DNA of 64,000 nucleotides from an uncultured Chlamydiae bacterium (GTDB lineage Bacteria > Chlamydiota > Chlamydiia > Chlamydiales > JAJFMB01): assembly GCA_963696295.1 (NCBI GenBank), contig CAVOJR010000001.1, positions 3,040,001 to 3,104,000 on the forward strand, in the 5' to 3' direction. Position numbers and translations under genes: made by a program. Positions 1 to 64,000 of the stretch are shown in pieces; position 1 is the stretch's first letter, and each line of letters begins with the position of its first letter. The notes below the pieces were generated by a model. That model was given only the letters and a program-made list of their open reading frames with translations, had not been told where the DNA came from and did not search any database.

Positions 1-695
1 TTTAAACCCTCTCCCTTTAAGATAGCTACAACAAATTTTGCATAGTCCAGGGGGCTGGTATGCAAAGTAAAGGCAGCATTTTGAGGTATTTTTGATAGCT
101 TTTTAAAAGGGCCACCGTCAGAATTGTGGCCGGATGCTTTTTTACTATCATTAGTCCAAATAAAAGAACTATGCGTCATCCGTAGAGGGATAAAAACAGT
201 ATTCTGCATGTAATCTTCTAAAGATAACCCCGATATATGTTCTACAACCTTTTGCAAATACAGAAAACCCTCTCCAGAATAACTGAATCTTTCGCCAGGC
301 TGGAAATAGATTTTTAAAGATTCATTTTTCGGCCTCCAATTGGGGAAGCCACTCGTATGTGTTAATACCATTCTTGCTGTAATAGAATTGACCCTTTCAT
401 CATTTGTAATATCGGAATAACACAGATATTCAGTAAGTGGTTTGTCTAAATCCAATTTGCCATTTTCCACTAACTTTAAAATTCCATAAGTAAAAACAGG
501 CTTACTCAGAGAAGCAGCTTCAAATATTGTATTAACCTCAATGATGTCTTTTTTTTGAGAGTTTTTTAACCCTAACTCCATATGAACAGTAATTTCAGCA
601 TTTTCAATAATTACAAGAGAGAGTCCCGGTACTTTTTTTTCTTTCATCAAAGTTTCAAGTTCGCTTTTGATGGGGGAGATTTGTGCTGCATTCAT
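1..695 (-). CDS. Serine hydrolase, beta-lactamase/AmpC-like family (partial, runs off left edge)
   Basis: Manual translation from ATG 695: MNAAQISP...FEAASLSKPV (SxxK)...LTHTSG...FSYSGEGF. Not in the ORF track because it is truncated; start uncertain. Confidence 0.85.
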   Translation of the reverse strand, partial: MNAAQISPIKSELETLMKEKKVPGLSLVIIENAEITVHMELGLKNSQKKDIIEVNTIFEAASLSKPVFTYGILKLVENGKLDLDKPLTEYLCYSDITNDERVNSITARMVLTHTSGFPNWRPKNESLKIYFQPGERFSYSGEGFLYLQKVVEHISGLSLEDYMQNTVFIPLRMTHSSFIWTNDSKKASGHNSDGGPFKKLSKIPQNAAFTLHTSPLDYAKFVVAILKGEGL

Positions 696-863
696 TTGAT
701 TACCAGCAATGAATAAAATAATTTGTCGAATCAGGGATTATATTCATTCTTTCTTTATCATGCACGATTTTATTTTTCAAGAGATCATCGATTGTTGCAA
801 AAACCTATCAATGTTGCGTATCAGATCCCGGAGCTCACTCATACAGTTAAGGTTTGCGAAGCA

Positions 864-3410
864 TCAGTAAAACCCAAGGTATGCTTTCAAACATTGTCCC
901 GTTAACGAACCGGGATTTGCAGCGATTTCTTGAGGGGTGCCTGTGGCCACAATTTCACCGCCGGCCAACCCGCCCCCTGGACCAAAATCGATAATGGTCT
1001 CTGCTTGGCAAATAGCCTCTAAATGATGCTCGATAACTACTACCGTATTTCCTTTGGAGACCAGTTTTTTCAGGATATCCAGCAGTTTTTCCACTTCCTG
1101 CGGGTGTAAGCCAGTGGTTGGCTCATCCAACAAATACAAGGTCGATTCTCTTCCGGACTTGGATAATTCCGCCGCCAATTTGATGCGTTGCGCTTCCCCT
1201 CCCGACAATGTCGAAGTAGACTGCCCTAAAGTCAAATAATCCAAACCCACCTGACTCATTAAATTCAAGAGGTTAAAAATATTCGGATGCTCGCTAAATA
1301 GAGGAATGGCATCGCTTACGGTCATATCTAAAATGTCCGCGATATGATGTCCTTGAAATTTCACGGATAAGAGTTCTTCATTGAATCGCCTGCCATTGCA
1401 AAGAGGGCATTCCATTTCAATATCGGGCATAAAAGCCATGTCAACTGCCACGATCCCTGCCCCATTACAATTCTCACACCGTTCCTCAGAGGTATTGAAA
1501 GAAAACTTATCCGCGCCAAAGCCGCGAATTTTTGCCTCTGGCAAAGAAGCAAATAAATCGCGAATCAAGTCAAAAAGTTTTGTGTAAGTGGCTACGTTGG
1601 AACGCGATGATTGCGTGTTCCTTATCGTGACTTGATCAACGGTTACCACGCGATTAAAATAACTTAAGCCCTGGACAGAAGCATGCTTGCCCGGCTCTGC
1701 ACTGGCATGATGAAAATGCTTTCTTGCCACTTTATCTAAGATCCCAAATAAAAAAGTGGATTTTCCAGAGCCCGATACGCCTGTCAGCACCACAAACTGA
1801 TTGAATGGAATACTCACGTCAATCCCTTTCAGATTATGTTCGCTTGCACCGCGAATGATAAGCGCCTTATTCTCCCGGGGGCGAGGGGGATTGAGCGGGG
1901 CAGTGGGCATCCTGGCCAAATATTTGCCAGTAATAGATGCCCGGCAAGCCATAACCTCATCAGGTGTGCCAGAAACTACAATTTCACCCCCTTTGCTGCC
2001 TCCGCCAGGCCCAACATCTATGATATGGTCCACCCTCTTTATCACATCCAGGTCATGCTCAATGACTAAAACCGTGTTGCCCGCTGCTTGTATCCCCTTA
2101 AGGGTTTTTAATAATTTTGCCGTATCGTAAGGGTGAAGACCTGTTGTCGGCTCATCTAAAACATACAAAACGCCTGTGAGCCCACTGCCGAGCACGCATG
2201 CTAACTTCAGCCTTTGCGACTCTCCTGCAGAGAGCGAGGGGAGCGTGCGATCCAAAGTGAGGTAGTTTAAACCCACTTCTATTAAATGGGATGTGCGCTC
2301 TTGCAACGCGCTCGAAAGAGCCGCAAGCACGGGTAACTCATCTTCTGACACGTGCTGATCCAAAGCGATTAACCATTTCAGCAGTTCGCCGAGAGTAAGC
2401 CCGGCCACCTCACTAATCGTTTTTCCACCGATCGTTACTTCTCTCCCCAGTTTTCCTAGACGGGCACTTTGACACGCAAGGCACGGCTCGTGGGAGATAT
2501 ATTTTGCTTTTTGAGGATTGCTCTTATATCGGTTCAATAAATAGGGAACGATACCTTCAAACTTCCCTTCACTCACCTTTTTAGGCTCTTTGATGTCCTT
2601 GTGCGCCTTGACAAACTCCGGAAAAGTCACCCCGTAGAGTAAAAAGTTTCTCTGCTCTTTCGTGTAATTTCGGATGGGCAAGCTCGTGTCGAAAGGAAAA
2701 TGATAATGCTTGCTAGCCGCTTGGATGACGCCCTCGTAATGCCCTGCAACAGCCTCCTCCCAAATACTTACCCCGCCCTCTTTAATGGTTTTGTCTTCAC
2801 TGAGTAAACTGGGGATATCGACTCCGATAATTTCACCTGCTCCCTTACAAGCCTCACAGGCTCCCGCTGTTGCGTTGCAGGAAAAGTGGGCCATCTTCAG
2901 TTTCTCCAGCTGGTGACCACAATGGGGGCAAGCAAAGTAGCTTCTGGTTTTCGTAATAGTTGCCAGTTTGTTTTTGTCAGGTTGTTTGACCGTTTTACCG
3001 CACCCCATACAGGGCTGATGTCCAATGGAGGCAAATAAGTTCCTTAAGATGGTGAGAATACCTGTTTTTGTGCCGACCGTGGAGCGAGGATTAAAATCGG
3101 TCACGCGCTGAGAAACGCCAATGGCTGGAGATAATCCCATGATATGATCGGCCTTTGCTTTGGACAGATGATCCGTAGTCATACCCAGTGATTCCAGAAA
3201 TTGTCTCAGACATTCTTTTTGTAAGATTTCGACGGCGATAGAGGATTTACCCGACCCCGAAGGACCCGTTAATGCCACCAATTTTCCTTTAGGAATCGCA
3301 AAGCAAATGCTTTTTAGATTATGCTCCCTTGCCCCGTGAACAATAATTTTTCCAAGATCACTAGTGACAGGCAAATGGCAATGCGACGGGCAAACAAAAT
3401 TTTTATTCAT
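864..3410 (-). CDS. UvrA-like ABC ATPase (short class II/DrrC-like type)
   Basis: Two ABC cassettes (GPSGSGKSS, LSAGESQR, GVSGSGKST, LSGGEAQR, LDEPTTGLHP) and CxxC zinc fingers. ATG 3410 overlaps the padR-family stop (ATGA). Confidence 0.9.
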   Translation of the reverse strand: MNKNFVCPSHCHLPVTSDLGKIIVHGAREHNLKSICFAIPKGKLVALTGPSGSGKSSIAVEILQKECLRQFLESLGMTTDHLSKAKADHIMGLSPAIGVSQRVTDFNPRSTVGTKTGILTILRNLFASIGHQPCMGCGKTVKQPDKNKLATITKTRSYFACPHCGHQLEKLKMAHFSCNATAGACEACKGAGEIIGVDIPSLLSEDKTIKEGGVSIWEEAVAGHYEGVIQAASKHYHFPFDTSLPIRNYTKEQRNFLLYGVTFPEFVKAHKDIKEPKKVSEGKFEGIVPYLLNRYKSNPQKAKYISHEPCLACQSARLGKLGREVTIGGKTISEVAGLTLGELLKWLIALDQHVSEDELPVLAALSSALQERTSHLIEVGLNYLTLDRTLPSLSAGESQRLKLACVLGSGLTGVLYVLDEPTTGLHPYDTAKLLKTLKGIQAAGNTVLVIEHDLDVIKRVDHIIDVGPGGGSKGGEIVVSGTPDEVMACRASITGKYLARMPTAPLNPPRPRENKALIIRGASEHNLKGIDVSIPFNQFVVLTGVSGSGKSTFLFGILDKVARKHFHHASAEPGKHASVQGLSYFNRVVTVDQVTIRNTQSSRSNVATYTKLFDLIRDLFASLPEAKIRGFGADKFSFNTSEERCENCNGAGIVAVDMAFMPDIEMECPLCNGRRFNEELLSVKFQGHHIADILDMTVSDAIPLFSEHPNIFNLLNLMSQVGLDYLTLGQSTSTLSGGEAQRIKLAAELSKSGRESTLYLLDEPTTGLHPQEVEKLLDILKKLVSKGNTVVVIEHHLEAICQAETIIDFGPGGGLAGGEIVATGTPQEIAANPGSLTGQCLKAYLGFY

Positions 3411-3925
3411 AGACATGCCTCTTTTAACCATTGAATTTCTAATGCCAACTGATCGATCCCGTATCTCAATGCTTTGAGGCGGATCGCTTTTTGGGGTGAA
3501 TCCGTTAGGTTCTCAAACCTCTCTTCGATTTTCCTGTACTCTTCGTACGTCTGCTCAGCTTTTTCTGCTCTTTCCTGAAACAGCCGCGCCATCTCCTCTT
3601 GATCTGTGACAAAAAAGAGTTTGAGAAGAAACTCGTTGCGCGGGGTTTCCGAACCGGTCGGACTTTCGAGCCAAGCCCTAAATTCCGCTAGTCCCGTCTC
3701 CGTAATAGAAAAGACCTCTTTCTTTTTCTTCCCCACATAAGCGACTTTGGAGAGCACTTTTCCCTCCGCTGCCAAAACCTTGAGCATCGGATAAAGGGTC
3801 GAATCGGACTCCCGCCAGAAATATACGGTCGACCTCGCCATAAGCGACTTGATCTCGTACCCGGAGCGGGGGGCCTCAAGGAGCATCCCCAAAATAGCGT
3901 ATCTTGTTTTATTGACAGTGCGCAT
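3407..3925 (-). CDS. PadR family transcriptional regulator
   Basis: ILGML..SGYEIK..FW..S..LYP.L..L wHTH pattern plus C-terminal RNEFLLKLFF domain. Confidence 0.9.
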   Translation of the reverse strand: MRTVNKTRYAILGMLLEAPRSGYEIKSLMARSTVYFWRESDSTLYPMLKVLAAEGKVLSKVAYVGKKKKEVFSITETGLAEFRAWLESPTGSETPRNEFLLKLFFVTDQEEMARLFQERAEKAEQTYEEYRKIEERFENLTDSPQKAIRLKALRYGIDQLALEIQWLKEACL

Positions 3926-3927
3926 AA

Positions 3928-3952
3928 AAAATACCCAGTTTATGGGTATTTT
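3928..3952. promoter_or_regulatory. Inverted repeat just upstream of the padR-family gene, candidate operator
   Basis: AAAATACCCA-gttta-TGGGTATTTT overlapping a minus-strand TAAAAT -10 box. Confidence 0.45.
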
Positions 3953-4076
3953 ACCATATAAAGCGATTTTCCTGCAAGCACGCCATTTCTTACTTCATTT
4001 AGAGAATTATAAGCGCAAGGCTTTGGCGGCCAATTTAATCTCGTTTTTTTTTGGATTGCCTGTTAAAATGAGGGGT

Positions 4077-5081
4077 ATGAAAATCATCTTCTCCGAAGAG
4101 CATAAATTACACGCCCCAAAGCTGGAATTTTCCTATGGGCATGTGAATAACTTTTTTGAGATAACCGAGCGCGCGGAATCACTTCTGAAAAGTCTCGAGG
4201 ATCAGGGGTTCGGTCCTGTTTTGCCTCCGGAAAAATTTCCAATAAGCGCCATCACCGCCGTACACGATGAGAAATATGTGGAATTTTTGCAAACGGCCTA
4301 TCAAGCCTGGGCGGCGGTGGGACTGAGCGGCAATGCGATCGGCAGCGTCTTTAATAAATACTACACGGATGTGCAGCCGCCGCGCAATATCGACGACGGC
4401 ACTGTGCCGATCACGGAGACGAGCTGGAAAGCGATCGAAGCGGCGGCTTTCGTCGCCCTCACCGGACAGAAGCTCGTTTCGGGCGGCGACCCCGCCGCTT
4501 TTGCCCTCTGCCGCCCTCCCGGGCATCACGCAGGAAGGGCTTCTGCCGCGGGCTACTGCTTTCTCAACAATGCCGCTATTGCCGCGGAAGGCTTTTTGAA
4601 AGAGGGAGCTAGCAAAGCGGCGATCCTCGATATCGACTACCACCATGGCAATGGAACGCAAGAGATTTTCTATGATCGCAGCGATGTGCTCTATGTCTCG
4701 ATCCACGCCGATCCGGCCTTTGACTACCCCTTTTACGCCGGTCACTCAAAAGAAAAGGGGCGGGGCGCCGGCGAGGGTTTCAATGTGAACTACCCCCTGC
4801 CTCTTGGGACGCCTTTTTCCCTTTGGAAAGAAACGCTTGAGGAGGCTCTGAAAAAAATCGCTTCTTTTGGCCCGGATGTGCTGATCGTTTCGCTTGGCGT
4901 CGATACCTTCCAAAAAGACCCCATCGGGAAGTTTAAGCTTGAGACGGCAGATTTTACGACCATCGGCCGAAGGATCGCTTCCTTAAAAAAACCGACGCTC
5001 TTTGTTCTGGAAGGGGGGTATGCCGTGGCAGAGATTGGCCGGAATGTGGGAAATGTTCTCAAGGGATTCTCCACTTTTTAA
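4077..5081 (+). CDS. Histone deacetylase family / acetylpolyamine amidohydrolase
   Basis: RPPGHHA, GYCFLNNAA, DIDYHHGNGTQ, SLGVD and LEGGY motifs. ATG 4077 follows GAGGGG. Confidence 0.9.
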   Translation: MKIIFSEEHKLHAPKLEFSYGHVNNFFEITERAESLLKSLEDQGFGPVLPPEKFPISAITAVHDEKYVEFLQTAYQAWAAVGLSGNAIGSVFNKYYTDVQPPRNIDDGTVPITETSWKAIEAAAFVALTGQKLVSGGDPAAFALCRPPGHHAGRASAAGYCFLNNAAIAAEGFLKEGASKAAILDIDYHHGNGTQEIFYDRSDVLYVSIHADPAFDYPFYAGHSKEKGRGAGEGFNVNYPLPLGTPFSLWKETLEEALKKIASFGPDVLIVSLGVDTFQKDPIGKFKLETADFTTIGRRIASLKKPTLFVLEGGYAVAEIGRNVGNVLKGFSTF

Positions 5082-5148
5082 AAAATTTCAACTAGCCATG
5101 GAATTCCAAATCGGGTAATGTTCGATTAAAAAGCTTTTGAGGTTATCC

Positions 5149-6702
5149 ATGGCGTCTGTTACCCGCACTGAATTTAAAAATCCCCTGGAAGAGATCAGCA
5201 AAGAGAGCAAAATTGCAGAACCTTGTATCTTAGTGATTTTTGGAGCAACCGGCGATTTGACCGCCCGAAAATTAATTCCCGCCCTCTACAACCTGGCGCA
5301 TGACGGCCAGCTGCCGGCCCATTTTGCCTGTGTGGGGTTTGCGAGGCGCGACAAATCGCACGATGATTTTCGAACCGAGATGCGGGGGGCGATTAATGAA
5401 TTTTCCCGCACTAAGCTCGACGACTCGATCTGGCAAAATTTCTCCGAACAGCTCTTCTACCACAAATCGGAATTCGGCGAAGACGAGGGGTATGAAAGCT
5501 TAGGCCGTTTCTTGAAAGAGCTCGACGCGAAATTCGGCACCAAAGGGAACCGCGTTTTTTACCTCTCTACCCAGCCGAGCTACTTTACCCAGGTCATCGA
5601 AAAACTCCATCAGCACAAATTAACCTACGATATCAATCAGGTACAGGACAAGTGGAGCCGCATTATCATCGAAAAACCGTTTGGCGAAGACCTGAATTCC
5701 GCAAAAGACCTCCAAAGGGAGATCACCCAATATTTGGATGAAAGCCAGATCTATCGTATTGATCACTACTTAGGCAAGGAAACGGTCCAGAACCTCCTGG
5801 TTTTCCGCTTCAGCAACCCCATTTTCGAGTCGGTGTGGAATAATCACCATATCGACAGCATCCAGATCACTGTGGGTGAAGAGATCGGGATTGGCACACG
5901 GGGCAAATTCTGGGAAGAAGCGGGCATGCTGAGGGACATCGTGCAAAACCATATGATGCAGCTGCTCTCCCTTGTCGCCATGGAACCCCCGACCAGCTTA
6001 AAGGCGGCGGCCATCCACAACGAAAAAGTAAAAGTGTTAGAGTCCATACGCCCTTTCCCCTTGGACAATATAGACAAATATATCGTCAGAGGCCAGTATG
6101 GCCAAGGCTTTATCAATGGGCAGGAAGTTTGCGGATATCGGCAAGAGAATAATGTCGATCCCAACTCATCCGTAGAGACTTATGCCGCCATGGAGCTCTT
6201 TGTCGACAACTGGCGCTGGGCGGGCGTGCCGTTTTATCTCAGGGCGGGCAAGCGCCTGCCGAAACGGGCGACTGAGATCGCCATCACCTTCAAGGAAGCC
6301 CCCTATCAGCTATTTGGAGACAAAGGAAAGAAAACCGATCACAACGTCCTGGTGATCCGCATTCAGCCGGACGAGGGGATCTCCCTGAGAATGAATTGCA
6401 AAGTGCCGGGCCTGGGAAGCACCATCCAGCCCGTAAAGATGGATTTCCGCTACGGTTCCTATTTCGGAGCTAAGCCTCCGGAAGCCTATGAGCGGCTTAT
6501 CTGCGACTGCATGGCGGGCGATGCGACTCTCTTTGCCCGCATTGACGAGGTCTACTCCTCCTGGCGCTTATTGACACCGGTCCTGGAACATTGGAAATCG
6601 TCCGCTAAACCCGTTTTCCCGAATTACCCGTCGGGCACTTGGGGGCCAGCTTCTGCCGATGAGCTGTTAACAAGAGCGGGAAGGCACTGGAGGCTCATTT
6701 GA
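5149..6702 (+). CDS. zwf: Glucose-6-phosphate 1-dehydrogenase
   Basis: GATGDL, IEKPFG, RIDHYLGKE motifs. Confidence 0.97.
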   Translation: MASVTRTEFKNPLEEISKESKIAEPCILVIFGATGDLTARKLIPALYNLAHDGQLPAHFACVGFARRDKSHDDFRTEMRGAINEFSRTKLDDSIWQNFSEQLFYHKSEFGEDEGYESLGRFLKELDAKFGTKGNRVFYLSTQPSYFTQVIEKLHQHKLTYDINQVQDKWSRIIIEKPFGEDLNSAKDLQREITQYLDESQIYRIDHYLGKETVQNLLVFRFSNPIFESVWNNHHIDSIQITVGEEIGIGTRGKFWEEAGMLRDIVQNHMMQLLSLVAMEPPTSLKAAAIHNEKVKVLESIRPFPLDNIDKYIVRGQYGQGFINGQEVCGYRQENNVDPNSSVETYAAMELFVDNWRWAGVPFYLRAGKRLPKRATEIAITFKEAPYQLFGDKGKKTDHNVLVIRIQPDEGISLRMNCKVPGLGSTIQPVKMDFRYGSYFGAKPPEAYERLICDCMAGDATLFARIDEVYSSWRLLTPVLEHWKSSAKPVFPNYPSGTWGPASADELLTRAGRHWRLI

Positions 6703-7784
6703 TGCTGGATCTTCAAGAAGAAAAAACCATTGCCAATATCGAACAGGAGCTCAAGCGCCTTTGGGATGAGCAAAAGGATAAAAAGCAGGTCAAGGCCTGC
6801 CTGTTTAATTTGATACTCTATACCCAGGAAAGCCGCCGCACCGCCTATTTTCACAGAACAATACGCTCCATCATCCAGAAATTTCCCTCGCGCATCCTGT
6901 TTATCGAAGCCAAGAAGGAATGCCCTGAAAACTACCTGCATGTTTCCGTATCCACACAAACCATAGGCGTTGAGGGATCGCTGGTCGCTTGCGATCAAAT
7001 TGAAATCACTTCCTCCTTTCAAAACCTGCCCCGCATCCCCTATATCGTCATTCCCCATCTGGTGCCCGATTTGCCAATCTATCTGATCTGGGGACAGGAT
7101 CCCACTTTGAAAAGCGAGCTCCTCCCCGCTTTTGAGAGTATTGCCAACCGGCTGATTTTTGACTCGGAATGCACCGAAAACCTGCAGAATTTCAGCAGGC
7201 AGATGCTCGCCAAAATGGACGCTCAGACGATCGATTTCATCGATATGCATTGGGCTTTAACGAACAATTGGCGAAAAGTGCTGGCGACTGTTTTTGATAC
7301 ACCTGAAAAAAATCAGCAGCTAAGGTCAGCCCGGCGGATAGAGATACGCTATAATAGCCGCAAAACGGAATTTTTCCACCACTACGAAACGCAAAGCATT
7401 TATTTGCAAGGGTGGCTTGCAGCCCAGATGGGATGGCAAATTCGCTCAATGTCTTTAGACCCTGAAGGGAGGAAAATATCCTACGTCAACGGCCCTGAGG
7501 TTTTATTACGGCCGGTAGTGCACGAAATTCACCCGTCGGGCGCTATTTTGGAAATCGATATAGAAAGCCAAACGGTCCAATTCTCCATCTCGCGGGAAAG
7601 ATACTGGTCAAAAGCTGTTTGCCATATCTGCTATCCCGAATGTTGTGAAGCTCCCTCCTCTTTTTTAATGCCCGACCTTGAAAAGGGCTTAAATTTTATG
7701 CGGGAAATCTTTTTTTCCAAGCCTGGCGATCACTACCGGAATATGTTAAAAGTCTTAAGCCAAACTAGTTGGGAGCCCAAGTGA
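6702..7784 (+). CDS. opcA: G6PDH assembly protein OpcA
   Basis: Between zwf and pgl; PSRIL, LVPDLP..W, RLIFDS, D.HW...WR motifs. Confidence 0.85.
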   Translation: MLDLQEEKTIANIEQELKRLWDEQKDKKQVKACLFNLILYTQESRRTAYFHRTIRSIIQKFPSRILFIEAKKECPENYLHVSVSTQTIGVEGSLVACDQIEITSSFQNLPRIPYIVIPHLVPDLPIYLIWGQDPTLKSELLPAFESIANRLIFDSECTENLQNFSRQMLAKMDAQTIDFIDMHWALTNNWRKVLATVFDTPEKNQQLRSARRIEIRYNSRKTEFFHHYETQSIYLQGWLAAQMGWQIRSMSLDPEGRKISYVNGPEVLLRPVVHEIHPSGAILEIDIESQTVQFSISRERYWSKAVCHICYPECCEAPSSFLMPDLEKGLNFMREIFFSKPGDHYRNMLKVLSQTSWEPK

Positions 7785-8542
7785 AATTTGACTTTAACGA
7801 AATAATCCAATCCTTCGATGATAGAAGAGATATTGCCATCCCCGGAAAAAAACAGACGACTATTGATTTTTGTCTCGAGCATTTTATTAAAAAAGCTGAA
7901 GAAGCGATTGCGGACCATGGATTTTTTGCCGTAGCGCTTTCCGGCGGCAGTACGCCCCACGCGTTGTTCGGAGCGCTGGCCAAAGAGGAAAACAGGAAGC
8001 GCATCCCCTGGAACCAGGTTCTGCTGTTTTGGAGCGATGAAAGATGCGTTCCTCCCGATCATCCCGACAGCAACTATCGCATGGCGATGGAGTCGGGTCT
8101 AAAATCCCTTGAAATACCGCCCCAGAACATCTTCCGCATGCACGGCGAGGAGCAGCCGGAGACAGCCGCTAAAAATTACGATTTTCTCCTCCAGGAGGAG
8201 GTGCCGTTTGAGACATTCGATCTGATGATGCTCGGAATGGGAGAGGATGGGCATACCGCCTCCCTCTTTCCGAAAACCCACGCTCTGCATACCGTGGGCA
8301 AGATGGCCACCGCAAATTTTGTCTCCCAAAAACACACCTGGCGGCTCACCTTGACTTTTGATTGCATCAACGCCGCAAAAAATATCGCTATTTATGTTTT
8401 GGGGGAAAATAAGGCGGAAATTCTCTCCAAAGTCTTAAATACCCATTACGATCCCGATATTTATCCCATTCAGAAGGTAGGGACGCCGGCGAGTAAAGCG
8501 CTTTTCATCCTCGATTCTGAAGCCGCAGCTAAAATCAGATGA
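7781..8542 (+). CDS. pgl: 6-phosphogluconolactonase
   Basis: LSGGSTP, FWSDERCVP, GMGEDGHTASLFP. GTG start overlaps the opcA stop. Confidence 0.95.
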   Translation: MKFDFNEIIQSFDDRRDIAIPGKKQTTIDFCLEHFIKKAEEAIADHGFFAVALSGGSTPHALFGALAKEENRKRIPWNQVLLFWSDERCVPPDHPDSNYRMAMESGLKSLEIPPQNIFRMHGEEQPETAAKNYDFLLQEEVPFETFDLMMLGMGEDGHTASLFPKTHALHTVGKMATANFVSQKHTWRLTLTFDCINAAKNIAIYVLGENKAEILSKVLNTHYDPDIYPIQKVGTPASKALFILDSEAAAKIR

Positions 8543-9459
8543 GAGTTGTCCGAGTTGTTCCCTATGATCCAAACTGGCAGGAAATGTTCGAAAAAGAGTC
8601 CTTGCTGATCAGGCAGGCATTGGGCGGCAATTGCCTCGCCGTGCATCATATAGGATCCACAGCTGTGCCAGGTCTTGCGGCCAAGCCTATCATTGATATC
8701 CTTCCCGTCGTTAAAAACATCCTGGAAGTTGACGCCGACGCCATGAGCCGTATCGGCTACGAGGCAAAAGGGGAATACGGGATGCCTTTTCGCCGTTTTT
8801 TTCAAAAAGGCTCCCATCATGTGCATGTTTTTGAAGAGGGCAGCCCCGAAATCAGCCGCCATCTGAAATTTCGCGACTGGCTCCGCACCCACCCTGAGGA
8901 GCGGGAAGCCTACGCCCGGCTTAAAATGGAACTCGCCAAAAAATATCCCGGCGACATTTTCCGGTATTGCCTCGGCAAGGAGGCATTTATCACTGCCATT
9001 GACGCCAAAGATGGCTACCGCGGCCAGCGGATGGTCATCGCTTTGACGGACAGGGAGCGGGAGGCTGTCTTCGCCCTCCGCCGGGAATATTTCCAAAACC
9101 CCCAAGAGTGGTCTTGGGACGAGTCGAATCACGCCCATCTCGTGCTCTATGATAATGCTGAAATCGCCGGCTATGCCCATCTGCAGTTTTTACCCGATTA
9201 CGCCCTATTACGCGTGATCATTATCGATGAGCCGCACCGCTACCTCGGGCTGGGGCGCCAGTTTTTGCACATGTGCGAGCGCTGGCTGACGCAGCAAGGG
9301 ATAACCCTGCTGCAGCTGCATGCCACCAAAGAAGCCAGCCGCTTCTATGAAAAGGAAGGATACCAGGAGATGCCTTTTGAGGATCCCGACGGCGGCGAAA
9401 CGGAAGAGGGGTGCGTGGCTTTAGGCAAGCGCCTGGACATGCTCAAGAGGAAAAATTAA
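8539..9459 (+). CDS. GrpB (UPF0157) nucleotidyltransferase-like domain fused to a GNAT acetyltransferase
   Basis: HIGSTAVPGLAAKPIIDI, FRDWLR..P; C-terminal RYLGLGRQ and FYEKEGY GNAT motifs. Confidence 0.88.
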   Translation: MRVVRVVPYDPNWQEMFEKESLLIRQALGGNCLAVHHIGSTAVPGLAAKPIIDILPVVKNILEVDADAMSRIGYEAKGEYGMPFRRFFQKGSHHVHVFEEGSPEISRHLKFRDWLRTHPEEREAYARLKMELAKKYPGDIFRYCLGKEAFITAIDAKDGYRGQRMVIALTDREREAVFALRREYFQNPQEWSWDESNHAHLVLYDNAEIAGYAHLQFLPDYALLRVIIIDEPHRYLGLGRQFLHMCERWLTQQGITLLQLHATKEASRFYEKEGYQEMPFEDPDGGETEEGCVALGKRLDMLKRKN

Positions 9460-10373
9460 TCCAGCCCTTTTTCAATCAGGAACAAGGCTGCTTCGTTGCT
9501 CATGACCTGGTCTAGAAACTTCATTTGAAAATCTGCGATTTCCCGAACATATACCGGTTTTGCATGTTCGATAGCCGTATAATGAACGCCAATATATTCG
9601 ATGCCGTCCCTTGAGAGACTTTCCAGCTCCTCAACATTTTTTCTTTTATCATCGATGAAGACGATTTTTTTGGGTTTTTTGTTGATGTGAGCGAGAAACG
9701 GCTCAAAAATATCAATTTTTTTATTAAAATCACCGACGAATAAAATGCCTTGAGTATAGAGCGTCGGGGTCGAAGAAGGGATGCTGAAGCTCTCTTTTGA
9801 AGGGGCGGTTGCGCTGAAGTCGAAGCCGAGAGAGGCGACTTGCCTTAAGGTAGAATCGATAACCGATGGCTGCCTGTGGGTCAACCCCATAATGACTACG
9901 CCTCTTTCTTGCAGTTGTAAAAGAGAAGGGACAAATTCCTCTTCCAAAGGTTTGACGCGGCTCGCTTTTTGCGTTTTAATCCAACCCGGATAGACGGCGC
10001 GAATGCCTTCTTCCCGGCTCATGCCCGCCTGCATCTTTTGCTGCAGTACATCATAGAACCAGTTGGCATGCCCCAGGGCTTGCGCCCCCTCGAAGAGGCA
10101 ATTATCCAGATCGACGAGGAACCAAGTCTCATTGTCGATCAGAGGGGTAACCTCTTCGATAAAGCGTGTTTCGACAATTTTCGCCTCCACAACGGATAAT
10201 GCGAGGAAAAAAACAGCCAATTTTATATACCCAAACAACCTCAAAATTTGGGATTTCGGCTTTGCCAAAGCCCCGGGATTCAACGATCGTAAACAGGTCC
10301 ATATTGACCTGTTTACGATCGATTGAATCGCGGGAGCTTTTGCTTTGCCGAAAACCGGTATAAATAAGCGCAT
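9456..10373 (-). CDS. DUF2608-like secreted HAD-fold protein, with an in-frame palindromic element in its signal peptide
   Basis: DLDNCL, GLTHR, IVFIDDK HAD motifs. ATG 10373 lies 1 nt after the upstream NUDIX stop. Confidence 0.8.
   Translation of the reverse strand: MRLFIPVFGKAKAPAIQSIVNRSIWTCLRSLNPGALAKPKSQILRLFGYIKLAVFFLALSVVEAKIVETRFIEEVTPLIDNETWFLVDLDNCLFEGAQALGHANWFYDVLQQKMQAGMSREEGIRAVYPGWIKTQKASRVKPLEEEFVPSLLQLQERGVVIMGLTHRQPSVIDSTLRQVASLGFDFSATAPSKESFSIPSSTPTLYTQGILFVGDFNKKIDIFEPFLAHINKKPKKIVFIDDKRKNVEELESLSRDGIEYIGVHYTAIEHAKPVYVREIADFQMKFLDQVMSNEAALFLIEKGLD
10226..10362. mobile_element. Palindromic MITE/RPE-like element with TA-flanked ends, in frame in the DUF2608-like gene
   Basis: TATACCCAAACAAC...CCGGTATA; perfect 16-bp inverted repeat 10284-10299/10306-10321; net 135 bp. 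Confidence 0.8.
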
Positions 10374-10374
10374 A

Positions 10375-10872
10375 CTATTTTGTTATTGATTTTGTGTTAT
10401 TACCATTTCTCCATTCGATATAATCGCTCAAAACTTGAGCGTGATCAAAAGCGAGCTCTTTCCATGGAATATCTTCCAGCTTAACAACGAACGCTTTTGC
10501 CGCATCATCGCCGGCCGTTGGCAGCTGATACGCTTTTGCCGTGTGAGCGACTTCCACCGAATGGTGCCTGAAGTCTCTTGCGGGATCGGAATAGACATGA
10601 AATTGTTTCAGGTCGGCAAGTTCCAGGTTAACTTCTTCCTTCATCTCCCTTCTGACGGCGTTTTCCACAGTCTCGCCATATTCCACCTTGCCTCCGGGAA
10701 TTGCCTTGCCGAAGGGCTCTTTGCCCCGTTCAATCAATACAATACCGAGGAATTGCCCCTCTTTATGGATCTCAATAATAGCAGTCGTAGTTAGGATCGG
10801 GGGCTTATGGGCCGCCAGGGGTGCGAGCACCAGAAAAAAAATAATACAAAAGAAATTGAAACTTCTTTTCAT
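10375..10872 (-). CDS. NUDIX hydrolase with predicted signal peptide
   Basis: PGGKVEYGETVENAVRREMKEEVNL Nudix box, SDPARD, LAFDH; N-terminus MKRSFNFFCIIFFLVLAPLAA. Confidence 0.9.
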   Translation of the reverse strand: MKRSFNFFCIIFFLVLAPLAAHKPPILTTTAIIEIHKEGQFLGIVLIERGKEPFGKAIPGGKVEYGETVENAVRREMKEEVNLELADLKQFHVYSDPARDFRHHSVEVAHTAKAYQLPTAGDDAAKAFVVKLEDIPWKELAFDHAQVLSDYIEWRNGNNTKSITK

Positions 10873-10941
10873 AATAAATCCTCATTTTAAGGGGAAAATT
10901 TTACCAAAAATAGGCAAATGGTGTCAAAGGAAAGCCATTTT

Positions 10942-11289
10942 TTACTTGCCTCCTAAACCTCTTGTGTCATAGAAGAGCTCAATCTTTGAGATGAGTCCTT
11001 CTCGAAAGCTCAATAGAGAAGCCGCCTGCAAATTTTTGGAAAGGCCGGGAATTTCTACCTCATAGACAATCATCGCTTGATCCTCTGAACCAAATTTGGC
11101 GCGGATTGTCAGAGTCTTAAAAATACCTGTAAATCCCTTCGCCGCTTTGAGGACCGCTTCTCTGCCGATTACTTTTTCCTGTGGATCGGTAAATTGAATA
11201 TCAGGGTGCAAATATTTTTTCACCTCTTCGATGTTTTTCTCTCCAAGAGCCGTGTAATAAGCTGCGCCTATAGCCTTTGTATCCATCAT
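10942..11289 (-). CDS. SnoaL/NTF2-like protein
   Basis: LHPDIQFTDP, GREAV, GLISKIELFYD pattern. Confidence 0.8.
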   Translation of the reverse strand: MMDTKAIGAAYYTALGEKNIEEVKKYLHPDIQFTDPQEKVIGREAVLKAAKGFTGIFKTLTIRAKFGSEDQAMIVYEVEIPGLSKNLQAASLLSFREGLISKIELFYDTRGLGGK

Positions 11290-11301
11290 CGTCTCCTCTG
11301 T

Positions 11302-11346
11302 TTGACAATCAAAATTGATTATAGTAGACTATATTCATTAAGTCAA
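11302..11346. promoter_or_regulatory. Overlapping divergent promoters with palindromic TetR-type operator
   Basis: Plus strand TTGACA(11302)-17-TAGACT; minus strand TTGACT-18-TATAAT; palindrome TATAGT-AG-ACTATA at 11320-11333. Confidence 0.65.
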
Positions 11347-11348
11347 TA

Positions 11349-11984
11349 GTGAGTTATATGTCAGAAATCAAAAAAAGACCTTACAAGTCAATATCCAGGA
11401 AGACTCAAGCAGCGCAAACAAGAGGCCGGATTCTTGGCGCTGCGAAAGACCTCTTTGAATCAGAGGGGTTTGAGTGTGTAACAATTGAAAAAATTGCTCA
11501 AGCCGCGGACGTTTCAATACCCACCATCTACTCGCTCTTTCAATCTAAGCGCGGCGTGCTTCGCGCCTTAATGGATGAGGCCCTTCCCGCGGATCAGTTC
11601 GAAGCCCTTGTAGAAAGGAGCATAAAGGCGAAATCGCCGCAAGAGCGCCTCCGTTTTTCAGCTAAAATCGCCCGTCAGATGTACGACGCTGAGAGGGCGC
11701 AAATGGATATTTTTCGAGGCGCAGCTGTTTTGGCTCCTGAGTTCAAAGAGCTCGAAAAAGAAAAAGAGATGCGCCGTTATAATCGGCAGGAAGTGACCAT
11801 AAAAGCGATGGCCAGGGAAAAATCCCTAGCGAAGGGGCTTAGCCAAACCAGGGCACGAGACATCTTATGGGCTTTTACCGGGCGCGATATGTATCGGATG
11901 TTTGTGGTAGAACAAGCATGGACATCTGAGGAATATGAGAAGTGGCTGGCACAGTTGCTCATCCGCACCTTGGTGGGTGAATAG
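11349..11984 (+). CDS. TetR/AcrR family transcriptional regulator
   Basis: ILGAAKDLF..GF..VTIEKIAQAADVSIPTIYSLF.SK HTH. Confidence 0.92.
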   Translation: MSYMSEIKKRPYKSISRKTQAAQTRGRILGAAKDLFESEGFECVTIEKIAQAADVSIPTIYSLFQSKRGVLRALMDEALPADQFEALVERSIKAKSPQERLRFSAKIARQMYDAERAQMDIFRGAAVLAPEFKELEKEKEMRRYNRQEVTIKAMAREKSLAKGLSQTRARDILWAFTGRDMYRMFVVEQAWTSEEYEKWLAQLLIRTLVGE

Positions 11985-11989
11985 TCTCT

Positions 11990-13486
11990 TCAAAAAGTTT
12001 TCAGCTTGGGAAATTTAGACCAGAGATGTTCATGTTCCTCAGAAGCTTGAAGCAGCCGAAAGCGCGAATTGCAGGCTCTTTCCGTTCGAACTACTATGTT
12101 GCCCTGGCTTAACTCTGCTGCCACTTTTGCCCAAACGATATGCTTTTCATGCATCCGTTTCTGAATGAGGGTGAGAAGCTGCCTATCTTCCTGATGGCTC
12201 CAACCCGGAAATTTTTTTGTCGCTTTGTACGCCGCTGCGGCTTTTAGTTTAGAACCTTGCAACACTTTATAGCGCGCAACACACGCCGTTCGACTGCGGA
12301 AAATGCCCTTGTGATGGAGTGCCTCCCGCAATTCCTCTGCCACTTTCTGCCACCCGATCAGAACCGATTTTTTCCCCTTCACGATATTTAGCAACTGATG
12401 ATCTTCCTTAGGCGTCCAAAAATTGTATTGAGCCTGCTTTGCCGCTTCTGCTGGAGGTTCGGTGGTTTGCCTATTCCTCTTTTCAGTGGCAGGGGCTGTT
12501 GTATTATCGGCAAGGGCGGTCAGCTCTTTCAACAAGCCTGGGCCCCTCTGCGCGGGAGGAGCCGACGCAAGGGAAACCCGTTTCTTCATTTCAGTGATAG
12601 GAGCTGCTGCACCATCGGCAAGGGCGGTCAGCTCTTTCAACAAGCCTTGGCCCCTCTGCGCGGGAGGAGCTGACGCAAGGGAAACCCGTTTCTTCATTTC
12701 AGTGATAGGAGCTGCTGCACCATCGGCAAGGGCGGCCAGCTCTTTCAACAAGCCTGAGCCCCTCTGCCTGGGAGGAGCTGACGCAAGGGAAACCCGTTTC
12801 TTCATTTCAGTGATAGGAGCTGCTGTACCATCGGCAAGGGCGGCCAGCTCTTTCAACAAGCCTGAGCCCCTCTGCCTGGGAGGAGCTGACGCAAGGGAAA
12901 CCCGTTTCTTCATTTCAGTGATAGGAGCTGCTGCACCATCGGCTAGAGCCGCCAGCTCTTTCAACAAGCCTGAGCCCCTCTGCCTGGGAGGAGCTGACAC
13001 AAGGGAAACCCGTTTCTTCATTTCAGTGATAGGAGCTGCTGTACCATCGGCTAGGGCCAACAAGCCTGAGCCCCTCGTCGGTTTGGCGGGAGTGGGCTCC
13101 TGAATTGGAGGGAGTGCCGCGGCCGGAGGCGCTGAATCATGTATTAAATATAAATCGACAGGGTCTTGTAAAGGGTCGCATAGGCCGCCCTCCTCTTCCC
13201 GCTTAAGGCTTGCCATAGATAAACTAGGATACTCGATATCCTCAAACAGTATGATTTCATTATTCCCGTTTGGAAAATCATGAGAATTAAGGGCATGATA
13301 GACATTCATCGGCGGCATGGGGTATAGGTTTTGTTGCCGGCCAAAATCTGTCCGAGCCGCCCAACCGTTGTGATTCTGCTGCAGGGCATACGAGGCAAGA
13401 TTTTGTTGCAAATAAAAATCTTGCTTTTCATCCCCTGTTGACTGGGAGTAATCTCTCGGATTGAATTTTCCTGCGTCGACTTGCAT
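11990..13486 (-). CDS. Repeat protein with two C-terminal Myb/SANT-like domains, candidate effector
   Basis: WTPKEDHQLL...W.KVA..L...RS..AC..RY and WSHQEDRQLL...WAKVA..L...RT..AC..RF; central 36-aa repeats. Confidence 0.7.
   Translation of the reverse strand: MQVDAGKFNPRDYSQSTGDEKQDFYLQQNLASYALQQNHNGWAARTDFGRQQNLYPMPPMNVYHALNSHDFPNGNNEIILFEDIEYPSLSMASLKREEEGGLCDPLQDPVDLYLIHDSAPPAAALPPIQEPTPAKPTRGSGLLALADGTAAPITEMKKRVSLVSAPPRQRGSGLLKELAALADGAAAPITEMKKRVSLASAPPRQRGSGLLKELAALADGTAAPITEMKKRVSLASAPPRQRGSGLLKELAALADGAAAPITEMKKRVSLASAPPAQRGQGLLKELTALADGAAAPITEMKKRVSLASAPPAQRGPGLLKELTALADNTTAPATEKRNRQTTEPPAEAAKQAQYNFWTPKEDHQLLNIVKGKKSVLIGWQKVAEELREALHHKGIFRSRTACVARYKVLQGSKLKAAAAYKATKKFPGWSHQEDRQLLTLIQKRMHEKHIVWAKVAAELSQGNIVVRTERACNSRFRLLQASEEHEHLWSKFPKLKTF
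12480..13075 (-). repeat. About 5.5 tandem copies of a 108-bp coding repeat
   Basis: GSGLLKELAALADGAAAPITEMKKRVSLASAPPRQR repeated; DNA period 108. Confidence 0.95.
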
Positions 13487-13808
13487 CTTAAATCAATAAA
13501 GTGTTTTTGTGGCAGGATATTAACACAGGCTGATATTAATAATCTAATTAAAAACAGAGGGCAGCGGCGGTATACTATTATTGGAGTCGAGGCAACTATT
13601 GTCGTCAAGAGAGGGTCTGCTTTAGGCAAGCCCTCCTCAGGGATAATTAGAGTTTAAAATCATTAATTAATTTTACAAGCTGGAGGGCAATCCGCTGTAA
13701 TGGTCAGAGCGCTCCGTGCAGTTCAGAGATTCTTTTTTTGAACGTCAAAGCTCCCGGGGTAAGTAACAGCTTGAATATATCTATACATATATGTTATTAT
13801 CTATCTAA

Positions 13809-14420
13809 ATGGATAGATTTCTTAAGATCGGCGAAGCCGCTAAAATATTAGGATGCAGCATAACAACCCTTAGGAGATGGGAAAAAGGTGGAACTCTTTT
13901 GCCCGATCGAAAAACAAAAGGAGGAACTCGCTACTACTCTCAGGGGAAGTTAATCAAAAAAAACCACCTCGAAACTGAATTGACATTGGGTTATGCGCGT
14001 GTATCCAGTCACGATCAAAAAGAGGATTTAGAACGGCAAAAAGAGGTACTTGCTTCATTTTGCCTGAAAAATGGATGGACATATGAAATCATAGCAGACC
14101 TCGGATCTGGGATGAATTATCGAAAAAAGGGACTTAAAACCCTTTTAGATGCCATTTTGGAAATAAAAATAAGGCGTTTAGTAGTTACACATAAAGATAG
14201 ACTGCTCAGATTTGGTGCAGAACTTATCTTTGCTCTCTGCGAAAACAAACAGATCGAAGTAGTGATCATTAATCAAGGGGAAGAAACCTCTTTTGAAGAG
14301 GAGCTCACCAAAGATGTCCTTGAAATTATTACTGTGTTTTCTGCAAGGTACGGAGCTAGAAGCCGGAAGAATAAAAAACTGATAGAAGCTGCAAAAATCC
14401 TGATTGATGATAGCCCCTGA
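13809..14420 (+). CDS. tnpA: IS607 family transposase (MerR-like HTH + serine recombinase)
   Basis: EAAKILG.SITTLRRWE, YARVSSHDQKEDLERQ, DRLLRFG. Confidence 0.95.
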   Translation: MDRFLKIGEAAKILGCSITTLRRWEKGGTLLPDRKTKGGTRYYSQGKLIKKNHLETELTLGYARVSSHDQKEDLERQKEVLASFCLKNGWTYEIIADLGSGMNYRKKGLKTLLDAILEIKIRRLVVTHKDRLLRFGAELIFALCENKQIEVVIINQGEETSFEEELTKDVLEIITVFSARYGARSRKNKKLIEAAKILIDDSP

Positions 14421-15925
14421 TGAGCAACATTACCTATCAAACACGCCTCAATCTTCTTGAAGACTCCTCCCAAAAATTGGGAGAATACGCTTTTTTATCG
14501 ACCAAAGTAAAACATCATCTCTTTAAAGACCTGATATTGAAGAAGGATCGCAATGAATTAAAGCGATCTTATTTGAAGGCGTTTAAAATTACAGCTCGTC
14601 AATATAATGCCTGCCTTGTGGAAGTCGAAGGAAAAATTGCCTCTATCATTGAGAGGACAAAAGTAAGGATTACTGAACTAAGCGAACAGATCAATTCTTT
14701 AAAAAAAACAATAAACAAATTCAAAAGGGATAAACACAAACTCCATAATAAAAAGAGGAAATTGCACAGTCTCGAGAATAAGATTAAACAACTTAAAAGC
14801 GATCTTAAAAATGGAAAAATACGCCTTTGTTTCGGTGGAAAGAGACTTTTCCATTCCCAATTTCATTTACATGAAAATGGTTACGCTTCTCATCAGGACT
14901 GGAAGCAGGATTGGGATAAGCAAAGAAATTCGGAATTCTTTGTTTTGGGATCCAAAGAGGAGACAGCCGGAAACCAGACATGTACTGCGAAAATCAATGA
15001 AGACGGCTCTTTTGATTTGCGCCTTAGACTTCCTGATGTGCTCCAGGAAAATGGCAAATACCTCATTATCCCTAATGTGCGTTTCAAATATGGACATGAC
15101 GTTATTCTTTCAAGTTTAAGATCTTGCCTCGAAAGAAAAAGCAGTGGTGATAAGTCGTTTGGAGTTGCTATCTCCTACCGATTTAAAAAAGACAAAAAAG
15201 GGTGGATACTCTTTCTAACAACCTCTCGAGCTCAACCGGAAAAGGTAACAAAAGAGGGTATAGGAGCCATTGGAGTCGATATTAATGCCAACCATTTGGC
15301 CTTCGCCGAGACAGATCGATTCGGGAATATCATCAATAAAGGAGTTCTCCCCTTAAATACTTATGGAAAGGACAAAAACCAAACTTTAGCTGTTATTGGG
15401 GATGTCTCTGCTCTGTTAGTTTCATTGGCAGTCGAAACAAAAAAGCCGATCATTCTTGAAAAGTTAGATTTTCAAAAGAAGAAGATGACTCTTAAAGAAG
15501 AGTCCAGCAAAAAGCAATCGAGACTCCTTTCCTCTTTTTGCTATCGAAAAATTCTTGAGCGATTGCAGTCAAGAGCCTGGGCGTCCGGTGTGAGTTGTTA
15601 TCTGGTCAATCCGGCTTTTACCTCGATAATCGGTTTTGTTAAATTTTCAAATAGGTACGGACTTTCAACACATCAAGCGGCGGCATTTTGTATTGCACGC
15701 CGCTATTTAGGATTTTCTGAAGAACCTCCCAAAGCCATATGTAAAATATCTGACGGCAAAAACTCCCAGGTCACTTTACGCCTACCTGTAAGGAATCGGC
15801 GCAAACATGTCTGGGTTGTTTGGGGATTAGTAAAACGGAAAGTACGAGTGGCGCTTGCAGCGCATTTCCAAACGATAAATAGTCGATCCTCTGATCCTCC
15901 TTTAAAAAATCGGTCAGTGAGATAG
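14420..15925 (+). CDS. tnpB: Long TnpB-related RuvC protein of the IS607 element
   Basis: IGVDIN (RuvC-I), IILEKL (RuvC-II), VNPAFTS, GLSTHQAAAFCIARR; translationally coupled to tnpA. Confidence 0.82.
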   Translation: MSNITYQTRLNLLEDSSQKLGEYAFLSTKVKHHLFKDLILKKDRNELKRSYLKAFKITARQYNACLVEVEGKIASIIERTKVRITELSEQINSLKKTINKFKRDKHKLHNKKRKLHSLENKIKQLKSDLKNGKIRLCFGGKRLFHSQFHLHENGYASHQDWKQDWDKQRNSEFFVLGSKEETAGNQTCTAKINEDGSFDLRLRLPDVLQENGKYLIIPNVRFKYGHDVILSSLRSCLERKSSGDKSFGVAISYRFKKDKKGWILFLTTSRAQPEKVTKEGIGAIGVDINANHLAFAETDRFGNIINKGVLPLNTYGKDKNQTLAVIGDVSALLVSLAVETKKPIILEKLDFQKKKMTLKEESSKKQSRLLSSFCYRKILERLQSRAWASGVSCYLVNPAFTSIIGFVKFSNRYGLSTHQAAAFCIARRYLGFSEEPPKAICKISDGKNSQVTLRLPVRNRRKHVWVVWGLVKRKVRVALAAHFQTINSRSSDPPLKNRSVR

Positions 15926-16237
15926 TATTTTTGGAAATTGTTGGTGAGATTCCAGCACACGAATCGTTAGCAAAACTGCTTGGCTGGCGTTCTCTCCTTT
16001 CTTCTCTTAAATGAGCAGATTTGGATAGATATTTAGGAGCGGTTTGAACATTGATTAATACAACCTTCCGATCTTCAAACCGCGGGGCTTTCACGCCAAA
16101 AAAAGTTTTAAAAGTTAAATGCCCAAAAAAAATATGGTAAAACGTAACATTTAGGCTCATTTATAACAACAGGAAAATGGCTATAAGATAGTAATTGAAA
16201 TAAATCATTAATTACAGTATTGTTTATTAAAAAACAG

Positions 16238-17215
16238 ATGGATTCTAAAATGGATATAAATAATTTAATTACCAACTCGATTTTTAACCCGGTTGCACCG
16301 AACTATAATTCAGTGTCTGATTTTAGAGATTTAAGTATACAAAATCGGATGATAACCATTTTTCTCACCTTTTTAGCAACGGTTGCTTCCCTGCCGATTT
16401 TAGGTTTAGGAGGTGTAGCTGCTTTTAGGGTCTTAGTTAATAATTTTTCTGCAAAAAAACTAGCTAAAGGCGATGATCCAAAGGTCGATAAAGTCACTGA
16501 TGTTGCCATTAAGATGATAGACCCTTCTAAAACAAAAAAAGACATTCTTGAGTTTATAAATAGAAATTATCAAGTAAAATACAAAAGTCCAAGCTTAGAA
16601 AATATAGAAGATGCTGAAATTTTTCTTTTGGATGATTTAACAGAGGAACAAAGACGCCTGAATTGCTTGTTTATCGATAGTTTTGCTGAGGAAGGAAGTG
16701 CATTGATGTTAGAGTCTGTTCCGGCTAATGAAGAAGTTGCCGCACTTCATCTTCAGGATAAATATTTAAAAAAGCCTATTAAAAGAGTGGGATGGGATTT
16801 AAGTGATAAAGAATTACATCATTTTACAGATAAAGGGGCCCAATTATTTGCAAAAACCCTTGAGCTATCTTGTAAAAAGCAACTGTTGCTTGATTTGAAT
16901 AAAGCAGTAGAAGCACAGCGGCTGCGTGACAAAATAGTTGCATTAACGGAAGAACTTTTAGCTTTAGAACCTGAATTTGTTCCCAATCTTCATGAGCATA
17001 TGGTTCAGAGCCATCCAAAAAGGGCTCAAAAATTGATGGAAACCCTAATAAAACAGGAAACAGAGGCAGGGCCGGGAAAAAGATTGTTTCTTATAGCGGG
17101 AAGCAAGCATCTTTTTAAAATTCAACCTAGTCTGGGGAATGACATTCATATTAATACGCTGCATGATTTTTTGAAATCGCGAAAAGCCGTGATTCTTTCC
17201 TCAGAAAAGAATTAA
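16238..17215 (+). CDS. Hypothetical protein, candidate effector (N-terminal hydrophobic segment + possible EreA/ChaN-like domain)
   Basis: Hydrophobic ITIFLTFLATVASLPILGLGGVAAF; LMLES, GWD, LFLIAGSKHL motifs; AT-rich. Confidence 0.55.
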   Translation: MDSKMDINNLITNSIFNPVAPNYNSVSDFRDLSIQNRMITIFLTFLATVASLPILGLGGVAAFRVLVNNFSAKKLAKGDDPKVDKVTDVAIKMIDPSKTKKDILEFINRNYQVKYKSPSLENIEDAEIFLLDDLTEEQRRLNCLFIDSFAEEGSALMLESVPANEEVAALHLQDKYLKKPIKRVGWDLSDKELHHFTDKGAQLFAKTLELSCKKQLLLDLNKAVEAQRLRDKIVALTEELLALEPEFVPNLHEHMVQSHPKRAQKLMETLIKQETEAGPGKRLFLIAGSKHLFKIQPSLGNDIHINTLHDFLKSRKAVILSSEKN

Positions 17216-17637
17216 ATAAGTCCAACCACCTGCGTGCGGATATATTTCATTTCGTGAGGTGAATGCGTTCTTTCATAGAATTGTTTTGTCATGTCTGTAC
17301 CGGCATTACTAAGAAAGATCTGGTTAGCCCCGGGATGATGCAGCTTAGTGATGATTTCGGAGACATTCAGCACACAATTGTCTACCACGACATAGCAATC
17401 TGTAGGGGTTTTATGCTTTTGAATTTCTTCCCAGGAAATCTTTGGTTTCCTCGCTAATTCTTCCGTGTACAGATCCCCGGCTTTGTATTGCTTGTCCTGT
17501 TTATCTTCGTTTTTTTGGTATGTCTTTCCAAAAATGGCGATTGCCCCAAGAGCCAAAATTAGCGGCGCTGCCAAAGCCCCTCCGCCCAATCGGTTCATCC
17601 CCCAATTCATCTCTGTAATAGACGATATAGCACTCAT
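17212..17637 (-). CDS. Cytochrome b5-like heme-binding protein with N-terminal membrane anchor
   Basis: ISWEEIQKH..DCYVVV..VLNV..HHPGA..AGTDMT..FY..HS; GGAGG SD. Confidence 0.85.
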   Translation of the reverse strand: MSAISSITEMNWGMNRLGGGALAAPLILALGAIAIFGKTYQKNEDKQDKQYKAGDLYTEELARKPKISWEEIQKHKTPTDCYVVVDNCVLNVSEIITKLHHPGANQIFLSNAGTDMTKQFYERTHSPHEMKYIRTQVVGLI

Positions 17638-17779
17638 TTAACCTCCTATCATTTATAATAATTATAGAGTTTAATATTTAAAAATAAATTAATATTTTAT
17701 AAAGATTTAAAATAATGATTTTTATTGATAATAATATAAATGCGATTTATAATTTCTTCTTTTTTTAAGGAGAATTATC

Positions 17780-18160
17780 ATGCAACCTTCAGTTTCATTT
17801 ACGCATCGTACTATGGATGCAAAGTTGGAATATTACAATTTTCCCGATGGAGAAGATAAGATAGTTTTTAAAACAAATTCTACCCCTCAACTCGTCCTGA
17901 CGCTGGAAAAAATCGATCGTATTTGTCCCGGCATGACGGTGGGAATAGAGCATTCTTTTGAGTGCGAAAGCTACCGCTACGAACACCTCCCCTCTTCCTG
18001 CTATCAGGTCCTCACTTTCACCAATGTCTGGCCCCAAACGCAAAAGCTGTACACTTATTGGAGCGATAATCCCACAAAGATATATACACATAAAATCATC
18101 AAAATTTATATTCCAAGTGATAAATCGCAACTGCCGCAAGTGATGGCCGGTCTAATGTAG
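17780..18160 (+). CDS. Hypothetical protein
   Basis: 126-aa ORF with AAGGAG SD; no motif recognised. Confidence 0.6.
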   Translation: MQPSVSFTHRTMDAKLEYYNFPDGEDKIVFKTNSTPQLVLTLEKIDRICPGMTVGIEHSFECESYRYEHLPSSCYQVLTFTNVWPQTQKLYTYWSDNPTKIYTHKIIKIYIPSDKSQLPQVMAGLM

Positions 18161-18206
18161 AAATGGTTCTTTGAAACATTTGGACCAAATGGTACCATAA
18201 TGCCCT

Positions 18207-19214
18207 ATGGAATCTCAAAAATTTATCCCTGAATCTCGCGAAGAGCTGTTCATGCTTGGCAATCTCCATATTGCCTCAAGAGCGATCCATTTCTTCACTA
18301 AGGTGCCGATCGCAGACTTCCTTTTGGACAGGGCGAAATCCTCCCAAGAGATCGCCGAGCGGTTTCAGTTGGAAAGGGAGGCTTTGCACAAGCTCCTGCG
18401 CCTGCTTTGCTCCTTCCAGATCCTGAAGGAAGAAGAGGAGGACCTTTTCTCCCTCACCGCTGTGGGAAAATATCTTTGCCATAGCCATCCCGAATCGTTG
18501 AAAGACCTGCTCTTTTGGGATGAGACGAGGTGGGCGCCCCTTGGGAAATTAGAAGATACTCTCAAAACAGGATCGGAGGCATTTTCTCTTCTTTATGGAG
18601 AAAAGTACTTTGATCACCTCTCCAAAAATCCGGAGCTTCAACTCGCCTTTGATCAACATATGCGCTCTGTTTCGCAGGAGGAGAATCAAATCCTGGCCAA
18701 GACGCTGCCGCTAAAAGACTTTGCCCAAGTGATGGATGTGGGAGGCGGGGAAGGGGGGCTTTTAGCCGCGATTCTCGCAAAACACCCTTCGATGCATGCT
18801 ATTCTCTTCGATCTTCCCGAGACCGTAGATGCCGCTAACGCCGCCTTGCAAAAGAAATTTCCCGGACGAATCACATGCCTGAAAGGGAGTTTTTTTGAGC
18901 CCATCCACGCTGCGTGCGATGCGGTCATTCTGAAACGGGTGCTGCACGACTGGAACGATGAACAGTGCGTCGAGATTTTGAGGCAAGTGAAAAGAACACT
19001 CCCGGCAAACGGGAAGCTCTTGATCATCGAGGCGGTGCTTAAAGGGCGGGAAGACAGCCCTTTGATTCGGCTGTTTGACCTTTTCCTTCTGAATGTCTTT
19101 GGGGGGAAAGAAAGGACGCTTGCCGACTATCAGAAGCTGCTCGTCAACGCCGGATTCAAGTTCTCAGAGCTGATTGAAACAAGCTCCTCGATGAGCATCC
19201 TCGTGGCTCACTGA
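18207..19214 (+). CDS. SAM-dependent O-methyltransferase (dimerisation + Methyltransf_2 type)
   Basis: DVGGGEG, FDLPE, GSFF, KRVLHDW, GGKERT. Confidence 0.92.
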   Translation: MESQKFIPESREELFMLGNLHIASRAIHFFTKVPIADFLLDRAKSSQEIAERFQLEREALHKLLRLLCSFQILKEEEEDLFSLTAVGKYLCHSHPESLKDLLFWDETRWAPLGKLEDTLKTGSEAFSLLYGEKYFDHLSKNPELQLAFDQHMRSVSQEENQILAKTLPLKDFAQVMDVGGGEGGLLAAILAKHPSMHAILFDLPETVDAANAALQKKFPGRITCLKGSFFEPIHAACDAVILKRVLHDWNDEQCVEILRQVKRTLPANGKLLIIEAVLKGREDSPLIRLFDLFLLNVFGGKERTLADYQKLLVNAGFKFSELIETSSSMSILVAH

Positions 19215-19361
19215 GGGCCCTCTTGGCAAAGTAAATCCCCAGATTGTCGTCAAACCAGAAACACTTATAATAATTTTTATAATATTTAACATTCTATTAA
19301 CAACTTTACTAAAAAAGATGAATTTAGTATATTAATCAAAACATTTTATCATGGGTTGTTT

Positions 19362-20126
19362 ATGAATATAGCTGAAATTACCTCCACTTATGGTGCTTAT
19401 GGGTTGGATGTTCTCTCGAATATTCAGGCGCGCGATCTCAAAATGACTTTTAATTCAACCACAAAAATATTTACTCTGACAGGCAGCTCCTCATTAGAGA
19501 AAGCAAAAGTAAATGCGATCTTCAAACAGGTAGAAAACGAAGTTTGGAAGCCTATGCTCTGCGAGAGGGCGTCCTTGGAGGATTATACCTTTCAATTGGT
19601 AGAATCGGACCCTTATGATTATGAAATCAAAATTCGTCGTCCTGGCGAGACCGACCGTCACTTTGAAGCGAGAAAAATTGTGGCCATTATGCAGGAAGCG
19701 ATGTCTATTGAACTTGAAGGCAAACAGGTGATCGATGTTGGTTGCAGAAGCTGTGAAAATACGATTGTCATGGCAGAGGCAGGAGCAGCCGTGGTAGGCA
19801 TTGATCCTGATAGCACGGAATTTGTTACGAATGGGAAAATTGAGCTTGCCCAAGCAACTTTGCAAGAATACGTAGTCGCCAATCCTGACAAGAGGTTTGA
19901 TCTTGCTACTGTCTTTTTATGGAATATCAACAGGGAAAAAGAGGAATTTGTTAAATCATTAGCAAGCATTATCGAGCCAAATGGTCAAGTGATTATTGGG
20001 TGGGTTGATGATGAGTATGACTCTTTACCCTCTTTAATTAAGGCTGCATTTGGGAACGTGAAGTATTATAAATTTCGCGATACTCTAAACTGCAAGATGG
20101 TGAAGTGCTCTAGGCCAAAGCGCTAA
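19362..20126 (+). CDS. Class I SAM-dependent methyltransferase-like protein with unknown N-terminal half
   Basis: VIDVGCRS, VVGIDP, FDL motifs. Confidence 0.7.
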   Translation: MNIAEITSTYGAYGLDVLSNIQARDLKMTFNSTTKIFTLTGSSSLEKAKVNAIFKQVENEVWKPMLCERASLEDYTFQLVESDPYDYEIKIRRPGETDRHFEARKIVAIMQEAMSIELEGKQVIDVGCRSCENTIVMAEAGAAVVGIDPDSTEFVTNGKIELAQATLQEYVVANPDKRFDLATVFLWNINREKEEFVKSLASIIEPNGQVIIGWVDDEYDSLPSLIKAAFGNVKYYKFRDTLNCKMVKCSRPKR

Positions 20127-20177
20127 GTTGCCCCCCCCCGTTGCCATAATAAGTCTTTTTAATGTATATTGCTGAAT

Positions 20178-20459
20178 ATGAATATTAACGAGAAGTTCTT
20201 TAGAGACTTTACTGCGGCTGATTTCCAAAGAGAAGCGGCGCATATGTATCTGATTGCTTCCATCTGTCACCAGACATTGCAGCAAAAAGCGGAGTATTTG
20301 GCCGATTATCTTCAGCGGAAACTGGGCGTTTTGAAAGAACGTTCCACTCCTTACCTATATTCAGCTTTTTCAGAGCCGGACGGCAGGCGGGTTTGTGAGA
20401 GAATCACTGAACTTCTGAAAATATATCACCAAAGCCTCTTTCCTCTGATAGATAAGTAG
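20178..20459 (+). CDS. Hypothetical protein
   Basis: Short ORF directly upstream of 20474; no motif. Confidence 0.5.
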   Translation: MNINEKFFRDFTAADFQREAAHMYLIASICHQTLQQKAEYLADYLQRKLGVLKERSTPYLYSAFSEPDGRRVCERITELLKIYHQSLFPLIDK

Positions 20460-20473
20460 ATATTAGGAGAAAT

Positions 20474-22480
20474 ATGACAACATCTATAGACGCTTTTGTC
20501 GGTTCCACGAATCCGAACAAAGTGCAGGCAGTTTTTGGAACTCTTCAAAAATTTCACTCCGGGAGCACGGTCAAAGTAATCCCCTGTAACGGCAAACCGG
20601 GTATCGTAAAGTGGGGATCGCAAGAGGCCGTCGGTCAGCCTTTTGGCGGGAGGCAAACGGCCTTCGGTGCCATCAATCGCATGAATGATTGTTGGCAGAA
20701 CCAGTTCAAAACAACCTATGCCATCGGTTTAGAAAATGGGTTAGTCCGGTCTATAGAAGTTGGCAAACAGGGACAAAACTGGTTTGATGTCTGTTTTATA
20801 GCTGTCCGGAGCAATGTTCCTGGATCCTCTATCGTCATCAAACGGGGAGCTTTTGTTCAAACCGAGTTTGCGCCTCCTGAAAACAGCAATCAGGAAGCCT
20901 TTGATAAAGCGGTTCGCGCTTATCACGCATGTATTATGCCGCAAATTAACAACAATACAGATCTTTATCTCGGGTGGACAAAAAATAACCCCGATGGTCC
21001 CCGCACGAGATCCGATTACCTGAGCCAATGTCTGAACGAAGCGCTCAAAGAACAATCGATTGTCCAGGAAGCGCATCAAATCGTCAAGCGGTGTGTCGAA
21101 GCGGGAATGGCGGCTTCGGCAGGACCCCGATACCGCCATATGTTATGGACAAGAGATCTGGCGTATATGGCCCCGGTATACTTGCAAGAGGGGTATGACG
21201 ATCAATTCTTAACCGCGCTAAGAAACCTGAAAGCCGCTCAATGCAACAAACATGAGTCTTATAACAATGGATATGAATCGTTTGACCGGTTTGGCAATTT
21301 GCCGATTGTCTGCATCCCGCAAGAGAATCAAGCCCATTTTCTGAGGCAGCGCCTCCGCGGCACTGAGGAGGAGCCTTTTTGGCAAAGGCAGCTCAAGAAT
21401 TTTTGCCAGGAGAAGTGCCCCGATAAGTTTTTTCCTGACAAAGATTTAGAGTCTCTTTCGCTTGCAGAGCTGACATCTTATTATCATGAACTGCTGGCAT
21501 TTCAAAAATCACTTAACATGGCTGAGGCGCCTAGACCCTCATTTGCCCTTCAAAAATTCATCGAGGGCACCTTGGAAAATTTAACGCCCGGGACGCGAGA
21601 CAGTGAAATTCATTATATCAGAGCCTTCCTTACCTTTGTTAAGCGGCATCCTGAAAAGAAGGAGCAGCTGCTGGAGGAATTTGGCGCCTCTATTGCCGGA
21701 GCCCTCAGTTATTTGTTCGCGAATGTGATTGATTCTGAAGATGGTTTGCCTCTTGGCGCCGATTCCCGAGATATTTTTGCCGACCTCTTGTATGACTCAA
21801 AAGTTCTTTCCAATGCCCTATTTTGGTATCAAACGCTCGAACTTCTGCAGGAGCATGTCGAACTGAAGATTCCACAAGGGGAATTAAGCCGGCTTAGAAG
21901 TTCCATCCAGAATAAATTGTTATTCCATGGAGGGGAATTCGCGCCTCGTGATTTCATTCCCGGAAGGCGTGCCGGCCTTGTAGATCATCCGGTCAATCCG
22001 TCGCCCGTTGATAAGATTATTACCGAGGACAACCCAACTTTTATCCATGGAAAAACAGTAGATGGTCAGTCGCTTGCGCTCGCGGTTTTAACCGGTCTGA
22101 TCGATGCGCAGTATTACAATAAGGTGATTGATTATTTTGAAGCTGCAGATTCTCCCATTGGGGTTCGGGTCTTCGCCCCGATTAGCGGCAAAACAGATAA
22201 AGAGTCTTTGCTGCTGAAGGAGGTGAAGGGCCAAGTAGTCTGGCCGCATGTCTCCTGGTCGATCGTGCGGGCATTGATTAAGATGGGAACGGAACGATCC
22301 CTGAACATGGCTGAAGAGCAAAGAGATAAGTTGATGCGGCTTGGGGGATGCGGCGAATGGTACGCCATCGACCCCAGGACACAAGCGTGTATTCGCGGGG
22401 GTGATTCCCAGCAAGGATGGGCGGCGACAGGCATGATCATGGCGATTGACGATTTTTATCGCTATTACGCGACGATTTAG
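20474..22480 (+). CDS. YjjX/DUF84-like NTPase fused to a six-hairpin glycoside hydrolase domain
   Basis: VGSTNPNK, QPFG..QT..GA.NR, IGLENG; then LWTRD, NALFWY, GQVVWP, GEWY, QGWAA. AGGAG SD. Confidence 0.7.
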   Translation: MTTSIDAFVGSTNPNKVQAVFGTLQKFHSGSTVKVIPCNGKPGIVKWGSQEAVGQPFGGRQTAFGAINRMNDCWQNQFKTTYAIGLENGLVRSIEVGKQGQNWFDVCFIAVRSNVPGSSIVIKRGAFVQTEFAPPENSNQEAFDKAVRAYHACIMPQINNNTDLYLGWTKNNPDGPRTRSDYLSQCLNEALKEQSIVQEAHQIVKRCVEAGMAASAGPRYRHMLWTRDLAYMAPVYLQEGYDDQFLTALRNLKAAQCNKHESYNNGYESFDRFGNLPIVCIPQENQAHFLRQRLRGTEEEPFWQRQLKNFCQEKCPDKFFPDKDLESLSLAELTSYYHELLAFQKSLNMAEAPRPSFALQKFIEGTLENLTPGTRDSEIHYIRAFLTFVKRHPEKKEQLLEEFGASIAGALSYLFANVIDSEDGLPLGADSRDIFADLLYDSKVLSNALFWYQTLELLQEHVELKIPQGELSRLRSSIQNKLLFHGGEFAPRDFIPGRRAGLVDHPVNPSPVDKIITEDNPTFIHGKTVDGQSLALAVLTGLIDAQYYNKVIDYFEAADSPIGVRVFAPISGKTDKESLLLKEVKGQVVWPHVSWSIVRALIKMGTERSLNMAEEQRDKLMRLGGCGEWYAIDPRTQACIRGGDSQQGWAATGMIMAIDDFYRYYATI

Positions 22481-24258
22481 AGGAAATCCTCCAGCAGCTC
22501 ATTGGGGTCTGAGCTCCCTCCGCGGCCGATGATTTTCGACAGATAACGCTCCCCCATATGGGGATCTAAAAGACCGCCGTGCGACTTGATGTAGTTAAAG
22601 ATTTTGAGGGCTAATTGCTTGGACCAGGGATAGCTGTAATACTTGGCTCCGTAAGAAGTCAAATGGCCAAAGGCGCATAAATAATGATTTTCGGCGTCAT
22701 AGGCGATAATTTGCGGCGTGGATTCAAAAACCTCCTTCACAATAGACTCAAGGTCCTTATCTTTGCCCGCCTTGAATAAGTTTAAAGAGAGTCTGGCATA
22801 GTGGATTTCCGTGCCGGTATGGTCGCTGTCTCCCCCTGTGGCCGGATGGGCGGCGTCTTTTTTGCCTCTTGAGGCGATCAGGCTATCGATGAGAACGTCG
22901 GGCAACGGTTCTTTGGTCTGATAATGGCAGCTTATCCTTTTAAGAATGTCGCGGTCCCACATCCACTCCTCCAATAATTGGGACGGAGTTTCTATGAAAT
23001 CCATTGTGGTGTTGTAGGCCGCTTTGGTGGGCATCTCCGCCTTCCCAAAAAGGGCGTGGAGGGCATGGCCGAATTCGTGGAAGAAGGTTTTCACTTCATG
23101 ATGCATGAGATGGGCTGATTTGGAAAAATTGGCGATGACCACGGCAAGGGCCGGCGCATATGTTTGGCCCTGATCGAAACTCATCGGCGGAATGATACAG
23201 TTGCAGCAGCAATGGGAGTACTTATTTTCCCTGGGAAAGAGGTCAAGCAGCACCTCGCCGGCCAGGGATTGATGGCGGAAAACTTCGATCACCTGGACCG
23301 AAGGGTCCCAATATTCCCCTTTGCGGAGTTGAAATTTGAGATCAAAAAACTGCTCGTAGACATGGAAAAGCCCTTGAAGCGTCTCTTCCAGGGGAAAATA
23401 CTCCGCGATCTGGTTTTCATCTATCTGCTTATGGAGATACGCCGCGTCCCACCCATTGATTTGACTTAACCCTTCCCAGGCGCTTTTGATTTTGGGATGC
23501 GCTTCTTCCGATAGGCGGTCCAAAAAGGCTTCGACCCGTTCCACTGTCCGGGCCATTTCCGGTGCGATATCGTACTCCGCAAAGGAGTTATAACCCAAAA
23601 GCTTTGCCAGGTCGTCGCGGCAATTGATGATTTTCGTCAAAACTTCCAGATTTTGGGGATAGCCCCGGTTATGGAAGCGATGATAAAAATCGCGCCGCGT
23701 CTCCTCATCCGGACAGTTATGCATGACCTCGTAGTACGTGGGATAGTCCAATGAGGAGGAAATATTAGTCTGAAATTGGATCGACAGCAAGGCGATCTGC
23801 TTCTGCAAATCTTTTAATCTCTCATACTCTTGCGGGTTCAAATCAAGCCCCGCTCTTTGAAACGCCTTCACGGCATTTGTCAAGTAGTACTCTCTTTCGG
23901 GATTCAGCCCCTCTTTTTTGGTTTCAAATTCCCTAAAAGCGCGGTACATCTCTTTATTGGTTTCAAAGAGGTCGATTTGAAGTTTCCACCAGTCGGCAAG
24001 CAGGCCTTCGGCTGCTTTTCGAATGTTGTCATCGGGATGCACCATTTTCAGCGTGGCGATTGCGCTGCCATGGATCCGGAAATAGGCCAGGGTCCGATCA
24101 TACGCGAGAACGGTATTTTCAAAGGTGCGCTCTTTAATGGAAGCAATCTGCCCGATGCGCCCCGTGACAAGACTTTGAACCGCTTGGAAATTAGCCTCTA
24201 ATTCCTGGGCAGTTTTGGGAAAAAGAGCAAATTCAGCCTGCGCCGGCTGAACTATCAT
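22477..24258 (-). CDS. M3 family (thimet/oligopeptidase A-like) metallopeptidase
   Basis: FFHEFGHALH, DFIETPSQLLEEW, YYSYPW. Confidence 0.92.
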   Translation of the reverse strand: MIVQPAQAEFALFPKTAQELEANFQAVQSLVTGRIGQIASIKERTFENTVLAYDRTLAYFRIHGSAIATLKMVHPDDNIRKAAEGLLADWWKLQIDLFETNKEMYRAFREFETKKEGLNPEREYYLTNAVKAFQRAGLDLNPQEYERLKDLQKQIALLSIQFQTNISSSLDYPTYYEVMHNCPDEETRRDFYHRFHNRGYPQNLEVLTKIINCRDDLAKLLGYNSFAEYDIAPEMARTVERVEAFLDRLSEEAHPKIKSAWEGLSQINGWDAAYLHKQIDENQIAEYFPLEETLQGLFHVYEQFFDLKFQLRKGEYWDPSVQVIEVFRHQSLAGEVLLDLFPRENKYSHCCCNCIIPPMSFDQGQTYAPALAVVIANFSKSAHLMHHEVKTFFHEFGHALHALFGKAEMPTKAAYNTTMDFIETPSQLLEEWMWDRDILKRISCHYQTKEPLPDVLIDSLIASRGKKDAAHPATGGDSDHTGTEIHYARLSLNLFKAGKDKDLESIVKEVFESTPQIIAYDAENHYLCAFGHLTSYGAKYYSYPWSKQLALKIFNYIKSHGGLLDPHMGERYLSKIIGRGGSSDPNELLEDFL

Positions 24259-26825
24259 CCCTTGATCACAATGTTTAACAACTTGTTCGGAACAAAAATT
24301 AATTTAACGATCTCCTGTCCGTCGATAAAGCGCTGTACGGTCTCCAAATCCTTCGCGAGGGCGAAAATTTCATCCTGGTTCCGGTCTTTTGGCAGATCAA
24401 AGCGGCCGCGCAGTTTTCCGTTCACCTGAACGACATAAGTCACCTGCTCATCTTCCAGGTATTTCTTGTTCAATTCTGGGAAAGGGCAATAGCTCAGCGA
24501 TTCGGTGCAGCCCAAGTGCTCCCAGAGCTCCTCGGCAATATGCGGCGCGAAAGGCATCAGCGCCTGGGTCGCCATCTTCACAACTTCCCTCGGGTATTGG
24601 GGAAGCTTGGTGATCTCGTTGATGAATTCCATCATTTTGGCGATGGCTGTGTTAAATTGCAGAGCCTCAATATCTTGAGAAACAAAGTGTACGAGGCGGT
24701 GTCCGAGTCTCATGGCCTGCTCATTCTCCTCGTCAGTCACCTTTTCCGAAGTGGCCATATCGTAAAAACGGGAGAGAAAACGGAGGCAGCCGGTGACAGC
24801 GTCGGTGCTCCACGGTTTTTCTTTCTCGAAAGGTCCGATAAACATGCCATAGAGACGGATGGCGTCGGCGCCAAACTCCTCGATGAGTTCATCGGGCGAA
24901 ATCCCGTTCAGTTTCGATTTCGACATTTTATCGATCTGGCTTTTCAAAGGCTCTTTGGTGACGCGATGGAAATATTTCCCTTCCCGCTCCTCCACTTCCG
25001 AGGGATCGACATAGACGCCGTTGCTCTGTTGATAGGAGCGCGCCGTGACCAGCCCCTGGTTGCGCAATTTTTGGAACGGCTCCGGGGTGTGGACATAGCC
25101 CAAATCGTAGAGGACTTTATGCCAGAATCTGGCGTAGAGCAGATGCAGCACGGCGTGCTCCACCCCTCCCACATAAAGATCGACGGGCAGCCAATACCGC
25201 TCCGCTCTTTGGCTCCAGGCCTCATTTTGGTTGCGCGGATCGCAAAAACGGAGATAGTACCAGCAGGAGCCGGCCCATTGCGGCATGGTATTCGTTTCGC
25301 GAAGAGCTTTCTTGCCCGTTTTTGGGTCGGTGACTTCTACCCATTCTCTCACCTTGGCCAGCGGGCTTTTGCCGTCGCCGCTAGGTTTGTAATCGGAAAT
25401 TTCCGGCGGAGAAAGGGGCAGTTCATCGAGTTCCAAAACCCTTTTTGAGCCATCTTCAAAGTGCAGAATCGGAAAGGGTTCAGCCCAGTAGCGCTGCCGG
25501 GAAAAGAGCCAGTCGCGGAGTTTGTAATTGACTGTTTTAAGGCCGGCATGATGGTTTTCAAGCCATTTGGTTACAGCGTCGATCGCCTGATCCATGCTGC
25601 TTGTGCCATTCAAAGAGAGATCGGCGTTTTTGCTGTTAATATAGGTTCCCTCCCCGCTCCAGCAGGCGTCTCCAGCCATAACCAGTTTACGGAACTCTTC
25701 TAAATTGGCTCCTTCAGGGACAAATTCTTTGAAGTTCTCAAAATCGGGCTCAAAAACGGCGCGCACAGGCAACCGGTAGACTTTGGCAAAATCGAAATCG
25801 CGCTGATCGTGCGCGGGAACGCCCATCACCGCCCCGGTTCCATAACCCATCAAAACATAGTCGCCGATCCAGATAGGCACTTTTTCCCCGTTGACAGGAT
25901 TGATCGCATAGGCGCCTGTGAATACACCGGTTTTCTCTTTGGTCGCTTCAGTCCGGTCCATGTCGCTCTTCAGCGAGGTTTGCTTCTGGTAGGCGTGAAC
26001 CTGCTCTTTTTCAGTGGAGATCTTTTCCACCAACGGATGCTCCGGCGAGAGCACCATGTAAGTCACCGCGAAAAGGGTGTCCGGCCTGGTCGTAAAGACG
26101 GTGATCTTCTCATCCTTTCCATCCACTTTGAAATCGATCAGCGCCCCTTCGCTTCTACCGATCCAGTTCACCTGTAATTTTTTCAATCCTTCCGGCCAGT
26201 CGATCATTTCCAGATCTTTGAGGAGGCGGTCGGCGTAGGCGGTGATCTTTAAAACCCATTGCCTTAAAGGTCTTCTTTCCACAAGGTGGCCGCCCTCTTT
26301 AGCGCGTCCGTTTTCCACCTCTTCGTTCGCGAGCACAGTGCCTAAAGCCGGGCAGTAGTTGACCAGCATGTCGGCTTCGTAAGCCAGCCCCTTTTCGTAA
26401 AGCTTCGTGAAAATCCACTGGGTCCATCTGTAGTAGTCGGGAGAGCTCGTGGCGATTTCGCGGCTCCAGTCGTAGCTGTAGCCGACCGCTTGCAGCTGCT
26501 TGCGGAAGTTATCGATATTTTTCTGCGTGCTCTCTCTTGGATGGGTGCCGGTGCGGATGGCGTATTGTTCGGCGGGCAGGCCGAAGCTGTCCCAGCCCAT
26601 GGGGTGCAGAACGTTGAAGCCCCGCTGCCTTTTATAGCGGGTGACGACATCGGTCGCGGTGTAGCCGACTAAATGCCCCACATGCAAACCGGATCCCGAA
26701 GGATAGGGAAACATGTCGAGGATGTAGTATTTCGGCTTGCTGTCATCAATGCCGACTTCAAAGGTTTTCTTCTCTAACCAAAACTTTTGCCATTTCGGTT
26801 CAATTTTTTTATGATCGTATTTCAT
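24255..26825 (-). CDS. leuS: Leucine--tRNA ligase
   Basis: MFPYPSGSGLHVGH, GTGAVMGVPAHD, KMSKS. Confidence 0.98.
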   Translation of the reverse strand: MKYDHKKIEPKWQKFWLEKKTFEVGIDDSKPKYYILDMFPYPSGSGLHVGHLVGYTATDVVTRYKRQRGFNVLHPMGWDSFGLPAEQYAIRTGTHPRESTQKNIDNFRKQLQAVGYSYDWSREIATSSPDYYRWTQWIFTKLYEKGLAYEADMLVNYCPALGTVLANEEVENGRAKEGGHLVERRPLRQWVLKITAYADRLLKDLEMIDWPEGLKKLQVNWIGRSEGALIDFKVDGKDEKITVFTTRPDTLFAVTYMVLSPEHPLVEKISTEKEQVHAYQKQTSLKSDMDRTEATKEKTGVFTGAYAINPVNGEKVPIWIGDYVLMGYGTGAVMGVPAHDQRDFDFAKVYRLPVRAVFEPDFENFKEFVPEGANLEEFRKLVMAGDACWSGEGTYINSKNADLSLNGTSSMDQAIDAVTKWLENHHAGLKTVNYKLRDWLFSRQRYWAEPFPILHFEDGSKRVLELDELPLSPPEISDYKPSGDGKSPLAKVREWVEVTDPKTGKKALRETNTMPQWAGSCWYYLRFCDPRNQNEAWSQRAERYWLPVDLYVGGVEHAVLHLLYARFWHKVLYDLGYVHTPEPFQKLRNQGLVTARSYQQSNGVYVDPSEVEEREGKYFHRVTKEPLKSQIDKMSKSKLNGISPDELIEEFGADAIRLYGMFIGPFEKEKPWSTDAVTGCLRFLSRFYDMATSEKVTDEENEQAMRLGHRLVHFVSQDIEALQFNTAIAKMMEFINEITKLPQYPREVVKMATQALMPFAPHIAEELWEHLGCTESLSYCPFPELNKKYLEDEQVTYVVQVNGKLRGRFDLPKDRNQDEIFALAKDLETVQRFIDGQEIVKLIFVPNKLLNIVIKG

Positions 26826-26895
26826 TTGTTTTTTCTTGGTTGACTTGCGATAATCATATGGGAAGAAAGAGAAAAAAAGCAATCCAAAAGGCCTA

Positions 26896-28224
26896 TTATC
26901 TAGAATTTGACAGAGCCTGGTATTCCCGGCTCGAATCGATCACATGGCGGGATAGGCTGAAAATGGCAATCACGTTGATCAGAAGCATTGAGGTGACGGC
27001 GATATCGGCAAGGGTCCAAACCATTTCCACCTTGATCAGAGCGCTGAGAGGAACGAGCGCAATAAAAACATACCTGAACAGATGGCTTTTCCCGGTCCCA
27101 AAGAGATACTCTGTCGCCTTTTCTCCGCAATAGGCATACGCCAGAATCGAGGTGTAGGCAAAGAGGATCAGGCTGATCAAAACAATATAGTACCCCGATG
27201 AGCCAAGACCCTGGGTGAAGGCGTGGACAACCATATTGGTGCTCTTAAGCCCGGGTTCCTGCCAGGCGCCGGTTACAATCAGGACAAGGCCGGTAGCTGT
27301 GCAGACGATCATGACCATAAGGGGGGCGATCAGGGTGGCAATGCCATCGACAACGGGGTGCTCCGAACGGGAGCTGGCCTGCAAAATAGGGGCGATCCCC
27401 GTCCCCGTGTCCGTGGCGAAAAGGCCTCTATCAAAGCCGGTCGTGAGCGCTTTGAGTACGCTGACCCCCATAAACCCGCCAGCTATCGAAGAGAAGCCAA
27501 ACGCATGGGCAAACATCAGCTTAAAGGCGGGGATCACCTGATCGTAGTGGTAGAGGATAATCAACAGGGCGGCCCCAAAATATAAAATCGCTTTAAAAGG
27601 CACGACGTAGGAGGCGAAGAAGGCGACCCGTTTGATCCCTCCGAAGAGGACTATACCGACAAAGGCGGCTATAAGGATGCTGCAATAGAGAGGATTAAAG
27701 CCCATCGATTCCAAAGGGAGAATGATAGAGTTTATCTGGGCAAAATTCCCCACGGCTATAGAACCAAAAATTGTCAGAGCCGCAAAAAGAAACGCGAGCT
27801 TTTTGTACCCGAGTCCATCGTGCAAATAGTACATCGGCCCCCCGACAAATTCATTATTCCCCTTATTCCTCCGGTAGCGAACCCCGAGGATACAGCTGGC
27901 ATACTGAATGGCTGCCCCAAAAAAGGCCATCACCCACATCCAGACAAGAGCTCCCGGCCCTCCCATCGTCAAAGCGACGGCCATGCCGGAAATATTCCCC
28001 GTTCCAAAATTCCCGGCCAGGACCGCTGAGATCGCCTCGAACCGGCTGATGCTCCCCTCCGCCTGACTCTGCCTGATCATCACTTTAATGCTGTTTTTTA
28101 GCTGCCTGATTTGGACAAAGGGCAATTTGTAGGTGAGATAGATCCCAAGGCCTAAGATCGCAGGAAAGATCAGAAATAGAGTAAAGGTGTGGTTAAAAAA
28201 CTCTAAAACTTCAAGAATTGACAT
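26896..28224 (-). CDS. Alanine/glycine:cation symporter (AgcS/AlsT family)
   Basis: GTGNISG.A.A...GGPGALVWMW, GGPMYY. Confidence 0.92.
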   Translation of the reverse strand: MSILEVLEFFNHTFTLFLIFPAILGLGIYLTYKLPFVQIRQLKNSIKVMIRQSQAEGSISRFEAISAVLAGNFGTGNISGMAVALTMGGPGALVWMWVMAFFGAAIQYASCILGVRYRRNKGNNEFVGGPMYYLHDGLGYKKLAFLFAALTIFGSIAVGNFAQINSIILPLESMGFNPLYCSILIAAFVGIVLFGGIKRVAFFASYVVPFKAILYFGAALLIILYHYDQVIPAFKLMFAHAFGFSSIAGGFMGVSVLKALTTGFDRGLFATDTGTGIAPILQASSRSEHPVVDGIATLIAPLMVMIVCTATGLVLIVTGAWQEPGLKSTNMVVHAFTQGLGSSGYYIVLISLILFAYTSILAYAYCGEKATEYLFGTGKSHLFRYVFIALVPLSALIKVEMVWTLADIAVTSMLLINVIAIFSLSRHVIDSSREYQALSNSR

Positions 28225-28291
28225 AAATTCCTATACAATTTATTGATTAACACTATTATTTTAAACAAATTGTATTAATTTATTATAAATC

Positions 28292-28398
28292 TCATTTAAC
28301 TTGCCTATTTCCAGAGTTTCTGGCCACTTTCGGTTCAATTTTTTTATGATCGTACTTCATTTGCCAATCTGGTATAGTGTGTTTTTATTGGTTGACTT
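28292..28398 (-). pseudogene. Degenerate duplicate of the leuS 5' end and upstream sequence
   Basis: ATG 28360 gives MKYDHKKIEPK, identical to LeuS residues 1-11, then frameshifts to a stop at 28292. Confidence 0.75.
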
Positions 28399-28436
28399 CA
28401 GAACAACCCCGTGCAATACTAAAGGTTATCATTACT

Positions 28437-30644
28437 ATGACAAGAAAGAGAAAAAAAGCGAACCAAAAGGCTCCTCCCGAGCATAAGACGGAGCAGAAAA
28501 TAGCGAAGGGAAAGCGTTTTCAGGCTCTTTTCAAATTAACAAAAAATCATTTGACAGATAACTTTTACCAGCCCTCCACTAGGGAAGAGCTCGAAGAGGA
28601 TTTAGAGGTCCCGATTCACCATAAAGAAATTTTCGCGGCAGTGCTGGAGTCTTTAGCCGAGCAGCAAATGGTGGAAGTCAAAGGGGAAAAGTATTTTCAA
28701 AAGAAGATTAAGCAAGACACCGTGACAGGCGTCATCCGCATGCACCCGCGCGGATTCGGCTTTGTGCAGCCCGAGCAGACCGATCTTTATTCTCAAGATA
28801 TCTTTATACCAAAGCCCTACACCCAAAATGCCGTCGACGGAGACCGGGTGGAAATTGTCGTCCATCCCGAGCTTTTGTCTCCGAAGGGCCCTGAAGGGAA
28901 AGTCGTTGCCATCCTCTCGCGAGGGAGAACCCATGTCGCCGGCATCATCCACGGCAAAGACAACTACAACAACATGCTGGCTTATGTGCCCATTTTAGGC
29001 ACCGACCAGGCCGTGATTGTCGAACCCTGGGCCGAACGCGCGCTAAAAGTGGGCGACCGCCTAGTCATGGAAGTGATCGAGTGGGGCGGCGAGGACGCTT
29101 GCACCGTCTGCAAAGTAGACCGCTACCTCGGCCATATTTCAGATGCCTCGTGCGATGTGAAGGCGGCGATCGAAGAGTATAACTTGCGCTCCGAATTTCC
29201 CGCGCCGGTCATTAAAGAGGCCAAGAAAATCGGCTCCCGCGTCTCTGTCAAGGATCTGGAAGGGCGTGAAGATTTGCGCGATATCGAGAGTTTTACGATC
29301 GACCCGACCACGGCCAAAGATTTTGATGACGCTCTCTCTTTAAGCAAAGACAGCCGCGGCCATTACCACTTGCTGGTGCATATCGCCGACGTCTCCCACT
29401 ATGTGAAAAAAGATTCTCCCGTCGATATGGAAGCGAAGCAGCGCTGCAATTCGACCTATTTCCCCGGCATCTGCGTGCCGATGCTCCCGCCGGAACTCTC
29501 GGAAAACCTGTGCAGCTTGAAACCGAAGGTCAACCGGCTGGTCGTCACCGTGTTTATGGAGATAGATAAAGAGGGAAATTTGCTCCAATACCGGATCGCC
29601 CGCTCCGTGATTAAAAGCGCCAAGCGCTTCACTTATCACGAAGCCAAGGAGGTCTTGGACGGCTTGAAAAAAAGCGTTCACGCCCCGACGCTCCACCTGA
29701 TGGTGGAACTTTGCCATCTGCTGAAGCGGAAGCGGTTTGAGCGGGGCAGCATCGAATTTGTCCTGCCCGAGATGCGGATCAATGTCGAAGAGGATGGAAG
29801 CCCCGTCGGCACAGAGGTTATCCACTACGATATCACCCACCAGCTGGTGGAAGAGTTTATGCTCAAAGCGAACGAAATTGTCGCGACCCACCTTTGCGAA
29901 AAGGGAATTCCGGTCGCTTTTCGCATCCACGACAGGCCGGCCGAGGATAATTTGCGCGACTTCGCCATCTTAGCCGGCGCTTTTGGCTTTAAATTGTCGG
30001 AAACCCCCACGCAAGTCGAGCTGCAAAACCTCTTCAACGAAGCGTTGGATACCGAATATGGGCAATATTTGGCGACGAGCTACATCCGGCGCATGCGCCT
30101 CGCCCTCTACTCTCCCGACAACATCGGCCACTACGGTTTGAGTTTGAGCCACTACTGCCACTTCACGAGCCCCATCCGCCGCTATGCCGACCTTTTGATC
30201 CACCGGGCGCTTTTTGGGGAAGTTTTCGATAAAGAAAGCCTTGAGGTGATCACCAATTACTGCTCCGAACAAGAGCGGATCAGCAGCAAAGCGGAAAACA
30301 GCGTGATTCTGCTGAAGAAATTGAGGCTTTTAGCCGCTATATTAAAGAAAGAGCCGAATAAAGTGTATACGGCCGTGATTACGCGCGTTCGCAATTTCGG
30401 CATTTTCTTCGAGATTCTGGACTACATGCTGGAAGGCTTCTTTTCCCTCTCTGATCTGCACAACGATTATTATGTCTACCAGCATGACAAAGAGGTGCTT
30501 TTCGGGACCCATACCGAAACGAGCATTAAGGCCGGAGACCGGATCGAAGTGGTTTTAAAGTATGTCGATTTTATCACGTTAGAGAGCCGTTGGAATTTAA
30601 ACGAAAAAGAGAACAGCTATAAAAAACGGAAAAAATACCGATGA
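28437..30644 (+). CDS. rnr: Ribonuclease R
   Basis: HPRGFGFV, TIDPTTAKDFDDA, HFTSPIRRYADL, C-terminal S1 domain. Confidence 0.96.
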   Translation: MTRKRKKANQKAPPEHKTEQKIAKGKRFQALFKLTKNHLTDNFYQPSTREELEEDLEVPIHHKEIFAAVLESLAEQQMVEVKGEKYFQKKIKQDTVTGVIRMHPRGFGFVQPEQTDLYSQDIFIPKPYTQNAVDGDRVEIVVHPELLSPKGPEGKVVAILSRGRTHVAGIIHGKDNYNNMLAYVPILGTDQAVIVEPWAERALKVGDRLVMEVIEWGGEDACTVCKVDRYLGHISDASCDVKAAIEEYNLRSEFPAPVIKEAKKIGSRVSVKDLEGREDLRDIESFTIDPTTAKDFDDALSLSKDSRGHYHLLVHIADVSHYVKKDSPVDMEAKQRCNSTYFPGICVPMLPPELSENLCSLKPKVNRLVVTVFMEIDKEGNLLQYRIARSVIKSAKRFTYHEAKEVLDGLKKSVHAPTLHLMVELCHLLKRKRFERGSIEFVLPEMRINVEEDGSPVGTEVIHYDITHQLVEEFMLKANEIVATHLCEKGIPVAFRIHDRPAEDNLRDFAILAGAFGFKLSETPTQVELQNLFNEALDTEYGQYLATSYIRRMRLALYSPDNIGHYGLSLSHYCHFTSPIRRYADLLIHRALFGEVFDKESLEVITNYCSEQERISSKAENSVILLKKLRLLAAILKKEPNKVYTAVITRVRNFGIFFEILDYMLEGFFSLSDLHNDYYVYQHDKEVLFGTHTETSIKAGDRIEVVLKYVDFITLESRWNLNEKENSYKKRKKYR

Positions 30645-31339
30645 GAAAATACTTTCTGGCCGGCCTGGTCATTTTGCTGCCGCTCGCCCTGACCATCATT
30701 GTCGTGCTGTTTGTTTTCAACCTGTTGACTAAGCCCTTCGTCGATGTCCTCCACTCCTTCTTTAATTACTATGGAGTCCTGCAAAACGGCTTTCTTATTT
30801 TCAGCGCTGAGCAAGTGCGGCAGGTGATCAGCCAGATCATCATCTTCGCTCTCCTCTTCTTCTTTACCGTCTTTGTCGGAATGCTGGGCCGCTGGTATTT
30901 GACAAACTCGCTGATCAAAATGTGGGACTATGTTTTCCATCGCATCCCGATTATCCGGACCGTTTACAAAACGTGCCAGGAGGTGATCAACACCATTTTC
31001 GCCACCAAGACAAAGTCGTTTAAGCAGGTGGTGATGGTCCCCTTTCCCGACGCAAACACCTACAGCATCGGTTTAGTCACTCAGGAGAACATCCCCAATC
31101 TGACCAAAAAAAGCTACGAAGGACTCACGGCTGTCTTTGTGCCGACCACTCCGAACCCTACCTCCGGATTTCTGATGATGTTCCAGGAGAAAGACCTGAT
31201 CCATCTCGATATGACGATTGAAGAGGCGTTCAAGTATATCATTTCCTGCGGCGTCATCCCATCCCCCTTTCGGGAAATCTCGAAAGAGAAAGCGCAAGAG
31301 ATCAGCGCTCAAGATGAAGATGAGGAGTTTCAATTATGA
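30641..31339 (+). CDS. DUF502 family membrane protein
   Basis: FLAGL..LLP..LT, RIP....Y, VFVPTTPNPTSGF. Confidence 0.9.
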   Translation: MRKYFLAGLVILLPLALTIIVVLFVFNLLTKPFVDVLHSFFNYYGVLQNGFLIFSAEQVRQVISQIIIFALLFFFTVFVGMLGRWYLTNSLIKMWDYVFHRIPIIRTVYKTCQEVINTIFATKTKSFKQVVMVPFPDANTYSIGLVTQENIPNLTKKSYEGLTAVFVPTTPNPTSGFLMMFQEKDLIHLDMTIEEAFKYIISCGVIPSPFREISKEKAQEISAQDEDEEFQL

Positions 31340-31995
31340 GGAAGTACTTTTTCACCGGGCTCGGCATCATCCTGCCGATAGTGCTCACGGTGCTCATTAT
31401 CTCCTTTTTGATTAATCTGCTGACGAAACCCTTTCTTGGCATGGCGCAAAGCGTGCTGGAGTATTACGGACTGCTTGGCAAATCCCTTTTTTTCATGAAA
31501 ACCGACCAGCTCGTGCTGATCACAAGCAAACTCATCGTCTTGGCCCTCTTGACCCTATTAACCATCATTATCGGCTTGCTGGCCCGCTTGGTTTTTGTGC
31601 ATTACCTGTTCCGGACGGGCGACTATATTATCCATCGAATTCCGATCGTCAACAAAATCTACCGGTCGATTAAGGAAGTCGTTTCCACCCTTTTCGATTC
31701 CACCGAGCAAAATTTTTCCCAGGTTGTGCTCGTGCCTTTTCCCCATTCTCAGGGCCTGGCGCTTGGGATGGTGGTCAAAGACCGCCTGCCGGAAGAGTCT
31801 GATAAAGCTTATGGGGAACTGCTGTCGGTGTTTGTGCCTGCCACGCCGAATCCGACCATGGGATTCATGCTTCTTTACAAAAGAGAGGATGTTAATTTTA
31901 TCGACATGTCGGTGGAAGACGCGCTGAAATGCATCGTCTCCTGCGGCGTCATGTTTACCGATAGAGGGAAGGGCGATGAAAATCCACTTTCTTGA
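31336..31995 (+). CDS. DUF502 family membrane protein (tandem paralog)
   Basis: VFVPATPNPTMGF; similar to the preceding gene. Confidence 0.9.
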   Translation: MRKYFFTGLGIILPIVLTVLIISFLINLLTKPFLGMAQSVLEYYGLLGKSLFFMKTDQLVLITSKLIVLALLTLLTIIIGLLARLVFVHYLFRTGDYIIHRIPIVNKIYRSIKEVVSTLFDSTEQNFSQVVLVPFPHSQGLALGMVVKDRLPEESDKAYGELLSVFVPATPNPTMGFMLLYKREDVNFIDMSVEDALKCIVSCGVMFTDRGKGDENPLS

Positions 31996-32368
31996 AGTGC
32001 TGGACAACCAGACGAAAATGCGCAAGCTCTGCGAAACGATTCAGCACCACTACCAGCTGGGCCATGCCATCCTCGTCACCGTCGCGAGCGACGAGGTGGG
32101 GCGCTATGTCGACGAACTCCTGTGGCGCCATCCGAAAGAAAGCTTTCTGCCCCATCAGATCGCTTCAAGCAAAGTCTCTTGCAAAATCGCCATCACAGAG
32201 CGGCAGGAGAATTTGAACAAAGCCAGCGTGCTCTTCAATTTATGCCCGCAGGCCAGCCCCATCTGCCAGCAATTCCAAACAGTCTATGAGTTTCTCGACA
32301 AAACCCATCCCGACCGCACGCGCCAATCCCTTGAGCGGCAGGAGGCCTACCGCAAAATGGGCTACTGA
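31976..32368 (+). CDS. holC: DNA polymerase III subunit chi
   Basis: DELLW....SFLPH, R..Y...GY. Confidence 0.85.
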   Translation: MKIHFLEVLDNQTKMRKLCETIQHHYQLGHAILVTVASDEVGRYVDELLWRHPKESFLPHQIASSKVSCKIAITERQENLNKASVLFNLCPQASPICQQFQTVYEFLDKTHPDRTRQSLERQEAYRKMGY

Positions 32369-32372
32369 TTTA

Positions 32373-32438
32373 TTTTCGTCCACTTGGTATTTTGGAGCGA
32401 GTCCGCCGGTCGCAGCCCGAAATGCCACCGGACGAAAT
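32373..32438. repeat. Intergenic hairpin related to the palindromic element family
   Basis: TTTTCGTCC...TGGTATTTTGG...CCGAAATGCCA..GGACGAAA. Confidence 0.55.
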
Positions 32439-32480
32439 TAAAACAGTTCCCCAAAATGGAACTGGCGATCGATTAGAAGT

Positions 32481-32870
32481 TTAATTGATTTTAGCCCCGC
32501 CGGCTGCCAGGTCAAGCCCCGCATTAAACACTAAAGAAGTGGCTAGAATAATTGCGTTAATTTTCATCAAATCTCTGTTTGAAAGAGCCGAAGTAGCGGC
32601 ATACATTTTTGCCCCGGCAACGAGGGAACCTACAGCTGCTAATACTTGGTTAGCATTTATCCCTTGGAATTTCATTTCAGGGATAATGTAATATATGATT
32701 CTCCAGGCTGTATTTGAAACGGCGTAGCTGGCTCCGGCAGCCAAAGGATTTAACCCGGCTGAGATTTCTAAAGCCATTACAGCGTGTGCCCCTAGAAAAC
32801 CTGCAACTTGATCTTGAATAATGAATGTTGGATTACTTATCTGTTTAAGATCACGTATTATAGTCGACAT
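32481..32870 (-). CDS. Hydrophobic hypothetical protein (one copy of a ~125-aa domain)
   Basis: ISNP..Q..GFLGA.AV..L.I..G.NPLAAGA; K.YAATSALS. Confidence 0.7.
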   Translation of the reverse strand: MSTIIRDLKQISNPTFIIQDQVAGFLGAHAVMALEISAGLNPLAAGASYAVSNTAWRIIYYIIPEMKFQGINANQVLAAVGSLVAGAKMYAATSALSNRDLMKINAIILATSLVFNAGLDLAAGGAKIN

Positions 32871-32877
32871 GAAAGCC

Positions 32878-33666
32878 TCATTTTTTAGTTACTTTCTCTG
32901 GGGCGGCGAAACCCAGCAGCAAATTTATCGCTAAAGAGGAAAGTAGAATGCCTGCGTTAATTTTCCTCAACTCTACGGTTGAAAGGGCGGAAGTCGCCGT
33001 ATACATTTTTACCCCGGCAACAAGGCTGGCTGTACCGGCTAAGATCCTCGTTAAATCTATTCCTTTAAATTTAACCTGAGGGACAAAACTACCAAAGATT
33101 CTAACGGTAGCTCCAGAAGCGGCAAAAGCGGCTCCTGCAGCCAGGGAATTCACTCCGGCCAAGATTCCTAAGTCCGCTACAGCACGTGCTCCAAGAAAAC
33201 CAGAAGCTTGATTTGTAATAACATTAATTGGATGAGCTATAATTTGACATTGGTGAATAGTAGTTCTAACTGGTGGAGTAGGTGATTGTTTTTTTTCTTG
33301 TTTCGGGCCCAGCACCAAGTTTATTGCTATAGAAGAGAGTAGAATGGCTCCGTTAATTTTCAGCAATTCTCTGCTTGAAAGAGCCGAAGTAGCGGCATAC
33401 AATTTTGCACCGGCAGCGAGTCCGGCTCCAGTGACTAAAATCCGCGTTAAATTAATTTCTTTAAATTTAACCATAGGGACAAAGTTCGCTAGGAGTCTAA
33501 TGGTTGCTTCAAAAGCGGCATTAGCGGCTCCCGCGGCCAGGGGATTCACTCCTGACGAGATTCCTAAGTCAGCTACTGCACGTGCTCCAAGAAAACCAGA
33601 AGCTTGATTTGAAAAAACGGTAATCGGATTAGAAATATTATTGCATTTATCAATTATAGTAGACAT
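32878..33666 (-). CDS. Hydrophobic hypothetical protein (two copies of the same domain)
   Basis: NQASGFLGARAVADLGI occurs twice. Confidence 0.75.
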   Translation of the reverse strand: MSTIIDKCNNISNPITVFSNQASGFLGARAVADLGISSGVNPLAAGAANAAFEATIRLLANFVPMVKFKEINLTRILVTGAGLAAGAKLYAATSALSSRELLKINGAILLSSIAINLVLGPKQEKKQSPTPPVRTTIHQCQIIAHPINVITNQASGFLGARAVADLGILAGVNSLAAGAAFAASGATVRIFGSFVPQVKFKGIDLTRILAGTASLVAGVKMYTATSALSTVELRKINAGILLSSLAINLLLGFAAPEKVTKK

Positions 33667-33729
33667 AAAACCTCATCATTAATAGTTTATATAATATAAG
33701 CGATTGTAAAGTTTCAGTCAACGATAATT

Positions 33730-35049
33730 TTATTTTGAAAGATTGTTGTGGTTTTCCCTGGCGACCAATTCACTTTCGGGTTCATTGGCGTCTATAAAGG
33801 TTTCGTTATTCAGATGAGCTTTCAGCTTCTCCTGATTCACCTCGCCGCACCATTTGCCAACGACGATGGCGGCTACGCCGTTGCCGATCAAATTGGTGAT
33901 GGCTCTCGCTTCCGACATAAAGCGGTCAATCCCTAAAATGAGGGCCAGGCCGGCGACCGGGACCGATCCAACGGCCGCGAGCGTGCCGGCTAAAACGACA
34001 AATCCCCCACCCGTTACGGCCGCGGCCCCTTTGGATGTGAGCAATAGAATCATGAGTATGACAAACTGCTCGGAATAGCTGAGCGGCGTATTGGTCGCCT
34101 GGGCGATAAAAACAGTCGCCATGGTTAAGTAGATTGCCGTGCCATCCAAATTAAAGGTATAGCCCGTCGGGATCACGAGACCCACCACCGATTTATCCAC
34201 CCCCAGATTGACGAACTTGGCAAGGAGGCGCGGCAGTACGGATTCGGAAGAGGAAGTCCCAAGCACAATGAAAATTTCCTCTTTCAGGTATTTGATCAGC
34301 TTCCAGATGCTGAAGCCATGCAAATAGGCGATCAACCCCAGCACGGCAAAGATAAAAGTAAGGCAAGTGAGGTAGAAAGCCGCCATGAGCTGTGCGAGGG
34401 GCAAAAGGGTGCCGAAGCCATACTTGCCCACCGTAAAAGCCACCGATCCAAAAACCCCAACAGGGGCAAAACGCATGATGATGGCAACGATTCCGAAAAA
34501 GACATGTGAAAGCTTTTCGATAAAGTCGACAATCAATTGCCCGTGCGCGCCGGCCGCATGCAAGGCAAACCCAAAGAGCAAGGCAATCAGCATCACCTGA
34601 AGAATATCCCCCTTGGCGAAGGCATCCACAAAAGCATTAGGAATGATATGCAAAAGAAAAGCGGACGGGGATTCCATTTTTTCTGCCGTCGTATAGACTT
34701 CCACGCTTTTCTTATCCAGCGTGGAGGGATCAATATTCATGCCTGCACCGGGCTGCAGTAAATTCACCAGAACCAGCCCTAAGAGCAGGGCGCATAGACT
34801 CACAATTTCAAAATATATCAGCGCGAAACCGAGCGTTTTGCCGATCAGTTTCATGTTTTTCATGCCGACAATGCCCAAGACCACGGTGCAAAAGATAATC
34901 GGCGCGACAATCATTTTGATCAATTTGATGAAGGCGTCGCCGAAGGGCTTCATGGCAACCGCCGCATCGGGATAAAACACTCCAAAAAATATCCCGATCA
35001 AAAAGGCTATTACCACCTGAAGATAAAGGTGTTTCAAAACAAACCTCAT
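33730..35049 (-). CDS. dctA: C4-dicarboxylate:cation symporter
   Basis: [42 protein letters not shown]. Confidence 0.95.
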
Positions 35050-35096
35050 TTAAAACTGAGATTAGTTAGAACATCTTTTTCGTGCAATTGAAATGA

Positions 35097-35432
35097 TCAC
35101 CCTTTTATGATCTCATTAAGCTTGTTGAAATGCTTCTTGAAATCCCAATTTGTCTCCTCAGAAAGGATGGCGAGCTTTCGCACCCCGTCGGGATCTTGCA
35201 GGAAGTAATGGAGTATGCCAGCGACATGCTCCTTTATCTCGGAAGAGATGAAGAAGGAAGCCCCAAATGTATGGATCAGACCAAGCGCCTGGTTTGCCTG
35301 CTTTGTGATGGTTTGCACCGATCTGATGAGCTCCGGGGACAAGGTTTTAGGATCGTCAGTGGCGGCCATCTCGATTTTAAAGCGATCGAAATCAGATAAG
35401 GCCTCTTTTATAGCTGCATTAATATCAAACAC
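35097..35432 (-). CDS. Hypothetical protein
   Basis: GTG start with GGAGG SD and an upstream promoter. Confidence 0.6.
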   Translation of the reverse strand: MFDINAAIKEALSDFDRFKIEMAATDDPKTLSPELIRSVQTITKQANQALGLIHTFGASFFISSEIKEHVAGILHYFLQDPDGVRKLAILSEETNWDFKKHFNKLNEIIKG

Positions 35433-35465
35433 TTAAGTCACCTCCCCTTTTACCCTCTTAACCTC

Positions 35466-35494
35466 GATATAGTCGGGCCCGCCCGAAATGTCAA
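35466..35494 (-). promoter_or_regulatory. Sigma66-type promoter TTGACA-17-TATATC with GC palindrome in the spacer
   Basis: Minus strand TTGACA tttcgggcgggcccgac TATATC. Confidence 0.6.
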
Positions 35495-35497
35495 CCG

Positions 35498-35794
35498 AAC
35501 AGAAAGGAGTGGATTATAAGTATCAGAGTATCAAAAGAGCGAAGCAACTAAGTGCCATACTTGGAGATCAACAGAAAGGAGTGGATTATAAGTATCAGAG
35601 TATCAAAAGAGCGAAGCAACTATTTAGAGCCATACTTGGAGATCAACAGAAAGGAGTGGATTATAAGTATCAGAGTATCAAAAGAGCGAAGCAACTATTT
35701 AGTGCCATACTTGGAGATCAACAGAAAGGAGTGGATTATAAGTATCAGAGTATCAAAAGAGCGAAGCAACTATTTAGTGCCATACTTGGAGATC
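35498..35794. repeat. Four tandem copies of a 75-bp unit (first copy 72 bp)
   Basis: AACAGAAAGGAGTGGATTATAAGTATCAGAGTATCAAAAGAGCGAAGCAACTATTTAGTGCCATACTTGGAGATC x4. Confidence 0.95.
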
Positions 35795-37068
35795 ATTTCC
35801 TTGACCTGCTCGCTCCAGTAGGAAAATAAGAGAGACAGGTTATTCATTACTAAAAGCTTGTAGCTTTTCAGGCGGTTGAAACCTTTTGGGATAAAGCCCA
35901 AAGGCAGCTTGAAATTCATTTTCAGGGGGGGCAGCTTCGGCATTTTTATGCTTGATAGTTTCCGGCTTAAAGTCTTAAGCCCGGGAATCTCAAATTTGAA
36001 GCGGCTCAAATCGATGCGTATGTTGAATTTTAACCGGCTGAGCACCTGCGTAAGGTTTTTGCTGAAGGAAACCCTTAAGGTCTTTACAGTCTGATAAAGC
36101 ATTGAGTTCAGGAGGGCGTGCCGGCACTTGGCTGGAATTTGGGCGAGGCGTTTTCCCATTTGTCTGAAGGGATTTGCGGCTTTCTCATAGATAGTGTGAA
36201 TTTTTTGGGAGACCGAATGGACGGCAGCGGCTCCCCTTTTTTCCAGGGCTCTCCATTTGGAAACCGGAAGGGCGGCCAGGGCGCTGATCTTGGCTTTAAT
36301 CGAGCGGTTGATTTTAGCGAAGAACTTACAGGTCTTATCTATTGTTTTGTCAATGGGGTCGTTGATGCTTTTCCCGATTTTCTGAAGGCGAGCGGCAAAG
36401 GCTTGCATTTTTGAGGCAGCGGTTTTTTTCCAAAAGGCAACCTTTTGTTTCACAAGTTTCACCCCTTTAAGAGGTGCTAAGAGAATGGCGAGAAGCCTGG
36501 CCTTTATGTTTGCCTTTATTTGAGCGGCGCGAGCGGCCATTATTCCTGGTATTTTCTTAAGTTTGATGAACGGGGCGAGCAGCTGCTTTTTAAGCTTTGC
36601 GGGAAAAGCTGCGGCTTTTGCTAGGGCGCGGCTGATTTTTTCACGGATATTTTTGATGGCTTGATTGAGTCTGATAAAGGGGAGGCAGATAGCTGCCGCG
36701 ATTCTTTTGCCTGTTTTACGGGTGAGTTTTGCCAGTCTTATGAAAGGGGCCAAGGCGGCAGCTACCCATTTTGCGGCCAGCTCTTTTAGGTAATGCAGCC
36801 CTTTCTGAACTTGATGTAACCCTTTCTGAACTTTCCGGAACAACCACTGCGGGGCGGCATAAAAAAGGAAATAGAATGGGAAAACCAGGGCAAACAGGAC
36901 CCATTTCCCCCCATTGGCTATGAAGGCCAGCCTGGTTCCTTCAATCTTTACCTTTTTGGGTGCCGGTGCGACTTGGACTGGGGTTTTCCTGGCTATCGTA
37001 TTTTGCACATAATAGCGGTCCTGATAGCTGGAAAAGCGGGATATGGATTCATACGGAGAATTAGGCAT
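35770..37068 (-). CDS. Highly basic Lys/Ala-rich membrane-anchored hypothetical protein
   Basis: One hydrophobic segment (WVLFALVFPFYFLFY), then degenerate amphipathic LAPFxKL repeats. Confidence 0.7.
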   Translation of the reverse strand: MPNSPYESISRFSSYQDRYYVQNTIARKTPVQVAPAPKKVKIEGTRLAFIANGGKWVLFALVFPFYFLFYAAPQWLFRKVQKGLHQVQKGLHYLKELAAKWVAAALAPFIRLAKLTRKTGKRIAAAICLPFIRLNQAIKNIREKISRALAKAAAFPAKLKKQLLAPFIKLKKIPGIMAARAAQIKANIKARLLAILLAPLKGVKLVKQKVAFWKKTAASKMQAFAARLQKIGKSINDPIDKTIDKTCKFFAKINRSIKAKISALAALPVSKWRALEKRGAAAVHSVSQKIHTIYEKAANPFRQMGKRLAQIPAKCRHALLNSMLYQTVKTLRVSFSKNLTQVLSRLKFNIRIDLSRFKFEIPGLKTLSRKLSSIKMPKLPPLKMNFKLPLGFIPKGFNRLKSYKLLVMNNLSLLFSYWSEQVKEMISKYGTK

Positions 37069-37117
37069 ACTTTAAAGTATACCTAATTTTTGATTATATT
37101 ATCGACCTAATTCACAA

Positions 37118-37759
37118 TTACTTAACAAAAGTGATGGCTCCCCCGCCAAATCTGGCTCCGGCATTCCCGGCTGGCTGGCTGAAATCGTCCGCCTTTTCAT
37201 GCACGATCAGGGCGCGGCCGGCAATATTGTACTTGCCTCCGCTGAGAAAAATCCCCGGAACGAGCAGATCGAGGGTGGCGTTGCCATTCTCGTCGGCGGT
37301 GATGTTTCCGAAATCCCCGGCGTGGGCTTTATAGAAACCCTCTGTGACGACATAGCCGTGTTTGGTATCATTGGGATTGTAATGGGCTCCGGCGGCATTG
37401 CCATGGTCGCTGACGTCGCCATATTCGTGCACATGAAAACCGTGCTTGCCTGGGGTGAGCCCTTGCAGATTAGCAGATACTTTTAAACCCTCGGTGTTTT
37501 CCGTGAAAGTAACCACTCCGCGGACTTTGGAGTTTGAGGTTAAAGGCATGATTATGGCTCTGCCTTTTTCCAGTTTGCCGGTCTTGTGCTGCGCTTTTTC
37601 GCATCCGAACATCAGGAGCGCGATTAAAATATACCCAAATAACTTGAATAGTTTTTGTCCGGAACGAGCGACCATTGCCGATAGGCAAGGCACGAGTGAG
37701 GACGAAACGCCCAAAACCAACTCTTCAAGTTGTTTGGGTATAAATCCAAGATACCTCAT
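37118..37759 (-). CDS. sodC: Cu/Zn superoxide dismutase lipoprotein, with an in-frame element in its signal peptide
   Basis: HGFHVHEYGD, GAHYNP..KHG, HAGDFGNI, GRALIVH..DD, GNAGAR; lipobox LMFGC; GGAGG SD before ATG 37759. Confidence 0.92.
   Translation of the reverse strand: MRYLGFIPKQLEELVLGVSSSLVPCLSAMVARSGQKLFKLFGYILIALLMFGCEKAQHKTGKLEKGRAIIMPLTSNSKVRGVVTFTENTEGLKVSANLQGLTPGKHGFHVHEYGDVSDHGNAAGAHYNPNDTKHGYVVTEGFYKAHAGDFGNITADENGNATLDLLVPGIFLSGGKYNIAGRALIVHEKADDFSQPAGNAGARFGGGAITFVK
37630..37742. mobile_element. Palindromic MITE/RPE-like element with TA-flanked ends, in frame in sodC
   Basis: Terminal inverted repeats TATACCCAAATAACTTGAATAGTT / AACTCTTCAAGTTGTTTGGGTATA; net 111 bp; core recurs inverted at about 51452-51508. 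Confidence 0.85.
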
Positions 37760-37893
37760 AACCCCTCCACATAACATTAAATTTTTCCTTTAACCGACCC
37801 AATCATTTAATGCAAAGATTTAAAACCCCTTGAGAGATAATTCCTAAATCGGGCATACTATTTTTTACCTTTCAATAATAGGAGTACAATTTC

Positions 37894-38067
37894 ATGACTC
37901 GAATCAGCAAGCAAGCGCAAAAACGGCATGTCAGTCGGCGAAGCACCCGTAAACCATCCCCTAAAACCGGGGCCTTGAAAGACAAATTGCCATTAGGATA
38001 TAAAGCCCACACCAACGCGGTCGAAGGTGAAGTAGCCGAAAAAGTATTCATTCCGAAAATCAGATAA
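37894..38067 (+). CDS. Small basic protein, chlamydial CT421.1-like (57 aa)
   Basis: Manual translation MTRISKQAQKRHVSRRSTRKPSPK...KVFIPKIR; AGGAG SD; position upstream of the PVC signature gene. Confidence 0.7.
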   Translation: MTRISKQAQKRHVSRRSTRKPSPKTGALKDKLPLGYKAHTNAVEGEVAEKVFIPKIR

Positions 38068-38083
38068 AAATTTAGGTAGTATC

Positions 38084-38242
38084 ATGTCAAGACATCCAAG
38101 CTTCGGTAAATCCAGCGGAACAAAAGCGAAACGCAATGTGCTTAAACGGTTTGAGCGCATCGACGTTTTGAAAAAGATCGATCGCTGGGACGATAGTAAA
38201 AATAAACGCGTAACCGGTTTACCGAAAACGCCTTCAATTTAA
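38084..38242 (+). CDS. PVC-superphylum small basic signature protein (CT421.2-like, 52 aa)
   Basis: MSRHPSFGK...KRNVLKRFERIDVLKK..RW...VTGLPK. Confidence 0.9.
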   Translation: MSRHPSFGKSSGTKAKRNVLKRFERIDVLKKIDRWDDSKNKRVTGLPKTPSI

Positions 38243-38295
38243 TTTTCTAATTTGCTATAGAAAGGCAAAGGGTATAAAACGGCTTGTAGGTTATA

Positions 38296-38745
38296 GTGGA
38301 CGTTCATGTTTTTGATGATCAGAAATCACTGAAATTACCTCATGCCGTTGTCCAAGCCATTGCCAGTCAGGTGGTTTCTGAAGAAGGACACCAGTATGAC
38401 GAAGTGTCTATTCATTTTGTTGACACGAAGAACATCTCCGAATTACACAAGCAATTTTTTGACGACCCCACCCCCACCGACTGCATCTCCTTTCCGATGG
38501 ATGATGCGGATTCTGTCGGGTACCGGGTTCTTGGGGAAGTGTTTGTCTGCCCCGAGGTCGCCATCGAGTATTCTGAAGAGCACGGGCATGACCCCTACGA
38601 AGAAACGACCCTTTACATTGTGCATGGCCTATTGCATTTGCTCGGGTACGATGATATTGAAGAGAAGGACGTGGCTAAGATGCGGGCTGCGGAACAGCGC
38701 CATTTGGCAAGCTTGAAAAAGCGCGGATTAATTTTACAAAACTAG
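38296..38745 (+). CDS. ybeY: rRNA maturation endoribonuclease YbeY
   Basis: PTDCISFP, HGLLHLLGYDD. Confidence 0.93.
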   Translation: MDVHVFDDQKSLKLPHAVVQAIASQVVSEEGHQYDEVSIHFVDTKNISELHKQFFDDPTPTDCISFPMDDADSVGYRVLGEVFVCPEVAIEYSEEHGHDPYEETTLYIVHGLLHLLGYDDIEEKDVAKMRAAEQRHLASLKKRGLILQN

Positions 38746-38754
38746 GAGCCTATT

Positions 38755-40068
38755 TTGCTACAGGTTGCGCTCACCGTCATTGCGCTGCTTTCTCTGATCG
38801 GTACTTTTATCCTTTCAGCTTTCAGTACGGCGTTTCGGCGGATCCATCCCGAAAGCGCTCAAAAGCAGTTTCTTAGATTAGGCAAAGGCTTTTTTTACCG
38901 CCCCTTTCATCTTTTCTTCTTTCCCAAGAATGATCATGAGGGGATTTATTTTGTCACCATATGCGCCTTAAGCTTATCGCGCTTTTGCTTCTGCCTATCC
39001 TCTTTTATGCTGCTTCTCCAGTCGAGCTTTTACGACCATTGGATCAGTTTTATTCTGGGTATTATCTGCCTGTTTTTGCTCTTTTTCCTTGTAGGAGATT
39101 ATCTGCCGCGCATATTCGCCACTAAAAACGCCAAAGGAACCATCCGTTTTTTCTCCCCGTTCGCCTCACTTTACCTCTATTTGAGTTTCCCCCTGGCCTA
39201 CCCTTTTCTGATGCTCTCCTCCACGCTTTCCCGAAAGTCTTACATCGAACATTTTTTGCAAAGGCCGGAAAGCGAAGTGGAGCAGGAGATTATGGCTCTT
39301 GTCCGCCAGGCGGATTTGAAAGCGCTGGAGCCGCATGAGAAAAAGCTGATCGTATCAGTCCTTTCCTTTCGCAGCCGGATAGTGCGCGAGATCATGGTTC
39401 CCCGCGTCAATCTCTTCAGCCTCTCCGCCGATACTAAGATAAAAGACGCGGCTGAAATCCTTGAAGAGGAGGGATACAGCCGTGTTCCCGTCTTCAAAGA
39501 CACAGTGGACAACATTGTCGGGGTCTTGATGCTCAAAGACCTGGTGGCCAAATATTCCGAATACACAGAAAAGAGCAACAACCTGGAAATTTTGGAGGCG
39601 CCCATCTCCACGATTCAGAAGCCGCCCTTCTACACCCCCGAGACCAAAAAAATTTCAGAGCTTCTGCAGGAATTTCGCCGAAAAAAGGTGCATATCGCCA
39701 TCGTCGTGGACGAGTATGGGGGAACGGAGGGGATTGTCACCATTGAAGACATTCTGGAACAGATCGTCGGCGAGATTGCCGATGAGTACGATACCGAAGA
39801 GGAGCAGTTTACCGCCCTTCCCGATGGCTCCTGGGTCGTAGACGCGGCGATGAGCATCAATGACGCCGAGCAGCAGCTGAGCATCAGGATCCCGCAAGAA
39901 GGGGATTACGACACCATCGGGGGCTATATTTTTCACCGCACCGGCTCGATCCCTTCGAAGGGGTTTATTATTCACCACGACGACTTTGAGCTCGAGATTG
40001 TGCGCTCCAACGACCGCTGTGTGGAAAAGGTGCGTATCCGCCCCATTCTAAGCCAGGACCGCCACTAA
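38755..40068 (+). CDS. Hemolysin-family CNNM/CBS/CorC domain membrane protein
   Basis: REIMVPR, GYSRVPV, VDEYGGTEGIVTIEDILEQIVGEI.DEYD. Confidence 0.93.
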   Translation: MLQVALTVIALLSLIGTFILSAFSTAFRRIHPESAQKQFLRLGKGFFYRPFHLFFFPKNDHEGIYFVTICALSLSRFCFCLSSFMLLLQSSFYDHWISFILGIICLFLLFFLVGDYLPRIFATKNAKGTIRFFSPFASLYLYLSFPLAYPFLMLSSTLSRKSYIEHFLQRPESEVEQEIMALVRQADLKALEPHEKKLIVSVLSFRSRIVREIMVPRVNLFSLSADTKIKDAAEILEEEGYSRVPVFKDTVDNIVGVLMLKDLVAKYSEYTEKSNNLEILEAPISTIQKPPFYTPETKKISELLQEFRRKKVHIAIVVDEYGGTEGIVTIEDILEQIVGEIADEYDTEEEQFTALPDGSWVVDAAMSINDAEQQLSIRIPQEGDYDTIGGYIFHRTGSIPSKGFIIHHDDFELEIVRSNDRCVEKVRIRPILSQDRH

Positions 40069-40109
40069 TTAATATAAAGTTATATAATTTTAATAAAAAC
40101 GGAGGATTT

Positions 40110-40493
40110 ATGACTAATTCTGGAGATATGTTTAGCGGAGTCCGTGGTTATCATGCCACTCCATGGGAAATGTACGGAGGAACGCGCAATGATGAGGCTC
40201 CAAGAAATAACCTTGACCTGGCGTTTATATTGGAGCACGATTTGATGCCTCATGTGAATATTGTCGTGATGCACCATAATGTCACCTTATTAACGGATGA
40301 GGAGAGAAACCGGTTTATTCATCTAAACTACTTTGGCTTGAGGGACGACATCCCGGACTTTTCCGGCAGCAGCGATATGGAAGTTGAAAAGGAAGTAGAA
40401 GTGACCGTTGAAAGGGAAACCGAAGTCATTATTGAAGAACCTGTACTAGTTATACGACCCAGAAAGGACGAGCCCCCTCATAAAGAAACCTAA
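40110..40493 (+). CDS. Hypothetical protein
   Basis: ORF with GGAGG SD; acidic C-terminus. Confidence 0.55.
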   Translation: MTNSGDMFSGVRGYHATPWEMYGGTRNDEAPRNNLDLAFILEHDLMPHVNIVVMHHNVTLLTDEERNRFIHLNYFGLRDDIPDFSGSSDMEVEKEVEVTVERETEVIIEEPVLVIRPRKDEPPHKET

Positions 40494-41851
40494 AGGAAAA
40501 ATTGCCCGTGCAACCCCGCAGGTATGGGATGGGGGACGCGGGCTCTTCCTACTTCTTTAAAACTTCCGGCATCCAGGATAAGTAAAAAAGAGGTATGATG
40601 CGTGTGGTCGAAAACGACCGCAAGCACAACCCCCTCATCCTCCTCTTTGGCCTGAGGGGAAGCGACGAATACCGGCTCCCCCGGCGAACAGCCCGGCTCT
40701 GACCATGTGATAACTTCTTTTGTACCCGTATTCAATTTGTAGAGGCCCTGCGACTCTTTCATTGAAAAAGAGCAAAGATAGAGATAGGTATAGGCGCGGC
40801 CGTCATATCTCTCATTGATTCTGGGAAATTCGCTCGATTGGGATAATAAAATTTCCGATGTGGCCTCCCCGTTTGTCAAGGGAAGGAAAAATCTTTCTAC
40901 CCGATTATGCCAATGAGTCATTGGACCCGGATTGAGATAGAAATTGTCGATGATACCCGCATCCTCGTAAGCCACAATATCCAACACAATGTGATCATCC
41001 TTTTCAAAGGCGTTGGCGTGATGAAAGGCAAAAAAGGGTTTTGTGAAGAGGGTCTTAACCTCTTTTCCCGTTTTTTTGTCGATGACGGTAAAGCGCGTGC
41101 CTTTTTGCGGCTCCCAGGTAAAATTTTTAATAAACGCTTTGCCTTTAGTGATCAAATCCATGGGCTTCACAACCAAAGGGTATTCCGCAAATATCACATA
41201 ATTTTCAGTGACGGCAAAGCTATGCATGTAAGAGGGGCGATCGACGCTTACCTCTGCGATGATTTTTCTCTCCGCTGTTCCATTCTCAATCCGGTAGAGG
41301 GTATATGAGCTGGTCCGCCCGAACTGAATCAGATAATTCAGGGTTTCATGGGAGTCATGGTGCGGGTGGGCCGATTCCCAGCACTTGTCTTTTGGCAAGG
41401 CATCCTGATAATCAAAAACTCCCAGGGTTTTAAGCGTTGCGGGATCAAATCTTACAGGCAAGGGCACTTCGGTCAAGGCCACATACTGCTCCGCTATTTT
41501 TGCGACATTGATATTGGCATTCTGGATGGGCGAGAAGAAAAAGGTCAGCAAATATCTAAAAAGGGAGCGGCAAGGATCTGTGGCAAATCCCGTATAATCC
41601 AGACGGCCCTCTTCAAAAACCTTGCGGTAGGCCTCTGAGCGGAGATACCGGTTGGTATAGTGGATCTTTCCCCCGTCAAAGGAGAAGGCGTGGAGCATGG
41701 CGAGGCCGTCGAACCAATGGGCGTTTTTTTGTCCCTTTACTTCCACATTGACGGGGCCGTTGCGCACCAGAACACCGGACAGCCAGGAAGGGATTTTCCC
41801 CGAAATCGCTAATGGTTCAGATATTTCTTCCCGCAGTTCCATTTTATACAA
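40490..41851 (-). CDS. Carotenoid oxygenase (RPE65/CCD) family dioxygenase
   Basis: GKIPSWLSG.L.RNGP, HWFDG, iron-ligand His in SAHPH, MHSF, FHHAN and GLHG. Confidence 0.92.
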   Translation of the reverse strand: MYKMELREEISEPLAISGKIPSWLSGVLVRNGPVNVEVKGQKNAHWFDGLAMLHAFSFDGGKIHYTNRYLRSEAYRKVFEEGRLDYTGFATDPCRSLFRYLLTFFFSPIQNANINVAKIAEQYVALTEVPLPVRFDPATLKTLGVFDYQDALPKDKCWESAHPHHDSHETLNYLIQFGRTSSYTLYRIENGTAERKIIAEVSVDRPSYMHSFAVTENYVIFAEYPLVVKPMDLITKGKAFIKNFTWEPQKGTRFTVIDKKTGKEVKTLFTKPFFAFHHANAFEKDDHIVLDIVAYEDAGIIDNFYLNPGPMTHWHNRVERFFLPLTNGEATSEILLSQSSEFPRINERYDGRAYTYLYLCSFSMKESQGLYKLNTGTKEVITWSEPGCSPGEPVFVASPQAKEEDEGVVLAVVFDHTHHTSFLLILDAGSFKEVGRARVPHPIPAGLHGQFFL

Positions 41852-41893
41852 TCTTTAAATATATCCTTTATAATGATGGAAAAGGGGTTTTTT

Positions 41894-42244
41894 ATGCGAG
41901 AATTTATGCCGGGCATTCCGCTGGTCGAAGATGGGTTATGTCAGGCGATAGCTGTGCAGCAAGCACTTGATAAAGATGGGCCTAACTGGGTTGACAAGTT
42001 GGGTTATTGGCCGGGAATTGGTCAAGTTGTGGCCTTTGGAAGAGTGTTATATGGCGTTGCTGAACTCGTCATGTCCGTCGTAAAGACTAGTTTGAAGGCT
42101 GACGGATTATACCATATCGCGCGGGCCCGGATGGAAGCCGAGGGGAGTAAACTCCCTTATCTCTATGACCAGCAGAGAATTCAAATTATTACCCGAGAAG
42201 CCGCAAGCCACCCCTATGATTCCCTTGAGACCACTTTAACTTGA
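41894..42244 (+). CDS. Hypothetical protein
   Basis: ORF with LGYWPGIG hydrophobic segment; overlaps the ALDH 3' end. Confidence 0.45.
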   Translation: MREFMPGIPLVEDGLCQAIAVQQALDKDGPNWVDKLGYWPGIGQVVAFGRVLYGVAELVMSVVKTSLKADGLYHIARARMEAEGSKLPYLYDQQRIQIITREAASHPYDSLETTLT

Positions 42245-43584
42245 GTGACTTCCCTGAATCCGAATTGGGCGTGCTCCCTGCCGCCTCCCGACATTTTGTA
42301 GCCGCCGAAGGGGTTGAAGGCATAGACATAGCTCACTCCGTTCTGGCAGACCATGCCCGATTCCATCTGCCTGGCCACGCGGGAGAATCTTTTGGGGTCT
42401 TTCGTGTAAATGGAAGCCCCTAAGCCATATTTCGTATCATTGGCGAGTGCTACAGCCTCCGCTTCCTCCTTGAAAGTGATGATAGGCAGGACGGGGCCGA
42501 ACACCTCTTCTTGCCAGACGCGCATATTTTTCTGGATGTTTCTCAAAAGCGTGGGCTCGAAGTAGGCCCCTTTCAGGTGGGCAGGTTCTTTTCCGCCAAC
42601 AATCACCTTGGCTCCTTTTTGAAGGGCGTCGTCCAGCTGCTGCTTAATCAAAACAAGCTGCCTTTCCGCTACCAGGGGGCCGAGATCGGCCTTCTCATCT
42701 TCGGCGTCGCCGAGGTGAAGCTCTTTTAAATGGTGCGTTAATTTCGCAATGACCTCTTCGACTTTGCTCTCATGCACAATCAGTCTTTTCAGAGCGTCGC
42801 ACATCTGCCCCGAGTTGGAAAAGCGTCTGAAAATCAGCGTGGGAATGATGGCGTCGATGTCGGCGTCTTCAAAAATAATGCCGGGGGCAGAGCCGCCCAG
42901 TTCCATGTTCGTTTTGATAAACCGGCCGGCGGCGTTCTGGTTAATTTTAGCGCCGGCTTGACTGCTGCCGGTAAAGCAGATGAGATTGACTTCCTGGTTG
43001 ATCAACATTTCACCCACCGATTTATCGCCATACACCTCGTTAAAAACACCTTTTGGCAAATGCTTCACCATTCGCTCTTCGATCGCCTTGCCAAACAGGG
43101 GCGTTTCTTCGGAGATTTTAAAGACAATCGTGTTGCCGGCCACCAAATTTTGACCCGTTTGCCAGACAAAGTTGGAAAAGGGGTAGTTCCAGGCCACAAT
43201 GACGGCCGCGACGCCAAAGGGCTCCTGGTGCACTTCATGCACCTCTTTCTCATCCTGATGGGTCGTTTCTGATTTCAGATACTGCTTGGCATTTTCCAGG
43301 TAGGAGCGAAAATAATTCACGCCAAAATCTATCTCTTCCCGGGCGTGTTTGATCGGCTTGCCCATTTCTTGCGAAATCAGCCTGGCCAATAGTTCTTTAT
43401 CCTTCTCAAAGCTGTCGACGACTTTTTTGATGAGAGGAATGCGCCCCTCAACTCCAAGCGCCTGCCATTCCCGGCTGGCTTCTTTGGCAGCCTGGACCTT
43501 TTTTTTGACATCCTCTAGCGTGGAAACTTCTACTTCGCCTAATACCTGATAATTTTTGGAGGGATTGGTGGAGATTATCTTCAT
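42214..43584 (-). CDS. NAD(P)-dependent aldehyde dehydrogenase
   Basis: WNYP, FTGS, MELGG, GQMC, EEVFGPV, PFGG.K.SG.GRE. Confidence 0.95.
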   Translation of the reverse strand: MKIISTNPSKNYQVLGEVEVSTLEDVKKKVQAAKEASREWQALGVEGRIPLIKKVVDSFEKDKELLARLISQEMGKPIKHAREEIDFGVNYFRSYLENAKQYLKSETTHQDEKEVHEVHQEPFGVAAVIVAWNYPFSNFVWQTGQNLVAGNTIVFKISEETPLFGKAIEERMVKHLPKGVFNEVYGDKSVGEMLINQEVNLICFTGSSQAGAKINQNAAGRFIKTNMELGGSAPGIIFEDADIDAIIPTLIFRRFSNSGQMCDALKRLIVHESKVEEVIAKLTHHLKELHLGDAEDEKADLGPLVAERQLVLIKQQLDDALQKGAKVIVGGKEPAHLKGAYFEPTLLRNIQKNMRVWQEEVFGPVLPIITFKEEAEAVALANDTKYGLGASIYTKDPKRFSRVARQMESGMVCQNGVSYVYAFNPFGGYKMSGGGREHAQFGFREVTQVKVVSRES

Positions 43585-43664
43585 AATTCATTATTTAGTG
43601 TCATTAATATTTTTGGTCAAGAAAATAGCTATCCCATATACTGCCATTTGGCAAGGAGAATAAC

Positions 43665-45122
43665 GTGATTTTAGGCTTTTTTCTTGGCGCTGCTGCCTGC
43701 TATATCGCTTTCCGACTCAAAATGGGGAGTTTTCAGTTTTTGGCAAAGGGCATTTTGGCTTCCGCCGAACAGGAAGCCAAACACCTAAAAGAGCTCGCGC
43801 TGCTCGAGATTCAGCATTTGAAGCGGGATGCGCTGGAAGCGGAAAACAGGGAAAAGGAAAAAGCGCAGGCGGCTAAGGAGGAGCTCCACAAAAAGGGGCA
43901 GCTTTTAGATAAAAAGCTCGTTGAAGTGGAAAGAAAGGAGGCCGCCCTCCTCAAAAAAGAGCGGGAAATCGAAGTCAAATCCGGCGAGCTCCTCCAAATG
44001 GCGGAGTTGTCGAAGGAAGAGGCTAAAGCCCACCTCCTCGCTAAAGTTGAGCGGGAGATCCAGGGCGAGCTGCTTGAGGCGCAAAACAAAAAAGTCAGGG
44101 AAATCGAAGACAATGCCGACCGGGAAGGCACCCGGATCATCACGACGGCGATCAATCGCCTGGCGGCGAGCGCCGTTTCGGAACACACCATCAACACCGT
44201 TTCCATCCCAAGCGATGATGTGAAGGCGCGAATCATCGGGCGGGAAGGGCGCAATATCAGGTGCCTGGAGCGGGAAACCGGCGTCAATTTCCTGATCGAT
44301 GACACTCCGGGAGCTATTGTCCTCTCCTGCTTCGATCCTGTCAGGCTGCATGTGGCTAAATGCGCCCTGCAGGAGCTGATTCAAGACGGGCGCATCCATC
44401 CGACGAGGATCGAAGAGGCAGCGGAGAAGGCGCGCAAAAAGATAGCCAAAGACATACAGATAAAGGCCGAAGACGCCGCTCTGCAGGCGGGTATTTTTAA
44501 CCTGCACCCCGAACTTTTAACCCTGCTGGGGCAGCTTGGCTACCGCTATAGCCTGGGGCAAAACGTCTTGACCCACTCGGTGGAAGTGAGCCATCTGATG
44601 GGGATGATGGCGGCCGAACTCAATCTCGACGCGGCCCTGGCCAGGAGGATCGGCCTGCTGCACGATATCGGCAAGGCCGTCACGCATGAAATGGAGGGGT
44701 CCCACGCCCTGATCGGCTTTCAGCTGACTCAAAAATATGGGGAAAGCCTGAAAGTCTCCAATGGGGTGGGCTGCCACCATCATGAAGTGGAACCCATCAC
44801 CTTCGAGGGAAGCCTTTGCAGCGCCGCCGACGCCCTCTCCGCCTCCCGCCCGGGAGCCAGGATGGAAGCGGTGGAAAGCTACTTAAAAAGGCTGCAGAAT
44901 CTGGAGAAAATAGCCGCCGGCTACCCCGGAGTGGAGAAGGTCTACGCCTTGCAGGCCGGAAGAGAGGTGCGGGTGACCGTTTTGCCCGACATGCTCGATG
45001 ATGACGCTACAAAAAAGCTGGCGAGAGAGATTACGAAACGGATCGAAGACGAGCTAAAGTACCACGGCAAGATCAAAGTCACCCTAATCCGGGAAAAAAG
45101 GGTTACAGAGTATGCAATTTAG
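43665..45122 (+). CDS. rny: Ribonuclease Y
   Basis: N-terminal TM, coiled coil, RIIGREGRNI KH domain, LLHDIGK HD domain, ASRPGAR. Confidence 0.96.
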   Translation: MILGFFLGAAACYIAFRLKMGSFQFLAKGILASAEQEAKHLKELALLEIQHLKRDALEAENREKEKAQAAKEELHKKGQLLDKKLVEVERKEAALLKKEREIEVKSGELLQMAELSKEEAKAHLLAKVEREIQGELLEAQNKKVREIEDNADREGTRIITTAINRLAASAVSEHTINTVSIPSDDVKARIIGREGRNIRCLERETGVNFLIDDTPGAIVLSCFDPVRLHVAKCALQELIQDGRIHPTRIEEAAEKARKKIAKDIQIKAEDAALQAGIFNLHPELLTLLGQLGYRYSLGQNVLTHSVEVSHLMGMMAAELNLDAALARRIGLLHDIGKAVTHEMEGSHALIGFQLTQKYGESLKVSNGVGCHHHEVEPITFEGSLCSAADALSASRPGARMEAVESYLKRLQNLEKIAAGYPGVEKVYALQAGREVRVTVLPDMLDDDATKKLAREITKRIEDELKYHGKIKVTLIREKRVTEYAI

Positions 45123-45205
45123 CTGATTGTTAACATTACCTTAATTCGTTCTTTGCTTCAAAGGGTTACAATAAACGTATATTAACAAAGAAGTATTGAG
45201 GATTT

Positions 45206-46192
45206 ATGCTAACCTTTATTTTAAGCTTTATGCTTGGGGTTCTCCCTACTCAGTCTGATAAAGCTACGCCCCCTTTCTTAGTCTACCTCGATCAACAATA
45301 TGTGGCTTACAATTTTGACGACAAAGGGTATGAGCATTGCTGCCAGGTGAGCGGGCAGATGACGCCGCAGGAGCGGAAAAAAACGATTTTTTACTGTTAT
45401 TTTCAGGTGCAAAAGTCAAAATTCAGCGATTCTTATATGGATTTGCTCGACAGAATCGATGAGGTAGCCAAGTACCTGGCAAAAACGGCTCCAAGATACG
45501 AAGATTCTTTAAAAAGCTGGGATGAATTTAAATTGGAGTATAGGAAACAAGGCGTTAAAACGCTTCCCTTTATCGGCTATGGAAGCATGGTCAATCAAAA
45601 TGAGCTAAGAAGAATTCTTCCTACGGAAAGAGAAGTGGTGCCTGTTATCGGTTTTGGGGCCAGGGGGGTATTTAAACTTCACTCGCCTACTTATTTGACC
45701 AGGCAGCTGCCTTCTCCCGGCCACGAACAGGAGAAAGCCGTACTGGCCTTAGAGGAACAAGAGGGTAAGGAAGTTTTCGATCTCCAGCACCTTTTTAACG
45801 GCGTCATGTTTGACTTGCAGGAAAACGAAATCGAAGTCTTGCAAAAATGGGAGCCGAATTATCAAATCAAAAGGGTGCCGGTTATCAAAATGAAGCGCCT
45901 CAACAAAACCCCCATCCGGGTGGATTACGCTTATACCCTTGTCAATAACTCCCCGGCAGACAAATCTTTTAAGCCCCACCTCAACTACCTCAATCTGGTC
46001 ATCGATACTTTTGACGACGGCGACCCTGAGGTGCAGGATTTTGTCCGGTTATTCACGGAAGTATCCTTTTTAGCTGACGGGACCTCCGTTGAACAGTGGC
46101 TGGAAGCGGAAGTCAAGGCTTACTATCAAGATGATCTTATCGTTCAACCCATCGTCCGGCAGCATCTTAAAGCAATTGACGGCTTAAGCTGA
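45206..46192 (+). CDS. Secreted hypothetical protein with gamma-glutamylcyclotransferase-like motif
   Basis: Signal-like N-terminus; FIGYGSMVN, NGV.F, WE..Y, YL..V. Confidence 0.55.
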   Translation: MLTFILSFMLGVLPTQSDKATPPFLVYLDQQYVAYNFDDKGYEHCCQVSGQMTPQERKKTIFYCYFQVQKSKFSDSYMDLLDRIDEVAKYLAKTAPRYEDSLKSWDEFKLEYRKQGVKTLPFIGYGSMVNQNELRRILPTEREVVPVIGFGARGVFKLHSPTYLTRQLPSPGHEQEKAVLALEEQEGKEVFDLQHLFNGVMFDLQENEIEVLQKWEPNYQIKRVPVIKMKRLNKTPIRVDYAYTLVNNSPADKSFKPHLNYLNLVIDTFDDGDPEVQDFVRLFTEVSFLADGTSVEQWLEAEVKAYYQDDLIVQPIVRQHLKAIDGLS

Positions 46193-46361
46193 AGTTTGAG
46201 ATTGCGAACAGCTGAGATTTCTGACGGGACCTCCGTTGAACAGTGGCTGGAAGCGGAAGAGATGATCTTATCATTCAACCCATCGTCCGGCAGCATCTTA
46301 AAGCAATTGACGGCTTAAGCTGAAGTTTGAGGCTTTCTTTTGATTGCGAACAGCATGAGAT
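46074..46361. repeat. About 145-bp tandem duplication of a convergent gene junction
   Basis: 46074-46218 matches 46221-46361 with reciprocal small deletions. Confidence 0.9.
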
Positions 46362-46950
46362 AATAGAGAGGGGTGTTGGCCACGCTAAATAAGACCTTGT
46401 AGGCGTAAGAGATGCACAGGATCGGCATCACTTCATGCAGCCCCATCCCAAGTCCCCAGTAAAAGTATAGCAGATCTACAATGATCGTATCGAGCAGCAG
46501 CGAGGTGCAGGCAGCTCCATTATTGCGCAGCAAATAGCTCGATCCGGTCCATCTTTTAATGAAAGAGTATAGATGAATATCCGCTATTTGCGCCACCAGC
46601 GTCGCTGTCAGGGAAGAAAAAATGCGCAGCCCGCTCAATCCCAGCACCGCATTAAAAGCGGTTTGCTCCTGTTCTATTGTAGCTGGCAGTAACAGGGCCA
46701 GCTGAATGATCCCGAAAGAGAGAAGATTCATACCTAAGGCCATATAGACCATTTGCCTCGCCTCTTTTGAGCCAAACATCTCCGTCGCGAGATTGCTCAG
46801 GAGATAAGTCAAGGGATAGAAGAGCAGACCGGCGGGAATGCAAAATTCCTCAAAGTAGGGCAGGCGGACCAGCTTGACAGAAATGATATTGGACAGGACG
46901 ATTAGCAGGCAAAAAGCTGTGCTGATGCCGAGGTATAGGTGTTTATTCAT
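46315..46950 (-). CDS. Queuosine precursor transporter (YhhQ/Vut_1 family)
   Basis: SNIISVKL, G...YPLTYL....TE.FG...AR, LRNNG....S..LDT. Confidence 0.88.
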   Translation of the reverse strand: MNKHLYLGISTAFCLLIVLSNIISVKLVRLPYFEEFCIPAGLLFYPLTYLLSNLATEMFGSKEARQMVYMALGMNLLSFGIIQLALLLPATIEQEQTAFNAVLGLSGLRIFSSLTATLVAQIADIHLYSFIKRWTGSSYLLRNNGAACTSLLLDTIIVDLLYFYWGLGMGLHEVMPILCISYAYKVLFSVANTPLYYLMLFAIKRKPQTSA

Positions 46951-47012
46951 TCAGCTCTCAATTTCAATGGAAGGCATTATAAACAGAAAAGGGGATAATT
47001 GCAAATAAAGCT

Positions 47013-47030
47013 GGAGGGATTGCTCCCTCC
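47013..47030 (-). terminator. Probable intrinsic terminator after prs
   Basis: GGAGGGA-ttgc-TCCCTCC followed by U-rich sequence on the minus strand. Confidence 0.5.
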
Positions 47031-47034
47031 GGAT

Positions 47035-48069
47035 TTAATCAAAGAGAGCGGAAACAGATTGTCCGTTGTTGCTGCGCTTAATAGCCTCAGCCAAAAGGGA
47101 CGCGACCGAAATCTGCTTCACATTTTTTGGAGCATTCGGACTTAAAGGGATGGTGTCGGAAATAACCATCTCTTCAATCACCGAATTCCCAATCTTTTCC
47201 AGAGCAGATCCCGTAAACACCGGATGGGTAATGGCGGCAAAAACCCGTCTTGCGCCATGGTTTTTTAGCTCTTCTGCCGCTTTTACCAATGTTCCTCCTG
47301 TGTCGCAAAGATCATCGACCAGGATGACATCAGCGTCTTGCACATCTCCTACCAGATTCATGCTATCCACCACACCGGCCTCTTTGCGCTGCTTAATGAT
47401 CATCGCGATTTCGCTCGAGACGCCATATTTGGCGAGTTTTTCCATAAATTGCTTCGCGCGGCTGACTCCTCCTGCATCGGGAGAGACGACAACCACCTTC
47501 TCTAAATTCTTGCCGGCAAAGTAAGGCACGAAGACTGAAGAGGCGTAGAGGTTGTCGACGGGTATATTTTGAAAGAATCCCTGTATCTGACCGCAGTGCA
47601 GGTCGATCGCGATTACCCGGTCAACGCCGGCATGCTCCAGCAGCATGGCAACATCCGCCGCGGAGATCGGCACGCGCGATTCCACTTTCCGGTCCTGTCT
47701 GGCGTAGCCGTAGTAAGGAATGACGGCGGTAATAGATTCGGCCGAGGCTCGTTTGGCCGTGCGCACCATAAGCAGAAGCTCCATCACGCTGTCGTTGATG
47801 GTCTGAGTTCCGTTTTGACACGTCGATTGCATGATATAAACGTCTTTTCCGCGGACGTTTTCTTGAATGCGGATGCGGATTTCTCCGTCATTAAATCTCT
47901 TTACGAGAGATTTTCCCAAATCAATTTGCAGACATTTAGCGACTTCAGCGGCAAGGGCTGGATTGGCGTTGCCGGTAAAGAGCAGGGCATGGCCATCCAA
48001 GAGGGAGTCGGCATGCAGAGGGCATAGGCTGAAAGTGATTAAAACGATTAATGCGATGATTTTTTTCAT
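47035..48069 (-). CDS. prs: Ribose-phosphate pyrophosphokinase with predicted signal peptide
   Basis: FNDGE, PYYGYARQDRK, DLHCGQIQGFF, VSPDAGG, DDLCDTGGTL; N-terminus MKKIIALIVLITFSLCPLHA. Confidence 0.93.
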   Translation of the reverse strand: MKKIIALIVLITFSLCPLHADSLLDGHALLFTGNANPALAAEVAKCLQIDLGKSLVKRFNDGEIRIRIQENVRGKDVYIMQSTCQNGTQTINDSVMELLLMVRTAKRASAESITAVIPYYGYARQDRKVESRVPISAADVAMLLEHAGVDRVIAIDLHCGQIQGFFQNIPVDNLYASSVFVPYFAGKNLEKVVVVSPDAGGVSRAKQFMEKLAKYGVSSEIAMIIKQRKEAGVVDSMNLVGDVQDADVILVDDLCDTGGTLVKAAEELKNHGARRVFAAITHPVFTGSALEKIGNSVIEEMVISDTIPLSPNAPKNVKQISVASLLAEAIKRSNNGQSVSALFD

Positions 48070-48176
48070 AAGGGTACTCCTTTTTTTAAACGTAGGAATT
48101 ATAGACCAACGCTCATAAAATTCAAGGGCAATTTTTTCATGGAAAAATGGGGCTTTTTTCCTTATACTTTGCCACT

Positions 48177-49004
48177 ATGACGATCATTGAAAGAGATGGA
48201 TTTCAGCTTCGCTGCAGAATAGAAGGGAATGGCCCGCCCGCCCTTGTCATCGGAAGTTCCGTTTATTACCCGCGCAGCTTTTCGCAAAATTTGAGGAGCC
48301 ATTTAAAGCTAGTCTTTATCGATTGGAGAGGTTTTGCCGAAGGGCCGGCCGACGGAGTGACCTTTGACGCCTTGCTAGATGATGTGGAACAGGTGCGCAG
48401 GCAGCTTGGCCTGCAAACCTGCATAGTGATCGGCCATTCGGCGCACGCGCTATTGGCCCTTGAATATGCGAAAAAATACCCGCAGCACACCTCGCATGTT
48501 GTTATGATCGGCATCTCCCCGAATTTAGGCCCCGGTAATGCCGCCCTGGCCGCGCGCAATTGGCAGGAATCTGTCTGGCCCGAGCGAAAAGCCGCTCTGG
48601 AAGAGAGGATCAGAAGAATGCCCGAAGCGGAGCTTGCCAAACTTTCCCCGGCCGGCCGCTTTGTCGCCTGGTATGTGCGGCGCGATCCGGAGGCCTGGTA
48701 TGACTACACCTTTGATTCTTCCAACCTTTGGGAAGGAGTCGTTCCGAATATGCCCCTTTTCGATTATCTCTATGGCGTTGCCTTGCGCGATCTGGATATC
48801 GCAGCCGGATTAGAGTCCTTTAAAAAGCCTGTATTTCTAGCCCTTGGCCGGTACGATTTTATCGTAGCGCCTCCCAGCGCCTGGGATCCGATCCGGGCCA
48901 AATTTCACGATCTGACCCTGCGGGTCTTTGAGCGAAGCGGCCATTCGCCCCAATACGAGGAGGCCGCTCTCTTTGATGAGGAGCTTCTGCGCTGGCTGAT
49001 TTAA
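48177..49004 (+). CDS. Alpha/beta hydrolase (proline iminopeptidase-like)
   Basis: IDWRG, GHS, GRYD, SGHSP. Confidence 0.85.
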   Translation: MTIIERDGFQLRCRIEGNGPPALVIGSSVYYPRSFSQNLRSHLKLVFIDWRGFAEGPADGVTFDALLDDVEQVRRQLGLQTCIVIGHSAHALLALEYAKKYPQHTSHVVMIGISPNLGPGNAALAARNWQESVWPERKAALEERIRRMPEAELAKLSPAGRFVAWYVRRDPEAWYDYTFDSSNLWEGVVPNMPLFDYLYGVALRDLDIAAGLESFKKPVFLALGRYDFIVAPPSAWDPIRAKFHDLTLRVFERSGHSPQYEEAALFDEELLRWLI

Positions 49005-49027
49005 TAGAATTATGCTATAATAAGAGT

Positions 49028-49753
49028 ATGAATATCACTTCTATTCCGCTTAAAGCGCAAAATTTTTACCTTAGTAGGGTCAAATACCTATTTCTCTACT
49101 TTCATAACAAAAATTGGACATTTTTTGCCTGCGCTATAGCTGCTTTTTTAATAGAACCCTACCACACTCTGAAAGCAGCCTATTTGATGAGGATAAAAAG
49201 AACCGGCAGGAATATAAATCCCGCCTCTTTAACGGCTGATCAGATAAATTTCTCTCCTGTCCTTCTCATCCATGGCGATTCTTCCAATTCAGGGCTCTTT
49301 GCTCCCATGATTCAAAGAATTATTGAAGACAATCCCAATAAGCCCATCTTTACCATTGATTTGGTCAGTCAGAGTGGAATAGTTTCGGAAAAAGAGCATT
49401 TGAGTCTGATTTTGGACAAAGTTTGGGAAATCAGTCAATTATATCCGGCCCTCCCTTCGATTTCCCTTGTGGGTCACTCAAGCGGAGGAGATATATTAGC
49501 GCCTTTAGTTCAGGCGATGGAGAAGGAGAGATTTCCACTCCCTAAAGTGGTGATTAAGATAGGATCCCTTTTCAAAAACCAAGAAGAGTTTATCCTTCAA
49601 ACCACAGTTTTAGAAATTGTGGGAACCAAAGATGTTTTTGAGGGATGCGAATCGCTTTTGCCTAAAAAGCTTGTGGTCGCTTCCGGGCACCTCGGTCTTT
49701 TATTCCATGACGCTGTCTTGGAAAGGGTCTCAAAAGAGATTCATCTTGAGTGA
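49028..49753 (+). CDS. Alpha/beta hydrolase (lipase/esterase-like)
   Basis: LLIHG, GHSSG, GTKD, GHLGL. Confidence 0.8.
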   Translation: MNITSIPLKAQNFYLSRVKYLFLYFHNKNWTFFACAIAAFLIEPYHTLKAAYLMRIKRTGRNINPASLTADQINFSPVLLIHGDSSNSGLFAPMIQRIIEDNPNKPIFTIDLVSQSGIVSEKEHLSLILDKVWEISQLYPALPSISLVGHSSGGDILAPLVQAMEKERFPLPKVVIKIGSLFKNQEEFILQTTVLEIVGTKDVFEGCESLLPKKLVVASGHLGLLFHDAVLERVSKEIHLE

Positions 49754-49765
49754 TTACTCCCTCGC

Positions 49766-50887
49766 CTAAAGGCGAAGGCTTCTAGGGATTACTCCCAGGC
49801 CATCTAATCCGAGGGCCAAAATATTTTGCGCTGCGTTGAAATCCCTCGAGGTTTTATACCCACAAATGACACAACAATGCGTTCTATCGCTGAGTTTTTT
49901 TTCCTCCCGATGTCCACATCGATTGCAATCTTGTGATGTATATGCAGGATTCACCAATCCCAGCTTCCTACCAGCTTCCGCCGCTTTGTAGGTGAGGAAT
50001 TGAAGAAATTGATTCCAGCTTGCGTCTGTAATGCTTTTTGCAAGAAACGACCCTTCTACCATTTTTTTAATATCCAGATCCTCTACGCAGATATATTGAT
50101 ATCGATCAACGATTTTTTTAGATGCTTTGTGACAAAAATCTTTCCTTTTGTTGCTGATTCGTTCATGAATCTTTGCTACAACTTTCCCCTGTTTTCGCCT
50201 TTCTTTTGTCCCTTTATCCATTTTTTCTAGCTTACGCTGAGCTTTTGCAAGTGCTTGTTCTTCAAATTTAAAAAATTTCGGATTGGTAATTTGACCTCCG
50301 TCGGACAAAGTAGCAAAATGCTCAAGCCCAACATCGATGCCTACTGCTTCTTGTTTAGCAACTTGGGGTTCAATATTAACTTCGCATGACAAAGAGACAT
50401 CCCAATCTCCCGAGGCGTTTCTTCTCAATGTACAAGTCTTTACCTCCCCTTCAATTGGACGATGCATTTTTAAACGGATATTACCGATTTTCGATAGTTT
50501 AAGTTCTTTTCCAATAAGTGAAAACCCACTCTGTGGATAGCAAAAACTACTGTATCTATGCATACCGCGAAACCGGGGAAAACCAGGCTTTTCTCCCTGC
50601 CTGCATCTTCGAAAAAAAGCTTGAAAACCTTTATCCAATCGATCTACAACGTTTTGCAATACCTGGGAATGTACTTGGTCAAGAGAGGGCCTTTCATTTT
50701 TTAATAGAGGCAATAGCATGCTTTGTTGATATTTGGACAATGTGATATCGAGTTCTTCGTAAGCCAATATACGTTGACTAAGCAGCTCATTGTAAAGCCA
50801 TCGACACTCGTCAAGCTGGGCTTGTAGCATCTTGGCTTGCTTCTTTGTCGGGTTCAATCTGTATTGAAATGATTTCCGAAATATCAT
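49766..50887 (-). CDS. tnpB: RNA-guided endonuclease TnpB
   Basis: YRLNPT HTH, GIDVG, VEDL, YTSQ.C..CG, C..CG, RDFNAA.NI; all catalytic residues present. Confidence 0.95.
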   Translation of the reverse strand: MIFRKSFQYRLNPTKKQAKMLQAQLDECRWLYNELLSQRILAYEELDITLSKYQQSMLLPLLKNERPSLDQVHSQVLQNVVDRLDKGFQAFFRRCRQGEKPGFPRFRGMHRYSSFCYPQSGFSLIGKELKLSKIGNIRLKMHRPIEGEVKTCTLRRNASGDWDVSLSCEVNIEPQVAKQEAVGIDVGLEHFATLSDGGQITNPKFFKFEEQALAKAQRKLEKMDKGTKERRKQGKVVAKIHERISNKRKDFCHKASKKIVDRYQYICVEDLDIKKMVEGSFLAKSITDASWNQFLQFLTYKAAEAGRKLGLVNPAYTSQDCNRCGHREEKKLSDRTHCCVICGYKTSRDFNAAQNILALGLDGLGVIPRSLRL

Positions 50888-50910
50888 AGGAGTATGATAT
50901 GCTTTGGCCT

Positions 50911-51330
50911 ATGAATACGTCAACAGATTTAAGAAGAGGTAGAACGTGTGTTTTTCTCATGCATGTTCATTTGGTCTTTGTCACAAAATTTCGAAGAAAA
51001 GTTTTTTCCAGGCAGATACTCGAGGAATTAAGAACAATTTTCGTTAATGTATGTAATGACTTTGAAGCCCAATTGGTTGAATTTGAAGGAGAAGATGATC
51101 ATGTTCATCTTCTTGTCAACTATCCACCCAAAGTAGCCGTCTCAAAATTAGTGAATTGTTTGAAAGGTGTTTCTTCAAGATTAATTCGCAAACAAGAGTA
51201 TCCAAGCATTCGACATGCTCTGTGGGGAGGAAGTCTTTGGTCCCCCAGTTATTTTGCAGGGGCTTGCGGAGGGGCACCACTCGAGGTAATAAGGCAATAT
51301 ATTGAGCAACAACAATCTCCCCAAATTTAA
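50911..51330 (+). CDS. tnpA: IS200 family Y1 HUH transposase
   Basis: HLVFVTKFRR, DHVHLL, LKGVSSR, LWSPSYF, YIEQQ. Confidence 0.96.
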   Translation: MNTSTDLRRGRTCVFLMHVHLVFVTKFRRKVFSRQILEELRTIFVNVCNDFEAQLVEFEGEDDHVHLLVNYPPKVAVSKLVNCLKGVSSRLIRKQEYPSIRHALWGGSLWSPSYFAGACGGAPLEVIRQYIEQQQSPQI

Positions 51331-51429
51331 TTGGCGCGATTCATCTCGGACCTAAAGGACCGAGTTTTCTCGCGTCGGAGGATAAAACTTAAATTACAAT
51401 GCCATCATTAAGCATCATCGAAGTTAAAT

Positions 51430-51654
51430 TATCATACGTTTTACCTTCAAATTTTCGTCCTCACTCGTGCCTTGCCTATCGGCAATGGTCACTTGTTCCG
51501 GACAAAAATAGCCTCCTTGCATGAATTCCCGACTCTAAAAGTTGTTAGGGTATAGAATGCTGAAAACAGATCTTCGGCTGCCCTTTATCATTTGACGGCT
51601 TCTTGGGGATTTTTATCGATCCCTGTGCCACACAAGGTAAAACGTTTGGGTATA
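51430..51654. mobile_element. Longer composite palindromic element of the same family
   Basis: Core is the reverse complement of 37653-37706 with few mismatches; GGGTATA ends at 51554 and 51654; ACGTTTTACCTT inverted repeat at about 51436 and 51634. Confidence 0.7.
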
Positions 51655-51710
51655 AAGCAAAGAAGCGTAGCAGCAGCCTGGCTTTCTGACCTGGTGTTTG
51701 AAAAAAAATG

Positions 51711-51741
51711 AGCCGCAATTTAAACCAGTTAAATTGCGGCT
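51711..51741 (-). terminator. Intrinsic terminator of hctB
   Basis: AGCCGCAATTTAA...TTAAATTGCGGCT with U tract on the minus strand. Confidence 0.75.
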
Positions 51742-51777
51742 GCATGTCAAATTACACAAAGCGACAGATCTCAGATC

Positions 51778-52416
51778 TTATCTAGCTCTTCTTTTTGCAG
51801 AATGATGAGAATGTTTTCTTACAATTCTTTTTGCAGAAGGTCTTCTTACAACTCTTTTAGTTGTAGTGCTATGTTTTTTGGCAGCTGTGTGTTTTTTAGG
51901 AGCTGCATGTTTTTTTGCAACATGCTTTTTAGGAGCAGCTTTTTTTGCAACGTGCTTCTTAGGAGCAGCTTTTTTAGCCACATGCTTTTTAGGAGCAGCT
52001 TTTTTAGCAACATGCTTCTTAGGAGCAGCTTTTTTTGCAACGTGCTTCTTAGGAGCGGCTTTTTTTGCAACATGCTTCTTAGGAGCAGCTTTTTTAGCAA
52101 CATGCTTTTTAGGAGCGGCTTTTTTAGCTACGTGCTTCTTAGGAGCAGCTTTTTTTGCAACGTGCTTCTTAGGAGCAGCTTTTTTAGCGACATGCTTTTT
52201 AGGAGCAGCTTTTTTAGCGACATGCTTTTTAGGAGCGGCTTTTTTAGCAACATGCTTTTTAGGAGCGGCTTTTTTAGCTGTAGTTTTTTTCACTGCTTTT
52301 TTCTTAGCAGCTGTTTTTTTCGCAGGTTTATGTGCGACGGTTTCACCAATAACATGGTGTTCATGGAGTTCCGAAATCTCATGTTTCTTCGATTTCGTAC
52401 GTTTAGATAACGACAT
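51778..52416 (-). CDS. hctB: Histone H1-like protein Hc2
   Basis: About 12 copies of KKAAPKKHVA (30-bp period); GAGGGG SD; chlamydial context. Confidence 0.75.
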   Translation of the reverse strand: MSLSKRTKSKKHEISELHEHHVIGETVAHKPAKKTAAKKKAVKKTTAKKAAPKKHVAKKAAPKKHVAKKAAPKKHVAKKAAPKKHVAKKAAPKKHVAKKAAPKKHVAKKAAPKKHVAKKAAPKKHVAKKAAPKKHVAKKAAPKKHVAKKAAPKKHVAKKAAPKKHVAKKHAAPKKHTAAKKHSTTTKRVVRRPSAKRIVRKHSHHSAKRRAR

Positions 52417-52564
52417 ATGACCCCCTCAATTTAAAGTCGTATATACCCTCATTTTAATATCTTTTACTGCATTAATTTAAAGAACTAATTTTAATTTGCT
52501 CTTATTATACTTATTATCAATGAGATGCAATGGAAATTTTTGTGCAGTTTTTGCGAAAAAAAAT

Positions 52565-52592
52565 CGTTCAGGCTCAAAAATGAGCCTGAACG
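52565..52592 (-). terminator. Intrinsic terminator
   Basis: CGTTCAGGCTCA-aaaa-TGAGCCTGAACG with U tract on the minus strand. Confidence 0.75.
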
Positions 52593-52598
52593 GAGCCT

Positions 52599-54404
52599 TT
52601 AACGGCTCACTTGGATGGGAATTGTTTGAGTTGAGCTCGTTCCGCCCGTATTGTAGGCGATCACCGTGATTTGATGATCACCCGCACTCAAATGACCCGT
52701 TTGGATCAGCGCCTGATAAGGACTGGTCTTATGGGTCGAATGCAAATTGGAATCGATATAGAATTCCACGCGGTCAATGCCTTGGGCATCTGACGCTTTA
52801 GCGACTACCCAAAAATAATTGCGCACGGTTTGATTCGGCGCTGGCGATGTAACGGAAAGCTGCGGGGGCGCGCTCTGGGGCAGCGACCCGTTGGCAATAT
52901 CGTAGTCGATATAAACACTTTTCCGGTTATTGTCGCATACCAAAGGCGTATGGGTGCAGTTGACCTGTTTGTTATTGACATTGTCAATCAGGGTAAAGGA
53001 CTGCAATGTCGTTGGCCTGCCTTTTTGGTTATCTCCGACAATGAGGTAGAAGCGTTGCATCGGCTCGTTGACGGCTGAAATAAGGTCTGATAAATCCATG
53101 GCGAAGGTGGCTGTCTGGTTGCTCTTTGGCGCTGTGCCGTCAAACCTGTAATTCCCGCCCTGATGCAGCAGAGGGAAGCTTTGAATGGTTTTCACTGGCG
53201 TCGTGGTTTCCGTGCCGGAGATCCCGACCCAGATGGCAATTTGATCCCTCTCCGATTGCGTCAGGGAAAATTGGGCGATCAGTTTCGGCGTATAGGCTTG
53301 CGCCAAAGGTACGACCGTGACGACATTGGAATTCAACGCATCGCCAAGCGGCACACGCCCCTGATTTGGCCCGTTTGCCACCGCCGATTGGGCTAAAAAG
53401 GCGTCATAGGCGACCCACACAAAGCCGGCGTTGCCCCACTCGGCTCCCCAGGAATTGGCGATCAGGAACGCCCCTTTTTCTCCCTCATCCACCTCGCCAT
53501 TATTGTTAATGTCGATCCAGATATTGTCGTCATAACCGACAATGGTCATGCAATGCCCTCCGTTATAGCCATTCATCCAGGCGGCCGCGAGTTCCCCCGC
53601 ATGAGGATTGTTTTCTTCTGAGGGGTCGGCCTGAACATAAGCAAACACCCAGGAGTCGACATAAGTGCCGAACGTGAGGACGTGGCCGTTATTCAGCAGT
53701 TGTTTGATCGCCTGCAGATTTTGCGTGGAGCCTCCAATACCTGCAACCAGGTGGGCGGGATTGGTGCGGCTGTTGAGGGCCGTGATCCAATCCTGAGGGT
53801 GAAGATCCCAGGCGCGGTAGTTTGTGTCATAGGGGAAAGTCGCAAGGCTGCCGTAACCGCTTTGCGCAAACAACTGGTAGGTAGAGAAGATGTCCAATCC
53901 CCCATCAACCCCCTTATTTAGAAGATTATAGGTCCACTTAGGGGAAAAGATGCTGTTTGAAGGGGATTTGTTATTGATCCCGTTCACCAGTCCATATTCA
54001 TGCGTTCCCTGATAATACGTTGAGCCGAAAGCCACGCAAGAGCCGAGCTGCCCCTGATCCCCGATCGGTGGGAAGCTGGGCAATTCGCTATTGTCTACGC
54101 TTTCTGGCAGCGGGCCGCCGGCTGCAATGCCGGACATATCCGGCTTGCCCTGGACAGTGACCAGTTCATCGACTTCCTCGGATTCTGCTGCTTCCAAACC
54201 AAGATGGGTTCTGATTCTTTCCGCGCCCACTTTATTAGGGTTGGCCCCTATGACAAAGTGCCAGTTCGCCTCAACATCCTTGAGGGTTTCATGGGTAGCG
54301 GGATGGAGCCCGCGGCCCTTGTGTTCGCCATGCGCGTCTACCGGGGAATAATAGCTTCCCAAGAGGACTGTGAAGGCAAAAATGGTCTTCAGATTAATAT
54401 TCAT
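52599..54404 (-). CDS. Secreted papain-like (C1) cysteine peptidase with C-terminal Ig-like domain
   Basis: Signal peptide; DQGQLGSCVAF, GGHCMTIVGYDD, NSWG..WG..G; ASDAQGIDRVEFY..G.H..TV.AY. Confidence 0.9.
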   Translation of the reverse strand: MNINLKTIFAFTVLLGSYYSPVDAHGEHKGRGLHPATHETLKDVEANWHFVIGANPNKVGAERIRTHLGLEAAESEEVDELVTVQGKPDMSGIAAGGPLPESVDNSELPSFPPIGDQGQLGSCVAFGSTYYQGTHEYGLVNGINNKSPSNSIFSPKWTYNLLNKGVDGGLDIFSTYQLFAQSGYGSLATFPYDTNYRAWDLHPQDWITALNSRTNPAHLVAGIGGSTQNLQAIKQLLNNGHVLTFGTYVDSWVFAYVQADPSEENNPHAGELAAAWMNGYNGGHCMTIVGYDDNIWIDINNNGEVDEGEKGAFLIANSWGAEWGNAGFVWVAYDAFLAQSAVANGPNQGRVPLGDALNSNVVTVVPLAQAYTPKLIAQFSLTQSERDQIAIWVGISGTETTTPVKTIQSFPLLHQGGNYRFDGTAPKSNQTATFAMDLSDLISAVNEPMQRFYLIVGDNQKGRPTTLQSFTLIDNVNNKQVNCTHTPLVCDNNRKSVYIDYDIANGSLPQSAPPQLSVTSPAPNQTVRNYFWVVAKASDAQGIDRVEFYIDSNLHSTHKTSPYQALIQTGHLSAGDHQITVIAYNTGGTSSTQTIPIQVSR

Positions 54405-54479
54405 GTATACCTCGTTAAACTCCGTTTGGAGTCTATAAAATATAGAGAATCAAAATTTGAGTTGTCAAATAGTTTTTTT

Positions 54480-55973
54480 TTACATCCTCCCCGAAGCAGT
54501 CAGGATAACGCGCGCCCTGTTTCCCGGAATATAGTGATAGGGTATGATCGTTTGTTCGACAATGGAAACGCATTCGGCGTTTGCCCCCTTTTTACAGGCG
54601 TCCTCTTTGGCTTTCTCTTGCAGGAGGGAGAGCGTTTTTTGCCGGTCAGAGAGATCAACCACTGTGTCGAGTGTGCTCGACACCTCAGCCATGGCTGCGC
54701 CATAGGCGTTCGCCACGGAGGCGTGCTGCGGGATGATCGCCCCTTTGATGGGCAGCAGCGGAGCCCCTCCCCCGATCAGGACGACGGGAAGCTCTTTTTC
54801 TCCAAGGGAGATTTTTTCAATCAGCTGACTGACCGCAGAGCTTCCCTCTTGAATAATCCGGCTGCAGGCGCTTAAAGGGAGGTCGACAAGCTCCGGCATT
54901 GCCCCTGGAATGTGGATACTCCCCATCTTCAAGGCTATGTCGGTCAGGGTTAATTGAGCGCCTCCAAAGCAGACCCCTTCCTGAAGCAGGCGGCGGCTTA
55001 AAGATTGGGGGCCTATGCCGGGTGTTTGTCTTAAGTGGATATGGCTTCCCCCGCCAAGAGCGATCGCCTGTACGTCGGGAAGGGAGTCGCTCAAACAAAC
55101 CCCGCCTATGGCCGATTGCTTGAGGCATCTTCTGGGATACCCGTGCCGGACGATCCCGATGTCGGTTGATGTGCCTCCGATATCCACGACGATGGCATTG
55201 CTCAGCCCGGCTAATTTGGCGCCGCCGACAAAAGAGTTTGTGGGTCCGGCCGACAGGGTGCGGATCGGAAATTTGAGGGCGGTTTCCAGATCGAAGAGGC
55301 TGCCGTTGTTTTGCGTGAGAAAAAGAGGACAGCTGTACCCGAGTTCGGCGGCTTTTTTCTTAAGATCGTTGAACCCTTGCTCCAGGATTTTTCCAAGAGC
55401 GGCATTCAGAATGGCCCCGTTTTCCCTTTCCACAATTCCCATTCCCGCAATTTCGTGCGACAAGGTGACCGGCAGGCGGCCGGCAGCGATCTGTCTCACC
55501 TCGTTTTCCTGCCAGGGATTTAAAGGGGAAAAAGTCCCGACTACAGCCAGCGCTTCCACCCCCAAATCGGCCAGGCGGGCGATTCCCGTTTCTATCTCTT
55601 TCTCATCTAGCGGCGTTATTTCCGATCCATCGCAATTGTAGCCGCCGTTCACGGTGAGAGCCGGCGCGCCGATAGCCTCTTTCAGGGGCTTTGGCCAATG
55701 CATGCAGCTGGGAAGGGTATCAGGGAAGTGGCCTGCCAGCCGGATCACGCCGACTTTGGCCAGCCCTCTTCGCTCTAAAATGGCGTTGGTGGCATGGGTG
55801 GTGCCGATGATGATCGACCGGATATTTTCTTGCGGCAGCCCCTCCAAGGCCTTTTGAAAGCCGGTTACAATGTCGGGGGTTGTTCCCGTTTTATAAGAAG
55901 CGATGATCCGGTCTTGCCCGTCCACTAAAACGGCGTCGGTATTGGTTCCGCCTATGTCTATTCCTATTCTCAT
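54480..55973 (-). CDS. Hydantoinase/oxoprolinase family protein
   Basis: IGIDIGGTNTD, GTTHATNA, VDIGGTSTD, ANAYGAA. Confidence 0.92.
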   Translation of the reverse strand: MRIGIDIGGTNTDAVLVDGQDRIIASYKTGTTPDIVTGFQKALEGLPQENIRSIIIGTTHATNAILERRGLAKVGVIRLAGHFPDTLPSCMHWPKPLKEAIGAPALTVNGGYNCDGSEITPLDEKEIETGIARLADLGVEALAVVGTFSPLNPWQENEVRQIAAGRLPVTLSHEIAGMGIVERENGAILNAALGKILEQGFNDLKKKAAELGYSCPLFLTQNNGSLFDLETALKFPIRTLSAGPTNSFVGGAKLAGLSNAIVVDIGGTSTDIGIVRHGYPRRCLKQSAIGGVCLSDSLPDVQAIALGGGSHIHLRQTPGIGPQSLSRRLLQEGVCFGGAQLTLTDIALKMGSIHIPGAMPELVDLPLSACSRIIQEGSSAVSQLIEKISLGEKELPVVLIGGGAPLLPIKGAIIPQHASVANAYGAAMAEVSSTLDTVVDLSDRQKTLSLLQEKAKEDACKKGANAECVSIVEQTIIPYHYIPGNRARVILTASGRM

Positions 55974-56980
55974 GATAAATCTCCAAAATTTGAGGGTCCA
56001 ACAAGTTTAAGCCCTTCAGGTGTTTTCCAAATTGCCGGGCTTGGCAACCGGACCAGAAGGACGCGCAAACCGAAAAGGAGCGATTCGCTTGAAATGGGGA
56101 TGGCCGACTCCTCCTCGATAAGCAGCAGAATATCGGGGGTGGCTCCTAGCAGGAGATCTCCTCTTTTTGCCAAAAGGTATTCATTTTGGTAATGCACCCT
56201 GGCGGCAGAATTCCCTTCATCGATCAGAAGGCTTCCTCGCAAAAATCCCCCTTCGACCCGGTGGTCGATATCGACAATTTTTCCCCTTGCCAAGACTTCA
56301 GCGCTTTTTAAAAACGGCTCGATCCCCTGCTGCAGGGCCGATCCGAGATGGAGCGCGTGGGTGTAGCTGCCCGCGATTGCGCCAGTGCGAAGCTGCTTTC
56401 CCCGCATGAGGTAGATGGAAAAGAGGGCGTTCGATCCCATCTCCACGGTGATCCTTCTCCCTTCCGCTTCAAGTTCCAGGCTGTCCTTTGGGTAAATGAC
56501 TTCCACGCGGCCAAACGGATCGGCTAAAAAGGCGGGAGTTGGGGAGATCCCGCGCAGGTGACAGGAACTCATCTGCAGCTCAGGAAAAGCGCGCCCTAGC
56601 GTATCTGCATCGACCACCGGCAGACCCAGCATCGCCCCCATCATGAGAGGGGTAAAAGCGTTCGCTCCCCCGATCTCAGCGGGCATCAGGAAGGCGGGAG
56701 GCTCTCCTGCGACCTCTGCAATTGACCGGATCAGAGCTTCAAACTCCTTTCCGCTCGGATAGCGCTCCAAAGTCACCAGCGGCGCTCCCATAAAGCCCAC
56801 GGGGGCGACGAGGGCCTCATCCGGAACTTCGGAGAGGCTGACTAACTCCACATCCCCAAACTTCTCCATCATCCGCTCTGTCATCATCAGGTCGTAGCGG
56901 GGATCTCCCCCTCCTCCTGAGCCCAGAATGGAGCACCCTAAAGCCAAAGTGGCCAGATCATTCTGCGTTAACTTTTTCAC
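55970..56980 (-). CDS. DUF917 family protein
   Basis: LGSGGGGDP, MGAP...E, EIGGAN, DAD.LGRAFPELQM, QNEYL. Confidence 0.9.
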   Translation of the reverse strand: MKKLTQNDLATLALGCSILGSGGGGDPRYDLMMTERMMEKFGDVELVSLSEVPDEALVAPVGFMGAPLVTLERYPSGKEFEALIRSIAEVAGEPPAFLMPAEIGGANAFTPLMMGAMLGLPVVDADTLGRAFPELQMSSCHLRGISPTPAFLADPFGRVEVIYPKDSLELEAEGRRITVEMGSNALFSIYLMRGKQLRTGAIAGSYTHALHLGSALQQGIEPFLKSAEVLARGKIVDIDHRVEGGFLRGSLLIDEGNSAARVHYQNEYLLAKRGDLLLGATPDILLLIEEESAIPISSESLLFGLRVLLVRLPSPAIWKTPEGLKLVGPSNFGDLS

Positions 56981-58139
56981 GAAAACCTCCAGGTAATATT
57001 AATACGGCCGCTATGGCCATTAAAAAAGCATCAAACTGAGGAATGCTTGTGAGATTCCCCAGCCCGAAAAGAGTAAAAATCCCAACTGTAGCACCCGCCC
57101 CCCAAGAGAAAAAATTAATGAGGAACGAGGCCTGTTTTCGGCCGGTGATGTAGCGGATCATCACCACCGCCCCCATCGCCGTCACGGCTACCCCCATCAA
57201 TTCCAGGATTTTCTCGAAATGGCGCAGGGCGTCGAGGCACCCGAGCAGGGAGCCCGCTCCGCCGGCGATCAGGGCTGAGGATCCCTCGGACAGCCTGGGA
57301 ACGACAGCCTTTAGGCTGGCGACGCTGGAAAAAAGGTTCGTCGCATTCGTCGTCCATCCCGCCAGTATCAAAAATAAGGCGATCCAAAGAGTGTAAAATG
57401 TTCCTCCATCCCCTTTTAAAACCTCGATGATATCCCCGTGCAGAAAGCGGGCGGAAAGGAGGACCCCAGCCCCCTCAATCAAGGGGATGATCAAAATGAA
57501 AAGAAGGGTGATGGATAAATAAGCATCTTTTGCCGATTTAGCATGCCGAAAATAGGTTGGCAGGTCCACCACGACCCCGATCGCCACCGCGATCACAAGG
57601 GAAACTGCGGAAGCGTTGAAGGCGAGGGAGAGGTCGAGACCGCCTCCTTGCCGGCTAAACACGGCATAGCCGAGCGTCCCCACCAGCAAGGGGGCGCTTA
57701 AGTCGGAAAGGAGGGAAAGGGAGCGCATGCCCTTCATTGCCGTTGCGGTGATCATCGCTCCGATGAGGCTGTTTACCAGGAGAAAAAGTCCCCCCTCCCC
57801 CGCCGTGTTAAAAATTTTTAGCACGCTGAGGGTAATCAGATTCAGCTGAATCGCAAACCAGCCGGTCATGGAAATGGCCATCACGCAGGCAAAGAGGGCC
57901 CCTCCAAGGGGGCCGAAGTATTCTTTTGCGTTCTCCATGGTGGTTTTTCTATTTTCCAGCGCCATCTTTGCGGTGATGAGCGCGAGTAACAACAGAAATA
58001 GATTGCCGGCGATAATCGCAAGGCATGCAGGGACAACACCATGATGCTGTACCAGAATCGTTCCGATCATGATGGTTGGCAGGCACACAGCCCCTCCCAA
58101 CTGGATCGTGGTCAGTTTTAGCCAGTTTTGTTCCGACAT
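56958..58139 (-). CDS. NCS1/cytosine permease-like transporter
   Basis: Multi-TM; GWFAIQ, WTTN..NL; in operon with DUF917 and hydantoinase genes. Confidence 0.82.
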   Translation of the reverse strand: MSEQNWLKLTTIQLGGAVCLPTIMIGTILVQHHGVVPACLAIIAGNLFLLLLALITAKMALENRKTTMENAKEYFGPLGGALFACVMAISMTGWFAIQLNLITLSVLKIFNTAGEGGLFLLVNSLIGAMITATAMKGMRSLSLLSDLSAPLLVGTLGYAVFSRQGGGLDLSLAFNASAVSLVIAVAIGVVVDLPTYFRHAKSAKDAYLSITLLFILIIPLIEGAGVLLSARFLHGDIIEVLKGDGGTFYTLWIALFLILAGWTTNATNLFSSVASLKAVVPRLSEGSSALIAGGAGSLLGCLDALRHFEKILELMGVAVTAMGAVVMIRYITGRKQASFLINFFSWGAGATVGIFTLFGLGNLTSIPQFDAFLMAIAAVLILPGGFREKVNAE

Positions 58140-59227
58140 TATTTAAGCTCCTTGATTGTTCTGACAAAAATGTGGTCGATCAGAAACAAATTTTTATTTG
58201 CTTCCGTGCACCCCCAAAGCCTGGCCTTGGCGATGTAATTGTCTTTTCTCGGATCTTGAGGAAGACCATCATCTTGCCCATCGGGGAATTGCCGATGTTG
58301 AGCCGTATTAGCCAGGATCACCTCATAAATATTTGGAATCTGAAAGTGATTTCTGGTATGATTGGTGTGCTCCTGGTTAATGCTATGACCTGCGATGACC
58401 ACTACGGCCGTGTCGGGATCTTCTGATTCGAAGTTTTGCAGCGGCTCAAATCCATCCTTCGACAAGTTAGATTTATAGAGCTGCTTCCAAGTTCCGCACG
58501 ATTCGTCAGGGTTATTCCCAAGTTCTACTTCAACGAGGAGCTTTTTATCCCTCTTCAGCATATCCTTTAATAACGCCTCCATCCCGTAAAAGCAGGGGAC
58601 GCACATCTTGCCTTCCACGACTCTCACTAGATGCTGCTGATTTTCCATGCCGCTGAGTTGAAGGGCGTAGTCCGCTGAAAGCTGCGCCAGCTTTACCTGC
58701 GCGTTAGCGACAATCTTTTTGATTTGTCTGTTCGTGGGGGTTGATTCCGTTAGAGCCTGAAGATTTTCGGGCTTGGATATGTCTTTTTTAAAGAGATTCC
58801 CTTTATCGGAGACCACCTCCTCCTTTGATTTTGTGAGCAAGTAGGAGAGCACGATGAAGTGAACTTTTTCATCCACTTTTAAAATCTCCCCAAAATATTG
58901 TTTAAAGGGGGTTTTACCCTTTAATTTGCCTAAATCGGCGATCTTTTGCTGACTCTGATTATAGATGATCTTCACCTCCTTTTCCAGGCTGGCGAAGGAG
59001 CTTTTCTCCAACTCTTCGTAGAGATCTCCAATTTTAGAGGCTCTGAATTGGCACGATTCATCTTTGACAAGAGGATCGAACTCCTTCAGGTTCCCTTGGC
59101 AAAAAGCCGCCAGCGCTAACTGCGCGACTTTACAAATAAAAAGAATATTATTTCCGCAGGTCTTTAAATCTCCCTGATCTAAAGGACTATCGGTATCGAT
59201 AAACAAATGACACAATGATGTTATCAT
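58139..59227 (-). CDS. Hypothetical protein
   Basis: 362-aa ORF with GGAG SD; stop overlaps the permease ATG (TAATG). Confidence 0.65.
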   Translation of the reverse strand: MITSLCHLFIDTDSPLDQGDLKTCGNNILFICKVAQLALAAFCQGNLKEFDPLVKDESCQFRASKIGDLYEELEKSSFASLEKEVKIIYNQSQQKIADLGKLKGKTPFKQYFGEILKVDEKVHFIVLSYLLTKSKEEVVSDKGNLFKKDISKPENLQALTESTPTNRQIKKIVANAQVKLAQLSADYALQLSGMENQQHLVRVVEGKMCVPCFYGMEALLKDMLKRDKKLLVEVELGNNPDESCGTWKQLYKSNLSKDGFEPLQNFESEDPDTAVVVIAGHSINQEHTNHTRNHFQIPNIYEVILANTAQHRQFPDGQDDGLPQDPRKDNYIAKARLWGCTEANKNLFLIDHIFVRTIKELK

Positions 59228-59717
59228 ATGAAACTCCAATTTTTATGGTTACAACAGCAAAATTCCAATTAGGAGCCAAATAGACCAGGATCTTTGCGCA
59301 AAATTACGCAACAACGCCTATTTGACCCCAAAAAGGAGCTTTGCAAAAAAAAGTATTAAGCTAAATTTGAACTAACGGTAATAGCGCCGGAAACGGCGAT
59401 AGGAAGAAAGATAGAAAAATGCAGAAGAGATGAAAGTGGCAGGGACTATTTTAAGAGTCCCCAAAAGAGACATGACGGGGCACATAATGTTTACTCAAAA
59501 CTTGGATTTTTATTGTTAACGGAAAAATAGGGGGTGAAAAAAAAGTTGTCGCCTAACGGCGGTAAGAACGATAGAAGAAATATGACTTAGAACTGACTGA
59601 AGTGTATGTCATGATATTTCTCCTGTTTTACTGCATTTATAATCAATTCTCAGATTTTTTGCAATAGATTTGCCAAATAAATTGAATATAGGCATAATTT
59701 CTTCCGGAGAAATCGGC

Positions 59718-60122
59718 ATGGATAACAATCAAGAGAAATTCTCCCATTTAAGAAAGTGGGGCTTACCCGTCAGCGAATATGCCATCATCGGCAGCGGCCT
59801 TCTTGGCATCCGGAATTTAAGACCTATCGGCGATATCGATATTATAGTGACTGAGGCGCTTTGGCAGACCCTGGCCGAAAAATTCGGCGTCACGTCGCCG
59901 GATGGAATTGCGCGGATCGCTTTTCCGGATGGGGTAGTCGAGGCCTTTCCCGCAAGCTCCCCTTACAACTCGGAAATACCGGACCGGATCGCCAATGCCG
60001 AAATCATCGAAGGCCTCCCCTTTGATTCCTTTGAAACCGTTCTCTATTACAAACGTAAAATGGGAAGGGAGAAAGATTTAAAAGATATACACCTCTTAGA
60101 AAATTGGAGAGAAAGCTTATGA
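59718..60122 (+). CDS. Minimal Pol-beta-superfamily nucleotidyltransferase-like protein
   Basis: YAIIGSG.L..R..R...DIDIIV (GS...DxD); REKD..D. Confidence 0.6.
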   Translation: MDNNQEKFSHLRKWGLPVSEYAIIGSGLLGIRNLRPIGDIDIIVTEALWQTLAEKFGVTSPDGIARIAFPDGVVEAFPASSPYNSEIPDRIANAEIIEGLPFDSFETVLYYKRKMGREKDLKDIHLLENWRESL

Positions 60123-60784
60123 AAAAGAGATTATTTTCCCTTATCGTTACCACCCTGGCCGCTGCGCAGCTCATAGCGGTTCCTCAAGCCGTTGTTTTTG
60201 ACTTTGGCGGAGTGATGACCGGCGAGCCGAACCGGGAAGTTGTCGTCAACTTTATTCGCGCCACCTTTCACTTTTCTGAAAGCGAGTATGAAAAAGTCAA
60301 CCAGGAAAAAAGAAAGGCTGTGAAAGGGGGCGTCAGCGATGAGCAGTTTTGGATCGCCTATGCCAAAGAAAAAGGGATCAAACTCCCCCCTGATTTCTCG
60401 GAGAATTTCCAGTCAGCCCTCAAAGAGGCGATCGGGATCAATCACGAAATGTATCACCTGGTGGAGCAATTGAAGATGCAGCAAATCCCTGTGGCTATGC
60501 TCTCCAACATCGACTCCCGTTTGGCCGGCATGGTCAAAAGTTTTGGCCTTTATGAACCCTTTTATCCTTGCCTGCTCTCGTGCGAAATCGGCGTCGAGAA
60601 GCCCGATTTGAAAGCTTTTGAGATTTTGCTGGAGCGGCTTGGCCTGCCCGCGAGCGAAGTGGTGTACATTGACGATAACTCTGAGAACATCGAGGCGGCC
60701 AGAAAAACGGGACTCGACGCCATTTTGTTTGAATCGACGGGGCAGATCCGCAGTCAGCTGACCAGTCGCGGGGCGCTGGAATAA
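60119..60784 (+). CDS. HAD family phosphatase with predicted signal peptide
   Basis: FDFGGV, LSN, KPD, YIDD..NI; N-terminus MKKRLFSLIVTTLAAAQLIA. Confidence 0.9.
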   Translation: MKKRLFSLIVTTLAAAQLIAVPQAVVFDFGGVMTGEPNREVVVNFIRATFHFSESEYEKVNQEKRKAVKGGVSDEQFWIAYAKEKGIKLPPDFSENFQSALKEAIGINHEMYHLVEQLKMQQIPVAMLSNIDSRLAGMVKSFGLYEPFYPCLLSCEIGVEKPDLKAFEILLERLGLPASEVVYIDDNSENIEAARKTGLDAILFESTGQIRSQLTSRGALE

Positions 60785-60785
60785 T

Positions 60786-61250
60786 ATGCATGGTTTTATA
60801 AAACCTTTTGCTGTCTCCACCTATGTCATCCACAAGCAAAACTACCTGATGATACGCCGCTGCTGTGATTATCTCAAGGGAACCTGGCAAATGGTTACAG
60901 GCGGAATACACCAAGGGGAAAAAGCGTGGGAAGCCGCTTTGAGAGAGATCAAAGAGGAAACCGGACTGGTGCCGGATCGCTTCTACAATGCCGATATTGT
61001 CGAGACCTTTTATATGGTCTCTAGAGATCATGTCACCTTCGTGCCTGTGTTTGCGGCCTTCGTGGACGATCCCATTGAAGTGAAGCTCTGCCCCGCCGAG
61101 CATGACGCGCACGAGTGGGTTACCTATGAAAAATTCAAGGAAAACCTCGTCTGGTCGGAGCAGAGGCGCGCTTTGACCCACATCCATGAAAATTTCGTCT
61201 TAAAAGAGCCTTTAAGCCTCCACCTCATTGAGACCGATTATGTTAATTAG
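60786..61250 (+). CDS. NUDIX pyrophosphatase (NudB-like)
   Basis: WQMVTGGI..GE.AWEAALREIKEETGL, EH...W. Confidence 0.9.
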   Translation: MHGFIKPFAVSTYVIHKQNYLMIRRCCDYLKGTWQMVTGGIHQGEKAWEAALREIKEETGLVPDRFYNADIVETFYMVSRDHVTFVPVFAAFVDDPIEVKLCPAEHDAHEWVTYEKFKENLVWSEQRRALTHIHENFVLKEPLSLHLIETDYVN

Positions 61251-62115
61251 AAAAGCCGCCTTGGAGGACGCCCAGGCCATTGCGGAAGCGTCGCGGGAGA
61301 TTGCCAAAGAGCCGGGCTTTTTTTGCTCCGCTCCTGACGAGCTTCCTGATGAGAAATTCCGCCACACCCTCTCCACGTTGCAAGGGGTCTATCTGGTGGC
61401 CGAGCAGGAGGGGCGCCTGGTGGGCCACGCCTTCTTAATGCTGCTCGAACCCAAATCCGTCAGCCATGTGGCTCAATTGACGATTGCCGTGCATAAAGGC
61501 TTCCAGGAAAAAGGGGTCGGGACGAAGCTCTTAGAGAAGCTGATCGAATGGGCGAGGGAAAACAAAGTGGAAAAAATCGAGCTCAATGTGCGCGCCACGA
61601 ACGCCCGGGCCATTGCCCTCTACAAAAAGATGGGGTTTCATGAAGAGGGGCGTTTAAAAAAGCGGGTCAAAACAGGGGAGCGCTATATTGACGACCTCCT
61701 CATGGCCCTGCCGGTTCAAGGAGAGTGGCCGCTTCGCCAAGTCAGCCGCACAGGCGTGTACGGTTTAGCGCATGCGGGAGACAAAGTCCTTGTCGTTGTC
61801 CAGGAAAGGGGGCCCTACGCCGGCAAGTTCGACCTGCCGGGCGGCCGGATAGAGTTTGGAGAGAGTGTGGAGGAGGCGCTTCGCCGCGAGTTTCTCGAAG
61901 AGGTCGGCATGGAATTCGACCGGATGGCTCTCCTTGATAATTTCACGACTCAACTAGAGTTCCCCGGCTGGGCTTTTCACCAGATAGGTTTGATTTACGA
62001 GGTTTCAGGCTTGCGGCAAACTCAGCCTGCCGGGATGAAAAACCATTGGGTGGAAAAAAGCAGTTTGAGCCGTGACGCCGTCTCTCCCTTCCTTTGGAAA
62101 GCACTTACACGATAA
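61240..62115 (+). CDS. GNAT acetyltransferase fused to NUDIX hydrolase
   Basis: QEKGVGTKL, N.RAIALY.K.GF; LPGGRIEFGE..EEALRREFLEEVG. Confidence 0.88.
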   Translation: MLIRKAALEDAQAIAEASREIAKEPGFFCSAPDELPDEKFRHTLSTLQGVYLVAEQEGRLVGHAFLMLLEPKSVSHVAQLTIAVHKGFQEKGVGTKLLEKLIEWARENKVEKIELNVRATNARAIALYKKMGFHEEGRLKKRVKTGERYIDDLLMALPVQGEWPLRQVSRTGVYGLAHAGDKVLVVVQERGPYAGKFDLPGGRIEFGESVEEALRREFLEEVGMEFDRMALLDNFTTQLEFPGWAFHQIGLIYEVSGLRQTQPAGMKNHWVEKSSLSRDAVSPFLWKALTR

Positions 62116-63079
62116 TTTCTGCTTCCCAGCCGCTCTCTCCCACGGGACGAAAATGCACGAGCTCGCAGTTGCCGATGCGCCAGGGATGGTTCTCTATCTT
62201 TAAATGGTAGCAAAGCGCCCAATGGATTCCCCCATGCGCCACAATTAACGGGGGCCCCTCCGGCTCCAGCGCCGCCTGGACGCCGCGCATGGCGCGGGCT
62301 AAAAAGCCTTGCGATTCGGGACAAAGCAGGTACCCGCTCCCCTCTTCCAGCTTCACCATGTTCGTCCAGATCCTCGCCTGGCATTCGCTCAAATCAGCCA
62401 TCTCGAAGGAGGCAAGGCCGTTAACAAGTATCTCTTTCGTCTCTTTCGCGCGGCTGATGGGGCTGAAACAGACTGTCCGGATCGGCAGGCGCGAAAGAAG
62501 CTCCCGGCTCGCCTTAGCTTGCGATCTGCCGCGGGCATTCAGGGGAAGGTCGGCATCGGCGAGTTTGAGATCGGGGTTGATATTGCTGTCGGTCTCGCCA
62601 TGTCTGATAAAGTAAAAATCTTTTCTTTTTAAATGAGTCCTCTTTGAGAGAATCTGGAAATGGTGCAAAGTTTCGGCTCCCCCGGCGATCAGCGGCAGCT
62701 TGAGCGCCTCGCTGTAGGTGGAGTAGCAGTGGTCTGTATGCTCATCGGAAAGGGTTAGTGTTGGGGGCGCTGAAAATTCCTGATGAAACAGGTGGAAGAG
62801 GAAATCGATATGGGCGTTCCGCACATACAATTTCCCATGGCCGGCCAGGCGTCCCTCGTCCAGCCTAATGCCGGTCTCTTCATGGACTTCTCTAAAAACA
62901 GCCTGGCGCGGAGTTTCTCCTCTTTCCAGCTTTCCCGCCGGCAATCCCCAGGTGTTTCCCTGCGGGCTATGTAAAGAGCGCTTGAGTAATAAATATTTCC
63001 CTTCCCATTCGACGTAGCAGGCCGCCACTTCGACGCCGGGTTGGAAATTGGGGGGTTTTATCCTAAAAACTGAGGTCAT
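62105..63079 (-). CDS. NUDIX hydrolase fused to histidine phosphatase
   Basis: LPAGKLERGETPRQA.FREVHEETG; RHGET, L..RG..QA, SP..RAKET, AHGG. Confidence 0.88.
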   Translation of the reverse strand: MTSVFRIKPPNFQPGVEVAACYVEWEGKYLLLKRSLHSPQGNTWGLPAGKLERGETPRQAVFREVHEETGIRLDEGRLAGHGKLYVRNAHIDFLFHLFHQEFSAPPTLTLSDEHTDHCYSTYSEALKLPLIAGGAETLHHFQILSKRTHLKRKDFYFIRHGETDSNINPDLKLADADLPLNARGRSQAKASRELLSRLPIRTVCFSPISRAKETKEILVNGLASFEMADLSECQARIWTNMVKLEEGSGYLLCPESQGFLARAMRGVQAALEPEGPPLIVAHGGIHWALCYHLKIENHPWRIGNCELVHFRPVGESGWEAEIIV

Positions 63080-63171
63080 AATTAAATATTATACCTGAAA
63101 CCCTTGAAAAAGAAAAGAGCTTCAAGCAAAATAGGTATCTCACCAATCCCCTAATGTGGAGTTTGATTCTC

Positions 63172-64000
63172 ATGCGTCGATCAATATGCTATTCTGAACC
63201 CGCACGCGCTGTAGCCGGCGAAGTAAATACCTGGAAATTTACCTATACGCCAGCCAATAACCTGCCTAAAGGAGCGCGGCTCAAGTTCGATATTATGACT
63301 ACCGGACGCGACCTTGACTGGGAACTCCCCTCTATCAACCTGAAAGATACCGGAAATGTCATTTTCGCCAAAATGGATGGCAGCAAGCCGATCCAGGCCA
63401 AAGAGATCGAGTATGAAGACCGCTATACTCCCGATTACGAATTCATCCTCCCCGCCGAATTGGAGATGGGGCAGCCCTTCACCATTTATGTCGGCTCCCC
63501 AAAGCCCGAAAATCCAGCCACTTTGATAAAATGCGGCAATAAATCGCAGACGACGGCTCAGCGAAGACGCACGTTTCAACTGGCCATCGACCCCACCGGC
63601 AAGGGAAACTATTCTGAAGAGGAGCTGTTTACCCTCGATGTGCGCGGCGCCAATCTCGAGAGAATCCGGGTTTTAACCCCCTCTTTTGTGGTGAAAAACA
63701 AAAGATTCGATGTGGTTTTGCGGTTTGAAGACGCCTTCGGCAACCTGACCAGCAACGCCCCCGAAGACACGCTGATTGAGCTCTCCTATGAGCAACTGCG
63801 GGAAAATTTGAACTGGAAACTATTTATTCCGGAAACCGGGTTCATCATCTTGCCGAACCTTTATTTTAATGAACCCGGCTTTTACACAATCAGCCTGACC
63901 AACACAAAGTCGAAAAAATCGTATAAGTCCGCTCCGATCAAATGCTTCGCAGAAAATGAGAAATTGCTCTTCTGGGGATTGCTGCATGGAGAGTCTGAAA
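63172..64000 (+). CDS. Conserved chlamydial protein, CT425/DUF3604-like (partial, runs off right edge)
   Basis: Manual translation MRRSICYSEPARAVAGEVNTWKFTY...FWGLLHGESE; open to the window end. Confidence 0.75.
   Translation, partial: MRRSICYSEPARAVAGEVNTWKFTYTPANNLPKGARLKFDIMTTGRDLDWELPSINLKDTGNVIFAKMDGSKPIQAKEIEYEDRYTPDYEFILPAELEMGQPFTIYVGSPKPENPATLIKCGNKSQTTAQRRRTFQLAIDPTGKGNYSEEELFTLDVRGANLERIRVLTPSFVVKNKRFDVVLRFEDAFGNLTSNAPEDTLIELSYEQLRENLNWKLFIPETGFIILPNLYFNEPGFYTISLTNTKSKKSYKSAPIKCFAENEKLLFWGLLHGESE

Follow-up and report, generated by a model that had tools for sequence, protein, structure and literature searches.

In the genome analysed here (G000), the coding copies of a short TA-flanked repeat were found to be strongly concentrated in predicted signal peptides, which harboured 6/13 of the in-frame coding copies while holding about 2% (1.4-1.9%) of the usable TA sites. 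Signal peptides were called with a home-made hydrophobic-core rule on our own gene calls and not with SignalP. The bias is probably the result of near-random insertion at TA sites, after which copies survive in leaders, where the insert is translated and then either cut off or kept as a harmless N-terminal tail. If this is true, signal peptides constitute a measurable intragenic refuge for mobile DNA, with an occupancy here about twenty-fold over chance.

Two interrupted leaders in the window

The window, a stretch of 64,000 nucleotides, contains a MITE of subfamily A with a near-perfect hairpin (10226..10362, unstranded; 137 bp, adding 45 codons) and a MITE of subfamily B (37630..37742, unstranded; 113 bp, adding 37 codons including an in-frame Met). 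The coordinates, TA flanks and gains of 135 and 111 bp given in the original prediction were borne out on the sequence: TA stands at each end of both inserts, and the net additions are +135 and +111 bp if one TA is kept. It had also placed the elements shortly after the start, and indeed codon 4 of gene 1 and codon 6 of gene 2 are interrupted. The two copies, whose internal palindromes it described as differing, derive by deletion from two different 164-bp subfamilies, A and B. Relative to the 164-bp A master, the copy at 10226-10362 has internal deletions of 9 + 18 bp and has lost most of one end; deletions of 30 + 21 bp distinguish the copy at 37630-37742 from the 164-bp B master. Both fold far better than shuffled sequences (z of -10.8 and -4.9, respectively; 0/200 shuffles as good in each case). 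A third copy, of subfamily B, is one-ended and intergenic (51438..51554, unstranded), and a lone end-like motif follows it at 51645-51654.

Host gene 1 (9456..10373, minus strand) codes for a DUF2608 (HAD-like) protein of 305 aa including the insert. Its start codon, two bases past the stop of the upstream NUDIX gene, lies with the first residues of a predicted Sec signal peptide at 10363..10373 (minus strand), upstream of the insert, whereas the hydrophobic core and the cleavage site predicted by the home-made rule are found downstream of it at 10182..10225 (minus strand). The gene caller chose the same start when given the empty-site version of the gene. The homologue in L002, 72% identical, has no insert, and a similar leader is present in the homologues. 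Host gene 2 (37118..37759, minus strand; Pfam Sod_Cu) codes for a Cu/Zn superoxide dismutase, a predicted lipoprotein of 213 aa including the insert. A GGAGG ribosome-binding site, the start codon and the first residues of the lipoprotein signal precede the insert (37743..37769, minus strand), and the hydrophobic core with the lipobox cysteine (37601-37603) follows it (37601..37629, minus strand). The closest homologue, P0004 (177 aa, 75% identical), has no insert and is matched by 10 of the first 16 residues of the empty-site protein; the lipobox cysteine is common to L333, P0004-P0006 and P0008. The absence of two disulphide cysteines from the dismutase was rejected as a sign of decay, since homologues likewise lack both.

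Thus, both host proteins have homologues without the insert, which agrees with the empty sites that the original prediction expected, and the start read from the sequence lies upstream of the element and not downstream, the case that it had named as refuting. If the leaders are indeed read through, gene callers that begin such genes beyond the insert miss the export signal; P0003 shows gene 2 called in this way.

Excess of coding copies in predicted signal peptides

The genome-wide enrichment of coding copies in signal peptides that the original prediction had anticipated was strong, here and elsewhere. When the two discovery cases were left out, 4/11 coding copies of G000 were still in leaders (P 1e-5 to 1e-4). 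With the rule kept fixed, leaders held 8/12 copies in metagenome loci and 4/23 in other genomes, where the remaining 19/23 coding copies were outside leaders by the rule; the null of about 2% was measured in G000 and assumed for both of these sets. A general 5'-end effect does not explain the leader excess, since 6/7 N-terminal copies were located in leaders although only 17-19% of N-terminal sites lie there. Nor is it explained by an effect of dispensable genes, because among genes with a hydrophobic N-terminus only 1979/23202 TA sites are in leaders, yet 6/6 copies were in the leader.

The host leaders, of Sec or lipoprotein type, have a basic start, a hydrophobic core and a cleavage motif according to the home-made rule and the homologues. 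They belong to unrelated genes, one of which codes for a BamD-like lipoprotein (L393); the BamD family is essential in model Gram-negative bacteria. Empty homologues were found for 4/4 of the leader hosts searched, out of 6 in G000. We had been led to expect a common reading frame, and IPK...LFGY is indeed shared by both window copies, but 9/18 leader copies are read in other frames. The 3n length and the shared frame of the window copies are partly built in, as either master brings a net 162 bp and has no stop in that frame. In G000 itself, 5/5 early-leader copies vs 2/8 others were read in the more hydrophobic frame (P 0.021). A similar sorting of frames across genomes (9/13 vs 3/35, P 7e-5) was rejected as evidence, since the hydrophobic frame was closed in 10/10 of the non-leader full-length copies checked outside G000; of the two contrasts, the one inside G000 alone is retained.

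Probable insertion at TA sites and survival in leaders

In the probable explanation, a TA-targeting transposase of the IS630 type would mobilise the family in trans, and insertion would likely take place at TA sites with little regard to genes, gene-breaking copies being removed by selection. Copies in leaders would be likely to survive, since the extra peptide would either be removed along with the signal peptide or stay as a harmless N-terminal tail. Translation would begin at the original start, the protein would be exported with an n-region 26-54 residues longer, and signal peptidase I or II would cleave the lengthened leader, while deletions would gradually shrink the insert in three-base steps. 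Internalised signal sequences are reportedly processed in bacteria, to judge by the titles of work by Talmadge (1981) and Hayashi (1985), listed among the references of PMC2114505. The safe haven proposed originally is upheld in part: leader enrichment, empty sites and the upstream start speak for it, but removal with the leader fails for 5/18 leader copies. In these the element follows the last residues of the hydrophobic core, so that the insert would remain on the protein or block cleavage, which weakens a pure cut-off model. The hairpins (-72 or -41 kcal/mol) begin 11-17 bases past the start codon and lower the predicted accessibility at +10 to +21 (0.38 and 0.33 vs 0.58 and 0.60), so expression may be reduced. 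If the explanation is true, bacteria routinely export proteins with n-regions extended by 25-55 foreign residues, and such genes offer natural test cases for the extension tolerance of Sec and lipoprotein signals, as well as a route to long or new signal peptides.

A more far-reaching version, which we regard as doubtful, is that of a mini-transposon lineage adapted to export signals. Its length and open frames would be maintained so that signal peptidases of the host trim its peptide, much as inteins and introns are removed by splicing, and the element end would serve as a portable start site and n-region able to lengthen, retune or rebuild signal peptides across many phyla. Some observations hint at this. 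Open frames numbered 47 vs 21 expected in 40 clusters (simple shuffle), and the net length was 3n in 19/40 clusters. The element end encodes hydrophobic residues whatever its frame, and in two copies the element provides a ribosome-binding site.

Translation could instead restart in the 3' end of the element, at a TTG, a GTG or an internal ATG before the core, giving a signal of normal length and leaving the insert mostly untranslated. An in-frame TTG is present among the last element codons in two frames, the in-frame ATG of subfamily B would give gene 2 a 24-residue lipoprotein signal, and GAGG lies six bases upstream of a start codon in two G000 copies (C1:1712451, C1:1963617). Restart does seem to occur in the older copy C1:1963617-1963734, since it shifts the frame close to a likely start and provides another site for initiation, and a passage of PMC3733652 cautions that misannotation may make extragenic repeats look N-terminal. 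In both window copies, however, the internal starts are in or beside stems and have no GAGG-type site at a usable distance, while the original start is intact in both genes, as is the GGAGG of gene 2. Ahead of the internal starts, the deletions (18 + 9 bp; 21 bp) are frame-preserving, a needless constraint under restart, and restart leaves unexplained the five copies located where the core ends. As a general account, restart is therefore unlikely.

We consider it very unlikely that the bias arises at insertion, with a mobiliser drawn, for instance by AT-rich structure or by the tethering of transcribed DNA to the membrane, to the stretch that closely follows the start codon in genes for exported proteins. 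In its favour, 13-15 of the 20 bases flanking leader sites are A or T, and N-terminal copies also occur in cytoplasmic proteins (L285, L289, L403, L068). Against AT-matched controls, however, 6 leader copies were observed in G000 vs 0.29 expected of 12 (P 1.4e-7), and weighting by flank changed the excess little. Non-coding copies showed no AT bias with respect to intergenic TA sites (13 copies, P 0.40), the flank profile over 162 sites was weak and most family copies are intergenic. Targeting alone would also leave frame-breaking copies in leaders, and the cleavable leaders of G000 contained none.

Slightly less probable still is that the insert blocks translation or export and that its open frame is merely inherited from the master. 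Strong hairpins beside the start codon and the accessory nature of most hosts fit such silencing; moreover, the window inserts look recent, with 3 and 4 substitutions relative to a master, so decay may not show yet. On the other hand, the hosts retain uninterrupted reading frames with 72-75% identity to homologues, one deletion after another has left the frame unchanged, no copies lie in the bodies of these genes and one host is the BamD-like protein. Least probable of all is removal or ribosome bypass of the hairpin at the RNA level restoring the original signal peptide, since, even if the element ends pair and draw the flanks together and precise loss leaving one TA restores the gene, length and frame would then be irrelevant, yet coding copies are all net 3n, deletions inside them preserve the frame, subfamily C, which shifts it, does not occur in genes, and in G000 the early-leader copies use the more hydrophobic frame.

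The repeat family and known systems

The family is a TA-flanked MITE with ERIC-like ends, 164 bp at full length (net +54 codons). The masters of subfamilies A and B are both of this size, with a net gain of 162 bp and 3/6 frames open. As expected of MITEs, it is short and dispersed (59 loci in G000, some of which are short and doubtful), has no transposase gene, and carries terminal inverted repeats and a stable hairpin; its 14-bp end occurs 53 times in G000 and its reversed control 0 times. Inserts of 164, 137, 113 and 80 bp were present, L132 retains a remnant of about 14 bp, and the deletions called in coding copies were all multiples of three, those of non-coding copies being mixed. If a single TA is kept, conserved hosts are back in frame, as a target-site duplication of TA would predict. 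Clear disruption of a gene body by a subfamily A or B copy was not found; the related subfamily C (172 bp) shifts the frame and has 0 credible coding copies among 11 loci. The repeat is carried by 56/401 genomes of the host class. An Rfam search of the window returned no family match, and a protein search with the insert peptide only three proteins, all from this genome.

No match to an IS630 transposase (DDE_3, NF033545) was obtained in G000, and nine IS630 loci from 3 of 4 other carriers had no matching ends where ends were visible (five genomes searched, including G000). One IS630 fragment in another carrier merely adjoins a family copy. Among the fetched loci, no long element with paired ends was found. 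The Ssn nuclease was rejected for now as mobiliser; its SRM motif is absent from A, B, C and the window copies. A small GIY-YIG gene beside one subfamily C copy is presumably of the common UPF0213 type.

The original prediction had judged this the best candidate for an undescribed system in the window. This is not supported or is overstated, since in-frame MITEs, one of them in a predicted signal peptide, have been published (PMC2229807, PMC2759123), and a dedicated mechanism is not required. Known in-frame MITEs are RPE, ERIC and YPAL. A measured leader bias for in-frame MITEs was not found in the literature searched. Rickettsia palindromic elements (RPE; Ogata et al.) form hairpins, measure about 100-170 bp and have open frames; they lie in frame within unrelated genes of an intracellular bacterium, and activity was demonstrated for one enzyme that bears an RPE (summaries in PMC2229807 and PMC10969869, counts in PMC1458961). 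The G000 family resembles them in its 13 in-frame gene insertions, but has different ends and consistent TA flanks and belongs to another phylum; the concentration in leaders measured here is not reported in those RPE passages. The YPAL / RU-2 fusion in YPO1552 is a single case, read as the birth of a new exported protein (PMC2759123), and involves a non-TA element, whereas the present family repeatedly interrupts leaders that already exist. RUP and other IS630-related MITEs share the TA target, the terminal inverted repeats and the absence of a transposase gene (PMC2229807), but RUP is intergenic with stops in six frames, and for the G000 family no partner transposase was found. Autotransporters, too, have extended signal peptides, which are very long and yet still rely on Sec (PMC2805444); these are conserved domains, while the G000 inserts are recent mobile DNA.

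The ends resemble those of ERIC / IRU / RU-1, which have TA ends, a hairpin and occasional in-frame fusions (PMC2759123, PMC2229807). A search of E. coli with a window copy gave no match, the conserved 127-bp ERIC interior was not recovered, and the length differs (164 vs 127 bp). In alignments to the ERIC interior, shuffles scored as well in 228/300 cases for A, 249/300 for C and 2/300 for B, which aligned marginally better than shuffles. The terminal 10 bases TATACCCAAA are nonetheless also found at one end of the E. coli consensus as printed in PMC2759123 (Table 1a), and a Vibrio copy with the 14-bp ends of the G000 family matches a 127-bp E. coli repeat at 76%.

The window inserts and their element family

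Both elements of the original prediction, an A-derived copy at 10226-10362 in a DUF2608 gene and a B-derived copy at 37630-37742 in a Cu/Zn superoxide dismutase gene, were found at these coordinates with their TA flanks and additions of 135 and 111 bp, respectively. They hit codons 4 and 6, upstream of the hydrophobic core, within the 4-6 codons after the start that had been proposed, and three of the last twelve residues of each insert are basic. Homologues without the insert were identified for both hosts: locus L002, 72% identical to the DUF2608 protein, has an ordinary leader (predicted signal peptide), and protein P0004 (177 residues) is 75% identical to the dismutase and has 10 of the first 16 residues in common with its empty-site version. 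Since the inserts have no counterpart in these homologues, the window segments are insertions rather than ancestral sequence, and the upstream starts are ancestral. In the dismutase (window 37118-37759) and its close homologues, the metal-binding histidines are conserved and the usual disulphide cysteines missing. An HC2 histone-like gene in the genome carrying the window (G000), together with the predominance of Chlamydiae among the named carriers of the element, points to a chlamydial genome.

In G000, the 14-bp element end occurs 53 times, and BLAST plus motif search gave 59 element loci, some short and doubtful. Subfamilies A and B have a complete length of 164 bp with three of six frames open in each; A is one long palindrome, and the window copies are deletion derivatives, one of A and one of B. 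A more sensitive profile search of G000 added 11 further loci, all belonging to subfamily C, which has an A-like interior, different ends and a length, 172 bp, that shifts the frame; fragments of it lie in the window at 13733-13762 and 16039-16110. The 14-bp end was detected in 56 of 401 genomes of the class, and complete copies were also present in records titled Vibrionaceae, Legionellales, Rickettsiales and Burkholderiales, the named carriers being mostly Chlamydiae. ERIC has similar ends but different interiors. No transposase matching the element ends was found in G000 or in the four other carrier genomes searched. On contig C1 of G000, element ends and parts are amplified in tandem at 2629574-2629849 and 2884245-2884640. 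A 98-residue GIY-YIG gene terminates within a C element (113074-113471, L413), with no SRM motif; this is probably an insertion that by chance hit the end of the gene. Unrelated abundant 16-mers (20-34 copies) in G000 resemble a collagen-like coding repeat.

Placement of coding copies

The bias of coding copies towards leaders is real, statistically strong and replicated. Not counting spanning frames that lack an upstream start or a credible host, 13 copies are in frame in credible genes of G000. Six of them interrupt predicted signal peptides: those of the two window proteins, NfeD, a DUF6492 protein, a glycosidase-like protein and an unknown protein. An MFS transporter carries another at its N-terminus, and six are internal. 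The latter include inserts of 46-54 residues in CarB (C1:2393844), HemD (1750879, one element end lost), the thioesterase of a 5200-residue NRPS (43831) and CoiA (1370391), the other two being in an unknown protein and a plasmid protein of uncertain start. With genes from a home-made caller (2688 genes) and leaders called by a hydrophobic-core rule, the share of frame-compatible TA sites that falls in leaders is 1.4-1.9% (P about 1e-8 for 6/13), so that the enrichment originally suspected is borne out and random placement is not what is seen. The excess holds without the discovery pair (4/11, P 1e-5 to 1e-4) and after matching on local AT content (0.29 leader copies expected among 12 two-ended copies, P 1.4e-7). 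As 6 of 7 N-terminal copies are in leaders versus 17-19% of N-terminal sites, and 6 of 6 copies in exported genes versus 8.5% of sites, it is specific to leaders and not to 5' ends or exported genes as a class. When each copy was removed in silico, no gene body of G000 was clearly broken by an A or B copy, the exceptions near gene borders being two copies that overlap gene ends and one that frame-shifts two codons past a likely start.

The first additional set, loci of 16 carrier genomes (most of their matches, several near contig ends omitted) plus 74 collection loci, comprised 285 element loci, of which 38 passed an open-frame filter and 23 were kept by eye and Pfam, 15 being removed as upstream or spurious; 4/23 were in leaders by rule and 5/23 by eye. 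The second, 70 metagenome loci collected once the leader rule was fixed, yielded 68 new elements, 13 in frame and one of these removed as spurious; 8/12 were in leaders by rule and 9/12 by eye, in unrelated host genes, two on one contig. Pooled, 12/35 are in leaders by rule (P 7e-8 even with a 5% null); the null for those genomes is carried over from G000, and genomes that are related do not count as independent. Two neighbouring efflux lipoprotein genes on a single contig (L386, L407) both have their signal peptide interrupted by a copy. A DUF2992 gene (L095, by frameshift) and an unnamed long frame (L389) are apparently broken by copies.

Reading of the insert

Deletions called in coding copies are all multiples of three, two separate ones per window copy, as is partly expected from the selection of coding copies, and frame-shifting subfamily C has no convincing copy inside a gene. 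Within G000, 5/5 early-leader copies versus 2/8 others are in the more hydrophobic frame, even though gene bodies more often offer its junction type. These three observations support translation of the insert. The main rival, in which translation restarts at a start codon carried by the element, appears real in two other copies. One is an older, frame-shifting A-type copy in a Na/Pi-cotransporter gene, two codons past its likely GTG start (C1:1963617-1963734, L328); the end of this copy places GAGG six bases ahead of an in-frame GTG that may serve as a new start. In the other, truncated at one end (C1:1712451-1712514, L326), GAGG lies six bases ahead of the ATG of a gene whose product has a predicted signal peptide, and may be a donated ribosome-binding site. 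A ZnuA-type gene, with TTG as its putative start, seems to include in its lipoprotein signal some 14 bases left over from an element end (L132:1467-1530).

Passive survival in leaders as the probable explanation

The original prediction of an undescribed system is not supported, since in-frame MITEs are established in PMC2229807, PMC2759123, PMC10969869, PMC1458961, PMC3733652, PMC3119063, PMC5771137 and PMC11893778. One fusion in PMC2759123 lies inside a predicted signal peptide; the words 'signal' and 'Chlamyd' are absent from the accessible part of PMC10969869. Among the open-access main texts searched, outside the original RPE papers, none dealt with this MITE family or a measured leader bias; the table of intragenic REPs in PMC3733652 may be relevant to this question. 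The bias is best explained by an element of known type surviving passively.

The simplest model would be insertion at TA followed by selection. An insert ahead of the core would extend the cytoplasmic n-region and depart with the cleaved signal. Going by the titles of Talmadge 1981 and Hayashi 1985, internalised signals are reportedly processed in bacteria. Long Sec signals are known (PMC2805444). The hairpins probably cost some translation. The proposal of leaders as a safe haven is upheld in their enrichment and fails, for 5 of 18 leader copies, in the removal of the insert with the leader: these sit where the core ends, so that the insert would be retained as a linker or the protein kept anchored, and the refuge is therefore the whole leader region and not just the removed piece. 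All five are in the hydrophilic frame.
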